Below, in pieces: positions 1-64,000 of a stretch of 64,000 nt of DNA. Source of the DNA: an uncultured Alphaproteobacteria bacterium (lineage in GTDB: Bacteria; Pseudomonadota; Alphaproteobacteria; Rhizobiales; Xanthobacteraceae); assembly GCA_963706265.1 (NCBI GenBank), contig CAVPLO010000004.1, positions 1,171,458 to 1,235,457 on the forward strand, read 5' to 3'. The position numbers were made by a program, and so were the translations under genes. Below the pieces are notes generated by a model. That model saw nothing but the letters and a program-made list of their open reading frames with translations, had not been told where the DNA came from and did not search any database. Every line of letters starts with the position of its first letter. Position 1 is the first letter of the stretch.

Positions 1-1857
1 AGTGGGGCACCAAAATTGTCGATGCCCGCGACCGAGGAAGTCCCCTTGATGCCCGTTCCTGACAGATCGATTTCCAATCCACCAACCACCGAACGGCTTT
101 GCCAGTTGGCGCCGGCCTGGAAGCCGCCGAGGAAGCCCTGTGAATTCACGCCGGACAAGGTAAGCAGCGGCGAGGTCGAGAACAATTCGCTGAAGGGATC
201 GCGGCCCCAGCCATAACCGGCATTCACGCCGATATAAAATCCGCTCCAGTTGAAGATCGCTGCGGCTGGCGGGACCGCTGCCATCGCGTTGTAGGCGGAG
301 CGGTATGCACCGCCCGATCCATCGAACTTGTAGCTGACCCCAGCCTGCACCACGTCGTTGGTCAGGTGACCCGACGTGATCGTGGTGGTGAGACCGCCTC
401 CGGCAGGAATGCTCTGCCCGGAGGCGCCCGAACCGAAGTCGTAATGTAGATATTCGAGCCGGGCGAGCCAGTTGGTATTGGCAATTCTCGCTTCGACACC
501 GGCGCCCACGACCCATCCGAACATCCAGCTTGGGGTGACCGTCGATGTCGTGGTGGGCGGCGGAAATCCGATCAGCGTCCTCACGCTTTCCTGGTCGGAA
601 ACCATGCGCGCCCATCCGGGGCCGCCGGTGCCATAGAGCAGGATGTCCGGGGTGACGAGATATCCAAGGCGCGCCCGCGCCGAGCCGAACCAGTCAAGCT
701 TGTCAGTCTGGCTGCTTTGGTCGAGCACGCCGTTGGCGGTTGTCGAATTCGCCGTCGACCCCTTGATGTCGGAGGCGGATAGATCGATTTCCAATCCGCC
801 CACGATCGGGCCCGATTGCCAGTTGGCGCCGGCCTGGAAGCCGCCGACAAAACCGCTGGAGTCGATACCGAACAACGGTACGGAGTTGACCATCAGATTG
901 TTGAAGGGATCGCGCGTCCATCCATATCCGGCATGCGCGCCGAAATAGAACTCCGCTCCATGACCACGGAAGTGCAGGCGGGGCCGCCTTGTAGACAAGG
1001 GAGGGATTCGGTGAACCACCGCTGCCGCGCGCAAACGGATCCGGGTCGAACTTGTAGGTGATGCCGGCGCGGATCACGTCGGCCGTCAGGCTGCCGGTGG
1101 TCTGGGAGAACAATGTTTGCGAATTCGAGCCGCCGCCCGAATTACCGAAGTCGTAGTGCAGATATTCGAGACGGGCGAGCCAATTGGTGTCGAGCAGACG
1201 GGTCTCGACGCCAAGGCCGGCAACCCACCCGAAGCGCCAACTTGGGGTCGAAATCGTTCCAGCGAGGCTGATGACGCCGGGCGGCGGAATGTTGACCGAG
1301 ACGGTGCTCAAACCGTTGTTATTGACGAAGCGCGTCCACGCGAGCCCACCGGTGCCATAGAGCATGACGTTCGGCGTCACGAGGTAGCCGAGCCGGCCCC
1401 GAGCCGAGCCGAGCATATCGAACGCGCCGGAGTTGGCGGCGGATACCGTGTTGGCGTTGAACGCGCTGGTGGCGCTTCCCGTATTGAACGAAGAACCCTT
1501 GATATCGGTGAACGACAGGTCGCCTTCGAAGCCGGCGACGAAAGCTTTCGACTGCCAGTTATAGCCGGCATGAATGCCACCAAGGCCGCCCTTGGGATCG
1601 AAACCGGTCAAGCCGGCAAAGCCGGGAACCTTGCCGTTGAAAAAGGGATCATTGAAATCGGTCTGTGCGTCGTGGCCCCAGCCATAGCCGCCGTGCCCGC
1701 CAATATAGAACCCACTCCAGCCCCAGGCCACGATGGCCGGCGGGGGCGCCTTGAACGGCAAATCGGCCGCAAGGGCGGGGCCTGCTGCGGTCAGCGCCAA
1801 AACAGCAACGGTCGTGAGCAAATGGCCCTTCAAAACCCGCCCCCGGAAAATCAACAA
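1..1857 (-). CDS. Multi-domain outer-membrane beta-barrel protein (Omp25/RopB-like), at least 3 tandem barrels; one frameshift at ~950; runs off the left edge
   Basis: Signal peptide plus ADLPFKAPP, then WSGFYIGGHGGYGWG...RLEYLHYDFG...GITYKF. After removing one base at 948-953 the frame continues with a second unit (FYFGAHAGYGW...GVSYKF) and a third (WSGFYIGVNAGYGWG). Alternative TTG start at 1833. Confidence 0.85.
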
Positions 1858-2082
1858 TTAAAGCAATCGAGCACTATGCTGCCAAACATATCACTGGAGG
1901 TGTGCCAAGCCTGTTGCACACAAATCACATCGGGCGGGAAATCTCAGCTTGCGATCACGGTCGACGACGCTTCCGATCGATGCGCGCAGACTCGCACGCG
2001 CGCGACAACGACGTTTGCGAAGGCGCGCCGTTGGCCCCGGAAAAATGTGTTGGTTAGACAGCGAAATGCGGGGAAGTGGCAT

Positions 2083-2111
2083 TTGACAATGACTGACTGG
2101 TCAGTCATATT
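2083..2111 (+). promoter_or_regulatory. Sigma70-type promoter with a TetR operator palindrome in the spacer
   Basis: TTGACA (2083-88), 17 bp, CATATT (2106-11); perfect palindrome ATGACTGAC-TG-GTCAGTCAT at 2089-2108. Confidence 0.75.
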
Positions 2112-2117
2112 GAGGGC

Positions 2118-2858
2118 ATGCCAACTACTCGTTCCAATTCCCCAACCGGGACGCCACGGAAGTCCGCGAAATCGCGGGGCGCCCGGCGTGTTTCGAAAGC
2201 TGCCGTGGCGAGCGGGCCGAAGGCCATCTCGGCAGCGGACGACCGGCCGCGCCCACCCAATCGCGCCGAACGCGCCGCCGATCGGCGCCAGGCGATCTTC
2301 GATGCGGCGCTCGACGAGTTCATTGACCGTGGCTATGCGGCAGCGCGGCTGGACGACGTTGCCAGGCGCGCAGGCGTCGCCAAAGGCACGATCTATCTTC
2401 ACTTCAAGGACAAGCAGGCGCTGTTTGAGGAACTGGTGCGATCGGCGCTGCTGCCGCTGATCGGCCGTCTTGTCGCGCCCCCACCGGCGGGTGGATCGGT
2501 CCGTGCGGTATTGGAAAGTTTTGCCGAGAACTTCGCGACGGAGATTGTTGCGACACGCCGAAGCGCCATCGTTCGCCTGATCATGGCCGAAGGTCCGCGT
2601 TTTCCGGATATTGCCGATTTTTATTATCGCGAGGTTGTTTCACGCGGGCTCGCGGGGATGCGCGCGCTGATCGAACTTGCAATCGCAAGGGGCGAAATCC
2701 GCGCGTCAGGACTGAAGGATTTTCCGCAGATCGTGGTGGCGCCGGCGATGGTGGCAGTGATCTGGCAGGGGCTGTTCGCCCGCCACGCGCCGCTCGACGC
2801 GGCTGCCATGCTTCGCGTCCATCTCGATTTGATCTTTGGCGAACGGAGGGCGGCATGA
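2118..2858 (+). CDS. TetR/AcrR family transcriptional regulator
   Basis: IFDAALDEFIDRGYAAARLDDVARRAGVAKGTIYLHF HTH; ATGA overlap with the next gene. Confidence 0.92.
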   Translation: MPTTRSNSPTGTPRKSAKSRGARRVSKAAVASGPKAISAADDRPRPPNRAERAADRRQAIFDAALDEFIDRGYAAARLDDVARRAGVAKGTIYLHFKDKQALFEELVRSALLPLIGRLVAPPPAGGSVRAVLESFAENFATEIVATRRSAIVRLIMAEGPRFPDIADFYYREVVSRGLAGMRALIELAIARGEIRASGLKDFPQIVVAPAMVAVIWQGLFARHAPLDAAAMLRVHLDLIFGERRAA

Positions 2859-3643
2859 AGCTGTTCAACGCTGTGTGGCGAAATCCGATGATTCTCGCGC
2901 TCATGGTCGTGCTTTCCGGATGCAACGCACCTCGCGATCCCGGTTACCAGGGTTGGGTCGAGGCCGACATGATCTTCGTCAGTCCTGACGAATCCGGGCG
3001 CGTGACCAGGCTCGACGTGCGCGAGGGCGATGAAGTCAAGATCGGCGATCGGCTTTACTCGGTCGACGATGATTTACAGCAAGCAAATCTCAACCAGAAC
3101 AAGGCGACGCTCGCCAACGCCCAGCAGAGCTATGATCGCGCCTTTTCGTTGAGCAAGACGGGATCCGGCACGCAGGCAACTCTGGACTCGGCGGTCTCGG
3201 CGTTGCGCGTCGCCGAAGCACAGGTCGCGACATCGCAGACGCGGCTCGCGCGGCGCATCGGCTATGCGCCGATCGCGGGCGCCGTGCAGCAGATTTACTT
3301 TCGCGAGGGCGAGACCGTGCCGGCACAACGGCCCATGCTGTCGATCATGCCGCCCGGCAATATGAAGGTGCGCTTCTATGTTCCGGAAGGTGATTTACCC
3401 AAGCTTGCGATCGGCGATGAGGTCAAGGTCGCTTGCGACAACTGCTCGCCGGATTTGACCGCGAGAATCTACTTCATCGCGACGGCCGCGGAATATACCC
3501 CGCCGGTGATCTATAGCCTCGATGAACGCAACAAGCTGGTCTACCTGGTGCAGGCGCGGCCCTCGCATCCAGACGCCTTGCGGGTCGGGCAGCCGATCAG
3601 CGTGTTCCTGAGCGCCAAGACGCCGGTCGCAGACAAGCGATGA
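2855..3643 (+). CDS. HlyD-family efflux periplasmic adaptor (YbhG-like lipoprotein)
   Basis: Lipobox LSGC; GWVEAD, VREGDEVK, AEYTPPVIYS motifs. Confidence 0.88.
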   Translation: MKLFNAVWRNPMILALMVVLSGCNAPRDPGYQGWVEADMIFVSPDESGRVTRLDVREGDEVKIGDRLYSVDDDLQQANLNQNKATLANAQQSYDRAFSLSKTGSGTQATLDSAVSALRVAEAQVATSQTRLARRIGYAPIAGAVQQIYFREGETVPAQRPMLSIMPPGNMKVRFYVPEGDLPKLAIGDEVKVACDNCSPDLTARIYFIATAAEYTPPVIYSLDERNKLVYLVQARPSHPDALRVGQPISVFLSAKTPVADKR

Positions 3644-4584
3644 CGGCCATGACGGCATCCAGTTCCGATATTGCGATCGATGTTCACGGGCTTTCGAAGT
3701 CCTTCGACGGCCATGAGGTGGTGCATGACCTCAGCATGCAGGTGAAGCGGGGCTCCATCTACGGATTCCTCGGACCCAACGGCAGCGGCAAGACCACGAC
3801 CATCCGCATGCTCTGCGGGCTGCTGACGCCCGACAGCGGCGAAGGAAGGTGCCTCGGTTACGATATCCGGCGCGACGCCGACAGGATCAAGCGCCGGGTC
3901 GGCTACATGACCCAGCGTTTCTCGCTGTATCAGGACTTGTCGGTCCTGGAAAACCTGGAATTCGTCGCCCGGCTTTATGGCATGCAGGATCCGCGCGTCG
4001 CCGCGCGCGAGATGATCAAGCGCCTCGGCCTGAACGGCCGCGAGGCGCAGCTCGCGGGCGAACTTTCCGGAGGCTGGAAGCAGCGGCTGGCGCTTGGCGC
4101 CTGTACCCTGCCGAGCCCGCAACTTCTGCTTCTCGACGAGCCAACCGCGGGCGTCGATCCAAAGGCGCGGCGCGATTTCTGGAACGAGATCCACGCGCTC
4201 GCGGCCGAAGGGCTCACCGTTCTGGTCTCGACCCATTACATGGACGAGGCCGAGCGATGCCACGAGATCGCCTATATCGCCTATGGTCACCTGCTCACGC
4301 ACGGCACGGTGGAGGAAGTGATCGCACGATCGGCGCTGTCGACCTACACAGTCACCGGCGACGACCTCCATGTCGTGCAGGAACAACTCGCAGGCCAGTC
4401 GGGCATCGACATGATTGCGCCGTTCGGCACCAGCCTGCACGTGTCCGGGCGCGACCGCGCGGCGCTTGAGGCCAGTATAGCGCCCTGGCGCAAACGAGAG
4501 AATTTGCACTGGGAAGCCAGCGAGCCATCGCTGGAGGACGTGTTCATAGAACTGATGACGCGCTCGAAGGATAACTTCCAATGA
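3640..4584 (+). CDS. ABC transporter ATP-binding protein
   Basis: GPNGSGKT Walker A, LSGGWKQR signature, LLLDEP Walker B. Confidence 0.93.
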   Translation: MTAMTASSSDIAIDVHGLSKSFDGHEVVHDLSMQVKRGSIYGFLGPNGSGKTTTIRMLCGLLTPDSGEGRCLGYDIRRDADRIKRRVGYMTQRFSLYQDLSVLENLEFVARLYGMQDPRVAAREMIKRLGLNGREAQLAGELSGGWKQRLALGACTLPSPQLLLLDEPTAGVDPKARRDFWNEIHALAAEGLTVLVSTHYMDEAERCHEIAYIAYGHLLTHGTVEEVIARSALSTYTVTGDDLHVVQEQLAGQSGIDMIAPFGTSLHVSGRDRAALEASIAPWRKRENLHWEASEPSLEDVFIELMTRSKDNFQ

Positions 4585-5747
4585 GTACGACGGGCGCGAC
4601 AGGCCATCAGGACGAGGTTCGGGAGCCACGTTTCGGCTTCTTGCGGCGCTGCTATGCGATGATGGTCAAGGAATTCATTCAGCTTCGGCGCGACCGCGTC
4701 TCCTTCGCCATGATCGTGATGATTCCGGTGATGCAGCTTTTGCTGTTTGGTTACGCGATCAATACCACCCCGCACTATCTCCCCACCGCGGTGCTCTTGC
4801 AGGAAGACAGCGACCTCGGCCGCTCGATCCTCAAGGCGCTGGAAAACACCGCCTATTTTCGCTTCGTGCGCGAGGTGCATGATGTCGGCGAGTTCGACGA
4901 CCTTCTGACCTCGGGCAAGGTGCTGTTCGGCGTGGAAATCCCGCGCGGCTTCGAGCGCGCGGTGCGCCGCGGCGATTATCCAGCGCTATTGGTCGCGGCC
5001 GACGCCACCGATCCGATTGCGGCCAGTTCAGCGCTTTCGTCGCTCGGCGTGATCGTCCAGACTGCATTGTCGCATGATCTATTTACAGGCGATCCGCCGG
5101 TGATGCCCTTCGAGATCAGGGCGCATGCGCGCTACAATCCGGCAGCTTCCTCACGTCTGAATATCGTGCCGGGTCTCGTCGGCACCATCCTTACCATGAC
5201 CATGCTGATCTTCACTGCGCTGTCGGTGACGCGCGAGGTCGAACGCGGCACGATGGAGAGCCTGTTGTCGATGCCGATCAAGCCGGTCGAGGTCATGCTC
5301 GGCAAGATCGTGCCATACGTCCTGGTCGGATTCATCCAGGCCGCGCTGATCATCGGTATCGGCGTGCTGTTGTTTGGAGTGCCGGTGCGCGGCAGCCTGA
5401 TCATGCTGGCGTTGCTCTCGACCCTGTTCATCACAGCCAATCTTTCCATCGGCTATACTTTTTCCACCGTCGCGCAAAACCAGCTTCAGGCGATGCAGAT
5501 GTCGATCATGTTCTTTCTGCCGAGCATACTGTTGTCCGGCTTCATGTTTCCGTTTCTCGGCATGCCGGTCTGGGCGCAATATGTCGGCGAGGCTCTGCCG
5601 TTGACGCATTACTTGCGCATCGTTCGCGCCATCATGCTCAAGGGCGCTGCGCTGCAAAACCTTGACTACGATGCGGTGGTGCTGGTTCTGCTGACGTTGT
5701 TCGCGATGACGATCGCGGTGCTGCGCTTCCGCCGCACGCTCGACTGA
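4581..5747 (+). CDS. ABC-2 type transporter permease (YbhR/S-like)
   Basis: KEFIQLRRD start, REVERGTME motif, multiple TM helices. Confidence 0.9.
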   Translation: MSTTGATGHQDEVREPRFGFLRRCYAMMVKEFIQLRRDRVSFAMIVMIPVMQLLLFGYAINTTPHYLPTAVLLQEDSDLGRSILKALENTAYFRFVREVHDVGEFDDLLTSGKVLFGVEIPRGFERAVRRGDYPALLVAADATDPIAASSALSSLGVIVQTALSHDLFTGDPPVMPFEIRAHARYNPAASSRLNIVPGLVGTILTMTMLIFTALSVTREVERGTMESLLSMPIKPVEVMLGKIVPYVLVGFIQAALIIGIGVLLFGVPVRGSLIMLALLSTLFITANLSIGYTFSTVAQNQLQAMQMSIMFFLPSILLSGFMFPFLGMPVWAQYVGEALPLTHYLRIVRAIMLKGAALQNLDYDAVVLVLLTLFAMTIAVLRFRRTLD

Positions 5748-5785
5748 CGCGAGGCGACGAAGGGCAGGGTGACAAGGCTAGGTCG

Positions 5786-6247
5786 TCAGACCTGCCGTGC
5801 CGCCAGGTTCTCGATCTTGACGGCGTCGCGCTCCTCGATGATTTCGGCAATCCATCGCCGGTGACAATGCTGGTGGTCGCGCTCGTAGCAGAGAATGCAG
5901 ACCGGGCCTGATTTCTTCACCAGCGCCGACAACTCGTCGAGTTCTTCTTTCGCTTGCGCTGTCTTGAGGTGCTTCGAATAGATTTTTTGCAAGTTTTCAT
6001 ATTGGCCGGCGCGCGCGGCCAGCCGCCCGTCCTTCGGAGTGCCGAGCCCACGCAGATGCACGTAGGAGATGCCACGTTCATCGAGGCCCGCGGCCAACTG
6101 GCTCTTGGAAAAACCCGGTCGGCGCGAAGAGGCGACAGCGCGCACATCCACGAGCAATTTCACGCCGGCATGTTCGAGCTCGTCGAGCACCGATTTGGCC
6201 GGCGTCTGCTCATAGCCGATGGTGAAGAGTTTTTTCGACCGCGCCAC
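5786..6247 (-). CDS. DUF488 family protein
   Basis: LFTIGYE, LVDVR, LCYERD...CHR motifs. Confidence 0.85.
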   Translation of the reverse strand: MARSKKLFTIGYEQTPAKSVLDELEHAGVKLLVDVRAVASSRRPGFSKSQLAAGLDERGISYVHLRGLGTPKDGRLAARAGQYENLQKIYSKHLKTAQAKEELDELSALVKKSGPVCILCYERDHQHCHRRWIAEIIEERDAVKIENLAARQV

Positions 6248-6266
6248 GTTCTTGAACCCGATCTCG

Positions 6267-7121
6267 CTAGCTCACGCGCGCGATCAACTCCATCGCGCCG
6301 GCAGGTGCGCGAATCTTGCCCTCGTGGATCACATAGGCAAAGACATCGCGCGGGGCTTTTTTCGCCTTCGCGGAATCAACGCGAGGCAGATCGTCGGGTT
6401 CGCCGCCCTCGGCCCATAATTGCAGCCGCTTGGCCCAGGCGTCTAACTGCTTCGGCGGATAACAGGTCTTGATCTCGTCGTCGCCCTTTTGCAGCCGCGC
6501 ATAGACGAAGTCGCTGGCGACGTCCGAAATTGCCGGATATTTGCCGTGCTCGGCAAACACCACTGGCGTTTCGAATTTTCGGATCAGCGCCACGAAGTCC
6601 GGCGCGCAAAAGCTGTCGTGGCGGACCTCGACCACATGCCGCAAGTGGCGGCCGTCGAGTTCGCGCGGCAACAGTTCGAGGAACTTGCCGAAGTCCGCTT
6701 CGTCGAATTTCTTGGTCGGCGCGAATTGCCAGAGCACGGGGCCGAGACGATCGCCGAGTTCGAGCACGCCGGAATCGTAAAATCGCTTCACGGAGTCGCC
6801 GGCTTCCGCGAGCACGCGGCGGTTGGTGGCAAACCGCGGCCCTTTCAACGAGAATACAAAGCCGTCGGGCACCTCGCGCGCCCATTTGCGAAAACTCTCC
6901 GGCTTCTGCGAGCCGTAATAGGTGCCGTTGATCTCGATCGAGGTGAGTTTCGAGGCCGCGTATTGCAGCTCTTTCGCCTGGGCGAGTTTTTCCGGGTAAA
7001 ACACCCCGCGCCAGGGCTCGAACGTCCAGCCGCCGACGCCGATGAAGATCCGGCCAGATTTCGCAGCGGCGGCTTTGGAGGCGGGGGCTTTGGTCACTGG
7101 ACTATTCTCGCTCTCGAACAT
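6267..7121 (-). CDS. DUF72 family protein
   Basis: IGVGGWTFEPWRGVFYP, IEINGTYY, LWQFAP, VEVRHDSF. Confidence 0.88.
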   Translation of the reverse strand: MFESENSPVTKAPASKAAAAKSGRIFIGVGGWTFEPWRGVFYPEKLAQAKELQYAASKLTSIEINGTYYGSQKPESFRKWAREVPDGFVFSLKGPRFATNRRVLAEAGDSVKRFYDSGVLELGDRLGPVLWQFAPTKKFDEADFGKFLELLPRELDGRHLRHVVEVRHDSFCAPDFVALIRKFETPVVFAEHGKYPAISDVASDFVYARLQKGDDEIKTCYPPKQLDAWAKRLQLWAEGGEPDDLPRVDSAKAKKAPRDVFAYVIHEGKIRAPAGAMELIARVS

Positions 7122-7401
7122 GCGGATGAGACCTCAGCGTAGTCAAACCGCTTCGGGTTGGCCAGTTTGTGTGAAGTGCTCGGGTACCCCCCTTGAAAAG
7201 CGGCGGAGGGTTCCTATTTGGTCTCTAACGGCGACGTTGATGCTTCATAGCTCCGGCGCTGGGACGACCACGCAATAGCTCGGCTGCGCCGGATGTACGC
7301 GCGCCAACCTGTTGGTGGTCGTTGGCATTTCTGGGGGTGCTTTGGCCTCCGTCCAGCGGTTCCCTTGGCTCCCCTCCGACGATCGGATATACGCTGGCGT
7401 C

Positions 7402-8535
7402 ATGCTTGACGCTTCACAAACGGGGTTCGGGAGTCCAACTCAAGCCGTTGGTTTACCTCAGCTTTCCGTCATCATTCCGACCTTCAACGAGCGCGACAAT
7501 GTGGTCACGCTGTTTCGGCGGCTGGAAAAGGCGCTGCTCGGTATCGCCTTTGAGGCCGTTTTCGTCGACGACAACTCTCCCGACGGCACCTGGGAGATCC
7601 TTCGCGAACTGTCACGGGAGGACGGCCGGGTCCGCTGCATCCGACGGATCGGACGGCGCGGCCTGTCCGGCGCCTGCATTGAAGGCATTCTGGCCTCGAG
7701 CGCGCCCTGCGCCGTGGTGATTGATGCCGACTTGCAACATGACGAGACCCAGTTGCCGAAAATGCTCGCGCTTCTTCAGGGCGGCGAATTCGATCTCGTG
7801 ATCGGCAGCCGCTACATCGAGGGCGGCAGCGCGGAAAGTTTCAATCGGCACCGGGCGGGCGCAAGCGCGCTAGCGACCGAGGTCGCCAAACGCGTGCTGA
7901 GGGTTGAGATCGCCGATCCCATGAGCGGCTTCTTCATGATCCGACGCGACCGTTTCGAAGCGCTGGCGCCGCAATTGTCGACGCAGGGCTTCAAAATTTT
8001 GCTCGATGTCGTGGCGACCGCCCACGGCGATCTTCGCGTGACGGAAATTCCCTATACGTTCGGCTCGCGGCTGCATGGCGAGAGCAAGCTCGATTCCATG
8101 GTGGCGCTGGACTTCCTGGGTCTCGTGCTCGCCAAAGTCACCAACGATATCGTCTCGCTGCGCTTTCTTATGTTTGCGATGGTCGGCTCGCTCGGGCTTG
8201 TGGTGCATTTCGCCGCACTCTACACGGCGCTCGAGATTTTCCGCTTTCCGTTCACGGAGGCGCAGGCCTGCGGCGCGGTTTGCGCCATGACCAGCAACTT
8301 CATCCTCAACAATTTCCTGACCTATCGCGACCAGCGGCTGAAAGGTTTTGCGATCCTGCGCGGCCTGCTGTTGTTTTATCTGGTTTGCAGCGTTGGCCTC
8401 TTTGCCAATGTCGGCGTCGCCTTCTCGGTCTACGACCAGCAGCCGATCTGGTGGCTGGCGGGAGCGGCAGGCGCCTTGATGGGCGTGGTCTGGAATTATG
8501 CGATGTCCGGATTGTTCGTCTGGCGCAAACGATGA
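7402..8535 (+). CDS. GT2 polyprenol-phosphate glycosyltransferase with C-terminal GtrA flippase domain
   Basis: IIPTFNE, VDDNSPDGT, DADLQH, DPMSGF; hydrophobic GtrA-like C-terminus. Confidence 0.88.
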   Translation: MLDASQTGFGSPTQAVGLPQLSVIIPTFNERDNVVTLFRRLEKALLGIAFEAVFVDDNSPDGTWEILRELSREDGRVRCIRRIGRRGLSGACIEGILASSAPCAVVIDADLQHDETQLPKMLALLQGGEFDLVIGSRYIEGGSAESFNRHRAGASALATEVAKRVLRVEIADPMSGFFMIRRDRFEALAPQLSTQGFKILLDVVATAHGDLRVTEIPYTFGSRLHGESKLDSMVALDFLGLVLAKVTNDIVSLRFLMFAMVGSLGLVVHFAALYTALEIFRFPFTEAQACGAVCAMTSNFILNNFLTYRDQRLKGFAILRGLLLFYLVCSVGLFANVGVAFSVYDQQPIWWLAGAAGALMGVVWNYAMSGLFVWRKR

Positions 8536-8542
8536 TCTATCC

Positions 8543-10039
8543 ATGAGCGAGACGCGGCTTGTCCGCAATACCGTACTCACGGTCGCAGCCCTCGTACTGC
8601 TGCGGCTGGTTGGGGCGGCCTGGACGCCACTGACCTTCGACGAAGCCTATTACTGGATCTGGTCGAAGCATCTTGCCTTCGGCTATTACGATCATCCGCC
8701 GGGCGTGGCGCTCGTGATCCGCCTCGGCACCATGATCGCCGGCGACACCGAGTTTGGCGTGCGGTTGGTGTCAATCCTGCTGGCGCTGCCGATGAGTTTT
8801 GCGGTCTACCGCACGGCCGAGATTCTGTTCGGCGGCCAGCGCGTGGCGGCGACCGCGACCATTCTCCTCAACGTCACCTTGATGGCGGCGGTCGGCACGC
8901 TGATCGTGACGCCGGATTCGCCTTTGCTGGTCGCCTCCAGCTTCGTACTGTTTTTTCTCGCCAAGGTGCTGGAGAGCGGCCGCGGCGCCTGGTGGCTCGC
9001 GGTTGGCGCCGCCGCAGGCGCGGCGCTGGCGTCGAAATACACCGCGATGTTCTTCGGGCCTGCGATCCTGATCTGGCTGATCAGTTCACCCAAGCTTCGG
9101 ACTTGGCTGATTTCACCCTGGCTCTATCTCGGCGGGCTGGTCGCGCTGATCGTCTTTGCTCCTGTCATTCTCTGGAACGCCGATCACCACTGGGTTTCCT
9201 TCATCAAGCAGCTTGGCCGCTCGGAAGTCGTCGATTTCAAGCCGGGCTTTATCGGCGAATTGATTCCGACCCAGATCGCCTTTGCGACGCCGCTGGTTTT
9301 CATTCTCGGCGCGATGGGGCTCTACGCGTTGGCGCGGCGCGAGGGCGGCGCGCTCACCGCCCGCGCGCTGATCAACGCGATGTTCTGGACCATCACGCTC
9401 TATTTCCTCTGGCATTCGCTGCATGCCCGCGTCGAGGCAAACTGGTTTGCTCCGGTCTATCCGGCCTTTGCGATCGCGGCCGCTGTGGCCGCCAATCTCA
9501 CGCGATGGGAGCGGCATGCCCAACGCGTCGTGAATGTTTGCCTGCGCTGGGCTTCGCCGGTCGGCATCCTGATGTTCGCGGCCCTGATCGTCCAGGCCGA
9601 TACCGGCGTGCTCACCGGATTTCGTCGCGATGCGACCGTACGCAGCGTCGGCGTTGGCTGGCAGCGGCTCGCCGCCGAAATCGAGGCAACACGCGCGCGT
9701 GTTGGCGCGACGTGCGTGCTGGCGCCTGATTACGGCACCGCGAGCTGGCTGACGTTTTATCTGCCGAAAGAGACCTGCGTGATACAGCCGACGCAACGCA
9801 TCCGTTGGGTCAACATGGCCGCGCCCGATCCCGCAAAATTGTCGGGCAAGCTTCTGTGGGTCGATGAGGTGCGTTCCGCGATCCAGCCTTACGTCGCGGA
9901 GACCTTCACGAAGGTCGAGCGGGTAGGTGAGTTCAAGCGCATGCGCGGACCGCTCGTGATCGAAACCTATGGGCTTGATCTGCTCGATGGCGCCAAGCGT
10001 CCGGTGCTCGACAATTCGCCACGGCCGGAATTGCAATAG
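8543..10039 (+). CDS. GT39/GT83 (ArnT/PMT-like) membrane glycosyltransferase
   Basis: DEAYYWIWSKHLAFGYYDHPP, TPDSPL, SKYT motifs; many TM helices. Confidence 0.85.
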   Translation: MSETRLVRNTVLTVAALVLLRLVGAAWTPLTFDEAYYWIWSKHLAFGYYDHPPGVALVIRLGTMIAGDTEFGVRLVSILLALPMSFAVYRTAEILFGGQRVAATATILLNVTLMAAVGTLIVTPDSPLLVASSFVLFFLAKVLESGRGAWWLAVGAAAGAALASKYTAMFFGPAILIWLISSPKLRTWLISPWLYLGGLVALIVFAPVILWNADHHWVSFIKQLGRSEVVDFKPGFIGELIPTQIAFATPLVFILGAMGLYALARREGGALTARALINAMFWTITLYFLWHSLHARVEANWFAPVYPAFAIAAAVAANLTRWERHAQRVVNVCLRWASPVGILMFAALIVQADTGVLTGFRRDATVRSVGVGWQRLAAEIEATRARVGATCVLAPDYGTASWLTFYLPKETCVIQPTQRIRWVNMAAPDPAKLSGKLLWVDEVRSAIQPYVAETFTKVERVGEFKRMRGPLVIETYGLDLLDGAKRPVLDNSPRPELQ

Positions 10040-10163
10040 CGCGTTCAACCCGGCAAAAAATGGCGGATTCAAGGACGGCGAATTGCGAATTGCCCCGGTA
10101 GCTTACGGACTAAATTGCCGCAAATCCGTCTCAAAATGAGACTGCCTTACAACTGCCCAGCAC

Positions 10164-10179
10164 TTAATCCCCATTTAAC
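10164..10179 (+). promoter_or_regulatory. CtrA-binding consensus
   Basis: TTAA-tccccat-TTAAC matches TTAA-N7-TTAAC. Confidence 0.6.
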
Positions 10180-10340
10180 TAAAAGTTGCCTTAATGACGC
10201 TCCGCGCCTCTGCGAAACGCTGTCGACGTAATTCGGCGGACGATCGCGCATTGGCCGCCGTTCGGAGGTGCCCTCGCCGTGCACCTCTTCGAACGGCGGT
10301 TAAGGGGGAACGAGGTGGAATCAGTCCGGATGCAAGGCGA

Positions 10341-11447
10341 ATGAGTACCAGTATAGTTGCGTGTTATGAGTTCGCGGCGCCTACGCTTAAGAGACCAGCC
10401 CGCAAATTGACCTCGCAGAGCCTGTTCATTGCATCGGCAGTGATCGGTCTCGTGGTCGGCTGCGGCTGGACGCTCTACGTCAACATTTTCGCCGCCAGTC
10501 CGTATCCGGAGCTCGGCAGCACCAATTTCGATGCGCCGGTCATGCGCCGCTTCGCCGATGTTTCCGTCCACAGTGTTGCGCGGATCGCGTCTCCGGAGAT
10601 CGACGCGCCGGAAACCGTGCCGGCTGAGGCCGCGCTTTCCTTTGACGATCGTTTCGCAGCCGCTTCGCCGCAAGGCGTCGAGCCGGCACCGGTGCCGGCT
10701 CCCGAGCCCACAAAGCTCGCCGTCGCGCCGAAGATCAAGATGGAGCCTGCAAAGAACGTCGAGGCGAGGGCGAAAGAGACGCCGAAGGAAGCGAAGGTCC
10801 AGCTCGCCTCGGTTTCGCCGGCCGCGCAGCCGGACGATGCTCCGAAGGGCGGAGTTGCCAAGATCCGCGACATGGCGCAGCGCGCGAAGAATGCGATCCT
10901 GTCGATTGCCTCAGGCGAGAGGCAGCCGATGACCGAGAAGCTGTGGGGCAAGGGAACTTCGCACAATCCGGTTTTGGCCTATGCTTCCGCCGACGCCAGC
11001 GCCAGCATCACCGGCAGCATCGGCCGCGAGCAGAACCCGATGCTCGGAGGTTCGCCGCCCTACGACCGCGACACCGCCGTCTACGACATCAGCGCCCACA
11101 CGGTGTATCTGCCCGACGGCACCAAGCTCGAGGCGCATTCCGGCCTTGGCTCCAGTCTCGACGATCCGCGCTCGTCGCGCATTCACATGCGCGGTGTGAC
11201 GCCGCCCCATATCTACACGCTGAAGCCGCGTGAATCGCTGTTCCACGGCGTGGCGGCTTTGCGGCTGACGCCGATTGGCGGCGAGGATGAGATTTTTGGG
11301 CGCGAAGGCCTGCTCGCGCATACTTTCATGCTCGGCCCCAACGGCGATTCCAACGGCTGCGTCTCGTTCCGCGACTACAACGCTTTCCTCAACGCCTATC
11401 GCAACGAGGGCATCCGCAAGCTCGCCGTCGTCGCGCGCGTGGATTGA
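10341..11447 (+). CDS. DUF2778 (Tlde1/L,D-transpeptidase-like) domain protein
   Basis: N-terminal TM, Pro/Ala linker, C-terminal EAHSGLG, GVTPP, LAHTFMLGPNGDSNGCVS. Confidence 0.8.
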   Translation: MSTSIVACYEFAAPTLKRPARKLTSQSLFIASAVIGLVVGCGWTLYVNIFAASPYPELGSTNFDAPVMRRFADVSVHSVARIASPEIDAPETVPAEAALSFDDRFAAASPQGVEPAPVPAPEPTKLAVAPKIKMEPAKNVEARAKETPKEAKVQLASVSPAAQPDDAPKGGVAKIRDMAQRAKNAILSIASGERQPMTEKLWGKGTSHNPVLAYASADASASITGSIGREQNPMLGGSPPYDRDTAVYDISAHTVYLPDGTKLEAHSGLGSSLDDPRSSRIHMRGVTPPHIYTLKPRESLFHGVAALRLTPIGGEDEIFGREGLLAHTFMLGPNGDSNGCVSFRDYNAFLNAYRNEGIRKLAVVARVD

Positions 11448-11589
11448 GCGGGCAACTGCTCGTCGCCGCATTTCCCATTGAATGTTAAATGGCCATCGGT
11501 TGACGATGAGGTCGGCCGCGAAATCGTGCGGGAACCGCGACACCCACTATCAGTTCTCCTGTTCGAGCCTCGCTGTACGGGGAATTCGA

Positions 11590-11937
11590 ATGAAACGAGC
11601 CTTGGTGTTATCAGTCGTCCTGCTGCCGCTATTGAGCCCACCTGCATTCGGCCGGGCGCCGGAGCTGAACATCAAGGCGCTATGCAAGGCCAGATCGGCC
11701 GATGCCAGGATGTTGCGGTCAACGACGGGACAGAGCATTGCGGAGTGCGAGCAAGAAGAAAAGGCCGCAAAACAGCAGCTCAATTCTGTCTGGGAATCGA
11801 CCTCGGTCAAGATACGAAATCAATGCATGAGCGAAGCGCGCTCGTTAGGTACGACCGGCTACCTCGATCTCGTCACTTGCATCCAGATGGCCGACGAGAT
11901 GAAGTCAGACTCGAAAAAGAAGACTTCAAAGGAGTGA
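11590..11937 (+). CDS. Small secreted Cys-rich hypothetical protein
   Basis: Signal peptide, APELNIKALC, 4 spaced Cys. Confidence 0.7.
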   Translation: MKRALVLSVVLLPLLSPPAFGRAPELNIKALCKARSADARMLRSTTGQSIAECEQEEKAAKQQLNSVWESTSVKIRNQCMSEARSLGTTGYLDLVTCIQMADEMKSDSKKKTSKE

Positions 11938-12117
11938 GGCTGGCCACGCATTAGCGGAGCGGACGCCGCGAATTCGCGTCTGCCGCGTTTGTCTTGTGCC
12001 ATCGTGGCGTTCGCCGCACCCCACACCCAACACGCGTGGCGACAGACGATTGTGGTTTCCGTTTTTTGTGTCGCCATCAGAAAAATACCAGGCAGATCAA
12101 GGATCCAGCCTTCGATA

Positions 12118-12133
12118 TTAACCCTTTGATAAC
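12118..12133 (+). promoter_or_regulatory. CtrA-like box upstream of the GGDEF-EAL gene
   Basis: TTAA-ccctttg-ATAAC, one mismatch to consensus. Confidence 0.4.
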
Positions 12134-12194
12134 CGACATTACTAACGGGAATTCCACGGTCGGATTTTATGCTTTTCGGCCGGGGAGCAAAATA

Positions 12195-15100
12195 ATGCTG
12201 ATAAACAGCAAAAACTCTGTCGGTGGAAAAGGAGCGGTCGACGCCGGTGCTTTAGCCGACGGCGAACTGCCCGGCCGGCGCAATCCAATTCTGTGGCTCA
12301 TTATTTGCGGTGTTCTGCTGATCGCAGCCATTGCGATCGGCACCGCCATCATGGTCCGCAACTCCCGCGACCATGCGATCGAGAGCAGCGAACGCGAACT
12401 CGAAAATACCGTCCTGCTGCTGGCTCGTCACTTTGACCAGCAACTCGACGATGCCGAGGTGCCGTTAGTCGACATCATCGACCAAATACATCAGGCCGGA
12501 ATCGAGTCTCCGGACGATTTCAGGCGTCAGATGTCCACTCCCGAAATGCACCAGCAGTTGAAGGAACGGGTTAGCCGCGCATACAAGATCGCTGGCGTCA
12601 ACATCTATGACGCGGAGGGAGTTCTCATCAATTCATCGGAAGTCGCGGCCGTTCCGAACGTCAGGATTGAGGATCGCGCCTATTTCAAAGCGCTCAAATC
12701 CAGTCCGGAGGTGGAGCGGCCGCAGATCGAACTGGTGCTCAGCCGCTTTACCGGAAAATGGAAAACACTCCTCGCCCGCAAGGTGGTTGGGCGAGATGGC
12801 TCGTTTCTGGGCGTTGTTTCGCGAGCCATTGCACCGGGAAAATTCGAGGAGTTCTTCTCCGCCGTCGCGCTCGGAAGAGATGCTGCGATATCGATGCATC
12901 ATCATGATGGAACATTGCTGGCGCGTTATCCGCATGTCGAAGCGGCGATCGGCGAGAATTTTATGGAAGGCCCGACACCGCAGGCGGCGTTGCTGAGACA
13001 GGACCACGGCACGGCCCGGCTGACCAGCCCCGTCGACGGCGCGGAGCGATTGGTGGCCGTCCGGAGCCTTTCCCGGTTTCCGCTGTCGGTCGTGGCGACG
13101 ACCACGGTCGAGTCGGCGCTCGCCGACTGGCGGGCACAAACCAAATTCCTGGTGGTGGCCGCGAGTCTTTCGGCGATCATTACCGCCATCATTCTTGTAC
13201 TGATCGTGCGCCGCCTGTCGTGGCAGCACCTGGCATCTCAGAACCGGGTGAAGCTGGAAAAGCAGCGCCTCGATATCGCCGTCGAAAATATGACGCAGGG
13301 CTTGACGTTGTTCGACCGCTTCCGGCGGCTCGTCGTCTGTAACCGGCGATATATCGAGATGTATGGGTTGTCGCCGGATGTGGTGAAGCCCGGCTGCTAC
13401 CTTCGAGATCTGATCACGCATCGAAACGAGCTTGGATTGATTCAGGTCGACGTCGACGACTATTGCGCCCGGATTCTGGAACATGCGGCACGCGGGGAGT
13501 CGGTTACCCTGCGATCCTCGGACGGTCGTTCCATTCAAATCACGCACCGGCCGCTGTCCGATGGGGGATGGGTCGCCACCCATGAGGACATCACCGAGCG
13601 GACGCGTCAGGAAAAAGAGGTCCTTCAGCAGACGGCCGAACTCGCACGCATCAACATGCAATTTGACGCCGCCCTGAGCAACATGACGCAAGGGCTCTGC
13701 ATGTTCGACGGCAAGAGGCGGCTCGTCGTATGGAATGAACGCTATGCCGAGTTGTACAAGTTGCAGCCGGACCTGCTTGAAGTCGGAACGCCTCACGAGG
13801 CGATCATCGCCGATCGAATCTCTCGTGGCATTCTCAAGGGAGAGACGAGCAAATCCGCGGCCAGGAAGAAGATTGCTTCATTGAATCAGCTGCCGCGCGA
13901 TACGGCATCGTGCCGGGTCGACGAATTCTCCGATGGGCGCTTCATACTTGTTACCCGTCAGCCGATGGCTGAAGGCGGGTGGCTGGCAACGCACGAGGAC
14001 ATCACCGAACGCCGGCGTGCGGAAGCGGAGATCATCCACCTGGCGCGCCACGACGCGCTGACGGGGCTTCCTAACCGCGCAGAATTCAATGTGAAGCTCG
14101 AAGAGGTGAGCAAGCGCCTGAAGCGTAATGGGGGTACGATCACCGTCATGATGATCGACCTCGATAAATTCAAGGTCGTCAATGATACGCTGGGGCATCC
14201 GGCCGGAGACAAGTTGCTGATCGAGGTAGGCAAGCGTCTTCAGTCCACGGTTCGGGAAACCGACGTGCTGGCGCGATTGGGCGGCGACGAATTCGCCATC
14301 ATCCAGGAGGACGCGCCCAATCAGCACGAGGCGGCAATTGCGCTTGCGCTTCGGATCGTCGAGGCCATCTCTCGGCCGTTCGATCTCAATGGCAATAGGG
14401 CGAGCCTGGGGGTCAGCATCGGCATTGTCCTCGCTCCGGAACACGAGACGAATCCAGAGGGACTGCTGAAGAGAGCCGACCTTGCGCTCTACGACGCCAA
14501 GGCCAATGGAAGGAACGATTATCGGGTTTTCCGGCCCGAGCTTCTCGAGGTTGCCGATACGCAGCGCACGGCAGAGAACGAGCTGCGCGACGCGATCGAG
14601 CGGAAAGAGTTTGAGCTGCACTACCAGCCCGTTGTAGACGCGAAGACCCGAACGCTTTGCGGCGTTGAGGCTCTGGTCAGGTGGCGACACCCGGCCAAGG
14701 GTCTGATCGGGCCGGACAAGTTCGTTCCGCTTGCGGAATCAACAGGGCTCATCGCGCCCCTCGGAGAATGGATTCTGCGCCAGGCTTGCGCCGACGCGGC
14801 TGCCTGGCCCGCGCACGTCAAGCTGGCGATCAACATCTCGGCTATTCAGTTCAAGAAGGACAACCTCTTCGAGATCATCCTGTCGACGCTGGTGGAGACG
14901 CGTTTTGCGCCGGGACGGCTTGAGCTTGAGATCACCGAAACTTCTCTGCTCGAAAACCAGGAAGCCCATCTCACCACCATACGCCAGCTCAAGAACCTCG
15001 GAATATCCATGGCGCTCGACGATTTCGGCACCGGCTATTCCTCCGTCAATTATCTGGCGAACTTTCCGTTCGACAAGATCAAGATCGACAAGTCGTTCAC

Positions 15101-15332
15101 GCAAGGCGTGCTCGCTCGCCGTGACTGCAAGGCCGTCGTGGCCTCGACGCTCGCTCTTGCCCAAGGACTCGGCACCGTCACGACCGCCGAGGGCGTCGAG
15201 ACGGAAGAACAGCTCGAATACATGCGCGCTGCGGGCGTAGACCTGGTGCAGGGCTATCTCTTTGGCCGGCCCGTGCCGATCTCTCAGCTCGACCTGGACG
15301 CCACACTCTCGCCCAAGGAAATGGTGGCGTAG
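12195..15332 (+). CDS. Membrane Cache-PAS-PAS-GGDEF-EAL diguanylate cyclase/phosphodiesterase
   Basis: 2 TM flanking a periplasmic domain, two MTQGL...THEDITER PAS repeats, RLGGDEF, EALVRW, DDFGTGYSS. Confidence 0.92.
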   Translation: MLINSKNSVGGKGAVDAGALADGELPGRRNPILWLIICGVLLIAAIAIGTAIMVRNSRDHAIESSERELENTVLLLARHFDQQLDDAEVPLVDIIDQIHQAGIESPDDFRRQMSTPEMHQQLKERVSRAYKIAGVNIYDAEGVLINSSEVAAVPNVRIEDRAYFKALKSSPEVERPQIELVLSRFTGKWKTLLARKVVGRDGSFLGVVSRAIAPGKFEEFFSAVALGRDAAISMHHHDGTLLARYPHVEAAIGENFMEGPTPQAALLRQDHGTARLTSPVDGAERLVAVRSLSRFPLSVVATTTVESALADWRAQTKFLVVAASLSAIITAIILVLIVRRLSWQHLASQNRVKLEKQRLDIAVENMTQGLTLFDRFRRLVVCNRRYIEMYGLSPDVVKPGCYLRDLITHRNELGLIQVDVDDYCARILEHAARGESVTLRSSDGRSIQITHRPLSDGGWVATHEDITERTRQEKEVLQQTAELARINMQFDAALSNMTQGLCMFDGKRRLVVWNERYAELYKLQPDLLEVGTPHEAIIADRISRGILKGETSKSAARKKIASLNQLPRDTASCRVDEFSDGRFILVTRQPMAEGGWLATHEDITERRRAEAEIIHLARHDALTGLPNRAEFNVKLEEVSKRLKRNGGTITVMMIDLDKFKVVNDTLGHPAGDKLLIEVGKRLQSTVRETDVLARLGGDEFAIIQEDAPNQHEAAIALALRIVEAISRPFDLNGNRASLGVSIGIVLAPEHETNPEGLLKRADLALYDAKANGRNDYRVFRPELLEVADTQRTAENELRDAIERKEFELHYQPVVDAKTRTLCGVEALVRWRHPAKGLIGPDKFVPLAESTGLIAPLGEWILRQACADAAAWPAHVKLAINISAIQFKKDNLFEIILSTLVETRFAPGRLELEITETSLLENQEAHLTTIRQLKNLGISMALDDFGTGYSSVNYLANFPFDKIKIDKSFTQGVLARRDCKAVVASTLALAQGLGTVTTAEGVETEEQLEYMRAAGVDLVQGYLFGRPVPISQLDLDATLSPKEMVA

Positions 15333-15450
15333 CCAAAGCGATCGGCTCGGATCGCTCGGTCGTTCCGGTACGCACGAAGCGCGCGCTTGCAATCCATCGA
15401 TCGAGCAAAACAAAATGCGCGGCGATTTTCGCGTGACGCGAGATCGCAGG

Positions 15451-15474
15451 ACTAAAGTCTAAAAACTAAAGTCT
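15451..15474 (+). promoter_or_regulatory. Direct repeat, candidate regulator binding site
   Basis: ACTAAAGTCT at 15451-60 and 15465-74, upstream of the NEW3/ABC operon. Confidence 0.4.
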
Positions 15475-15615
15475 GACCGGAAAACGCCCTACATTACTCA
15501 CTTGTAATTGGCGTGCCCAAAATTTTCAAAAGTTGGGCGGGATTGTTGCGGTCTCTCGCGCCGTCATCTGGCGGCGCACGTTCTGAAGATCTCACTCATC
15601 TCAAGGGGTGTCGTC

Positions 15616-16791
15616 ATGCGAGCGTCCGCTCTCGCCCATACTGCTTCCATTATTCTCACGCTCGCTCTGCTAAGCCCCGCCATCGCGGCGGACGAGCACG
15701 ACCCCAACGTCAAGGGCCTCTACCTGATGACCGATTATCCCGCGGTCACCATCAGGCCGGGCACCACCTCCAACATTCCGCTGCGTCTGCAGAACTATGG
15801 CCTCGCGCCGGATCGCTACCAGCTTTCGGTGTCCGGTGTGCCGAGCGGCTGGACCGCCACGATCCTCGGCGGCGGGCAGCCGGTGGCGGCTGCGATGCCG
15901 GCGCCCGACAAGGACGTCACGCTGCAGCTGCGGCTGGATGTGCCGGCCAACAGCAAGCTCGACCAGCAAACCCTGACGGTCGAAGCAAAGGGACAGGGCA
16001 ACCAGACCAGCCTGCCGATCCAGGTTGCGCTGGCCAAGGAACTGCCCGCCAAGCTCACCGTGAAGGCGCAGCTGCCGTCGCTGCGCGGCAGCCCGAAATC
16101 CAACTTCGAATACACGCTGTCCATCAAGAACGACTCCGGGCGCAACCTGAACGTCAGCTTCTCGGCGCAGGCGCCGGAAAATTTCGAGACCTCGTTCACG
16201 GAAGCCTATGGCAGCCAGGAGCTCTCCTCGATTCCGATCGATGCGGGCCAGTCCAAGGACGTCAAGCTCAAGGTGCGGCCGCCGAGCACGATTGACGCCG
16301 GCCATTTCCCGGTCAGCGTGACCGTGAAGGCGGAAGACGCCTCCGCCAGCGTCGATCTCGCGCTCGACGTCGTCGGTGAACCGCGGCTCCAGGTCGCCGG
16401 GCGCGACGGGTTGTTGAGCGCGCGCGCGGTCGCCGCCAAGCAGACCTCGATCCCGATCGTCGTCACCAATAGCGGCAGCGCGCCGGCCGAGAACGTCAAG
16501 CTTGCGGCAAGCTCGCCTTCGGGCTGGAAGGTCACGTTCGATCCGGCCACCATCGACCGCCTGGTACCGGGCAAGGACGCCGAGGTGCAGGCGCTGGTGA
16601 CACCGAGCGACAAGTCGCTCGCCGGCGACTACATGGTGTCGGTGCGTGCCAACGCGCGCGGCGAAAATGCCTCCAGCCAGTTCCGCATCACCGTCAACAC
16701 CTCGACGGTGTGGGGGATGGCCGGCGCCGGCGTCATCGGCATAGCCCTGCTTCTGATGCTGGGTGCGGTTGCCAGGTTTGGACGGCGATGA
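15616..16791 (+). CDS. NEW3 (Ig-like repeat) domain ABC-associated protein
   Basis: Signal peptide, three Ig-like repeats (PSGWTA, PSGWKV), C-terminal TM ending FGRR. Confidence 0.8.
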
Positions 16792-17775
16792 GCGAAGTTC
16801 GCAACGAAGCAACGCTCCCGCCGGCCGATACGGTCATCGTCGCCGAAGCCCTGACCAAGCGCTATGGTGAGACCAGGGCCGTCGACGACATCAGCTTCGG
16901 CATCAGGAAGGGCGAGGTGTTTGGCCTGCTCGGCCCCAACGGGGCCGGCAAGACCACGACGATCCTTATGATGCTGGGCCTGACCGAGGTGTCGTCGGGC
17001 CGGATCAGCGTGCTCGGGTTCGACCCGGTGCGTCAGCCGCTGCGGGTGAAGCAGCGCGTCGGTTATCTTCCCGAACTCGGTCGGCTTCTACGATCATCTC
17101 TCGGCGGTCGAAAATCTTAGCTACACGGCCAAGCTGATGGGGCTTTCGCTGAAGGAGCGAAGGCAGCGGATCGAGGGAGCGCTCAAGCGGGTGCGTCTCG
17201 ACGAGGTCGCGCACAAGCGCGTTTCGACCTTCTCGCGCGGCATGCGCCAGCGGCTCGGACTGGCAGAGATCATCGTCAAGAAAGCCGAGATCGCCATTCT
17301 CGACGAGCCGACGTCCGGCCTCGATCCACAGGCGACCCTTGAATTCCTCGACCTGATCCGCGAGCTCAAGGCCGAAGGCATCACGGTGCTTTTGTCCTCG
17401 CATCTGCTCGATCAGGTGCAGCGCATCTGCGATCGCGTCGCGCTGTTTCAGTCCGGCCGCATCGTGCTGATGGGCTCGGTCGCCGAGCTGTCGGTCCAGG
17501 TGCTGGGCGCTGGTTTCGTGGTCGAGGTCGAGGCGGAGGGCACCGGCATCGCGCGGCGCCTTTCGACCATCCCCGGCGTGTCCAATGTGGAGACGCTGGC
17601 GGAGGACCGCTTCCGCATGACCGCCGAACGCGACGTTCGCCCGGATGCCGCGCGCGCAGTGGTCGCGGTCAACGGATCGTTGAGGCGGCTGTCGGTCGAC
17701 GAGCCGAGTCTGGAGGCCATCTACGCCCGCTACTTCCAGGGCAAGCAATCGGGAGAGACGCGTCATGCGGCGTGA
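16788..17775 (+). CDS. ABC transporter ATP-binding protein (one frameshift at ~17075, probably an artefact)
   Basis: GPNGAGKT in the first frame; FSRGMRQR and ILDEP in the second; removing one base restores GYLPDSVGFY. Confidence 0.85.
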
Positions 17776-18727
17776 GGGCTCACCGTTCCAGGGCCTTGGC
17801 ACCGTGTTTGCCAAGGAACTGACCGACAACATCTCCAGCGTCCGCATGCTGGTGCTGGAATTGCTGATCGTGCTGACGGCGCTTGCTGCGCTGTATGGCG
17901 CGATCGACAATTTGCGGACGAATACCGCCGAGGATCCGTTCCTGCTGCTCCGACTGTTCACGCTGTCGAACGCGCCGCTGCCGTCCTTTGTGGCGATCCT
18001 CGGATTTTTGATCCCGCTGATGGCGATTGGGCTGGGCTTTGATTCCGTCAACAGCGAGTTCAACCGGCGCACGCTGTCGCGAATCCTCGCGCAGCCGATC
18101 TACCGCGACGCGCTGTTGACGGGAAAATTCCTCGCCGGTCTCGCCACGCTTGCCGTCAGCCTTACCGCGTTGTGGCTGCTGGTGATCGGACTCGGGCTGA
18201 TCTTCCTCGGCGTCCCGCCGGGTACCGAGGAAATCGCGCGATCGCTGGCATTTCTGGTGATCGGCATCTTCTATGCCGGCGTGTGGCTCGCGCTCGCCAT
18301 GCTGCTGTCGATCGTGTTCCGCTCCGGCGCCACGGCAGCACTGGTGGCGCTCGGCATCTGGCTGTTCCTGACCGTGCTGTGGCCGATGCTGGCACCGGCG
18401 ATGGCGCAGATCATCGCGCCGCCCGATCCGCGCTATGCCGCGCTTGGGCTCGACACCCCGGACACCGCTTTGTGGTCGCAGTTCCTGCTGCGCTTCTCGC
18501 CGAACGATCTCTTCGGCGAGGCGATGCTGGCGATCCTGTCGCCGACCACGCGCACATTGGGCGCGGTGTTCCTGGATCAGTTGCGTGGTGCCGTGATGGG
18601 TGCGCCGCTGCCGCTCTCCGAGAGCATCATGATCGCCTGGCCGCAAACGGTCGGACTGATCGCATCGACCATCGTGCTGTTCGTGGCCGGATACATCCTG
18701 TTCCAGCGGCAGGAGGTGAGGGCTTGA
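17765..18727 (+). CDS. ABC-2 family transporter permease
   Basis: GFDSVNSEFNRRTLSRILAQPIYRD motif; TM helices. Confidence 0.85.
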   Translation: MRREGSPFQGLGTVFAKELTDNISSVRMLVLELLIVLTALAALYGAIDNLRTNTAEDPFLLLRLFTLSNAPLPSFVAILGFLIPLMAIGLGFDSVNSEFNRRTLSRILAQPIYRDALLTGKFLAGLATLAVSLTALWLLVIGLGLIFLGVPPGTEEIARSLAFLVIGIFYAGVWLALAMLLSIVFRSGATAALVALGIWLFLTVLWPMLAPAMAQIIAPPDPRYAALGLDTPDTALWSQFLLRFSPNDLFGEAMLAILSPTTRTLGAVFLDQLRGAVMGAPLPLSESIMIAWPQTVGLIASTIVLFVAGYILFQRQEVRA

Positions 18728-18820
18728 CGACCCTTTGATCCCGCGTCGTCAGCTCCTCGGCGCTGTCCGGCGCACGTCGTATTTGAATGTCAAACAGCTT
18801 CGCGTCATCGCGACGTTCCT

Positions 18821-19010
18821 TCGTCATGGCCGGGCATAGCCGTTCGAAGAATGGCGTCGCTTCCGCTCGCCTTTGACCCGGCCATCCACGTCTTCAGTTC
18901 CCGAAAGAAAGACGTGGATCACCGGGCCTTCGCCACGCCGAAGCGGCTTCGGCCGCGCAGGCGGGACGGGTGGTTAAATTCTGGACTGCCGGCACCCCTC
19001 GCAATGACGC
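18821..19010. repeat. Nested REP-like palindromic repeats
   Basis: cgtcatggccggg...cccggccatccacgtctt...aagacgtggat palindromes with inserted segments, ending in ctcgcaatgacg. Confidence 0.6.
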
Positions 19011-19014
19011 AAGA

Positions 19015-19525
19015 CACATCTTCACCTTCTCGCGGCACGAATGCGCCCGAGTTGTTGAACGGGACCCTCCGACACTGGAGGGCGCAGGGAATGCCGGGTG
19101 CTCAGCAGCACCCGCAGCCTCGCACGCAAAGTAAAAAAGCGTACGAGCGTAGTCACCACAGGTACGCCGAAACGTTCCGGCATTCCCCGCGCGATGGTTT
19201 TAGCGGCTTCTTCGAGCTCTCCCTGGTGATCGGGCTTTCTTGTCACCATCGCCAGCGCAATGCGTGAGCATTGGCGCCGACTTGACGCCAGCGTCGAGAC
19301 GTCAGGACCACACGACTTCACCGTCCGCTAGCGATGTCGTTCGTCTCATCGACATGTTAGCGTCCATCGCATCCCGCGCCAACGAATCGTGACGATCGCG
19401 AAGCGCCCCTCTCACGGGCACGGGACGGCGGGGGCTTATAAAGATGATTTGCCCGATGGGCAGAACGAAATTTTTTTGCACGAGGGACTGGACACTAGAA
19501 TCAGCGTTGATTGGGTTGGCGAAAT
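19015..19525. repeat. Long intergenic repeat of a type recalled from bradyrhizobial genomes (non-coding)
   Basis: Recognised from recall only (gtcgtgtggtcctgacg..., cggcattccctgcgccc-type segments); overlapping ORFs have no protein-family features. Confidence 0.45.
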
Positions 19526-19807
19526 TCGATTTTTGGCGCAGAGCCTGGCTGGCTTGGCAATCATCCCTTTCCATCGTTCGGGGAGCGATGAACGATGTCA
19601 TTCGTCATGCCGAGATACAGTGTTTTCCGCATTTGTCGCTTGCGAGAAGGTAGATGTCATAGGCCAACAGCAATTGGAGGAATGGATTCAGCGGTGAGGT
19701 TATAACCAGCTGAAATGCGGCCGCGATGGGCTCGCCCCAAGCTGATGAATTGTGTATTCAGGTTTAGCCAACGCCGAGGATGACAGGTTTTATTGCGGTG
19801 TAATGCG

Positions 19808-21241
19808 ATGATCGACGAAAAGAAGCTCGAAGAGCGCCTGGTCGCGCTGGAAGCGGCCAAATCCTGGTCCCCGCGGGTCGTCTCGCGGCTGGAGATGCTG
19901 CTGCGCTCGGGCACGGACGAGGCCCTCTATCGCATCAATCCAATCCAGTTCGCCACAGAGAAATCGATTGCCGAGCGTGAGGCGATCGATCTTTTCCTCC
20001 ATGCCTGCGTGGCCGGGCTGTTCGACATGGACTGGATGCTGGTTTGTCCGATGTGCTCCGACGTTGTCGAGAGCTTCCGATCCTTACGCAAACTGCACAC
20101 GCATTTTCACTGCCACCTCTGCCAAAGCGATTACGACGCCGCGCTCGACGATTACATCGCGGTGACGTTTACGGTTTCGCCCGCCGTGCGCAGCATCCGC
20201 TTCCATAAACCGGATGCGCTTTCGGCCTGGGATTATGTGTTCCATTATAAGATGACGCCGGGTGGCATAATGCCCGACGGCGTGCCGTGGATCGAGGCTA
20301 CCAAAGGGCTGATGAGGGCGGTCACCCGCATAGAGCCGGGTTCTACGGCCAATCTTGAGGTCGATGCCGCCGAAGGCGGGCTTCTGGGCCAGGATTTCGA
20401 AAGCGACGCCCATTTCTTTTCCCCGGTCGCAAGGGAGGCAGGTGTAACGCCAGCCCATGTGGCGGTCACACTCGACGGCGGCAAATGCGTGGCCGCGACA
20501 GCAAACATCGCGCCCGGCAAGCTCGTGTTCGACGTTCGCAACGCTGGCACGCTGCCGGCAGTATTCGGCATCCTGCAGATTCCGGTGGCGACGTTTCAGC
20601 GCCCGAAGCTTCACTTCGCGCCATCCTTATCCGGCAAGCGACTGCTGATGACGCAAACCTTTCGCGATTTCTTCCGCTCGGAGGTGATCAGCGCCACGGA
20701 GGGCATTGCGGTTCTCGACGTTACCCTCGTATTCACCGATCTCAAGGGCTCGACGGCGCTCTACGAGCGGATCGGCGACCTGAACGCCTACATCCAGGTG
20801 CAGCGGCACTTCCAGCATCTTCTCGACGCCACTGTTCGGCACAATGGCGCCGTCACCAAGACGATCGGTGACGCCGTGATGGCGGCGTTTTTCACTTCGG
20901 CCGACGCGGTGCAGGCGGCACTTGATATGCGCGAGGCCGTGGATCAGCTCAATCGGGACCGCCCGCAGCGTGATTTCATCCTGAAAATCGGCGTGCATCG
21001 GGGAGCCGCGATCGCGGTCACGCTCAACGAGCGGCTCGATTATTTTGGTCAGACGGTCAATATCGCAGCGCGGGTGCAAAACCTCGCGGATGGCGACGAG
21101 ATTTGTATCACCGAAGAAGTTTACGGCGCGCCTGAAGTGGCGGAAATTATTGCGCCATTCCCGGTGGCAAAGAGCGAGGCGGAACTCAAGGGCGTCAGCC
21201 AGGCCATGTCGGTCTATCGTCTGGCCCGAATGGCATCCTAG
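19808..21241 (+). CDS. Class III adenylate/guanylate cyclase with N-terminal DUF5939-like Zn-ribbon domain
   Basis: CPMC...CHLC, FTDLKGSTALYERIGD, KTIGDAVMA, DYFGQTVNIAARVQ. Confidence 0.88.
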   Translation: MIDEKKLEERLVALEAAKSWSPRVVSRLEMLLRSGTDEALYRINPIQFATEKSIAEREAIDLFLHACVAGLFDMDWMLVCPMCSDVVESFRSLRKLHTHFHCHLCQSDYDAALDDYIAVTFTVSPAVRSIRFHKPDALSAWDYVFHYKMTPGGIMPDGVPWIEATKGLMRAVTRIEPGSTANLEVDAAEGGLLGQDFESDAHFFSPVAREAGVTPAHVAVTLDGGKCVAATANIAPGKLVFDVRNAGTLPAVFGILQIPVATFQRPKLHFAPSLSGKRLLMTQTFRDFFRSEVISATEGIAVLDVTLVFTDLKGSTALYERIGDLNAYIQVQRHFQHLLDATVRHNGAVTKTIGDAVMAAFFTSADAVQAALDMREAVDQLNRDRPQRDFILKIGVHRGAAIAVTLNERLDYFGQTVNIAARVQNLADGDEICITEEVYGAPEVAEIIAPFPVAKSEAELKGVSQAMSVYRLARMAS

Positions 21242-21405
21242 TGGAGTGGATTTGACATTCGCTACCCTGTAGCCACGTATTCGCGATGCGAATGTCAAAT
21301 CCAAAACTCCACTAAAAACCTATATTTGCTAGTGGTCCTTTGATTCTAACATTCGCAAAAGTGGCCGCTGAGAAGGGATGCGAATGTTAGAATTCGGACC
21401 ACTAG
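21238..21405 (+). mobile_element. Twin bulged-hairpin element, AB subtype
   Basis: CTAGTGGAGT-GGATTTGACATTCGC hairpin, 13-nt linker, CTAGTGGTCC-TTT-GATTCTAACATTCGCA hairpin; CTAG at both ends. Confidence 0.8.
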
Positions 21406-21570
21406 TGCGGCGAATTTGAAGTTCCTATCAGTGGTTGCAGCGGGTTCGTCATAGGAACTTCAAATTCAAGGCCGCTACTCAAATCAATAAGTTACTAGAG
21501 CTCCTTTGATTCCGAAGTTCGCATCAGAGGTTGCCGCGATATCATGCGAACTTCGGAATCGGAGCTCTAG
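21402..21570 (+). mobile_element. Twin bulged-hairpin element, CD subtype
   Basis: CTAGTGCGGC-GAATTTGAAGTTCCTAT hairpin, linker AATCAATAAGTTA, CTAGAGCTCC-TTT-GATTCCGAAGTTCGCAT hairpin; identical inverted copy at 34793-34961. Confidence 0.85.
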
Positions 21571-21665
21571 AGCATGATCCGGAAAAGTGTGTAGCGGTTT
21601 TCCGAAATCTCAATCAAAGAACCAAAGCGCGATGACGATTTCCATCAAATCTCATCGCGCTTTAG
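21567..21665 (+). repeat. RIME/Bru-RS/CIR-like alphaproteobacterial palindromic repeat (E)
   Basis: ctagagcatgatccggaaaagtgtgtagcggttttccga...aaagcgcgatga...tcatcgcgctttag; related inverted copy near 38318-38438. Confidence 0.7.
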
Positions 21666-21824
21666 TACCCGAGCGACGATCTTCAACAGGTAACGGCCGT
21701 TTCAAAGCCTTCGCCTCATCCCTTGGGGCTCAGATCGCTGTTGCCGTCCCCGCAGCCCACAGAATCATTTATAATGGTTCGTGCAGCGATTTGGGTTGCG
21801 TAAGGGAACCAGAGGGGGCGCGAT

Positions 21825-22034
21825 GTGGCTGATTTTATCGTATTAAAGCGACCGGGACCGCCTTCAAGGGAAGTCCTGGTAAACCTCGACGAAGTCTTGA
21901 TGGTCCAGCCCGGACAGAACACCGGATCGGCGATCCTGTTCGGCAAGGACCATCTGGTAAATTTCGAAGAGGACTTGCCGACCGTGATCCGCCGAATCCA
22001 GAAGGGTCCCTATGTACGAACCGATCAGGGCTAG
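21825..22034 (+). CDS. 69-aa hypothetical protein, FlbD/SwrD-like pattern
   Basis: GTG start after GAGGGG; FIVLKR...VLVNLDEVLMVQ...EEDLPTVIRRI; stop TAG lies within CTAG. Confidence 0.6.
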   Translation: MADFIVLKRPGPPSREVLVNLDEVLMVQPGQNTGSAILFGKDHLVNFEEDLPTVIRRIQKGPYVRTDQG

Positions 22035-22035
22035 G

Positions 22036-22113
22036 CCAGTGGAGCGGATTTGACATTCGCTACCGCCTAGCCGCGAGTTCAGAAAGCGAATGTCAAATCC
22101 AAAACTCCACTAG
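22036..22113 (+). repeat. Single A-type bulged hairpin
   Basis: ccagtggagcggatttgacattcgc...gcgaatgtcaaatcc-aaa-actccactag. Confidence 0.8.
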
Positions 22114-22224
22114 AGAAAGCGCTTAAGAGAAATGGCGGAGAGATTGGAAGATTCGTTTGATCGAAGAACAAAATCAGACTGGAGCGATCTTTATCCCGGT
22201 ATTTCCAACTAAGGCCGGTGGTTA

Positions 22225-22331
22225 TGGATTCCGGGCTCACGCTTCGCGTGCCCCGGAATGACGGATAGATTTGCGATGCGCTTTCAGGCGTCATTCCGGG
22301 ACGCGCCCTTTTGGCGCGGGCCCGGAATCCA
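22225..22331. repeat. REP-like doublet (ggattccggg...cccggaatgacg family)
   Basis: Two inverted GC-rich palindromes; related unit at ~23478-23540. Confidence 0.65.
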
Positions 22332-22333
22332 GC

Positions 22334-22363
22334 AAAAAGCCCGGCACCAGGCCGGGCTTTTTT
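22334..22363. terminator. Bidirectional intrinsic terminator
   Basis: aaaaagcccggc-acca-ggccgggcttttt downstream of the SH3 gene. Confidence 0.7.
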
Positions 22364-22369
22364 CATCGT

Positions 22370-23299
22370 TTAGCGTTGTTGGGGGCCGTGACCTCCGCCA
22401 CGGGCCGGACCGCCGCCAACGTGGGGCGCGGCGTTGATGTGCGGCGCGCCGCCACCGGGATGTGGCATCGCCATCGCGGGCGCCGCGCGCGGCGCCGGGG
22501 TCTGCGCACGCGCGCTCATCGGCGAACCGCGGCCGACATTCGGCCGGGCGACATGCGTCATGGCGGGGCGGCCGGCCGGCGCAGCGGAAAAGCGCGGCGC
22601 TTGACGCGCTGTTGCCGCACGCGGTTGCATGCGCGCATTGGCGCGGGCAGCGCCTCTCTCATGGCCCATAGGCTGATGACCCATGCGCTCGTGGCCCACG
22701 CGGGCCTGCGCCGCAGCCTCACGTCCGCGCGTCTCTCGCGCGCCGCGGAACTGAGCAGCGTTCCGCTCGCGCGTCGGCCGTTCTGCCATGCCGGCGCGCG
22801 GCGTTCGTCCTTCGCCAATCGCGGCGTTTCCGTTACGGGTTGCTGCGCGACCGATGCGGGCTGCCGACCTATTGATCGTCAGCCGCGTTGCGGCACGCTC
22901 ATGCGACGTCCAGTAGTTGTTCCAATAGGCCCGGCGGTGATACCAGGGTCGTCCCGAATAGTAGCTTGACCAGTACGAACTCAACACGAACGGAACGATG
23001 GGCACGTCGATTTCATCGACATAGTCGGGAAGATAGACGTAACTGTTGCGGTAGAGATATTCGAGGTATTGCGAAGATACCCAGCCGCGGTCGCCGGACC
23101 AGCTGACGTCGCACCAGGCGTCGCCCCTCAGACATCCGTGGACGTTGACGCGAGAACCGCCGGGAATGCGATCGACCACCGGAAAGCCGGGGCCGGGACC
23201 GGCCCTCAAGCCCGCCGACTCCGTGACGATGCCGGGCGCCGCGAGCGCGGCGGTCGGCGCCAGCAGCAATGCTGCTGTCAGGACTGCTTTGAGTTTCAT
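22370..23299 (-). CDS. Secreted SH3b-domain protein with long Arg/Ala/Pro/Gly low-complexity tail
   Basis: Signal peptide; LRAGPG.GFPVV..IP.G..V.V.GC...WC.V...G.RGWVS; YW..YY.GRPWY. Confidence 0.82.
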   Translation of the reverse strand: MKLKAVLTAALLLAPTAALAAPGIVTESAGLRAGPGPGFPVVDRIPGGSRVNVHGCLRGDAWCDVSWSGDRGWVSSQYLEYLYRNSYVYLPDYVDEIDVPIVPFVLSSYWSSYYSGRPWYHRRAYWNNYWTSHERAATRLTINRSAARIGRAATRNGNAAIGEGRTPRAGMAERPTRERNAAQFRGARETRGREAAAQARVGHERMGHQPMGHERGAARANARMQPRAATARQAPRFSAAPAGRPAMTHVARPNVGRGSPMSARAQTPAPRAAPAMAMPHPGGGAPHINAAPHVGGGPARGGGHGPQQR

Positions 23300-23576
23300 G
23301 ACACGTTCCTCCTTCAATGCGCAACGTCTGGCCGGTGCGAGCGTTCCGGGTTAGATCGTCGCATGCGCCGAAATGTTGGGGTGACCAGGTGGATCAGCAC
23401 CTGCGGCGTCGGCCGTTCATTCACCGTTCATGTGCGAGGGCTGGCCGCATCAGAGTGGCCATGAGCAATTGGAGGAATGGATTCTCCGATGTGCAATTGC
23501 ACATCGTAGTTCACGCTTCGCGTGCCCCGGAACGACGACGAATGGTATCGCGGGGCTCGCCGCGCGGCTCCAAAAC

Positions 23577-23606
23577 AAAAACCCCGGCATCGCTGCCGGG
23601 GTTTTG
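23577..23606 (-). terminator. Intrinsic terminator after groEL
   Basis: aaaaaccccggca-tcgc-tgccggggtttt. Confidence 0.75.
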
Positions 23607-23684
23607 CGTTTCGTATTCGTTGAGGTCCCGGCTTCTCGCGGAGCGGCATGAAAAATGCCGCACCGCGTCCGGGACAAGGCAGGA

Positions 23685-25352
<1,668 letters not shown>

Positions 25353-25359
25353 CTAAACT

Positions 25360-25463
25360 CCTCGTCCCGAGGAGCCCGCCCCTTGCGGGCGTCTCGAAGG
25401 ACGAGATGGGTTCAGTGGCCTCATCCTTCGAGACGCCGGCGTTGCCGGCTCCTCAGGATGAGG
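25360..25463. repeat. REP-like palindromic doublet between groES and groEL
   Basis: cctcgtcccgaggagc...gtctcgaagga / tccttcgagacg...gctcctcaggatgagg inverted repeat. Confidence 0.65.
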
Positions 25464-25470
25464 AAGCGGC

Positions 25471-25788
25471 TTAAGCGGCCTTCTTCTTGCTGGCGGGGAC
25501 GTCGGTGAGGACGCCCATGATGTCGCTCTCCTTCATGATCAGGAGATCTTCGCCATCGATCTTGACTTCGGTGCCCGACCACTTGCCGAACAGAACGCGG
25601 TCGCCGACCTTGATGTCGATCGGGATCAGCTTGCCGGCCTCGTCGCGGCCGCCCGGACCGACGGCAGTGACTTCGCCCTGGGAGGGCTTTTCCTTGGCCG
25701 TATCCGGAATGATGATGCCGCCTGCGGTCTTCTCTTCGGCGTCGATGCGCTTGACCACGACGCGGTCGTGAAGCGGACGGAATTTCAT
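25471..25788 (-). CDS. groES: Co-chaperonin GroES
   Basis: [27 protein letters not shown]. Confidence 0.99.
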
Positions 25789-25831
25789 GCAGTCCTCCTA
25801 AGATTTTGAAGATGTTTAGAATTTCGGAAAA

Positions 25832-25858
25832 TTGGCAATCACCGGCGGCGAGTGCCAA
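25832..25858. promoter_or_regulatory. CIRCE element 1 (HrcA operator)
   Basis: TTGGCAATC-N9-GAGTGCCAA vs consensus TTAGCACTC-N9-GAGTGCTAA. Confidence 0.8.
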
Positions 25859-25917
25859 GCTCGCAAAACGGAGATAATCCAGAGTTGTGACGGGGACAAG
25901 GCCCTTTAGCAGAAAAA

Positions 25918-25944
25918 TTGGCACTCAAATGAGGCCGCTGCCAA
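25918..25944. promoter_or_regulatory. CIRCE-like element 2
   Basis: TTGGCACTC-N9-CGCTGCCAA. Confidence 0.7.
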
Positions 25945-26059
25945 TTTCTTCGCACAGCGTTAATCCTGGCGCGGCGGTTCAGAAGTCCGCATCATTTCTG
26001 CCGCGGGGTCGCCACGCGGACTTCCGAGCCAAAGGCCGCGCCGCAGCGGCCGGCCCATG

Positions 26060-26086
26060 TTAGCAGGCTCGCTAAGTGGCTGCTAA
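26060..26086. promoter_or_regulatory. CIRCE-like element 3, usg-proximal
   Basis: TTAGCAGGC-N9-GGCTGCTAA. Confidence 0.55.
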
Positions 26087-26229
26087 TGAAGCCTTTTTCA
26101 ACACATCGTTAAACATTTAGGCTTGTGATGGGTTGTTCGCGTGCGTCACATTTCTCTCATGTGAGTGCATCTCGACTCAGGGTGACTCCAGTCACCTCGG
26201 CGGCAATGCACTCCTAAATGGAGGTTGGC

Positions 26230-26514
26230 ATGGTCTCGCGGGTTGGTGTTTCCGAAGACTTCCGGAAACAGGTGCTGGGTTATGGGCTGACGACGGCGGA
26301 AATTCTTTACCGGATGCCGGATCATCCCTCGTTGCTGCAAACCTATGTCTGGCAGAATTACGATCTGTTTCCGAAATTTCCGGCGCTGCGTGACTTCCTG
26401 AGTTTCTGGCAGGCCAAGTTGGAAGGGCCGCTTTATTCAGTCCGTGTCGCGCACTCCAAGCTGATCAAGCCCGCCGAACTGCGTTCGGTCGACGGCGTAT
26501 TCCGCCTGCATTGA
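26230..26514 (+). CDS. usg: Usg family protein
   Basis: GYGLTTAEILYRMPDHPSLLQTYVWQ...LEGPLYSVRVAH; GGAGG RBS. Confidence 0.9.
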   Translation: MVSRVGVSEDFRKQVLGYGLTTAEILYRMPDHPSLLQTYVWQNYDLFPKFPALRDFLSFWQAKLEGPLYSVRVAHSKLIKPAELRSVDGVFRLH

Positions 26515-26520
26515 GTTCTA

Positions 26521-26602
26521 CGTCATTGCGAGCGAAGCGAAGCAATCCAGAGTGGCTTGCATGATTCTGGATTGCTTCGTCACTGCGCTCCTCGCAATGA
26601 CG
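26521..26602. repeat. REP-like palindrome (cgtcattgcgag...ctcgcaatgacg family), copy 1
   Basis: Same family at 39364-39447 and 46370-46452. Confidence 0.8.
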
Positions 26603-26687
26603 GCATGGCGCTCGTTTCCCCCGGACGACCAGCACCCGTTGTGATATGCTTTGCTCTCCTGATTTTCAGGGAAGGGAGAGAACAGAG

Positions 26688-27242
26688 ATGGCCAAGAAGA
26701 AATCAAAGAAGCCGGCCGGACGCGCCGCCGCGACCAGAAAGGCCGCGCAAAAGAAATCGTCCAAAACATCGACGCGCAAGACGCCTGCCAAATCCACCGC
26801 GCGCCGAAAGCTCAAGAGCAAGGGCAGGGCGGCGACGGCCGTCAAGCGCTCTCGGCCGAAGCAGCGCGTCGCCATCAGCCATTACCGCGACGAGGATTTC
26901 AAAGCCGACGGCCTGCGCACATACGCCCACTACCGCGACCTCGGCGTCGCCGAAGCAAGCTCGGGCGTGGCGCGGGCGCATGTCATCCGTCTGATCGGGC
27001 CGTGCGAGCCGGACGTCGTTTCAAAGCTGCATTTCCACGACGTCGATTTCCAGATGGTTTACGTCCTCAAGGGTTGGGTGAAGACCTATATGGAAGGCGT
27101 TGGCGAGACGACGTTCAGCGCGGGAAGTTCCTGGACCCAGCCGTCGCGCATCAAACACTTCATCATGGATTATTCCGACGACGTCGAGTTGCTCGAGGTG
27201 ATCCTGCCGGCCGACTTCAAGACCGTCGAACTGGCGGTGTAA
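26688..27242 (+). CDS. Cupin-domain protein with Lys/Ala-rich N-terminal tail
   Basis: GLRTYAHYRDLG, HFHDVDFQMVYVLKGW, IKH. Confidence 0.82.
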   Translation: MAKKKSKKPAGRAAATRKAAQKKSSKTSTRKTPAKSTARRKLKSKGRAATAVKRSRPKQRVAISHYRDEDFKADGLRTYAHYRDLGVAEASSGVARAHVIRLIGPCEPDVVSKLHFHDVDFQMVYVLKGWVKTYMEGVGETTFSAGSSWTQPSRIKHFIMDYSDDVELLEVILPADFKTVELAV

Positions 27243-27339
27243 CTGTTGGCGGCGGTCGCGAACCACGCCGGAATGCCATGCACGGCTTCTCCCCTGCGGA
27301 CGTTGACATTGAAACCCTCGTCAGTCACCGATCACCATT

Positions 27340-28563
27340 ATGTCTTCACTCACGCCGGTAAGTGCCGGCACGTTGCTCCGGCAACCCTCATTTCTCTTCT
27401 TTCTGCTGTCGCGAAGCCTGACGCGATTTGCCAGCCAGATCGGCGCGGTCGCGATCGGCTGGCAGATCTACGATCTCACCGGCAGCGCTTTCGATCTCGG
27501 CATGGTCGGGCTGGTGCAGTTTTTGCCGACCGCGCTCCTGGTGTTTGTCGCAGGGCACACGGCCGACAAGTTCGAGCGCAAGCGCGTGGTGCAGCTTTGC
27601 CAGTTGGCGGAAGCCTTAACCGCGCTGTTTCTGTGCTGGGGTGCCTATGGCGGCTGGCTCACGGCGAGCCACATCTACATCGCGACCTTCGTGCTGGGGA
27701 TGGCGGGCGCGTTCGAAAGCCCGACGATCGCAGCGCTGCTGCCGCTGATTGCGCCGCAAGGTTCGCTGCAGCGCGCGACCGCGCTGTCGAGTGCCGCGGC
27801 TCAAGTGGCGACCATCACCGGCCCTGCGCTCGGCGGCATCGCCTATGCATTCGCGCCGGGTTTGCCCTATGGCCTCATGCTGGTGTTCTGGCTTCTCAGC
27901 GCGGTGCTGACCGGCGGCATCAGGGTTACCGAACCTGAGGCGGCCCCGGACGCGGCAACGGCAGACGATATTTTTGCCGGCGTCCGCTTCATTCGCAACA
28001 ATTCCGCCATCCTCGGCACGATCTCGCTCGACCTGTTCGCGGTGCTGTTTGGCGGGGTGACCGCGCTGTTGCCGATCTATGCGCGCGATATCCTGATGGC
28101 CGGCCCGTTCGGCCTCGGCATCCTAAGGGCTGCGCCCGCCGTCGGCGCGCTGCTCATGACCACGATCCTGGCGCGCCATGCCATCGACCGCCGGGTGGGA
28201 TTGCGGATGTTCCAGGCGGTGATCGTGTTTGGCGTCGCGACCGTCGTGTTCGCACTGTCGCACTGGATGTGGCTGTCGGTGCTGGCGCTGGCCGTTCTCG
28301 GCGCGGCCGATACGGTCAGCGTCGTGATCCGCTTCTCGCTGGTGCAGCTGTCGACGCCGAACGACATGCGCGGCCGCGTCGGCGCGGTGAATTTCCTGTT
28401 CATCAATGCGTCGAACTATCTCGGCCAGTTCGAGAGCGGGGTGGCGGCCGCGCTGCTCGGCACCGTGGCCTCGGCTGTGCTCGGCGGCGTCGCCACCGTC
28501 GCCATCGCGCTGATGTGGATGAAGCTCTTCCCGACGCTGCGCGAGGTGGAGAAGCTGGAATAG
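27340..28563 (+). CDS. MFS transporter (EntS/DHA3-like)
   Basis: 12 TM pattern, GHTADKFERKR, MRGRVGAVN. Confidence 0.9.
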   Translation: MSSLTPVSAGTLLRQPSFLFFLLSRSLTRFASQIGAVAIGWQIYDLTGSAFDLGMVGLVQFLPTALLVFVAGHTADKFERKRVVQLCQLAEALTALFLCWGAYGGWLTASHIYIATFVLGMAGAFESPTIAALLPLIAPQGSLQRATALSSAAAQVATITGPALGGIAYAFAPGLPYGLMLVFWLLSAVLTGGIRVTEPEAAPDAATADDIFAGVRFIRNNSAILGTISLDLFAVLFGGVTALLPIYARDILMAGPFGLGILRAAPAVGALLMTTILARHAIDRRVGLRMFQAVIVFGVATVVFALSHWMWLSVLALAVLGAADTVSVVIRFSLVQLSTPNDMRGRVGAVNFLFINASNYLGQFESGVAAALLGTVASAVLGGVATVAIALMWMKLFPTLREVEKLE

Positions 28564-28593
28564 GCCTGACCTCGCCCGCAACCGTGGCGCGAT

Positions 28594-30388
28594 TCATTTT
28601 CGCACGCGCCAGACCGAAATCGTATCAGTGGGATCGGGAGAAAGCCGCTCCAGAAAGTCAGGCACCTCGCCACGGTCGAGCCGCGCCTCCAGTCCATCCG
28701 GAGCGAGCTTGATGATGTTCAGATCGTGCGTTGTTGCGCAGGTCACCACGTAGTCGACTTTGCGGTCCGACAATACCTTCCGCGCCGTGGGCAAGGGCGC
28801 CATCATCAGCTTGAGCAGGGCGGAGTTGCCGTCGTTGTTGCGATGGTAGGGGGCGGCAAAAACCTCGTCCGCCGTTTCGGCAAGGATCGCCGGTCCGAGA
28901 TCGACCGGCGCCATCACGCGTCCCTTCGGAAGTCGGTTCAGGGAAGCCGCATCCGACATGCTCCGGCACGATGGCGCAGCAGGAATAACCGGTGGCTTGA
29001 CGATCACGTCGAGCATCGGCTTGGCAAAGAGCCCCATGGCGGAAAGGCTGACGGGCGACGCAAGGACCGACAAGACAAACAGGTTTCGCGCAGAAGCAAG
29101 CGTCGGCCATAGCACAGCGAGAACTCGCGGCAAAGAGCGGCGCCGCCACCATCGAGGCCCCAGCGGCGCCCCGCATCTCCCACACGCTTGTTCCGATCAG
29201 CGCGGCCAGCGTGACGATGCCGACAATCCAGCGAAACGTCTCTGGCGGAGGGGACCGCCTTAGCGCCATCAAGCCGACTACCAGCGTCAGGATTGGAAGG
29301 CCGTAATAGGCAGGAATATTCTCCGGAAAAAGATGCAGCATTCTGGTGAATGAGATCGCTTCCGCGACGTTATTCACCCACAACTGCACGACGATCGGGT
29401 CGAGGTGCGCGAAGGGCGATGCGATGCACCCCGAATACAACAAGAGGAACGCGCCGACCAAAACGATTGCCAACACCGCTCCGCTCACGATGCGCATGCG
29501 CAGGGTTGGCCGGTAGCGATCAATTGCGACCATGACCATCAAGCTCACGCCGCCGCCGATGGCCAGCAGCAGGACCGGTCCCCCGAAAGCGTCACACACC
29601 TGCGCGCCAAGCGAAGAGATTGGAATCAATGCCGGCGCGAGCAGCAGCGACGATCCCGCCAGGCCAGCCCCGAAGGCGCCCACCTGACGCGCGACCGGTG
29701 CGCCGCGCCAGACCAAGAGGCCGAATACCGCGACACCTACCGCGGCGAGGGCAGGCAGCATCTCGAGGCCGATTGCGAGCGACAGCGACACAAACAGCCC
29801 GCCCAGCGCAGCCTTCACCGCGCTCCGCTCGAGCTGTGCCGTCATCAAGACCAGCGCGAGCAACAAATCGATCTGCGCATTGTGGTGATCGATCGCGCCG
29901 GCCCGGAAATGGACGAGGGCCGGAAGGGCCAGCACGGCGAGCACCGCTGCCGCGATTTGCGCGCTGATGTTGGTGGTCAACTGCCTGGCGATTGCCGCGA
30001 CCAGCGCCAACGCGACGGCAAACAGCAGCGCCGGCCAGAAATACAGGGTCACCGTTTCCGCGCCGTGCGTTCCGAGCAGCGGCCTCAGCACAAGGATCAA
30101 CCCGGCCAGTGGCGCGTCAATGACGCGCGACCAGTGCATCAGCATGCCAGGCGGATCCAGTCGGTACTGGAACAGGTCGAACCAGCCTTGCCCGCCGATC
30201 AGGTCGCGAACCTCGACCAGCCGCATGGCATCATCGGTGGACAGGGCATCGAACACGCCGCCGTGGATCGCGGGCAACGCAAGCCTGACCGATGCAGCTA
30301 TAAACAGTAACGATATCAGGATGACTGGATACGCGCCGACGCGGCCTCTCTGCGGTGCGTAACCTGCGGTCGAACTGAGGTCAGACAT
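28594..30388 (-). CDS. Polytopic GT-C-type membrane glycosyltransferase-like protein (frameshift at ~29123, probably an artefact)
   Basis: STDDAMRL, MHWSRVID, IDHHN motifs; second frame gives APYHRN and VDYVVTC. Confidence 0.65.
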
Positions 30389-30447
30389 GGTTTCCGTGTC
30401 GCTGGTGCTGGACGGGAATCGCCGTCGCGCCAGGCGACCTTACGACG

Positions 30448-31215
30448 CTAGCCCCGCCCGACGAACGGCATCTTGCTTGCCATGACAGTCATGAACAGAA
30501 CGTTGGCATCGAGCGGCAAACCGGCCATATAGGCGACCGCGTCGCCGACCGCTCTGGAGTCCATCCGCGGCTCCGGCATCTTGCGGCCGTCTGGCTGCAA
30601 TACGCCATCGACCATGCGGTCGGTCATCGGCGTTGCAGCATTGCCGATGTCGATCTGGCCGACCGCGATGTCGTAGGCGCGGCCATCGAGGTTGGTGGCC
30701 TTGGTAAGCCCGGTGATGGCGTGCTTGGTCGAGGTGTAGGGCGCGGAAAACGGCCGCGGCGCGTGCGCCGAAATCGAGCCATTGTTGATGATGCGGCCGC
30801 CACGCGGGGTCTGGTCCTTCATGATGCGAAAGGCGTGCTGCGTGCACAGGAAAGCCGCGGTGAGGTTGGTGGAGACGACCGCCTGCCACTGCGAGAGGCT
30901 CAAATCCTCAAACGGCATCGCGGGTGTTCCCATGCCGGCATTGTTGAACAGCAAATCGAGCCGGCCGTAGGCGTCCATCGCCTTGGCGAACAGGGCGGCG
31001 ATCGAGCCGGCATCGGTCATGTCGGAGGAGACGGCGAGGCTTTTGCCGGGAACGCCGAGGCTCGCGGTTTCCTGCAGCTTCTCCACGCGCCGCCCGGCCA
31101 GCACGACGGTAAAACCCGTGTTCATCAGCGCCAGCGACGCCGCCCGGCCAACCCCGGTCCCGGCGCCGGTCACGATGGCGATCTTGTTCTTATTCTTGTC
31201 CTTGGCCTCGGTCAT
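30448..31215 (-). CDS. SDR family oxidoreductase
   Basis: [17 protein letters not shown]. Confidence 0.92.
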
Positions 31216-31238
31216 TTGTTTCCTGCCTTTTTGGTGCT

Positions 31239-31994
31239 TCAGGTTGTCGGTTTTTCGGACTTGTAGGGCGGTCGCGGGATATTCTGGTGCGCGGCCCGCA
31301 ACGCCGCCGACCAGCGCGAACGCAGGTCGTGGAAGTAGGGCTCGCCCGCCTCGATGCGGTGGTTGAGGTCGGCCTCGCAGACGTCCGAGCGCACCACCAG
31401 CACGTCGATGGGCAGACCGACGCCGAGGTTGGAGCGCATGGTGGAGTCCATCGAGATCAGGCCGCTCTTGAGCGCCTCGTAAAGCTCGACGTCATAGTGC
31501 ATGGCGCGGTCAAGCACCGGCTTGCCGTATTTGTGCTCGCCGATCTGCAGGTAGGGCGTATCGGTGGTGCATTCGATGAAGTTGCCGGCCGGATAGATCA
31601 TGAACAGCCGCATCCGCGCGCCCTTGATCTGGCCGCCGAACAGAAACGAGACGTCGAAATTGATGTCTTCCGACTGCAGCGCGGTGCCTTCGGTGGCGTG
31701 AACGGAGCGGATCGCCCGCCCGATGCGCTGGGCCGCCTGGAACATGGTCGGCGCGTTGAGCAGCGTCTCGAGTTCGCCGGTGTCGGCGTTTTCCATGCCC
31801 TCGGTCAGGGTCGACAGCACCGACTGGCTGATGGCGAGGTTACCGGCACTGGCTATCGCCAGGATACGCTCGCCCGGCTTGGAAAAGATATGCAGCTTGC
31901 GGAATGTCGAAACGTTGTCGAGCCCGGCATTGGTGCGGGTGTCGGCGATCATGACGAGCCCGTCCCGTACCAATATTCCGCAGCAATAGGTCAT
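31239..31994 (-). CDS. Proteasome-type protease (Anbu)
   Basis: N-terminal Thr after Met (MTYC), [29 protein letters not shown]. Confidence 0.9.
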
Positions 31995-32130
31995 TCCCGG
32001 TCCCCTTGGATAGCCCGGGAATTTCTAGCAATTTCGCCCCACACGTCCAACCCCAATCGGGAAAGGGCGCACCGGCGTTTTCCGCGGCTTCCGGGATGTT
32101 TCGCCCAAGGGCGGACATCCCGGCCGAATC

Positions 32131-33381
32131 CTAGCTGGCGGCGTAGGCGCGCCGCATCGGCTTGAGTGCGGCCAGCGCCAGAACGCCCGTTAGCGCGTCC
32201 ATCGCAATCACGATCGCGAAAACCGGCAGCCAACTGCCGGTCTGCTCCCGCAAAAGCGCGGCGAGCGGGCCGCCGAGGATCGAGCCGATGCCTTGGGCGA
32301 TGTAGAGCAGCCCATAGTTCGTGGTCGCGTGCTTGGCGCCGAACGTGTCGGTCAGGGTTGACGGGAACAGCGAGAAGATTTCACCCCAGCCGAAGAACAC
32401 GACGCCGGAAAGAAGCACAAACGCCAGCGCATTGTTGCGAGACAGGAGCATCAGCAGGACGGCTGCGGCTTCCATCAGGAAAGCGATCGCCATGGTGTTT
32501 TCACGGCCGATTCGATCCGACAGCCAGCCGAAGAACGGCCGCGTCAATCCGTTGGTGATACGGTCGATGTTGAGCGCGAGCGGCAGCGCCGCCATTCCGA
32601 ACACGGTGACGCTGGTTACGCCAAAGTCGCGCGAAAACGCCCCGAACTGCGAAATGACCATCAACCCGCCGGTCGACATCATCGTCATCATGAAGAACAT
32701 CAGCCAGAACACGTTGCTGCGCAGCATCTGATCCGGCGGCGTTCCGGTGCGCGATACCTCGACCGTCGGCTGCGGCAGGACATCGTCGGCCGTCGGCAGG
32801 CGCAGCGCCAGCGCGGCCGCCGCACCGACAAGACCCAGAATGATGCCGAACACGATCAGCGTGTGCTGGTAGCCGCTCGCGTTGATCATGTTGTAGATCG
32901 GCGTGTTGGTCAGCAGCGCGCCAAAGCCGTAGCCTGCGGCGACGACGCCTGTGGCGAAGCCGCGCCGGTCGGGAAACCAGCGGACCATCAGACCGACGAC
33001 GCCGACATAGACGATGCCGGTGCCGACGCCGCAGAACAGACCGTAAGTCAGATAGAGGCCGGTCAAGGTGGTGGCATAGCCGGCCGTGATCCAGCCGAGG
33101 CCCGACAGCAGGCAGCCGCTGGCGATCAATAGCCGCGCGCCGAACCGGTCAACCAGATAACCCTGCAGCGGCGACAGAAACGTCTGCAAGACGATCAGGA
33201 GCGTGAAGGTTACCTGGAGTGCCGATAGATGGACGCCCAGGCTATCTTGAAGCGGCTTGGTGAAGAAAGCCCAGCCATATTGCGGACTGGAGATCGACAT
33301 CATCGCGATCAGTCCCAGTACGAGCTGGATCCAGCGTGTGGACGTCGCGGATTGAGCCGATACTCCGCTTACTGTGGTCAT
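32131..33381 (-). CDS. oxlT: Oxalate/formate antiporter family MFS transporter
   Basis: SSPQYGW, WFPDRRGFATG, TRPFFGW, GEIFSLFPS; stop TAG within CTAG. Confidence 0.82.
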   Translation of the reverse strand: MTTVSGVSAQSATSTRWIQLVLGLIAMMSISSPQYGWAFFTKPLQDSLGVHLSALQVTFTLLIVLQTFLSPLQGYLVDRFGARLLIASGCLLSGLGWITAGYATTLTGLYLTYGLFCGVGTGIVYVGVVGLMVRWFPDRRGFATGVVAAGYGFGALLTNTPIYNMINASGYQHTLIVFGIILGLVGAAAALALRLPTADDVLPQPTVEVSRTGTPPDQMLRSNVFWLMFFMMTMMSTGGLMVISQFGAFSRDFGVTSVTVFGMAALPLALNIDRITNGLTRPFFGWLSDRIGRENTMAIAFLMEAAAVLLMLLSRNNALAFVLLSGVVFFGWGEIFSLFPSTLTDTFGAKHATTNYGLLYIAQGIGSILGGPLAALLREQTGSWLPVFAIVIAMDALTGVLALAALKPMRRAYAAS

Positions 33382-33598
33382 TTTGTTGCCCCCCGACCTG
33401 TTTGTCGCGCAGCCTATTCTGCCGCTGCCTTTGTGCAAAAACTGTACCACGCGCCGCTCCAAGTGCAATGCAGGGCATATGATCCGATCGTATGAGGACG
33501 CGGAGCGCGCGGTCCGAACGGGCTTTTTCCGCTCGCCTTGATGGAGAAAAATCGCTTGGGAAGCAATTGGGGAGAGCACAAAGATACGTGCTCACGTC

Positions 33599-33766
33599 CT
33601 CGTGGTCCTATTCCAACATTCGCATCCCTTCTCAGCGGGCACTTTTGCGAATGTGAGAATCAAAGGACCACTAGCCACTATGAGATTCTAGTGGAGTTTT
33701 GGATTTGACACTCGCATGACGAACCCGCGGCAAGGTAGGTAGCGAATGTCAAATCCACTCCGCTAG
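33599..33766 (-). mobile_element. Twin bulged-hairpin element, AB subtype (inverted)
   Basis: Reverse-complement homolog of 21238-21405, 168 bp; 13-nt linker at 33675-87 between two CTAGs. Confidence 0.8.
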
Positions 33767-33859
33767 CGCAGTGGGCGGCCAGCGCATTTGCGGCCGGCGG
33801 TTGTCCCGGTCGATACGCAGAGTTTGAGGCAGGTATGTTTCGGAGACTTCTGTTCGCTT

Positions 33860-34025
33860 GGCAGAGCGGTTCTGACATTCGTATCCTGTCGCGGCAGTCG
33901 CTTTTTTACGAATGTCAGAACCAAAGGGACACTCGCAACCATATGATTTTAGTGTGGCTTTGACTCTGGCCTTCCTTCGACCAACTCGCGGCGACACCGA
34001 AAGGAACGTCGGTGTCGCCATCCTG
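33860..34025 (-). repeat. Degenerate twin-hairpin element of a third subtype
   Basis: 16-bp stem GGTTCTGACATTCGTA/TACGAATGTCAGAACC plus AAA bulge; linker (minus strand) AATCATATGGTTG; decayed second hairpin with TTT bulge. Confidence 0.55.
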
Positions 34026-34796
34026 GCGCTCTTGCTTGTGGCCCTCGCCGGCGCGCCCTCGAGGGGGGCGTCTGCGGCCAATGGCGACCGCAACCGAATC
34101 ATCGCTTTGAACGAAAAGTCCTGCGCCGACATGAGGTTGCACAAGACGCTGAGGGTCGGCAGCGTCGTCGATTGCCAGCGGCTGATGCTTTTGAAATTTG
34201 ACTATTTCGGTTTCGACGGTCGGGTACATGACGACGGCGAACTGGTGGTCCTGGATGCAACCGCCGATCATGTTGCGAACATCTTCAATGCATTGCTCGA
34301 GATGCATTTCCCGATCCAACAAGCCAAATTGCTGAACCATTACGATGGCGACGATGACGCATCGATGGCAGACAACAACACGTCGGCGTTCAACGACCGG
34401 ATGGTCGCGGGAGGAACCAGCCTTTCAGTTCATGCCTACGGTCTGGCGATAGATTTGAACCCGATCCAAAATCCGTTCCTGCAAAAGGAACACGGCGCGC
34501 TGCAGGTCAGTCCCAAAGCCGGCGAGAGTTACCTGAACCGCGCCGACGTTCGTCCGGGAATGGCTGAGGCCGTCGTCGACCTTTTTGCGGAAAACGGCTT
34601 CCCGATCTGGGGAGGGGATTGGAAAAACCCGATTGACTATCAACATTTTCAGGTCCGGCGCGATGTTGCCAGGCGCTTGGCGGAATCATCGAGCGCAAGC
34701 GCGAAGGCGATTTTTGAAATGCAGATTGAGCAGTATCGTCGTTGCCGCCGGGCAGGTCAGGGTAGAAGGGCTTGTGCCGCCCATGCCCCTGCCTAG
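33912..34796 (+). CDS. M15 family metallopeptidase (D,D-carboxypeptidase / L-Ala-D-Glu peptidase-like); start uncertain
   Basis: NNTSAFN.R, SVHAYGLAIDLNP..NP, WGGDW...DYQHF. Confidence 0.85.
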   Translation: MSEPKGHSQPYDFSVALTLAFLRPTRGDTERNVGVAILALLLVALAGAPSRGASAANGDRNRIIALNEKSCADMRLHKTLRVGSVVDCQRLMLLKFDYFGFDGRVHDDGELVVLDATADHVANIFNALLEMHFPIQQAKLLNHYDGDDDASMADNNTSAFNDRMVAGGTSLSVHAYGLAIDLNPIQNPFLQKEHGALQVSPKAGESYLNRADVRPGMAEAVVDLFAENGFPIWGGDWKNPIDYQHFQVRRDVARRLAESSSASAKAIFEMQIEQYRRCRRAGQGRRACAAHAPA

Positions 34797-34961
34797 AGCT
34801 CCGATTCCGAAGTTCGCATGATATCGCGGCAACCTCTGATGCGAACTTCGGAATCAAAGGAGCTCTAGTAACTTATTGATTTGAGTAGCGGCCTTGAATT
34901 TGAAGTTCCTATGACGAACCCGCTGCAACCACTGATAGGAACTTCAAATTCGCCGCACTAG
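34793..34961 (-). mobile_element. Twin bulged-hairpin element, CD subtype (inverted)
   Basis: Base-for-base reverse complement of 21402-21570. Confidence 0.88.
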
Positions 34962-35423
34962 CTCATTCTGCCAGGCCGAGACACCCGTTCGGCGCGGCGA
35001 TCGGCGGAAAAAGCCAAAAGCCCGGATGCGGCAAGGGAACTGATCAGAAATTTGACCGAGCCCGCTTGCCATTCCGGTTCCTCGATCGCAGGGTTTGCAG
35101 CGCAACACAGCTCGGATGGTGCCATCGTGGAGGCTGAGGCGCGTGGCCCGCGCCCGACGGACAAGGGAACATGGCGACCCAACGGACCAGGTCGCGTCGG
35201 ACCATGATGGAATAACGCTTTTGCAAAGCTGCTTCGCCTCTGCCGTCGCGGTGCCAGTCTGCGAGTTCCATTTTAGGACAGGGCTGCTGTCTTGGGTGCG
35301 CGTCAAAATTATCCTAAGTTATTTCCAAATAGATCGAGCCATGTACGCTCAATCTTGGCGGCGACAAGCGTCAGGAGGCTGCTGAAGTACAAGTAGTGTG
35401 TTCATTGGAACGGCTGCTAAGCG

Positions 35424-36155
35424 ATGTCGAGTGAGTCCGCTGTACCGACCTATATCGTGCAAAGCGATGGCCTGTTCCGGGAAGGTCTTCGACTAATACT
35501 GTCCAAGACGCGCTTTCGTCCCCACGGTTGCGCCATCGACTTGGAGGATCTCACCGAAATCCCCGACGACGGGCCTATCCTGTTCATCGTGGCGGTAGAC
35601 TTAAACCACGCCATCATCTGCAGCAAGATTCGGAGCCGGTATCCGCTCGCCTCCATCGTGGCGGTTGCCGATGAGAACAACCCACGCTCGCTCGCAAGCG
35701 CGCTGGACGATGGAGCAAACGCAGCGATCTTCAACACCGTCAGCCCCAGTGACCTCGTCAGTACGCTGCAGGCGGTCATCAATGGCAAGCTCATTCTCAT
35801 AGACGCTCGTCTCTGGCCGCTGGAAATCCAGCCAAAAGCCGAAGACCCACCGTCGCCGCCCCTCAGCAACGAAGTGCTTTGGGATGTCGCCGACGAGCCC
35901 CAGCCTGTGAAGCTGTCCGCACGAGAGATCGCAATCCTTGAGCGCATCGTTCGGGGCGATTCGAACAAGCAGGTCGCACGATTCTTTGGGATCGCGGAGC
36001 CGACCGTGAAGGCGCATGTGAAGGCGATCTTGAGAAAGATCGGCGCCAGCAATCGTACACAGGCTGCGATCTGGGCGTTTAATCATCGCTTATTCGACCA
36101 GGCCGGCGAGGGGCAAGCCGGGCTTCCGATATTGCTCGACGAAACGGCCCGATGA
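35424..36155 (+). CDS. NarL/LuxR-type regulator with degenerate receiver domain
   Basis: LFREGLRLIL; C-terminal LSAREIAIL..IVRGDSNKQVA......TVKAHVKAILRKIGASNRTQAA. Confidence 0.85.
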   Translation: MSSESAVPTYIVQSDGLFREGLRLILSKTRFRPHGCAIDLEDLTEIPDDGPILFIVAVDLNHAIICSKIRSRYPLASIVAVADENNPRSLASALDDGANAAIFNTVSPSDLVSTLQAVINGKLILIDARLWPLEIQPKAEDPPSPPLSNEVLWDVADEPQPVKLSAREIAILERIVRGDSNKQVARFFGIAEPTVKAHVKAILRKIGASNRTQAAIWAFNHRLFDQAGEGQAGLPILLDETAR

Positions 36156-36174
36156 GTGCTTCAGCCCCGGCTAG

Positions 36175-36343
36175 CCAGTGCGGCGAATTTGAAGTTCCTA
36201 TCAGTTTCCACTGCAACTACTTTATAGGAACTTCAAATTCAAAGCCGCACCAGAAGCCTATATTTACTAGGAGCTCCTTTGATTCCGAAGTTCGCATCAG
36301 AGGTTGCTGCGAATGCTTGCGAACTTCGGAATCGGAGCTCTAG
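36175..36343 (+). mobile_element. Twin bulged-hairpin element, CD subtype
   Basis: Same stems as 21402-21570 with different loops; linker AAGCCTATATTTA. Confidence 0.82.
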
Positions 36344-36438
36344 TGGTCCAGTTCAAACCTTCGCATCCCTTCTCAGCGGACATTCGCATTCTGAACCTGC
36401 GGCCAGGTGGGTAGCGAATGTCAAATCCACTGCGCTAG
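36340..36438 (-). repeat. Internally deleted AB element (inverted)
   Basis: Outer B arm fused to an A hairpin; shares a CTAG with the preceding element and with the stop of the next ORF. Confidence 0.7.
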
Positions 36439-37067
36439 CCGGCAGGTGCCTTCCGGTCCGGCCATCGCGGGCGCGGGCCCGGATCCTTACCTGCGTGCCT
36501 GACAGTCGCAACCTCGACGACGGATGCGACGGCAAGGACGAGCGCGACGAACAGCGCGAATTGCTTCGCGCTTTCGAACGGCCCGGCCGGCGATGGCGGC
36601 TCCGAAATGCGCTTCGGCTCGAGCTCGCTCAGGTCGAGCCGAAGCATGTCCGCGTCGACCCAGCGATCCGACAGCGTCGCCTCCCGCATCGGCGCGAGCA
36701 TTTTTTCCGGAACTCTGACAGGCACTTCCTCGCGGGAAGGGTGATGGTTGTAAGTCCAGCATCCATCGCCGTCCTTCACGAGCCGCTGCGCCGGCCATGT
36801 CCTCGCCGCTTCGGCCTGGTCGAGGCAATGACGAGACGCTTGCGCCATCGTCGTGCTGGCCAGCAGCAGGACGGCCAGCGCTGCGGCGAGCGGCGGAAGA
36901 CCATGTTGGAGGCGTACATAGTTTCCGACACTCGCCGCGTCGCCCGCGCCGATGACGTTATCGGGGTCGCGCCATTGCGCGAAGCACTCCCGGCAAATCA
37001 TGGCGTCCCCATGCCAGAACGAAGCCTTGACGTCACCCACATCGCGCCGGCATGAATCACAGATCAT
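36435..37067 (-). CDS. Hypothetical protein with N-terminal CxxC...CxxC and two hydrophobic segments
   Basis: CDSC...CREC; ATGA overlap with the upstream ORF. Confidence 0.55.
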   Translation of the reverse strand: MICDSCRRDVGDVKASFWHGDAMICRECFAQWRDPDNVIGAGDAASVGNYVRLQHGLPPLAAALAVLLLASTTMAQASRHCLDQAEAARTWPAQRLVKDGDGCWTYNHHPSREEVPVRVPEKMLAPMREATLSDRWVDADMLRLDLSELEPKRISEPPSPAGPFESAKQFALFVALVLAVASVVEVATVRHAGKDPGPRPRWPDRKAPAG

Positions 37068-37282
37068 CGCTGCGCCTCGTCAATGATGCGTTGGAGCTCC
37101 GCGCGGGTTTCGCGCTGCTTCAGCTCGTTGACCAGCTCTTCGCCGGCCCGGCTGTCCGGGCCGGAATAAAACCGCGCCTGCTCGGTCGGATCGCCGTCCG
37201 TCCTCGTCGCCATGCAACCTCCAAGCATGACCGAGAGCAGCACGATGAGGGGTGGTGCCGCGACCAGGAGGTATGGCACCAC
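37064..37282 (-). CDS. Small putative lipoprotein
   Basis: Hydrophobic stretch ending LGGC; GTG start inferred. Confidence 0.45.
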   Translation of the reverse strand: MVPYLLVAAPPLIVLLSVMLGGCMATRTDGDPTEQARFYSGPDSRAGEELVNELKQRETRAELQRIIDEAQR

Positions 37283-37293
37283 CCTGTACACGA

Positions 37294-37749
37294 TCAGGTC
37301 GCCATGTCGGCGGTTTTCGCCGCGATCTTGTCCCGGAACGTCCCGCATAGCTGGCGGACTTCGTCCGTCGCGCTGGAGCAGGATTCGATTTCGTTGAAGA
37401 TGCGCCTGCCCTCCTTGCGATAGCGCGCCGCCGTGGTCTTGATCTCCTTGAGCATGTCGGAAGCCGACGTGGTGAGCTGCTCGCAGCGCTGGGCCATTTC
37501 TTTCACGAATTCGCCCACGGCTTCGATTTCCTTCGCGGTCACCTCGTATTCCTTGACAATGGCCTCGGCCGAGAGCTTGCCGATCTCGGTTGCGTCGTCG
37601 TGATGGCTGACATAGTCCGGAACCGCCGGGGGCCGCGGCATGGACTCCACCGCCTGGATGTGTGGGGGCCTTTGTTGCACGGCTTCCCGGATGTCTCCTT
37701 CGAGCTCGTTAACGTTGAAGGGCTTTACCGCAACGTTCTGTCCTCTCAT
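37294..37749 (-). CDS. Hypothetical coiled-coil protein
   Basis: ATG after GAGGAG; helical, strongly coding-like codon pattern. Confidence 0.7.
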   Translation of the reverse strand: MRGQNVAVKPFNVNELEGDIREAVQQRPPHIQAVESMPRPPAVPDYVSHHDDATEIGKLSAEAIVKEYEVTAKEIEAVGEFVKEMAQRCEQLTTSASDMLKEIKTTAARYRKEGRRIFNEIESCSSATDEVRQLCGTFRDKIAAKTADMAT

Positions 37750-37924
37750 TGTACTCGCTCCTCTGACAATGTTCTGGCTTCAAAAGCTGGCTGCTCTGCC
37801 TCCAGCCCGTAGATCGCCGAGCCAGTGCCTCGGCTCGAGGCGCTGTACGACCCGGCAATTCTTGAATTCCGAAGAGGTTACTGATTCACCCGACTAGTCC
37901 CCGCATCTCTCGATCTCGTGCTCG

Positions 37925-38113
37925 CTAGATTGATTTCACGCCGTCGTCCCAGGCGTATTCCTCGCACGTCGCACACCGGTACATACGGACGGTGTCGCCA
38001 TGTTGGGAATCGAGAATTGAATAGGCTAAATGAGGATGCCCTCCGCATCTTCGGCAACGGAGCCGGCGGAAATCCGTTGGATACTCAATTCGCGGTACGT
38101 CGCTGTCCATCAT
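37925..38113 (-). CDS. Small Zn-ribbon hypothetical protein
   Basis: CRRCGG...MYRCATC; stop TAG within CTAG. Confidence 0.55.
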   Translation of the reverse strand: MMDSDVPRIEYPTDFRRLRCRRCGGHPHLAYSILDSQHGDTVRMYRCATCEEYAWDDGVKSI

Positions 38114-38218
38114 GGCGCGAGCGCTTTTCCAGCCAGACCCAAAGTCGCGCCGATTGATCGTGGCAAAACCGGTAGAATTGCGTCTTTTCAACGGGGCTTA
38201 TTGACTAGTCCGTCTGGA

Positions 38219-38299
38219 CTAGTGGAGTGGATTTGACATTCGCTACCCACCTGGCCGCGAGTTCGTGAAACGCGAATGTCAAATCCCAAACTCCACTCG
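38219..38299 (+). repeat. Single A-type bulged hairpin
   Basis: ctagtggagtggatttgacattcgc...gcgaatgtcaaatcc-caa-actccact. Confidence 0.8.
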
Positions 38300-38317
38300 T
38301 CAGCGCGTGAAGACATC

Positions 38318-38438
38318 GCCAAGCGCGATTCTCAAGCGAACGAGCGGGCAACGCCTCGGACCATGTCATCGCGCTTTTTTGCGTGAGCATGATCTTTTCG
38401 GAAAAACCGCCACACACTTTTTCCGGATCACGCTTTAG
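38318..38438 (-). repeat. RIME/Bru-RS/CIR-like repeat (E), inverted
   Basis: aagcgcgat...atcgcgctt and gcatgatcttttcggaaaa...ttttccggatcacgctttag. Confidence 0.65.
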
Positions 38439-38491
38439 CGCCGGAAATGGCCATGGCTACACGTGCCGGTGCGGTCTACCTGGCGGCGGAA

Positions 38492-39329
38492 TCACCACTG
38501 CGATTGCCATTGTCCCTGCCGGCCGGCCTGATCGACCTTGACCGCGACCGTCATCGTCTCGGTGCCGCCGCCATAGCGGGTGCCGCGCACGGGTGCGGCG
38601 CCGAGATAATCAAGACCAAGCGCTACGCGGGCATGGGCGTCGGTGGCGCAAATCGCGTTGGCCGGATCGAAGGCGACCCAGCCGAGAGGTGGCACATAGG
38701 CCTCGGCCCAGGCGTGGCCTGCCTGCTGGTTCACCATGCCGTCGGAGCGCAGAAAGTGCCCGGAGATGAAGCGCGCGGGCACGCCGACCGAACGAGCGCA
38801 GGCGATGAAGATATGCGCGTAATCCTGGCACACGCCGCGCTTCAAGGCGAACGCTTCGGCCGCCGATGTCCCGGTGTTGGTGGGATCCTGATCGAACGTC
38901 ATGTGGTCGTTGATCTGGAGCATCAGGGCATGCAGGAAGCCGAGCACGTCTTTTTCCGAACTCCGAACGCAGTTCGCGCGAGAACGCCTCCATGGCCGCA
39001 TTGACGCCGGTCAGCGGCGTCGTTCGCAGGAACAGGCTGGGAGGAAAGCGCTCGTCGGTGCCGCGCAACACGCCGCCGGTGTCGTGGGTTTCGATCAGGC
39101 CTTCGACCGTGACGGTGAGGTCGGCGATCGCACCCTCGGTCAGCACATGGGTGACGTTGCCGAAGGCGTCCTGGCGCACATGGAGGCGGGAGTCGGTGGA
39201 AACGTCGATCTGCCATTCGGCCACATATTGCCCGTCATGGCTGCCCGGCGTCATCCGCAGAACCTGGGTGATGCCGGTCGCCGCCGGCTGGTAGCGATAA
39301 GTCGTGGAATGGGCGATGCGCAGGCGCAT
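38492..39329 (-). CDS. Transglutaminase-like protein (frameshift at ~38960, probably an artefact)
   Basis: MRLRIAHSTTYRY; GVCQDYAH, HAWAE, WVAFDPAN catalytic motifs. Confidence 0.88.
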
Positions 39330-39363
39330 GAGGCGTACCGAAAGGGAACGAAGGTTAGGAGAT

Positions 39364-39447
39364 CGTCATTGCGAGGAGTGAAGCGACGAAGCAATCCATC
39401 GGGCGACAAAATGCAGGCTGGATTGCTTCGCTGCGCTCGCAATGACG
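39364..39447. repeat. REP-like palindrome, copy 2
   Basis: cgtcattgcgag...gcaatcc / ggattgc...ctcgcaatgacg. Confidence 0.8.
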
Positions 39448-39475
39448 GCGTAGGGTTGTGGTTATACCAGACTGT

Positions 39476-40421
39476 TCAGACCAGATACTGCTTGGTGATG
39501 ATTTCACCAAGCCTTGAATTGTCGGCGATGAATTCCTGGATGAATTCATGCACGCCGTGCTGGAAGATGTCGTCCATATTGCTGTGTTCCAGCCGGTTGC
39601 GGACGCCGCGCGCGTGGCGCTGGGAGGCGCCCTGGCGGCCATAGGCGACCCCGATCTGGTCGAGGTTGCGCACGAGATTTCCGTAGCAGCTCGCCAGTGA
39701 ACGCGGCAGTGAATCGTTGAGGATCAGCAGGTCGGCGATCAGCCAGGGTTTCAGCGTCTCGCGATAGACCCAGTGGTAGGCGGTCAGCGCCGACACCGAG
39801 CGCAGGATCGAGGTCCATTGATAGTAATCGAGCGGACCGCCGACATGTTCCTCCTCGGGCAAGAGCACATGGTATTTGACGTCGAGAATGCGGGCGGTGT
39901 TGTCGGCGCGTTCCAGGTGAAGGCCAAGGCGCGAGAACCAGTAGGCGTCGTTGCGCAGCATGGTGCGGTAGGCCGAGCCGTCGAAGCGCAGCGAAGTTTC
40001 CTGCACGAAGCGCAGGAACCGCGCCAGCTCCTCGCGGGTCTTGGTACCTTTGCCCCAGACTTCCTGGAGTTCGATCCATGCCGAGTTGATGGTGTCCCAC
40101 ATCTCGCTCGTGAGCGCGGTGCGCACCGAACGCGAATTGAGCCGGGCCGAACTCGATGCAGTTCTTGATCGAGGAGGGGTTGGCGGCATTGAACGACAGG
40201 TAGTCGACGACGTTGTGCTCGTTGGCCTCGCTATAGACGCCGTAGAAGCCATGGCTGACGCCGGCGGTGAGTAGCGCCGATTCCCATTCGTTGGTCTTGC
40301 CGATATAGGCCGCGGGCAGCGCCGTGACGCGCAGCGTCGCGTCGATGGTGCGCGCGATATATTCGGCCCGTTCGACATAGCGGGCGAGCCAGTAGAGGTT
40401 TTCGGCGGTACGCGACAGCAT
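39476..40421 (-). CDS. Alpha-E domain protein (frameshift at ~40151, probably an artefact)
   Basis: MLSRTAENLYWLARYVERAE; second frame LERADNTARILDVKY, PRSL. Confidence 0.88.
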
Positions 40422-40451
40422 CTCGTATTCTATTCGAGCGTTGGTGGTTCA

Positions 40452-40615
40452 CCTCCCCCTGAAAGGGGAGAGCTTGCCCCGACCCGATCGGGGGTCGGCG
40501 TACCCGGATCGGCGCTTCGCGCCGTCTGGGCATAAACATTGCGCCGGGAGGGGGGTCATTCTTCGATGCAACCATTGACCCCCACCCCAACCCTCCCCCT
40601 TGCAGGGGGAGGGGG
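40452..40615. repeat. REP-like cluster (ctccccct...ggggag family)
   Basis: Palindromes such as ccctcccccttgcagggggaggg; same family at 48070-48219. Confidence 0.7.
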
Positions 40616-40646
40616 CGCATCGAGCAAATCGGTTGACGAACGAATC

Positions 40647-42065
40647 TCACTCATCCAAAACCCAGGTGTCCTTGGTGCCGCCGCCCTGGCTCGAATTGAC
40701 CACCAGCGAGCCTTCCTTCAGCGCGACCCGCGTCAGGCCGCCCGGCACGATGGTCGTGCGTTGGCTTCCCGTCAGTACGAACGGGCGCAAATCGACGTGG
40801 CGAGGCGCGAGCCCCGCCGCGGTGCAGGTCGGGCAGGTCGAGAGCGCGAGCGTCGGCTGGGCGATGAAGCCCTCCGGTTCGCGCTTCAGCTTGTCGCGAA
40901 ACGCCTCGACGGTCGCTTTGGTCGCGGCCGGTCCGATCAGCATGCCGTAACCGCCGGAGCCGTGGACTTCCTTCACGACGAGCTGCTCCAGATGGTCGAG
41001 AACGTAGGCGAGATCCTTCGGCTCGCGGCAGCGCCAGGTCTGCACGTTCTTCAGGATCGGTTCTTCGCTCAGGTAGAATTTCACGATCTCGGGCATGTAG
41101 GAGTAGATCGCCTTGTCGTCGGCGATCCCGGTGCCGACCGCGTTCGCCAGCGTGATGTTGCCGGCGGCATAGGCCGACATCAGCCCGGGCACGCCGAGCG
41201 CAGAGTCGGGGCGGAAGGTGAGGGGATCGATGAAGTCGTCGTCGAGCCGGCGGTAGATGACATCGACGCGTTTGAGGCCTTCGGTCGTGCGCATGAAAAC
41301 CTCGTCGTCCTTGACGATGAGGTCGCGGCCCTCGACCAGTTCGATGCCGAGCTTGTCGGCGAGGAATGAATGTTCGTAGTAGGCCGAGTTGTAGACCCCA
41401 GGCGTCATCAGCGCGACCGTCGGTTCGCCGGCAGCACTGTGTGGTGCCACCGACCGGAGCGCCGACAACAGCTCGTCCGGATATTTCTCGACCGGCGCGA
41501 TGCGGTGCCGCGCAAACAAATCGGGAAACAGCCGCATCATGATTTCGCGGTTTTCCAGCATGTAGGAGACGCCGGACGGCGTGCGGGCATTGTCCTCGAG
41601 CACGATGAAGCTGTCCGCATCGGTGCGGATGATGTCGATGCCGGCGACGTGGACATAGATGTCGTGCGGCACGTCCTGGCCGTTCATCTCGGGGCGGAAC
41701 ACCGGGTTCTGAAAGATCAGGTCCTCCGGCACGATGTTGGCGCGCAGGATGTCGCGGCCGTGATAGATGTCGCGCAGGAACATGTTGAGCGCGCGCACGC
41801 GCTGCTTCAGTCCCTTTTCAAGCAGTGCCCATTCCTTCGCCGACATGATTCTGGGAATGACGTCGAAGGGGATCAGCCGTTCCTGGGCTTCCGCATCGCC
41901 ATAGACGGCGAAGGTGATGCCAATCCGGCGGAACAGGAGTTCGGCCTCCTGGCGGCGATATTCCAGCGCGTCCGGCGGCGTCTCCTTCAGCCAGCGGGAG
42001 AGCTCCTGATAGGCTGGGCGAAGGTCCGCGCCCAAGCCGTTCATTTCATCGAAGGCAACCGCCAT
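40647..42065 (-). CDS. Circularly permuted type 2 ATP-grasp protein
   Basis: GITFAVYG, VLEDNARTPSGVSY, RHVDLRPF, VVNSSQGGGTKDTWV. Confidence 0.92.
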   Translation of the reverse strand: MAVAFDEMNGLGADLRPAYQELSRWLKETPPDALEYRRQEAELLFRRIGITFAVYGDAEAQERLIPFDVIPRIMSAKEWALLEKGLKQRVRALNMFLRDIYHGRDILRANIVPEDLIFQNPVFRPEMNGQDVPHDIYVHVAGIDIIRTDADSFIVLEDNARTPSGVSYMLENREIMMRLFPDLFARHRIAPVEKYPDELLSALRSVAPHSAAGEPTVALMTPGVYNSAYYEHSFLADKLGIELVEGRDLIVKDDEVFMRTTEGLKRVDVIYRRLDDDFIDPLTFRPDSALGVPGLMSAYAAGNITLANAVGTGIADDKAIYSYMPEIVKFYLSEEPILKNVQTWRCREPKDLAYVLDHLEQLVVKEVHGSGGYGMLIGPAATKATVEAFRDKLKREPEGFIAQPTLALSTCPTCTAAGLAPRHVDLRPFVLTGSQRTTIVPGGLTRVALKEGSLVVNSSQGGGTKDTWVLDE

Positions 42066-42330
42066 GAATTTTCGACCGTCCCCCTGAAGCCACCGCTACA
42101 CTGCATGACTTCGCAGGATCGTAGCAAGGCCGAAGAGAGGACGGTAGCAACGTCGAAGCGGGCACGATATGGATGGGTCCGATCATGCGCTGGGGATGAC
42201 GGGACAACCTGCTGAAAAAACAGCTTGCGGCCGCCCATTTCGGCAGCAAAATCCGGTCCGACATCAAGACCTTGGCCGGGCCAGCGGCGTCCGGTCAAAG
42301 TGCGGGCTAAAAGTCCGCGTAGGAGTGACT

Positions 42331-43068
42331 ATGAGCGAGATCGTCACGGCGGGAATCCTGGTGATCGGCGACGAGATCCTGTCCGGGCGGACCAAGGACA
42401 AGAACATCGGCTTCATCGCCGAATACCTCACCAATATCGGCATCGACCTGAAGGAAGTGCGGGTCGTGGCCGACGAAGAGCCCGAGATCATCACGGCATT
42501 GGATGCACTGCGTCATCGCTATACCTACGTCTTCACCACCGGCGGCATCGGTCCAACCCATGACGACATCACCGCCGACAGCGTCGCCAAGGCCTTCGGC
42601 GTCGGCATCGACCATCATCCGGACGTCGTGGCGCGCTTTCGCGAGCGCTGGGGCGAGGCGGATCTGAACGAAGCGCGGCTGCGCATGGCCCGCATCCCCG
42701 ATGGCGCCGAGCTGATCCAGAGCGCCACCATCCTCGCGCCCGGCTTCAAGCTCGGCAATGTCATCGTGATGGCCGGGGTGCCGACGATCATGCAGGCCAT
42801 GATGGACATCGTGACGCCGAAACTGAAATCCGGCGTGCGGATGCTGTCGGACAGCATTCGCGCCAACGCGCGGGAAGGCGATATCGGCGGACCCTTGCGC
42901 GAAATCGCTCAAGCTCATCCAGATACCATCATCGGCAGCTATCCCTTCACCGATGAAGACAGGAAGCCGAACACCAATCTCGTGGTCCGCTCGCGCGATC
43001 CGGAAAAGCTCGCATCGGCGATGAATGCGGTGAAGGACATGCTGGCGGGATTGAACGTCGCTCGCTAA
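42331..43068 (+). CDS. CinA-like molybdopterin-binding domain protein
   Basis: [25 protein letters not shown]. Confidence 0.88.
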
Positions 43069-43099
43069 AGCGCAAGCGAAAGATCCAGGAGAAAATCTG

Positions 43100-43624
43100 A
43101 TGGCGGAGCATCCGGAATTGAGCGCGCAGGAGCGGGCGGGCAAGCCCTTTCCGGTGTCGTGGGACCAGTTTCACCGGGATTGCCGGGCGCTGACCTGGCG
43201 GCTCAACGAAGTCGGCCCGTTTCATGCCGTCATCGCGATCACCCGCGGCGGTCTGGTGCCGGCGGCCATCGTCGCGCGCGAACTTGGGGTGCGCATCATC
43301 GATACGGTTTGCGTAGCAAGCTACGATCACACCAATCAGGGCGATCTGAAGGTGCTCAAGGGCATTGCGGCCGACACCGCCAAACTCGGCGGCGGCACCG
43401 GCAAGGGACTTCTGATCGTCGATGACCTCGTCGATACCGGCAAGACCGGGCGGCTGGTGCGCGACATGCTGCCGGATGCGCATTTCGCCACCATCTATGC
43501 CAAGCCCAAGGGAAGGCCGCTGGTCGACACCTTCATCACCGAGGTGTCGCAGGATACCTGGATCTTCTTTCCCTGGGATACCGCGCTGTCGTTCCAGCCG
43601 CCGATCCGCGACGGCGCGGCGTGA
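43100..43624 (+). CDS. gpt: Xanthine-guanine phosphoribosyltransferase
   Basis: [30 protein letters not shown]. Confidence 0.93.
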
Positions 43625-43629
43625 CAGAG

Positions 43630-43694
43630 AGCGAATAGCGAATGGGGAGTGGCGAATAGGGTTGCCTCATTCGCTATTCGCTACTCACTATTCG
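43630..43694. repeat. Heptamer-built inverted repeat
   Basis: gcgaatagcgaatggggagtggcgaatag...ctattcgctactcactattcgc. Confidence 0.65.
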
Positions 43695-43704
43695 CGTGAA
43701 ACAT

Positions 43705-44331
43705 ATGCCCCTGCAAAACCGCGTGCTGCCATCAGGAGAAATCGTTGCGATCCCCGCGCGCGGAATGTTTGTCGGCAATCGCGGCATCATCCACGATCCC
43801 GCAACGAAAACGCTTCTCAGGAAGCGCTGGTCGACCGACGCCTGGCTCACCTGCGTGCTGGAATTCCGCGGCCGCCGGCGCAAGGTGATGGAACGGCAAA
43901 GCTGGACCGAACTGTTCTTTCTCGATGAAGCCACCTCTTTTGCGGCGGGGCACCGGCCCTGTTTCTATTGCCGGCGCGAGGATGCCAACCGATTTCGGGC
44001 CGCGTGGGAAAAGGGCAATCGCACGGGCGAGGTCCTCGCGCCCGAGATGGATGCGGTGTTGCATCGCCAACGCCTGGCCAGCGGCAAGAGGCTGCATCCA
44101 TTGCCGAGAGCACTCGAAAAACTGCCCGACGGCACGATGGTTCAGGCCGGCGAGGAGAGTTATCTGATCGCGCAGGGAAGGCCGCTGTTGTGGTCGCCGT
44201 CCGGTTATCGCGCGGTGAAGGGCAGCATCGGGGACGCGAAACTGCTGACGCCGCCTTCGACCGTGCGCGCGTTTGCGGCGGGTTATCGGCCGGTGCTGCA
44301 TCCGAGCGCGGGGAAAGCGACGGGGAAGTAG
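43705..44331 (+). CDS. Conserved hypothetical protein
   Basis: MPLQNRV, GNRGIIH, ELFFLDEAT..AAGHRPCFYCRR, LHPS. Confidence 0.78.
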   Translation: MPLQNRVLPSGEIVAIPARGMFVGNRGIIHDPATKTLLRKRWSTDAWLTCVLEFRGRRRKVMERQSWTELFFLDEATSFAAGHRPCFYCRREDANRFRAAWEKGNRTGEVLAPEMDAVLHRQRLASGKRLHPLPRALEKLPDGTMVQAGEESYLIAQGRPLLWSPSGYRAVKGSIGDAKLLTPPSTVRAFAAGYRPVLHPSAGKATGK

Positions 44332-44332
44332 T

Positions 44333-44483
44333 CGTGTCCGGGGCGCACCTGCGGCGCCGTAAGCGCGTTCACGCGCGTCTTCGACGCGCTATGGCGACGC
44401 TGTGCAGAACCGGGACCCGGCAAAGCGGCGTGGGTCCCGCATCTGCGGTGCAACACTGCGTGTCGCACCGCGTGCGGGACACG
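44333..44483. repeat. REP-like mosaic (gtgtcccgg...ccgggacac family)
   Basis: Terminal inverted cgtgtcc.gg / gggacacg; partial copy at 23625-23676. Confidence 0.55.
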
Positions 44484-44488
44484 AAGTC

Positions 44489-45511
44489 TCACCCCAATTT
44501 CTGCCGTGCCAGTTTCGCGCCCGCGCCGAGCGCCATCAGCTTGGCCTCCGCGATATCGCGGTGCATCGGCGCCATGCCGCAATTGGTGGTCGGGATGATG
44601 TCGCTCTTGGCTACATATTTCGAGACAGCCTCGATGACATCGACGACATCCTCGGCGGTCTCCACCGTGTCGTTGGCGACATCGATCACGCCGGCCTGCA
44701 CTTTCTTGCCCTTGAGCAGGCCGAGAAGTTCGAGCGGCACGTGCGAATTGCGGCACTCGATTGCGACCTGGCCGATGATGCTTTTCGCAATCGCCGGGAA
44801 AGTGTCCTCGTATTGCCGCCACTCATTGCCGAGCGTCTGCTTCCAGTCGGTATTGGCCTTGATGCCATAGCCGTAGCAGATGTGAACGGCGGTGGCGCAG
44901 GTCAGACCTTCAGCGGCGCGTTCCAGCGCCTTGACGCCCCAGTCTTTGACTTCATCCATGTAGACATTGAAGGCCGGCTCATCGAACTGGATGACGTCGA
45001 CGCCATCGGCCTGCAACGCCTTGGCTTCCTGGTTGAGCAATTCGGCAAAGGCAAACGCCATCTTGACGCGATCGCCGTAATATTTGTCGGCGATGGTGTC
45101 GATGATGGTCATCGGCCCGGGCATGGTGAATTTCAGCTTCCGCGTGGTGTGGGTGCGGGCAACGCGCGCCTCGTCGGCATGGACGCGGCCCTTCAGCCGC
45201 AGCGGCGCCACCACCTGCGGCACCATCGCCTTGTAGCGATCGTTGCGGATGCCCATTTCGACCTTATGCGCGAAATCGATGCCTTCGACCTTCTCGAGGA
45301 AGCCATGGACGAAATGCTGCCGCGCCTGCTCGCCCTCGGTGACGATGTCGACGCCGGCGTCTTCCTGAAGCTTCACCGCGAGCACGGTCGCATCGCGCTT
45401 GGCGCGGACCAGTTCGTCGCCCTGCGATTTCCAGGGCGCCCAAAGCTTGTTCGGCTCGGCCAGCCATTCGGGCTTGGGCAGGGAGCCGGCAATCGTGGTC
45501 GGGAACAGCAT
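44489..45511 (-). CDS. Short cobalamin-independent methionine synthase catalytic-domain protein (MesD-like)
   Basis: GSLPKPEWLA, QFDEPAFN, Zn ligands HICYGYG and NCGM. Confidence 0.85.
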   Translation of the reverse strand: MLFPTTIAGSLPKPEWLAEPNKLWAPWKSQGDELVRAKRDATVLAVKLQEDAGVDIVTEGEQARQHFVHGFLEKVEGIDFAHKVEMGIRNDRYKAMVPQVVAPLRLKGRVHADEARVARTHTTRKLKFTMPGPMTIIDTIADKYYGDRVKMAFAFAELLNQEAKALQADGVDVIQFDEPAFNVYMDEVKDWGVKALERAAEGLTCATAVHICYGYGIKANTDWKQTLGNEWRQYEDTFPAIAKSIIGQVAIECRNSHVPLELLGLLKGKKVQAGVIDVANDTVETAEDVVDVIEAVSKYVAKSDIIPTTNCGMAPMHRDIAEAKLMALGAGAKLARQKLG

Positions 45512-45654
45512 GGGGGCGCGTCCTCCAAGTTTCGTGATTTGTTAGAGGCGTCTAATGCCATGTCCGAAGGCCGAGGTACATTGGATTTCCAACGGTGGAA
45601 TGCGACCAAAGCAGGGGGTAGGATGGGCCGTCGCTTCATCTTGCGGAATTCCCC

Positions 45655-46359
45655 ATGATTGACCTCTATTACGCGCCGACGCCGAACGGCTGGAAGATCT
45701 CGATCATGCTGGAGGAGCTCGGCGTTCCCTATACGGTCAAGCCCGTCAACATTCGCGCCGGCGACCAGTTCAAGCCGGAATTTCTCGCGATCAGCCCGAA
45801 CAACCGCATTCCCGCGATCGTCGACCATGCGCCACCCGACGGCGGCGGGCCGTTCTCGGTGTTCGAGACCGGCGCGATCCTGATCTATCTCGCCGACAAG
45901 GTCGGGCGCTTCCTGCCGACTGAACTGCGCGCGCGGTCGGTCGTGATCCAGTGGGTGATGTGGCAGATGGGAGGGCTCGGGCCGATGCTCGGCCAGCACG
46001 GGCATTTCGCGCTCTATGCGCCTACGAGGATTCCCTATGCCATCCAGCGCTACCGCGACGAGGCGGCGCGGCTTTATCACGTGCTCGACATGCAACTCGG
46101 CAAGACAAGCGCCTATGTCGCGGGCCGCGACTATTCGATCGCCGACATCGCCTGCTTTCCCTGGACCATGACCCACAAGGCGCAAGGCTTTACGCTCGAC
46201 GACTATCCGAACGTCAAGCGCTGGTACGCCGACGTTCGTGCGCGGCCGCAGGTGCAGGCGGGCCTCGCGATCGGCAAATTCGTCAAGGAGCCGTTCGATG
46301 AAGAGGCGCGCAAGAACATGTTCGGTCAGCGCGCCAAGGAAGTGACGGGGAAGACGTGA
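45655..46359 (+). CDS. Glutathione S-transferase (YfcG-like)
   Basis: TPNGWKI, SPNNRIPAIVD, WQMGGLGPM.GQ. Confidence 0.9.
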   Translation: MIDLYYAPTPNGWKISIMLEELGVPYTVKPVNIRAGDQFKPEFLAISPNNRIPAIVDHAPPDGGGPFSVFETGAILIYLADKVGRFLPTELRARSVVIQWVMWQMGGLGPMLGQHGHFALYAPTRIPYAIQRYRDEAARLYHVLDMQLGKTSAYVAGRDYSIADIACFPWTMTHKAQGFTLDDYPNVKRWYADVRARPQVQAGLAIGKFVKEPFDEEARKNMFGQRAKEVTGKT

Positions 46360-46369
46360 GATGCCTCAT

Positions 46370-46452
46370 CGTCATTGCGAGGAGCGAATGCGACGAAGCA
46401 ATCCAGAGTCGTTTGCGTAACGCTGGATTGCTTCGCTTCGCTCGCAATGACG
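46370..46452. repeat. REP-like palindrome, copy 3
   Basis: cgtcattgcgag...ctcgcaatgacg. Confidence 0.8.
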
Positions 46453-46481
46453 AGCTATCTATCCAACAATAAGGAAACGCC

Positions 46482-47090
46482 ATGATCGAATTCTTCTTCG
46501 ACTGTTCCAGCCCCTGGACCTATCTCGCTTTCCACAACATCCAGCCGCTCGCGCGAGAGTTCGATCAAGAAATCTCGTGGCGGCCGATCCTGGTCGGCGG
46601 CATCTTCAACACCGTCAATCCGAGCGTCTATGCCCGGCGCGAAAACCCGGTAGCGGCCAAGATCGCCTACGACAAAAAGGACATGGCGGACTGGGCGCGC
46701 GTCTCGGGCCTCACCATCAAGATGCGGCCGACGGTGTTCCCGGTGAACAGCGTCAAGGCGATGCGCGGCTGCATTTGGCTCGGCAACGACATGCTGCCGT
46801 TTGCCCGCACGGTGTTCCAGGTCTATTGGGGCGAGGACCAGGATATCTCGCAAGACGCAGTGCTGACCGAAGTCAGCCAGCGTGTCGGCGTTGATCCCAA
46901 GGCGTTCTTCGCCGGCATCGGCGATCAGAAGATCAAGGATCAACTCAAGGCCAACACGGACGAGGCGATGGCGCGGGGCGGGTTTGGCTCGCCGACGATC
47001 TTCCTCGACAAGACCGATATGTATTTCGGCAACGACCGCCTGCCGTTGCTCCGCGATGCATTGACGCGGCGGAAGGCGAGCGCGGCGTAA
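46482..47090 (+). CDS. 2-hydroxychromene-2-carboxylate isomerase / GST-kappa family
   Basis: FFFDCSSPWTY, GFGSPT, FGNDRL. Confidence 0.88.
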   Translation: MIEFFFDCSSPWTYLAFHNIQPLAREFDQEISWRPILVGGIFNTVNPSVYARRENPVAAKIAYDKKDMADWARVSGLTIKMRPTVFPVNSVKAMRGCIWLGNDMLPFARTVFQVYWGEDQDISQDAVLTEVSQRVGVDPKAFFAGIGDQKIKDQLKANTDEAMARGGFGSPTIFLDKTDMYFGNDRLPLLRDALTRRKASAA

Positions 47091-48070
47091 TGCCGAAACA
47101 TGTGATCTGCCGCGAACTCGGGCCGCCCGAGCGGCTGCGGTTTGAGACGTTTGCTTCGAAGCCGCTTGCCGCGGGCGAAGTACGCGTGGCCGTGCGCGCC
47201 GCCGGAATCAATTTCCCCGATATTTTGATGGCGGCGGGCGAGTATCAGCTCAAGCCGGAGCTGCCGTTCACGCCGGGGGTGGAAGCGGCGGGCGAGGTGA
47301 CCGAAATCGCCGACGGTGTTGGCGGTGTCGCTGTCGGCGACCGCGTGATCGTCAAAATGCGACATGGCGCCTACGCCGAGGAAGTCGTCGTTACGCCGTC
47401 GCAACTGACGCCGTTGCCAAAAAACTTCGATGAGGCGGAAGGCGCGACATTTCTTGCCGCGCATGGCACCGCTTATCACGCGCTGGTCGATCGGGCTCAG
47501 CTTCTACGCGGCGAGGTTTTGTTAGTGCATGGCGCCGGCGGCGGTGTCGGGCTTGCGACGGTCGAGATCGGCAAGCTTCTCGGCGCCACCGTCATCGCGG
47601 CGGCATCTTCGGAGGAAAAGCTCGCGGTCGCCAAAGAGAAGGGCGCCGCCCACCTCATCCTCTATGCGCGCGAGCCGTTTCGCGACGTGGTCAAGAGGAT
47701 CACCGATGGCCGCGGCGCCGACGTGGTGTTCGATCCCGTGGGCGGAGAGATTTTCGAAAACAGCTTGCGCTGCATCGACTGGGGCGCGCGTATCCTGGTG
47801 GTCGGATTCACCGGCGGCATCGGGCTTGCCCGCACCAATCTCTTGATGATCAAGGGCGCCAGCGTGCTCGGCGTTCGCGCCGGCGAAGCGGCGCGCAAAA
47901 ATCCGGCGCTCGGCGAAGAGCGGCTAAAGACACTATTGGCGTGGGCGGCGGGGGGACATGTGCGGCCGCATCTCTCGCATCGCCTGCCGCTGGAAGACTA
48001 CGCGCAAGCGATGCGGCTTTTGATCGACCGCAAGGCGATCGGCCGGGTCGCGTTGGTGATGGGCACTTAA
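47090..48070 (+). CDS. NADPH:quinone oxidoreductase (zeta-crystallin family)
   Basis: GINFPD, GAGGGVG, DVVFDPVGG. Confidence 0.9.
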   Translation: MPKHVICRELGPPERLRFETFASKPLAAGEVRVAVRAAGINFPDILMAAGEYQLKPELPFTPGVEAAGEVTEIADGVGGVAVGDRVIVKMRHGAYAEEVVVTPSQLTPLPKNFDEAEGATFLAAHGTAYHALVDRAQLLRGEVLLVHGAGGGVGLATVEIGKLLGATVIAAASSEEKLAVAKEKGAAHLILYAREPFRDVVKRITDGRGADVVFDPVGGEIFENSLRCIDWGARILVVGFTGGIGLARTNLLMIKGASVLGVRAGEAARKNPALGEERLKTLLAWAAGGHVRPHLSHRLPLEDYAQAMRLLIDRKAIGRVALVMGT

Positions 48071-48219
48071 TCCCTCCCCCGCGAAGCGTGGGGAGGGTGG
48101 CCGGTCGAAGACCGGTCGGGTGGGGGTACCTCTGCAACTGCAACTCTCAAGGTTCGGGCGTGCCGAAAGCACCCCCACCCCGGCGCTTCGCGCCGACCCT
48201 CCCCACAAGGGGGAGGGAT
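48070..48219. repeat. REP-like cluster (ctcccc...ggggag family)
   Basis: Multiple GC palindromes between convergent genes. Confidence 0.7.
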
Positions 48220-48239
48220 CAGGAGAGAGCCGCGATGAC

Positions 48240-49130
48240 TTACTCATACTCCCGCTCGTCCCACCACGGGAAAAAATCCGGCATGTCGGACGATACCTTG
48301 TCCTTGAAGTTCGCCGGCCGCTTTTCCAGAAACGACATCACGCCTTCCTTGACATCGCCGGAGCGGCCGCGGCTGTAGATCCCGCGGCTATCGACCTTGT
48401 GCGCTTCCATCGGATCGTCGGTACCCGACAGGCGCCACATCATCTGGCGGATCAGCGCCACCGATACCGGTGCGGTCTTGCCGGCAATCTCACGTGCAAG
48501 GCCGCGCGCCGTGGTAAGCAGTTCATCCGGCAGAACAACGCGGCTCACCAAACGTCCGGCGAGGGCTTCCTGCGCCGGAAAGACCCGGCCCGTAAAACAC
48601 CACTCCAGCGCCTGCGAGATGCCGACGATGCGCGGCAGGAACCAGCTCGATGCTGCCTCGGGCACGATGCCGCGTTGGGAAAACACAAAGCCGAACCTGG
48701 CGTCTTCCGAAGCGATGCGAATATCCATGGCGAGCTGCATGGTGGCGCCGATGCCGACGGCCGGACCGTTCACGGCAGCGATCACCGGCTTGAGGCATTT
48801 GAAGATGCGCAACGTCACCTGGCCGCCGCCGTCGCGCGCATTCGGATCGCTGTAGTCGACACGGCCGTCGGGCAAGCGTTTGACGGGTCCGCGGCGCGCG
48901 TCGCGGTCGAAGGTGTCCGCGCCGGAGGAAAGGTCGGCCCCGGCGCAAAAGGCGCGCCCCGCGCCGGTGACGATGATGGCCCGGATGTTGTCGTCGGCAT
49001 CGGCTGCATCGAAGGCCTCGATCAGCTCCCGCATCATCGTGGCATTGAAGGCGTTGAGCTTGTCGGGACGGTTCAGCGTGATGGTGAGAATTTGCTCTGA
49101 AACCTCGTAGGTGATGGTTTCGAAGGTCAT
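48240..49130 (-). CDS. Enoyl-CoA hydratase/crotonase family protein
   Basis: LNRPDKLNA, AFCAGADL, KPVIAAVNG. Confidence 0.92.
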   Translation of the reverse strand: MTFETITYEVSEQILTITLNRPDKLNAFNATMMRELIEAFDAADADDNIRAIIVTGAGRAFCAGADLSSGADTFDRDARRGPVKRLPDGRVDYSDPNARDGGGQVTLRIFKCLKPVIAAVNGPAVGIGATMQLAMDIRIASEDARFGFVFSQRGIVPEAASSWFLPRIVGISQALEWCFTGRVFPAQEALAGRLVSRVVLPDELLTTARGLAREIAGKTAPVSVALIRQMMWRLSGTDDPMEAHKVDSRGIYSRGRSGDVKEGVMSFLEKRPANFKDKVSSDMPDFFPWWDEREYE

Positions 49131-49154
49131 GGGGTTTCCTCCCTCGGACGAGCG

Positions 49155-50570
49155 CTACTTCGGCGGCATCGGCCAGGGCCGTTGCGGGCCGCGCAGGGTC
49201 TCGAACGCTTTCGCCATGCCGAGCACCCCGAGATCGTCGAAACGACGGCCGATAATCTGCACGCCGATTGGAAAGCCCGTCGCGTCATAGCCGCCGTTGA
49301 TGGAGATCGCCGGATTCTCCGCCATGTTCCAGGGCACGGTGTAGGCGATGTGCTCGAAGGGGTGATCGGGATCGTTCAGAGGGGCGGCGAGTTCGGCCGG
49401 AAATTTCACGACCGGCGAGACCGGCGAGATCAGGTAGTCGATATCGGCGAAAAGCTTCGCGGCTGCGGCGCGGATCGCCATGGTGGCATTGAAGCCTCTG
49501 ATGACGTCGACGCCCGATAGTTTGGCTCCGGCTTCCGCCCATTTGAGAATGTAGGGAAGCGTCTTGCCGCGTTCGGCGGACGAGAGCTTCGAAAGATCGT
49601 CCCAGAGGCGCGCACGCCAGAAATTATCGAGACCATCGAGCATCGCGCGCGTCACGACGCCCTTGACCTCGCTGACGACAGCGCCGGCGTCTTCAAAGGC
49701 CTTCGCCGCCTTGATCGCAACGTCGTGGACTTCCTGCTCCAGCGCCTGGCCGACGCCGAGGTCGAGCAGAAGCCCGATGCGCAATTTCCGTGCAGGCTTG
49801 TCGAGCGCCTTCCAGTGGATGTCGTTGGGCGGCAGGCTCATGCCGTCGCGGCGGTCGGGCTTTACCATCACGCTCATCATCAGCGCGGCGTCGTCGACGG
49901 TGCGCGTTATCGGACCCGCGACGCGGCCGACATAGGGCGGATCGATCGGCACGCGTCCGAGGCTCGGTTTGAGTGCGACAAGGCCACACCAGCAGGCCGG
50001 CAGGCGCACCGAGCCGCCAATATCGGTGCCAAGATGCAGCGGCCCGTAACCGGCCGCACCGGCCGCACCTGCCCCCGCGCTCGAACCGCCGGGGTTCTGG
50101 CGCAGGTCCCAGGGATTGCGGGTGAGGGGGTGGAAGCTGGAGAGGCCCGACGACAGCATGCCGAAATCCGGCATCGTGGTCTTGGAGAAGATGATCGCGC
50201 CGGCTTCGCGCAGCCGCGCGGCCGGCGGCGCGTCGGCTTCCGCGGGCACCAGCTTCATCGTGGCGGTGCCAAGCGGTACGGCTACGCCCTTGGTCGCGAT
50301 GTTGTCCTTGATGGTGACGGGAACGCCATCGAGCGCCCCATGTGCTTCGCCCTTTTGCCAGCGTTCGGTCGAGGCTTTGGCGGCCTGACGCGCGCCTTCC
50401 GGATCAAAGGCGTAGAGCGCCTTGATGTGAGGCTCCCACACCGCGATATGCGCCAGCACGTCGTCGAGGACTTCGCTCGGCGAGAATTGCCGCGCGCGGA
50501 AGCCCGCGATCAGATCGGTCGCGCTGAGGTCATGAAGCGCGGATACCGCGTCGTTGGAGTTCTTCCTCAA
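49155..50570 (-). CDS. Amidase-signature family amidase
   Basis: GGSSAGAG, GTDIGGSVRLPA. Confidence 0.92.
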   Translation of the reverse strand: MRKNSNDAVSALHDLSATDLIAGFRARQFSPSEVLDDVLAHIAVWEPHIKALYAFDPEGARQAAKASTERWQKGEAHGALDGVPVTIKDNIATKGVAVPLGTATMKLVPAEADAPPAARLREAGAIIFSKTTMPDFGMLSSGLSSFHPLTRNPWDLRQNPGGSSAGAGAAGAAGYGPLHLGTDIGGSVRLPACWCGLVALKPSLGRVPIDPPYVGRVAGPITRTVDDAALMMSVMVKPDRRDGMSLPPNDIHWKALDKPARKLRIGLLLDLGVGQALEQEVHDVAIKAAKAFEDAGAVVSEVKGVVTRAMLDGLDNFWRARLWDDLSKLSSAERGKTLPYILKWAEAGAKLSGVDVIRGFNATMAIRAAAAKLFADIDYLISPVSPVVKFPAELAAPLNDPDHPFEHIAYTVPWNMAENPAISINGGYDATGFPIGVQIIGRRFDDLGVLGMAKAFETLRGPQRPWPMPPK

Positions 50571-51739
50571 GCATGGGCGCCTGCCGGCAGACGGTTCTCG
50601 ATGATGCGGGCGAATACGCTGGCGCCGATCGGCAGAATCTTGTCGTCGAGCGTGTAGCCGGGATTATGCACCGGCACGGAGCCGTCATGACCGAGCCAGA
50701 AATAGGCGCCGGGCACGGCGTGCAGCATGTCGGCGAAATCCTCGCTGCCCATCTTGGGCTTGGAACGGGTCAGCACCTTGGCCGGATCGACCACCGTGCG
50801 TGCAACGTCGGCCACCACCTTGCAATGCTCGTCGTTGTTCACCAGGACGCTGAAGATGTCCCTGATATCGACAGATATCTCGACCTGGAAAGCGGCGGCC
50901 AGCCCGGCGCAGAGGCTGCGCATTCGCTCGCGGATCAGCGCGCGCACCTCGTCTGAGAAGGCGCGCACGGTGCCTGCGAGTTTGGCCTCGCCCGGGATCA
51001 CGTTATAGGCGGAGCCGGCATGAATTTGCGTAATCGACAGCACTGCGGCCTCGTTCGGCGAGACGTTGCGGCTGACGATGGTTTGCAGCGCCTGGCCCAG
51101 CGTCATCGCAATCACGACCGGGTCCCTGGAGTGCTCAGGCATCGCGCCATGGGCGCCGTATCCTGATATCGTGATGTCGAAGAAATCCGCGCCCGCCATC
51201 GCCGGTCCGGGCAGCACCGCAAGTTCGCCGTGGTCGAGGTCGGGCGCGTTGTGCAGGCCGTATATTTCGTCACAGGGAAATTTCTCGAACAACCCGTCCT
51301 TGATCATGGCGCGCGCGCCGCCAAGGCCTTCCTCGGCCGGCTGGAAGATGAAATGCACGGTGCCGTCGAAATTGCGGGTTTCGGCGAGATAGCGTGCAGT
51401 GCCGAGCAGGATGGTGGTGTGACCGTCATGGCCGCAGCCGTGAAAACGGCCGGGAATAGTCGAGCGCCATTTCAGGTTGGTGTTCTCTTCCATCGGTAGC
51501 GCGTCCATGTCGGCGCGAAGCCCGATGCGCCTTTTGCCGGAGCCTTTGCCCTTGAGCACGCCGACAACGCCAGTCCCGCCAAGTCCGCGATGCACCTCGA
51601 CGCCCCATTGCGTGAGCTTGTCGGCGACGATGCCGGAGGTGCGGACTTCTTCGAATCCGATTTCAGGATGGGCGTGCAGGTCCCGGCGGATGGCGGTCAG
51701 TTCGTCGGCAAAACGCTCGATGCGATCAATCGTGGGCAT
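50567..51739 (-). CDS. M20D amidohydrolase (hippurate hydrolase-like)
   Basis: RRDLHAHPE, RADMDAL, HGCGHDGH, QPAEEG, SEDF. Confidence 0.92.
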   Translation of the reverse strand: MPTIDRIERFADELTAIRRDLHAHPEIGFEEVRTSGIVADKLTQWGVEVHRGLGGTGVVGVLKGKGSGKRRIGLRADMDALPMEENTNLKWRSTIPGRFHGCGHDGHTTILLGTARYLAETRNFDGTVHFIFQPAEEGLGGARAMIKDGLFEKFPCDEIYGLHNAPDLDHGELAVLPGPAMAGADFFDITISGYGAHGAMPEHSRDPVVIAMTLGQALQTIVSRNVSPNEAAVLSITQIHAGSAYNVIPGEAKLAGTVRAFSDEVRALIRERMRSLCAGLAAAFQVEISVDIRDIFSVLVNNDEHCKVVADVARTVVDPAKVLTRSKPKMGSEDFADMLHAVPGAYFWLGHDGSVPVHNPGYTLDDKILPIGASVFARIIENRLPAGAHA

Positions 51740-51744
51740 ATCTC

Positions 51745-53280
51745 TTATCCAATGGCGTTGGAATGAAGCTGTGACGAGTAAGGCGCGATGAAGGCGGGCC
51801 CCTGCGGCTTAAGTCGAATGCCCGGACGCAATTTGGTCCAGGGCAGTAACGCGGGATCGGCGGGCATGGCGCCGGGGGCGGCGCAGATCAGGAGCTTTTC
51901 GGCGATCGGTTCAAAGTCGGCGCGGAAATGCACCGAACTCTTGTTAACAAGGATCGCCTGTTCGGTCGGTTCGATCCCGACATAGCGGAACATCGCTTGA
52001 TCCGCCAGTTGGGCCTTGTGCGAACTGACGACCACGCGGATGTCGCCGATCCGCAAGCACGCCGACGGCCCCATATCCATGTCGCGGCCGCCGAAGTAGG
52101 GGCCGGGTGCGACGAATTTGCCGTCGGACAATGTCTCGACCACGAACGTCGCCTCGAATGGCGCGTCGCCGGGAATACCGGATTTGCCGCCGAGGGCGAG
52201 CGTGACCGTAGCGCCGACGCCTGCTTCATGCGCGGCCCTGGCCGAAGCCGGATCATAGATCGCGCCGATCGCCGCGCGCGTCGCCCTGTTGCTGACCAGC
52301 GCCCGCAGCATGCCGGTGGTATCGGAATCGCCGCCGGCGCCGGGATTATCCTGGGTGTCGGCAATGATGACGGGCTTGTGCGCGGTCTTCGACAGTTCCA
52401 TGGCGAGCCGCACGCCTTCGTCGGGCGCGTAGATGCGGCCGCCGAAATCGCGCTCATGGCCTTCGATCAGGGCGGCGAGCTTGTCGACCACGGCCTGCGC
52501 GTCGGCTTGGGTTCGTCCATAGGCGAAGACGCTCGGTCCGCAATGGGCGAAATCGGCGGCCGGAAATCCCGGGCAGAACGAAAGCGTCGGCACGGCCTCG
52601 CTCTGAAGGGCCGCGAGCTTCTCGTAGACGTCCTTGGTCGGCTGATCATTGGTGCATTGCCAGCTGATGGGAATCAGGAACGGCAGTTGCCGAAAGGCCT
52701 TCTCCAAACGCCGACCGTCGCGCAGCAGAAGTGCAAGGTGACGTGCGGCGGCGCGGCCGGTGTCGGCCATGTCGACATGGGGATAGGTGCGATAGGCGAT
52801 CAGGGCGTCGGCGTGATGCACCATGTCAGGCGTGACATTGGCGTGCAGATCGAGGCTGACGACCAGCGGCAACGCATTGCCGATCACTTGGCGCACGCGG
52901 CGCAAGATCTCGCCTTCGCCGTCGTCGAAATGCTCGCTCACCATGGCGCCGTGCAGGTCGAGATAGACCGCATCAAGCGGCCCGGCGTCGGCGATGCCGT
53001 CGACGATCGCTGCTGCGATGCGCTCGTAGGCATCCCTGGTCACATGGGCGCAGGGACTGGCAGCGGCGAAAATCGTCGGGACCAGCTCCCAGCTATGCGT
53101 TTGCGCTTCACCGATAAAACCGGCGAGGCCGACATTGATGTTGCGCATCGCCTTGAGCAGGTCGGTGCCTTGCGTCATCGCGGGCCAACCGCCGCCGTGA
53201 ACGAAATCGGCGTATCTCGCTTTCGTCGGCGCGAAGGTATTGGTTTCGTGCAGAAAACCGCCGACGGCGATACGATGCAT
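51745..53280 (-). CDS. M81 family metallopeptidase (MlrC-like)
   Basis: HETNTF, LDLHGAM, DLHAN, YPHVD, DNPGAG. Confidence 0.9.
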   Translation of the reverse strand: MHRIAVGGFLHETNTFAPTKARYADFVHGGGWPAMTQGTDLLKAMRNINVGLAGFIGEAQTHSWELVPTIFAAASPCAHVTRDAYERIAAAIVDGIADAGPLDAVYLDLHGAMVSEHFDDGEGEILRRVRQVIGNALPLVVSLDLHANVTPDMVHHADALIAYRTYPHVDMADTGRAAARHLALLLRDGRRLEKAFRQLPFLIPISWQCTNDQPTKDVYEKLAALQSEAVPTLSFCPGFPAADFAHCGPSVFAYGRTQADAQAVVDKLAALIEGHERDFGGRIYAPDEGVRLAMELSKTAHKPVIIADTQDNPGAGGDSDTTGMLRALVSNRATRAAIGAIYDPASARAAHEAGVGATVTLALGGKSGIPGDAPFEATFVVETLSDGKFVAPGPYFGGRDMDMGPSACLRIGDIRVVVSSHKAQLADQAMFRYVGIEPTEQAILVNKSSVHFRADFEPIAEKLLICAAPGAMPADPALLPWTKLRPGIRLKPQGPAFIAPYSSQLHSNAIG

Positions 53281-53300
53281 GGGTTTGTCTCAGGTGAGGC

Positions 53301-53448
53301 CTAAACTATCGTTCCAGCTTCCACGACGGGGCGGAAGTTGCCGAAATCCCATCTGCGTCCGGGTGCGGCGTCAAGCAGCGCGCGGGTATGGGCCTGTTGC
53401 GGTTTTGTGAGGACTTGTGCCGCCGGACCCCTGTTCGACGATCGCCGC
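53301..53448 (-). pseudogene. 3' remnant of a dipeptide/oligopeptide ABC ATPase
   Basis: IVEQG (frameshifted) PAAQVLTKPQQAHTRALLDAAPG, the typical DppF/OppF C-terminus; no ATPase body upstream. Confidence 0.7.
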
Positions 53449-53455
53449 GTCGCGC

Positions 53456-54175
53456 TTAGTGGTCTTCCATGCGGTTCTCGCCAATCGACATCGCGCAAAT
53501 CCGCGACAGATGCACATAGGGCAGGCCGGTCTCAGCCGCCCAGGCATTGAATTGCGCCTGCACCTTGGCCAGATCGCCTTTCGACTTCACCTCAGTTGCG
53601 ATGTCGAGCCCGGCATCGCGCAGGCAGGCGACCACGTCCTGTGAGGTGACAAAGCCGTCCCAGCCGATGAAGCGCAAGAACATCTGGCCGGTGTTGCCGC
53701 CGAGGCGGCTGCCGCGCTTGCTGAGCAGATCGAGAAGGCCGATCTGGTCGGAGGAGGGCCAGCCGATGAGGAATTTTCCGAAGCTGCCGTGTTCTTTTGA
53801 GATGTCCTGGACGAAGGCGGCATTGTCGCGAACCGACGCGATCTTGGCACCGTTGCGCACAATGCGGGTGTCGGACAGCAGTCCGTGCCAGAAATCGTCA
53901 GGCTGGAAAATCAATCTCGCCGGCTTGAAGCCGAGGAAGGCGTTCTCGAAGCCCGCCCATTTGTTTTCGATCACGCGCCAGGCAAAGCCTGCCGAAAACA
54001 CGCGCTGGGTCATCTCTGCGAGAATGCGGTCGTCCGCCAGTTTGGCGAGCGCTTTCATGTCGGGTTTCTTCGGCAAAAGCTTTTCGAGCGCCTTTCCGCC
54101 GCCCTTGCGCTGTTCGGCCCTGGCGCGAATGGGTTTGAAGGGAAGGGCGCGGGGCTTGCCGGTCGTCTCCGCCAT
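53456..54175 (-). CDS. DNA-3-methyladenine glycosylase I (Tag)-like protein
   Basis: VFSAGFAWRVIENKW.GFE.AF, IVRNGAKI. Confidence 0.78.
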   Translation of the reverse strand: MAETTGKPRALPFKPIRARAEQRKGGGKALEKLLPKKPDMKALAKLADDRILAEMTQRVFSAGFAWRVIENKWAGFENAFLGFKPARLIFQPDDFWHGLLSDTRIVRNGAKIASVRDNAAFVQDISKEHGSFGKFLIGWPSSDQIGLLDLLSKRGSRLGGNTGQMFLRFIGWDGFVTSQDVVACLRDAGLDIATEVKSKGDLAKVQAQFNAWAAETGLPYVHLSRICAMSIGENRMEDH

Positions 54176-54185
54176 GAGAATGCGC

Positions 54186-55316
54186 CTATGTCAGGGTCGC
54201 CAGCAAGCCGGCCATCAGGCGGCCGCGCTCGGCGAGGCTGTCGACCTCGATGTGCTCATTGAGCGTATGCGCGTCGGCGCCGCGAGCGCCGAGCCCATCC
54301 AGCGTCGGAATTCCCATCGCGCCGGTGAAATTGCCGTCGGAGCCGCCGCCGGCCGAGCCATGCGGCAGATCGAGCCCCAGGGCAGCAGCGACGCCGCGCG
54401 CCTTTTCATAAAGCGCCATCGTGCCGGCGTCCGGCTCCCACACCGGCCGCGTCACGCCCCGTGTCACCTTGAACGTCACGTCGTTGGAGGAACCGGACAG
54501 CGCCAGCATCCGCTCGACGCCGCGATCGAGATCGGCCTGACGCTTGGCCATGCTGAGCGCCTCACCGGTGCAGGTGGTGGCGACGCAATTGACCCATTGG
54601 CCGCCATGCACGATGCCGACCGAGAAGGTGCAATCGTCCGACGTCATGCCGTCGATGACCAGGATCTGCCGCGCCATCTCGCGAATGGCCGAGCGTCCCG
54701 ACGATAGCGTGGCGCCGGCGTGGCTCGGCTTGCCGGTGGTTTCCAGATTGAACCGCGCGATCGCGTAGCGCCCGGTGACGACGCCGTTGTTCGGCCGGCC
54801 GGGTTCGGGCACCAGCACATATTTGTTGCGCCTGGCTTCGGCCTCGATGAGTTCTCGCGTCGAGGGGGTGCCGACTTCTTCGTCCGGAGTGAACAATACG
54901 GTGACGGGAACGGGCGTCGTGAAGGCGGCGTGCGCCAGCTGCCGTATCGCTTCCAGCGCGAGGTAATTGCCGCCTTTCATGTCGAAGATGCCGGGGCCGA
55001 AGCATTTGTTGCCCTCGCGCCGCCATTTCAGCTTTTCGATCGTGCCGACGGGATGAACCGTGTCGAGGTGGCCGGCGATCAGGATGCCGGGCTCGCCCTG
55101 CCTCGGATGGGGGAATTTCGCCCGCACGCAGCCGCCAAACCCCTGCCGCCCTGCGATACGCTCGATCGACCCTCCCATGATTGCCATTTCACGCGCTGCA
55201 AGATCGAGCATCCGGTTGACGGCGGAGGCATCCCAGGTCGGGCTTTCGCATTCGACCCAGGCGCGCAAGCCCGCGAGCATGGATTCGGAATCAAAGGGAA
55301 GGTTGGCGGGATTCAT
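54186..55316 (-). CDS. M20 peptidase (glutamate carboxypeptidase-like)
   Basis: GHLDTV, GPGIFDMKGG, DEEVG, GGSDGN. Confidence 0.9.
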   Translation of the reverse strand: MNPANLPFDSESMLAGLRAWVECESPTWDASAVNRMLDLAAREMAIMGGSIERIAGRQGFGGCVRAKFPHPRQGEPGILIAGHLDTVHPVGTIEKLKWRREGNKCFGPGIFDMKGGNYLALEAIRQLAHAAFTTPVPVTVLFTPDEEVGTPSTRELIEAEARRNKYVLVPEPGRPNNGVVTGRYAIARFNLETTGKPSHAGATLSSGRSAIREMARQILVIDGMTSDDCTFSVGIVHGGQWVNCVATTCTGEALSMAKRQADLDRGVERMLALSGSSNDVTFKVTRGVTRPVWEPDAGTMALYEKARGVAAALGLDLPHGSAGGGSDGNFTGAMGIPTLDGLGARGADAHTLNEHIEVDSLAERGRLMAGLLATLT

Positions 55317-55919
55317 CGGAAGGCTCCCGTTCAGAAGGGGTATTTCGACAGGCGAAACGCAAAAGCGTGCCCTACAAGAAGGATCGGTGACATCTTTGTA
55401 AAGTCACACTTCGGCAAGCCAGCGGCCAGCTTACGTCTCCACTGAGGGAAAATCCCGGCCTGTTTGCTGCCGGAGCGGGCGCCGCCATAAAGCGAATCGA
55501 CAACGCTCAAGCTTCGCCCTTGATTTGAGTGTCACGTATTCATCGCGGTCGCCTGCTTATGTTGGCCGACACTGTTGTCGACATTGTTGGGCAGCATGGT
55601 ATGATGACCAACATTGTCAGCAACATCGCAAGTGCGGCGGAGGCGTGCGGAAAATTTTTTTAGGGTCAAGTGCGCATGAACTGATCGCCGTTGGAAAGCG
55701 AACACAAACGCTTTCGCGGCAAAAAATAACTTGCCTCTGTCGTGGTTTAGCAAGCGATGCGACGAAGATGGCAATTGAGCAGCACACGACGTGCTGCGTT
55801 TGTTGGTGCTGGAGAAGGCGCGAACCAAATCGGTTCGACGTCAATCCGACACATGCGCGTCATTGACGCAAATTATCGATCCCCGCGCTTCTGCCACTCG
55901 TTTTAGCTCTGGGGAAAAG

Positions 55920-57668
55920 ATGAAAAATTTGAAGCTGAAATCCGCTCTGCTGTCTTCGGCTGCGCTGATTGCCGTGGCCACCATGACGACAAGCGGTTCG
56001 GTCGCGGCAACAGCCTCGCCGCCGAAGTGTCTCCCGTCGTCAGCCTGATCGACGACGTCGCCTCGAACGCCAGGAAGTCGTCGGCGGTCAATCCGGACAG
56101 GCTGCCGACCAAGACGCCGATCAAGCACCTCGTCGTTGTCTTCAACGAGAACCGTTCGTTCGATCATTACTTCGGCACATATCCGAACGCCGTGAATCCG
56201 GAAGGCGAGCCGCTTTTCGAGCCCGCCAGGAACACGCAGCGCGATATCAACAACCTGGATTCGAATTCAGCGTCTGCTCGACCAACAATCCGAACCTGAC
56301 AAATATGCTCAACAGCCCGAATGCGTCCAATCCGTTCCGTCTCGATCGCACGCAGGCCGCCAGCGGCGACCAGGACCACTCGTATACACCCGAACAGAAA
56401 GCCTATGACGCCGGCAATCAACGACCTCTTCCCGCTGGATGTCGGTACGCGGCACCGCCGGTGGCGCCGGCGCCTTCGGCACCAAAGCGCTGACGATGGG
56501 CTATTTCGACGGCAATACGGTCACCGCGTTCTGGAACTACGCCCAGAACTACGCGATGAGCGACAATTCCTGGTCTGACGACTTTGGTCCGTCGACGCCT
56601 GGCGCGCTCAACATGTTCGGCGGCAATACAAACGGCGCAGTAGTGCCTGCGGGCCTTTCGGCGAACACGATTCCGGACGGCCAGGGTGGATTGAGTTTGA
56701 TCAACGATACCGATCCCACGTTTGACGTCTGCTCGAGCAAGACGGCCCAGGTCTCCATCAACGCCCCGAACATCGGCGACCTGCTCAACGCAGCCGACAT
56801 TCCGTGGGGTTCGTTCATGGGTGGTTTCAATCTGCAAACCGTCGCCGAAAACGGCACGTCGGGTTGTACGCGTAGTTCGTTCAGCCAGGTCACCGGCGCC
56901 TCGACTGCCGACTACATCCAGCATCATGCCTGGTTCCAGTACTACGCGTCGACGTCGAATCCGACCCACGCCCGTCCGACTTCGACGACGGCGATCGGCT
57001 ACACCCATGTTCCTGGTCACCCGAAAAAGGTCGACCCGGCCAACCATGCCTACGATCTGGAAGACTTCACCAACGCCGTCGGCGCCGGCAACTACCCTGC
57101 CGTTTCCTTCATCAAGCTGCCGGCCTTCCAGGATGGTCATGCCGGTTACTCCAATCCGCTCGACGAGCAGACCGGGGTGGTCAACCTGATCAACTTTCTT
57201 CAGCAGCAGCCCGATTGGGATACGACGGCAGTGATCATTGCCTATGACAACTCCGACGGCTGGTACGATCATGCGTTCGCCACGACGGTGCACGGTTCGT
57301 TCAACCTGACTGCGGATGCGCTGAATGGCACGGGCAACTGCGGCATCCCCGGAACAACCCCGAAGCCGCTCGGCGTCAACGGTCAGGCGGTTGATGGCCG
57401 CTGCGGTCCGGGTACCCGCCAGCCGTTCCTGGTGATCTCGCCCTATGCCAAGAAGAACTACGTCAGTCACGTCCTGATCACGCAGGCCTCGATCCCGCAA
57501 TTCATCGAGGACAACTGGCTGAACAGCCAGCGTCTCGGCAAAGGCTCTTTCGATGCCTCGACCGGTTCGATCATGGACATGTTCAACTTCAACAAGAAAA
57601 ACTCGGCGAAGCTGATCCTCGATCCGACCTTCGGCACCGTGGATACCAGGTCGAAGGTCAAGAACTAG
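55920..57668 (+). CDS. Phospholipase C / acid phosphatase (phosphoesterase) family protein; several indels in the 5' 550 bp
   Basis: Signal peptide; PIKHLVVVFNENRSFDHYFG; FGPSTPG; DGHAGYS; YDNSDGWYDH; GTRQPFLVISPY. Confidence 0.82.
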
Positions 57669-57832
57669 AGCTCCGATTCCGAAGTTCGCAAGCAACCGCG
57701 GCAACCGCTGATGCGAACTTCGGAAATCAAAGGAGCTCTAGCAACTTATTGATTCTAGGGCGGCCTTGAATTTGAAGTTCCTATGACGAACTGGCCGCAA
57801 CACTGATAGGAACTTCAAATTCGCCGCACTAG
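57665..57832 (-). mobile_element. Twin bulged-hairpin element, CD subtype (inverted), inside an operon
   Basis: CTAG at both ends, the left one containing the PLC stop; linker (minus strand) AATCAATAAGTTG. Confidence 0.85.
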
Positions 57833-57845
57833 TGAGCTGACTTAT

Positions 57846-59168
57846 ATGCTACATCGCACAATCGTGTGGTCCCTCGGCGCCGGCCTTCTGGCCGGCGCCG
57901 TCTTCGCGGCCGAGCCGCAAACCTTGCCCGGCGAAAACCCGAATCCGGTTCATCTGGTCCGTCGTCCCGTCCAGCCGCTCTCCGCGATGGCGAGACTCGG
58001 CCGTGACATATTTTTCGACGCCAGCCTGTCGTCGTCGGGTAAGCTCGCTTGCGCGTCGTGTCACAGTCCGGACCATGCCTATGGTCCCCCGAACGATGCG
58101 CCCGTGATGCTCGGCGGCCCGAACCTGACGTCGCCAGGCATGCGCGCCGTTCCGTCGCTGACGTATCTGGAACGGCAGCCCGAATTCAGCATCGGCCCCG
58201 ATGATCCCCTGAACGAGAATGTGAACCTGGCGCGGCAGGCCGAGATCGGCAAGACCGCGGTGCGCGCGGAGAAGATCGCAACCCAGACGGCGCAAAGCGC
58301 AAATATCGTTCCGCAGGGCGGTCTGTTCTGGGACGGCCGCGCCCACACCCTTCAAATCCAGGCGGAAGGCCCATTGCTCGACCCGCGCGAGATGGACGGC
58401 GGCAGCCTGGAGATCATTGCCGAGAAACTGCGCAACGCGCCGTACGCCAGGAAATTTGCAGGCCTGTTCGGCGAGCGCGTTTTCAAGGACTCGAAATTGC
58501 TGGCCGCCGAGGCGTTGTTCGCCGTTGGGCGCTATCAGATCGAGGAACCGAGCTTCCATCCTTATACCAGCAAGTACGACTACTGGCTGGAAGGCAAGGC
58601 TCGCCTGAGCGCGGCCGAAATGCGCGGCCTTCGCCTGTTCAACGATCCCCAGAAAGCCAATTGCGCCGGCTGCCATACCTCGGAGCCAAGCCGGGACGGA
58701 TTGCCGCCGCGCTTTACCGATACCCAATATGAAGCCTTGGGCGCGCCGCGCAATCTCGCGCTCGCCGATACCAAGGACCCCGGCTATTTCGACCTCGGGG
58801 TTTGCGGCCCCGTTCGCAAGGACATCGCGGACCAGACGCAGTTTTGCGGCATGTTCAAAACGCCGAGCTTGCGCAACACGGCCTTCCGCCGCACTTTCTT
58901 CCACAACGGCGTGTTCCACACGCTGCAGGAGGTGATGGATTTCTACAATTTCCGCGACACCAATCCGGAGAAGGTTTTTCCGGTCGGCGCCGACGGGAAA
59001 GTGCAGATGTTCAACGACATCCCGGCGCAGTATCACGCCAACGTCGATGTCACCGATCCGCCCTTTAACCGCCATCTCGGTGAAACGCCGGCGATGACAG
59101 CACAGGATGAAGCCGACATCATCGCGTTCCTGCAAACCCTGAGCGACGGCTACAAGCCGGAGCAATAA
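57846..59168 (+). CDS. Di-heme cytochrome c peroxidase / MauG superfamily protein (BthA-like)
   Basis: CASCH and CAGCH heme motifs, FWDGRA, FKTPSLRN, C-terminal LSDGY. Confidence 0.88.
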   Translation: MLHRTIVWSLGAGLLAGAVFAAEPQTLPGENPNPVHLVRRPVQPLSAMARLGRDIFFDASLSSSGKLACASCHSPDHAYGPPNDAPVMLGGPNLTSPGMRAVPSLTYLERQPEFSIGPDDPLNENVNLARQAEIGKTAVRAEKIATQTAQSANIVPQGGLFWDGRAHTLQIQAEGPLLDPREMDGGSLEIIAEKLRNAPYARKFAGLFGERVFKDSKLLAAEALFAVGRYQIEEPSFHPYTSKYDYWLEGKARLSAAEMRGLRLFNDPQKANCAGCHTSEPSRDGLPPRFTDTQYEALGAPRNLALADTKDPGYFDLGVCGPVRKDIADQTQFCGMFKTPSLRNTAFRRTFFHNGVFHTLQEVMDFYNFRDTNPEKVFPVGADGKVQMFNDIPAQYHANVDVTDPPFNRHLGETPAMTAQDEADIIAFLQTLSDGYKPEQ

Positions 59169-59359
59169 TGACGGTCCCGGCATTCCCCCGAGGGGGAAAA
59201 GGTATTCGCGCCGTTCTATCGGCGCGATTCGGCGCGCGATCCCGCCAAGGCGAGCGTCCGTCTCGGCATCTGCGGTCCTAAAGAATTCTTAAGTTTTAGT
59301 TGAGCGAGCAACGCTCCATCCTCTCCAGTCGGTTTGTCCTAAGGGAGGGGAGGAAGTCA

Positions 59360-60061
59360 TTGAGCAAGGGGCCTTTGGTCCCCGGCTGGACCATCTTGCT
59401 CGTCGAAGACGAAATAGAACTGGCGAGTGAGATCAAGATCGAACTGGAGCGAAACGGCTATCTCGTGCGCCCGGTTTCCTTGGCCGATGTGATGGACATC
59501 GCCCGGACGAATGGCGCCGCCATGTTGATTCTTGATCGGCTCCTGTACGGCGTGGACAGCCTGCGCACGCTTGAGGATCTACGCAAGCGGGGCATTAAAA
59601 TTCCGGTGCTCGTGATCTCGGTGCTGTCGTCCGTTGACGAAATCGCCCAAGGCCTGAAAGCAGGTGCAGACGACTATCTGGCAAAGCCGTTCTATATGGT
59701 GGAACTTGTCGCCAGGGTAGAGGCGCTGCTACGCCGCCTCGGCGAGGTTCGCACGACGAAACTAAGCGTTGACGATCTCGAAATGGACCTGATCGAACAG
59801 GCGGTCTTTCGCGGAGGCGAAAAGATCTACCTGCTTCCACGCGAGCTCAAGCTTCTGGAATACTTCCTTCGTCGTCCCGGCCAAATCGTCACCCGCGAGA
59901 TGCTGCTCAGGGATGTGTGGCAGTACGATCAGGGAATGGAGACCAACGTGGTTGACGCCCACGTCAGCAATCTGCGGCGGAAGATCGACGACCACGGCTT
60001 GCCGTCACGGATCGCCAATGTGCGCGGGATCGGCTATATGCTGCGCGCCCATGCGGCCTAA
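59360..60061 (+). CDS. OmpR-family response regulator
   Basis: LLVEDE, LILDR, GADDYLAKPF, winged helix TNVVDAHVSNLRRKID. Confidence 0.9.
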   Translation: MSKGPLVPGWTILLVEDEIELASEIKIELERNGYLVRPVSLADVMDIARTNGAAMLILDRLLYGVDSLRTLEDLRKRGIKIPVLVISVLSSVDEIAQGLKAGADDYLAKPFYMVELVARVEALLRRLGEVRTTKLSVDDLEMDLIEQAVFRGGEKIYLLPRELKLLEYFLRRPGQIVTREMLLRDVWQYDQGMETNVVDAHVSNLRRKIDDHGLPSRIANVRGIGYMLRAHAA

Positions 60062-60149
60062 CTTCCGGCATCGCCGACCATGAGGTTTATCGCTCCAGTC
60101 GGAAGCGGCTCTGCCGTGGCTGCGACCGGTCCGATTGCCAAGTCCCGCG

Positions 60150-61478
60150 TCAACGGTTCGCCTGCAGCGGCAACGGCTGATCGGCGAGCATTCCCTTGAT
60201 GACGACCTCGCGTGCCTTGGTCGCGTCGAGCGCATGGCGCGCGACCAGGTCGGCACAGTCGGCGACGATCTGGTCGGCGTCCTGCATCATCTTCAGCTCC
60301 TTGTAGCGATCGTGTTGCTTGAGCCCCATGCTTTCGCCGACCAGCTCAAGCAGGTTAACGATACGGAACGGCCAGTCGCGCTCGTGCGCGCACAATTCGC
60401 GATGTTCGGAATGGTAGATCGTCACGAGCGCGTCGACGTCGGCATCGCGCGCGGCCTGAAATTCGTTCAGCGTCAGCTCGCGCTTGAATTCGGGCAATAC
60501 GCTGAGATTGACGCCCTGCAGACCGAGCGCCGGCTGTTTCAGGTCGACGAGCGTGACGCCGGGAATGGTCTCCAGGATTTTCGTCGCAGCTTCCACCACG
60601 CCGGCGACGCCGGGATGGCGGTGCAGCGCGACGCGCATCGGCACGCGCTGGCGCAAATGCGCCGTGAGCTGGTCGAGCCGGCCCGCGAGAAAGCGCATGA
60701 ACGGCGTCATCTCGAAGGGCCGCCCGCCGCGCTGACGTTCGAGCGCGGGCAGGGTGGTTTCGGTGAACTGGACGTAGCAGCTCGGACACCAGGAAATGAC
60801 CTGTCCTGATTTCGAATGCGAGAGTTTCTCGATGCTGTTCGTTCCCATTCGTCCGGACATTTCGACATCGCCCGGCCGCATCTGCACGACGCCGCAGCAA
60901 TGACTTGGCCCGCCCATTACCTGATAGCCGATGCCGAGCGCATCCATGATGTCGAGGGCGAGTAGCGCGATATGCGGCGTCTTGAGCACGTTGCAGCCGG
61001 TGTAGAATACAAAGTCCGGCCGCTCGCTCGATGCACTGAGAGACGCCGATTTCTGGCCGAGCCGCGCCAGCACCTCATCATTGAGCTGAAGCTGCGAGAG
61101 CATGGCGACGTCGCGGCTGAGGTCGCGATATTTCTCCACGCCCTGGCGTCGTCGGGCCGGCAGGTCGTGGTTCGCCCTGGTGATCGCGACGCGCGCCATC
61201 GCCAGAAGAAACCGCGGGTTGACGCCTTCGTCGCAGGCCGTGATGCATTCGCCGCTGAGCGTGCAGGCCTGCGCCCATTTCCGCGAGGCATCCGGCCCGT
61301 GGCCGTCGCGAAGGATGTCGAGCATGCCGCCGATGACGTCCGCTGGCGCCGCATCGGCAAGGCCGGCCGGCTTCACGCTCGGACAGGCCTCGACGCACTT
61401 GCCGCAGCGGGTGCAGGCATCGACCATCTCGTCGACACGCGCCTGGACCGCGGCCTCAAAGGAGAGATCGGTGGACAT
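60150..61478 (-). CDS. Fe-S / CCG-domain protein (heterodisulfide reductase/GlcF-related)
   Basis: CTRCGKCVEACP, CTLSGECITAC, HCCG, WCPSC. Confidence 0.85.
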   Translation of the reverse strand: MSTDLSFEAAVQARVDEMVDACTRCGKCVEACPSVKPAGLADAAPADVIGGMLDILRDGHGPDASRKWAQACTLSGECITACDEGVNPRFLLAMARVAITRANHDLPARRRQGVEKYRDLSRDVAMLSQLQLNDEVLARLGQKSASLSASSERPDFVFYTGCNVLKTPHIALLALDIMDALGIGYQVMGGPSHCCGVVQMRPGDVEMSGRMGTNSIEKLSHSKSGQVISWCPSCYVQFTETTLPALERQRGGRPFEMTPFMRFLAGRLDQLTAHLRQRVPMRVALHRHPGVAGVVEAATKILETIPGVTLVDLKQPALGLQGVNLSVLPEFKRELTLNEFQAARDADVDALVTIYHSEHRELCAHERDWPFRIVNLLELVGESMGLKQHDRYKELKMMQDADQIVADCADLVARHALDATKAREVVIKGMLADQPLPLQANR

Positions 61479-61606
61479 GGGCGTCCTCTCGCCGGGGTTC
61501 GATTGCGCGGCGATTATCTGGGCCGTGCGCGACAAGCGTAGACCATGCCGATGCCCGCGCAACCCAAATTCAGGGAAATTCGCCCATGACACGCGGCCCC
61601 GACAAT

Positions 61607-61909
61607 TCAGGATAGCTCCTCCCGGACCGTCCGCGCGGCGAGGTCGATCGTGAATCCGTCCGTTATCCTGGCCTTCGGCGTCAAGCCTTCCTGATAGGGC
61701 GCCGAGCAATAGGTGCCGACGATTTCGTCGGACGGTTTCTGCTTTGCTCTCAATTCCTGGGGGCGACCGGGCCTGAACTTGGGCGGTCGACAAGCCCTGA
61801 CAAGTTCGATCCGCTCGCGCGTTACGCAGCGGAGCCGCGGGAGCATTTCATCGCGGAAGGTGAATACCTGGCCGGCCAGGTCATCCACTTCGCTACCGAA
61901 AAATTTCAA
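61607..61909 (-). CDS. Possible hypothetical protein
   Basis: ORF only; no family features recognised. Confidence 0.25.
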   Translation of the reverse strand: MKFFGSEVDDLAGQVFTFRDEMLPRLRCVTRERIELVRACRPPKFRPGRPQELRAKQKPSDEIVGTYCSAPYQEGLTPKARITDGFTIDLAARTVREELS

Positions 61910-62012
61910 CGATTAGCAGAGTGCGATCACAACGTGTTGTCTCGTTGGGCGGTTCATCGAGGGTTCAGAAGGCATCAGCACAATCAGCGGTTGAAGCATC
62001 GGCTGTGACCTT

Positions 62013-62249
62013 ATGACCACAATGCATTATCATCGAGGCACGGGACCGGGACAGTCCGATGCGGACGCTGTCGCGGCCTATAAAAGAAATATGGCTTCCG
62101 TCGCCGCGCTGCATGCGCCGCTTGATTTCGTGGAGATCGCGAACTGGACGCCGCATCCTGCGAACGACCTGCCGCAGTCGGACCCCAATTCACTTACCGG
62201 CGTGCTGCATTACTACTATGCGACCTACCACGCTTCTGCCCGCAACTAA
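62013..62249 (+). pseudogene. C-terminal fragment homologous to the downstream secreted protein
   Basis: GTG..QSD...D.....W...P.N.LP...P..LT..L..Y aligns by eye with the end of 62302-63330. Confidence 0.55.
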
Positions 62250-62301
62250 GTCATCGAACAAAATTCTCTAAGCCCCGTCCAAAGAAATTCCGCCGACAAA
62301 C

Positions 62302-63330
62302 ATGAAAACACAAAAATCAAATCGCATGGCCGCGCGACGCTGGCTGATCATGGTTTGGCTTCTGGCGATCCTTTGGCCCCATGCCGCCGCGGCTGGTGGC
62401 GCTGAGGAGATTTGGCTATCAGGAGTGGCGCCGTTCTTGCGGCAGAAAATGTTCCAGGAGCCCAGCTCCAGCTCCGACTACCTTGATCTCTTTAAGCCCG
62501 ACGCTCCATGGCAGAAAACCTCGCAGCGGGTCAAAGTGTTCATGACCAATGGCGGCCTGATCCTGCGCGAGTCCGACGCCGTGCTACAGGCCGTGTTCGC
62601 CGACCTGAAGCGGCGGCACATCGCGCTCGCGATGGAGATGGGATTGGCGACCGCTCGTCAGGACAGCACTGGCCATCAGGCGTGTGGTGTCAATGTGGAA
62701 GGCATAACCACGCCTAACGCTACCAGGTTGCTCGCCGAGCGCATCAAGAAGAACGGTGGAGAGTTGCGTTATGTCGCCATGGATGAACCTCTCTTTTACG
62801 GGCACCATTTCAACGGCGCGAATGCGTGCCATTTCACGCTGAGCGAACTGGCAGACAGCATCGCGCCAAATGTCGCGGTGCTGCGCGAGCTATTCCCCTC
62901 TGTCGAGATAGGCGACGTCGAGCCCGTTGGCGCGGCGCAAAACGTGCCCGCTGACTGGGTCGACGAAATCGCCCAATGGACTCAAGTCTATCAGCAGGTC
63001 GTCGGACAGAAGCTGAGCTTCTTCCATGCCGACGTGGCATGGGCCAGCCCCTGGCAACAACAACTCGCCGCTGTCAAGCGCGTCGCGCATGAGCGTGGAT
63101 TGAAATTCGGCGTCATCTATGACGGCGGCGGCACTGGCAAGCAAGAGAACGACGAGCTATGGACGCGAGAAGCCATCGAGCGCTTCCGCATGGTTGAGTC
63201 GAATCCCTCGACGATTCCCGATCACGCCGTCTTTCAGACCTGGGCGCGATGGCCCCACAACATTTTGCCCGAAGACAAGCCGGGCACGATGACGTGGCTG
63301 GTCAATCAATACCTCAATTCGAAACACTGA
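62302..63330 (+). CDS. Secreted hypothetical protein, possible glycoside-hydrolase TIM barrel
   Basis: Signal peptide; YVAMDEP, IGDVEP, FFHADVAW. Confidence 0.7.
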   Translation: MKTQKSNRMAARRWLIMVWLLAILWPHAAAAGGAEEIWLSGVAPFLRQKMFQEPSSSSDYLDLFKPDAPWQKTSQRVKVFMTNGGLILRESDAVLQAVFADLKRRHIALAMEMGLATARQDSTGHQACGVNVEGITTPNATRLLAERIKKNGGELRYVAMDEPLFYGHHFNGANACHFTLSELADSIAPNVAVLRELFPSVEIGDVEPVGAAQNVPADWVDEIAQWTQVYQQVVGQKLSFFHADVAWASPWQQQLAAVKRVAHERGLKFGVIYDGGGTGKQENDELWTREAIERFRMVESNPSTIPDHAVFQTWARWPHNILPEDKPGTMTWLVNQYLNSKH

Positions 63331-63366
63331 ACCGCGCCGGGCGGCGAAGACAGGGGAGACGTGATC

Positions 63367-64000
63367 ATGAAAAGAATTTCCTGGACTGCAGCGGCGATGG
63401 TTTTGGCGCTGTCCTGGGCCGCTGCTGCACAATCGCCCGCGCACGCCGATGACACGACAGGTGCTGCCCCACCTGCGGCAACAGCATCCGAGACAATCAA
63501 CCTCTCGCATGATCTGGTGCGGCTCGGCATCGCCGCGAGCAATCTCCCGCCCGACAGTCCGAACACAGATGCGCGGCCGCTGTTCCAGGCGGCGATCGAA
63601 TACGCGAAGAGTCATCCAATTCATCGCATTACCGTTGACCACGGCGCCTATTACTTTCTCACGCCCGAGGACGCGGGCGCCTATCTGCGCCTCAAATCAT
63701 TGTCCGATCTCAGCGTCGATCTCGACAATTCAACGGTCCTTTTTGCCACCGCCGTCCTGCAAGGGTTTGCGGTCGTCAATTGCGAGCGCGTGACGCTAAC
63801 GCGGTTTCGCGCCGACTTCATCTCGCGGCCCTACACGCATGTGCAGTTGACCGCCGTCGATCCGGCCGCACGCCGGCTTTCCTACGCGCTGCTTCCGCAT
63901 TGGCCCGATCCGGCCGAATTCAATGGTCTCGCCCAAACCGCGGGTCCAACCAACCCGCTCAGCTTCTGGGCCCTTGATTTCCGCAACGGCGATATCCTGC
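63367..64000 (+). CDS. Secreted right-handed beta-helix-type protein (partial, runs off the right edge)
   Basis: MKRISW signal peptide; DARPLFQAAIEYA...ITVDHGAYYF resembles pectate-lyase-fold N-terminal caps; open to the window end. Confidence 0.65.
   Translation, partial: MKRISWTAAAMVLALSWAAAAQSPAHADDTTGAAPPAATASETINLSHDLVRLGIAASNLPPDSPNTDARPLFQAAIEYAKSHPIHRITVDHGAYYFLTPEDAGAYLRLKSLSDLSVDLDNSTVLFATAVLQGFAVVNCERVTLTRFRADFISRPYTHVQLTAVDPAARRLSYALLPHWPDPAEFNGLAQTAGPTNPLSFWALDFRNGDIL

Follow-up and report, generated by a model that had tools for sequence, protein, structure and literature searches.

We showed that all four arms of a twin-hairpin element of about 168 bp match the terminal inverted repeats (TIRs) of an IS630 clade with CTAGTG ends. 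The element was studied in a window of 64,000 nucleotides (the whole stretch of DNA that was analysed), in its source genome G000 (a soil bacterium, 4.3 Mb, 77% complete) and in other genomes of the class. With a probability of roughly three in four, it is a MITE of the IS630 family, non-autonomous and built with four copies of the TIR, which is cut and pasted by a transposase acting in trans.

In a blind TIR search, 62 end pairs were obtained from 85 IS630 loci; their consensus was C|TAGTGTCCTG....GAARTTCG, and a scoring matrix was built from 61 of these 62 pairs with the TAG excluded. The outer arms of the full copies in G000 scored a median of +2.8 bits (left) and +10.2 bits (right) (n = 348 each), while the controls, 2822 other CTAG flanks and shuffled arms, scored −24.1 (median) and −20.8 bits, respectively. 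The inner arms (n = 256) scored −8.6/−15.8 bits when unaltered and +1.2/+10.2 bits when the bulge was taken out; the bulge is a 3–4-nt spacer within an inner TIR copy. The IS ends themselves scored 21.7, and in other families many copies have right arms that reach 18–25; the commonest left arm of G000 reached about 0.5 bits only, and no IS was found with both ends equal to the main G000 subtypes. The element resembles the IS870-related, CTAGTG-ended clade of the IS630 family in TIR sequence, register and CTAG target, but it has no transposase gene, and each TIR is doubled as a spaced inner copy, which was absent from 109 IS loci. IS630/ISY100 moves by cut-and-paste transposition with TA duplication and has a TIR footprint of about 24 bp (PMC2170065).

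The transposase may bind to the two outer arms and cut next to the TA, and insertion with TA duplication would restore CTAG at both ends and so generate tandems. In the inner arms the binding sequence would be 3–4 bp out of register with the CTAG, such that these arms could be bound and not cut, and their CTAGs could be used as insertion targets. IHF may bend the linker, making it easier for the two ends to meet in an element this short. Arm-to-arm copying, by template switching or conversion, probably keeps the hairpins perfect. In many hosts, the helper IS is likely to be transient.

The initial annotation had read the hairpins as attC-like or REP-like sites, in which folded single strands are recognized by a tyrosine recombinase or an HUH transposase. 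Such sites would agree with the fixed bulge position and the strong covariation, but the arms match the ends of a DDE transposon in both sequence and register, the target is CTAG, which is gained at both ends, end variants are not inherited, and the copies are dispersed among ordinary genes with no gene cassette array. Moreover, the two Y1 transposase genes of G000 (L103, L104) are flanked by other palindromes and have no CTAG in the locus sequences examined. The integrase/HUH reading is not supported and is highly improbable.

The features of the window are listed in Table 1. The initial annotation had placed its six full and three partial copies correctly; its partial copy at 36340–36438 is indeed incomplete, but through an internal deletion. 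We take the ~105-bp CTAGAGC-ended twin hairpins (21567–21665, 38367–38438), both overlooked in the initial annotation, to be RIME/CIR-like, and this family of G000 is presumably a more likely CIR/RIME counterpart than the 168-bp family.

Table 1. Element copies, their parts and adjoining genes in the window.
Feature	Coordinates	Strand	Remarks
DUF5939 + guanylate-cyclase gene	19793–21241		TAG stop inside left CTAG of 21238–21405
Full element, TGGAGT/TGGTCC subtype	21238–21405	+	Left CTAG contains TAG stop of 19793–21241
Full element, TGCGGC/AGCTCC subtype	21402–21570	+	One CTAG in common with each neighbour
Outer left arm: CTAG target and IS630-like TIR	21402–21426	+	TIR matrix match
Linker	21482–21494	+	Matches IHF consensus WATCAANNNNTTR; predicted IHF site
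Inner right arm: right-TIR copy	21495–21522	+	3-nt spacer TTT at 21505–21507 splits terminal and internal parts
Outer right arm: IS630-like TIR and CTAG	21546–21570	−	
Second-family ~105-bp CTAGAGC-ended twin hairpin	21567–21665	+	Partly deleted; in end CTAG of 21402–21570
Left hairpin alone	22036–22113	+	
Degenerate left hairpin (half copy)	25967–26039	+	Overlooked in the initial annotation
Full element, TGGAGT/TGGTCC subtype	33599–33766	−	
Degenerate full element, TGTGGC/TGTCCC-like subtype	~33858–34022	−	Ends approximate; overlooked in the initial annotation
Full element	34793–34961	−	100% identical to 21402–21570; at TAG stop of M15 peptidase gene 33912–34796
Full element, TGCGGC/AGCTCC subtype	36175–36343	+	
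Internally deleted element	36340–36438	−	Both outer ends kept; CTAG in common with 36175–36343
Left hairpin alone	38219–38299	+	
Partial ~105-bp twin hairpin (second family)	38367–38438	−	
Full element	57665–57832	−	At TAG stop of phosphoesterase gene 56439–57668; missing at matching site of G018

The family extends over the genome and its relatives. The whole-genome search of G000 gave 501 matches including 348 full copies, most of them 165–170 nt long, with a unit of 163–165 bp between the two TA dinucleotides in CTAG. The two copies examined carry 2–6 stops in each of the frames and are thus non-coding. Geometry was counted in the 256 of 348 full copies that passed a pairing filter. Of these, 183 have a 3-nt bulge on the left and 223 on the right, most other bulges have 4–5 nt, and the linker measures 13–14 nt in 235. 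Bulge sequences other than AAA/AAG or TTT occur. The two-hairpin fold of 21402–21570 reaches −50.6 kcal/mol (z = −11.0), with none of 200 shuffles equally good. The two halves are unlike each other, and their pairing is fixed per subtype. An IHF-like motif (one mismatch at most) was detected in 70/256 linkers vs 3 in shuffles. The family makes up 1.7% of the G000 sequence. Of the 2473 CTAG sites in this genome, 1022 lie in copies of the family, many of them at stop codons, and the copies provide targets for IS5 and IS630 elements. No match was obtained in an Rfam scan of the 64-kb window or in a search of a phage collection for the element.

In an alignment of 38 copies, pairing is kept in 96.7% of 1855 cells, and both sides have changed in 33 of 49 pairs, so that the strong covariation claimed for the stems was found. 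However, many of the double changes are found in a single copy, a sign that arm-to-arm copying after insertion accounts for part of the covariation, and the ratio of about 22 one-sided (G-U) cells to 310 two-sided changes points to copying at the DNA level. Covariation is therefore no proof of a fold read by an enzyme, a caution that applies to strong stem covariation in repeats.

Judged from their sites, the twin-hairpin elements are mobile. With collinear flanks, 20 of 25 element loci of G018 lack the element in G000 and 19 of 25 loci of G000 lack it in G018; two of the empty sites are exactly one CTAG, and most are diverged with no CTAG visible. In the group II intron RT gene of a Martelella plasmid, the insertion adds exactly 165 bp at CTAG, which fits TA or CTAG duplication alike since the resulting sequence is the same. 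A 4-nt overlap occurs at 24 of 25 tandem junctions, nine whole copies are nested in the inner CTAG of another subtype (8/9 in the orientation of the host element, p = 0.04), and identical copies are dispersed in G000. The empty sites, the nesting and the identical copies bear out the earlier reading as a non-autonomous mobile element. End variants were in common with the nearest copy in only 1/13 and 0/8 cases, and the CTAG was intact in 81–88% of the youngest vs 42–48% of the oldest copies, both of which are expected of ends derived from the target. The median divergence from the nearest copy is 5.8%, and most copies are thus older than a typical IS stay. In four DNA sequencing runs, no contig joined across any element site.

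Alternatively, the hairpins spread as a MITE and were then kept by host selection on RNA or DNA, as 3' stabilisers, terminators or CcrM/IHF sites. A gene's TAG stop lies under 35/110 intact single copies vs 254/1449 other CTAGs, GANTC amounts to 1.5 sites per copy (near positions 75, 100–105 and 150, in stems and linker) vs 0.34 per 168 bp genome-wide, and a GCNGCG motif is repeated in both loops. Nevertheless, the stop-codon enrichment is also expected from loss of insertions within genes, G000 and G018 do not have most of the sites in common, and the two-sided changes speak for DNA-level copying, so that we regard such selection as improbable.

Within the genus, 97 of 150 genomes have element matches, as do 9 of the 149 other families in the class, and the geometry is constant across ten families, with loops down to about 4 nt in G220. 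Of 151 genomes of the genus, 79 carry the CTAGTG clade, but only 6 of the 15 copy-rich ones do, some as weak matches. Its co-occurrence with the element is weak: 57 genomes have both, 40 the element alone, 21 the IS alone and 32 neither. No CTAGTG-clade transposase was found in G000 (77% complete), where a six-frame IS630 profile search returned CTAGAGC-type IS only, and PF13358 had no match in G018 (97% complete), G104, G180 or G306 (99%). A MITE does not strictly need its autonomous IS in the same genome. None of the 109 IS loci was an IS630 flanked by the hairpins of the 168-bp element. Y1 transposases, CTAGAGC-ended IS630 and IS30/IS481-like elements were ruled out as mobilisers on their ends, and locus L311 carries a CTAGAGC end. 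Half matches in G024 and G007, at first taken for IS ends, were full copies of another subtype. Beside a half element of G000 (C1:16771) lies an IS5/IS427-type remnant; its end is unlike the arms, and it was therefore taken to have inserted at the inner CTAG.

It is unlikely, though less so than host selection, that the ends are IS630-derived and the mover is now a different enzyme resident in the host (a recombinase or nuclease, domesticated or unrelated) that requires the four arms or the extruded hairpins, as REPs depend on RAYT. Copy-rich, near-complete genomes without IS630, the identical copies in G000, the geometry kept while the G220 loops shrink and the common orientation of nested copies would suit such an enzyme. 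On the other hand, the profile search of G000 gave no candidate, the HTH_32 genes of G018, G104 and G306 seem to encode transposases of the IS30/IS481/IS3 type with unrelated ends, no nuclease or recombinase stood out by eye among the matches listed for ORFs between close copies, and the 5.8% divergence makes most copies older than a typical IS stay.

MITEs moved by IS630 elements are known, and the architecture has already been described for CIR, so that the term undescribed system in the initial annotation was too strong. The RUP of Streptococcus pneumoniae, a MITE with IS630-Spn1 as the proposed mover, is likewise non-coding, about 100–200 bp long, TA-ended and mostly intergenic in many copies, with IS630-like TIRs and insertions into mobile genes, but it is one stem-loop with 9-bp TIRs (PMC2229807), whereas the present element has four TIR copies of ~25 bp, two hairpins, a linker and a CTAG target. 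CIR1–4 (Caulobacter, Brucella) and RIME/Bru-RS share two long arms with a linker, TA ends, GANTC, intergenic position and alphaproteobacterial hosts; compared by description, CIR has about 110 bp with GANTC at the terminal loop (PMC2229807), in contrast to about 168 bp with GANTC in stems and linker. The 155-bp Correia/NEMIS elements are TA-ended MITEs with an internal IHF site, but they have a single TIR pair and IHF binding was shown (PMC2229807), while here it is only predicted. REP/BIME/REPIN with RAYT are also abundant intergenic palindromes in inverted pairs, but the present element has no link to Y1 transposase loci, and the Br-REP1/Br-REP2 consensus sequences are unrelated to it (PMC5082802); MITEPye1 and Br-REP1/2 are different elements. 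For CIR, the review lists neither a TIR nor a known mechanism of mobility and leaves its mobility open (PMC2229807); the IS630 reading names a candidate transposase for this twin-hairpin repeat class and is directly testable.

A wider and tentative proposal, which is possible but doubtful, is that Alphaproteobacteria harbour a class of four-TIR minitransposons, in which the 168-bp and the ~105-bp CIR/RIME-like families would each have their own IS630 clade. A special transpososome would be built from inner TIRs that are spaced and not cut and from a linker bent by IHF, some hosts would possess an unrecognised resident enzyme, and pairs could also carry DNA between them. A possible example of DNA carried between a pair is found in genome G144, where a hairpin-IS630-hairpin unit of 1402 bp is present at three sites.

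All nine copies of the 168-bp element listed in the initial annotation (two bulged hairpins joined by a 13-nt linker and bounded by CTAG, each hairpin with an outer and an inner arm) were found in place. A profile built from these copies gave 501 matches, spread over 421 loci, in the source genome G000 (4.33 Mb, 77% complete); full-length copies account for 348 of the matches. The elements make up 1.7% of its DNA and hold 1022 of its 2473 CTAG sites. The fold of the copy at 21402–21570 was far from chance relative to shuffled sequences (z = −11.0). Geometry was counted in the 256 full copies kept by a pairing filter, which left out 92. The linker was 13–14 nt in 235 of these, and a bulge of 3 nt was present in the left hairpin of 183 and the right hairpin of 223. 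The full copies clustered into four groups (147, 105, 75 and 20) plus one singleton, with left and right arms occurring in set combinations. In the alignment, a GCNGCG-like motif stood on the same strand in both of the otherwise variable loops.

The arms resembled the ends of an IS630 element in genome G013. A blind inverted-repeat search of 85 IS630 loci gave 62 end pairs, and 61 (one duplicate dropped, a few flank-landing pairs kept) were used for a terminal inverted repeat (TIR) matrix with the TAG excluded. IS ends scored a median of 21.7 bits and the outer arms medians of +2.8 and +10.2 bits, against −24.1 bits for other CTAG flanks and −20.8 bits for shuffled arms. The inner arms scored −8.6 and −15.8 bits unaltered, and +1.2 and +10.2 bits after bulge removal. 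Judged by sequence, from the outer-arm scores and the inner-arm scores after bulge removal, each element consists of four copies of the TIR, of which two keep the CTAG register and two are shifted by 3–4 bp. Right arms of many copies from genomes of other families reached 18–25 bits. The linker, a putative IHF site, lay within one mismatch of the IHF consensus WATCAANNNNTTR in 70 of 256 copies, against 3 in shuffles. A tree of 39 transposases placed the CTAGAGC-ended IS630 elements in one supported group, separate from the CTAGTG-ended ones that match the arms; the end labels of L320, L321, L275 and L311 were read after the tree was built, and that of L311 was wrong. Short variants (117–133 bp, loops of ~4 nt) in G220 (L283, L293, L301) and G226 (L285, L302) retained arms, bulge and linker.

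In a Martelella plasmid, a copy splits a group II intron RT gene; comparison with two intact homologues shows that exactly 165 bp have been added at CTAG. In 400 kb of genome G018, picked around known copies, 25 full-copy loci had collinear flanks, and 20 of these were empty in G000; reciprocally, 19 of 25 G000 loci were empty in G018. The empty site was an exact CTAG in two cases, most others having diverged (CTTG, CTAA, CTTA, CTGG or unalignable). Tandem junctions overlapped by 4 nt in 24 of 25 cases, and nine copies were nested at an inner CTAG of another element, a host of different subtype with matching halves. Identical dispersed copies were present, with a median nearest-copy divergence of 5.8%. 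The 168-bp element is real, abundant and mobile. Eight of the nine nested copies had the orientation of their host, and end-to-end tandems lacked such bias. Intact single copies lay on a gene's TAG stop in 35 of 110 cases, versus 254 of 1449 other CTAGs. Of 62 homologous genes, 29 have CTAG at the stop codon used at window position 21238; the element is present there in opposite orientation in at least one homologue, and others carry different hairpin repeats. Homologues of this DUF5939 and guanylate-cyclase gene are 80–95% identical across distant genera, and its CTAG stop is a recurrent insertion site for several hairpin families.

The proposed stem covariation was confirmed, with 96.7% of cells paired and two-sided change in 33 of 49 pairs; none of 500 shuffles was as high, although the copies are related and this is not a probability. 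The same change occurred in both arms within subtypes 62 times on the left (191 copies, expected ≤2.9) and 54 times on the right (224 copies, expected ≤3.7), counts somewhat raised by the pairing filter. Distinct both-arm events were private to one copy in 16 of 30 left and 19 of 29 right cases. Outer CCAG/CTGG variants tracked the same inner variant (odds ratios 9–44, n = 237), were not associated with the other end and were not common to the nearest copy; one-sided G-U changes were rare. We infer arm-to-arm copying after insertion as the simplest account of the two-sided changes.

The scan of relatives suggested by the initial annotation was performed with a covariance model of 38 copies, scoring at most 19 candidates per genome, so that matches per genome are not copy numbers. 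Matches were obtained in 97 of 150 genus genomes (including unpublished G016, which enters into none of the other results) and 9 of 149 genomes from other families of the class; copies also occurred on seven Hyphomicrobiales plasmid records. The phage collection and an Rfam scan of the window gave no match. The matching transposase clade was present in 79 of 151 genus genomes and 6 of 15 copy-rich ones. Taking the element and IS samples as identical, 57 genus genomes had both, 40 the element only, 21 the IS only and 32 neither, kin not being independent. The clade was not found in G000 (77% complete), no IS was found whose two ends are identical to those of the main G000 subtypes, and on the TIR matrix the left arm most frequent in G000 scored near zero. 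A transient helper would explain copy-rich genomes lacking a matching IS630. Less probably, a resident helper of another, unrecognised kind moves the elements, as copy-rich G018, G104, G180 and G306 are 97–99% complete and yet gave no PF13358 match. G018 also holds nine copies of a recently amplified IS30-like element (L341) with ends unrelated to the arms.

The 168-bp element is thus best read as a probable MITE derived from IS630, unusual in having four TIRs. IS630 elements reportedly prefer the TA within CTAG. Because ISY100, in passages of PMC2170065, shows a ~24-bp TIR footprint and cut-and-paste movement with TA duplication, a transposase supplied in trans would likely bind the outer arms, excise the element and insert it at the TA of CTAG, restoring CTAG at both ends; copies within genes would be purged, leaving intergenic and stop-codon sites. 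The inner arms may be bound yet uncut, and IHF may assist synapsis at the putative linker site. Extracts of Delihas 2008 (PMC2229807) describe CIR as two arms and a linker with TA ends and unknown mobility, link RUP to IS630-Spn1 and note an IHF site in the Correia element; Br-REP1/2, as presented in sections of PMC5082802, differ from the 168-bp element. Neither IS630 nor Rhizob- occurs in the main text of a 2024 MITE review (PMC10969869) as accessed, and the literature searched held no description of the family, though subscription papers, ISfinder or supplements may contain one.

A separate RIME/CIR-like family, with twin hairpins of ~105 bp at 28 loci of G000, starts CTAGAGC like the CTAGAGC-ended IS630 group, as judged by eye. 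In genome G144, three CTAGTG-ended IS630 copies each lie between two inverted such hairpins, and this unit is >99.6% identical at three sites, with an altered IS end common to two. The unit is a possible composite transposon mobilised through its RIME-like hairpin ends (G144 also holds a CTAGAGC-ended IS630), or its copies may have been homogenised by conversion. Similar arrangements were seen at L134 and L139, and in G011 the hairpins adjoin IS ends one at a time in either orientation. CTAGAGC-ended IS630 copies of G159 (L304, L310) adjoin 168-bp element ends. The other palindromes of the window resemble CGTC-REPs and Br-REPs, and its direct repeats are probably paralogous coding units.

Coordinates of individual features in the window and in the compared genomes
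Feature	Location	Description
1402-bp unit	L256–L258, G144:C1 ~1334069–1335470, ~2500490–2501891, ~7103444–7104848	IS630 between inverted ~105-bp hairpins
Other palindromic repeats	window 22203–22330, 26521–26602, 39364–39447, 46392–46452	CGTCATT-tagged and CCGGAAT types
Three diverged direct repeats	window 42–1750	~720 bp period
DUF5939 and guanylate-cyclase gene	window 19793–21241	
Nested arrays (examples)	G000 C4:15259–15588, C1:199170–199503	
IS5/IS427-type ends	L107:1372–1926 (G000 C1:16771); G000 C5:311565–311665	at inner CTAG of left half element
Two RAYT-like Y1 transposase genes	L103 (G000 C5:700197), L104 (C4:347212)	both flanked by GTAG-tagged palindromes
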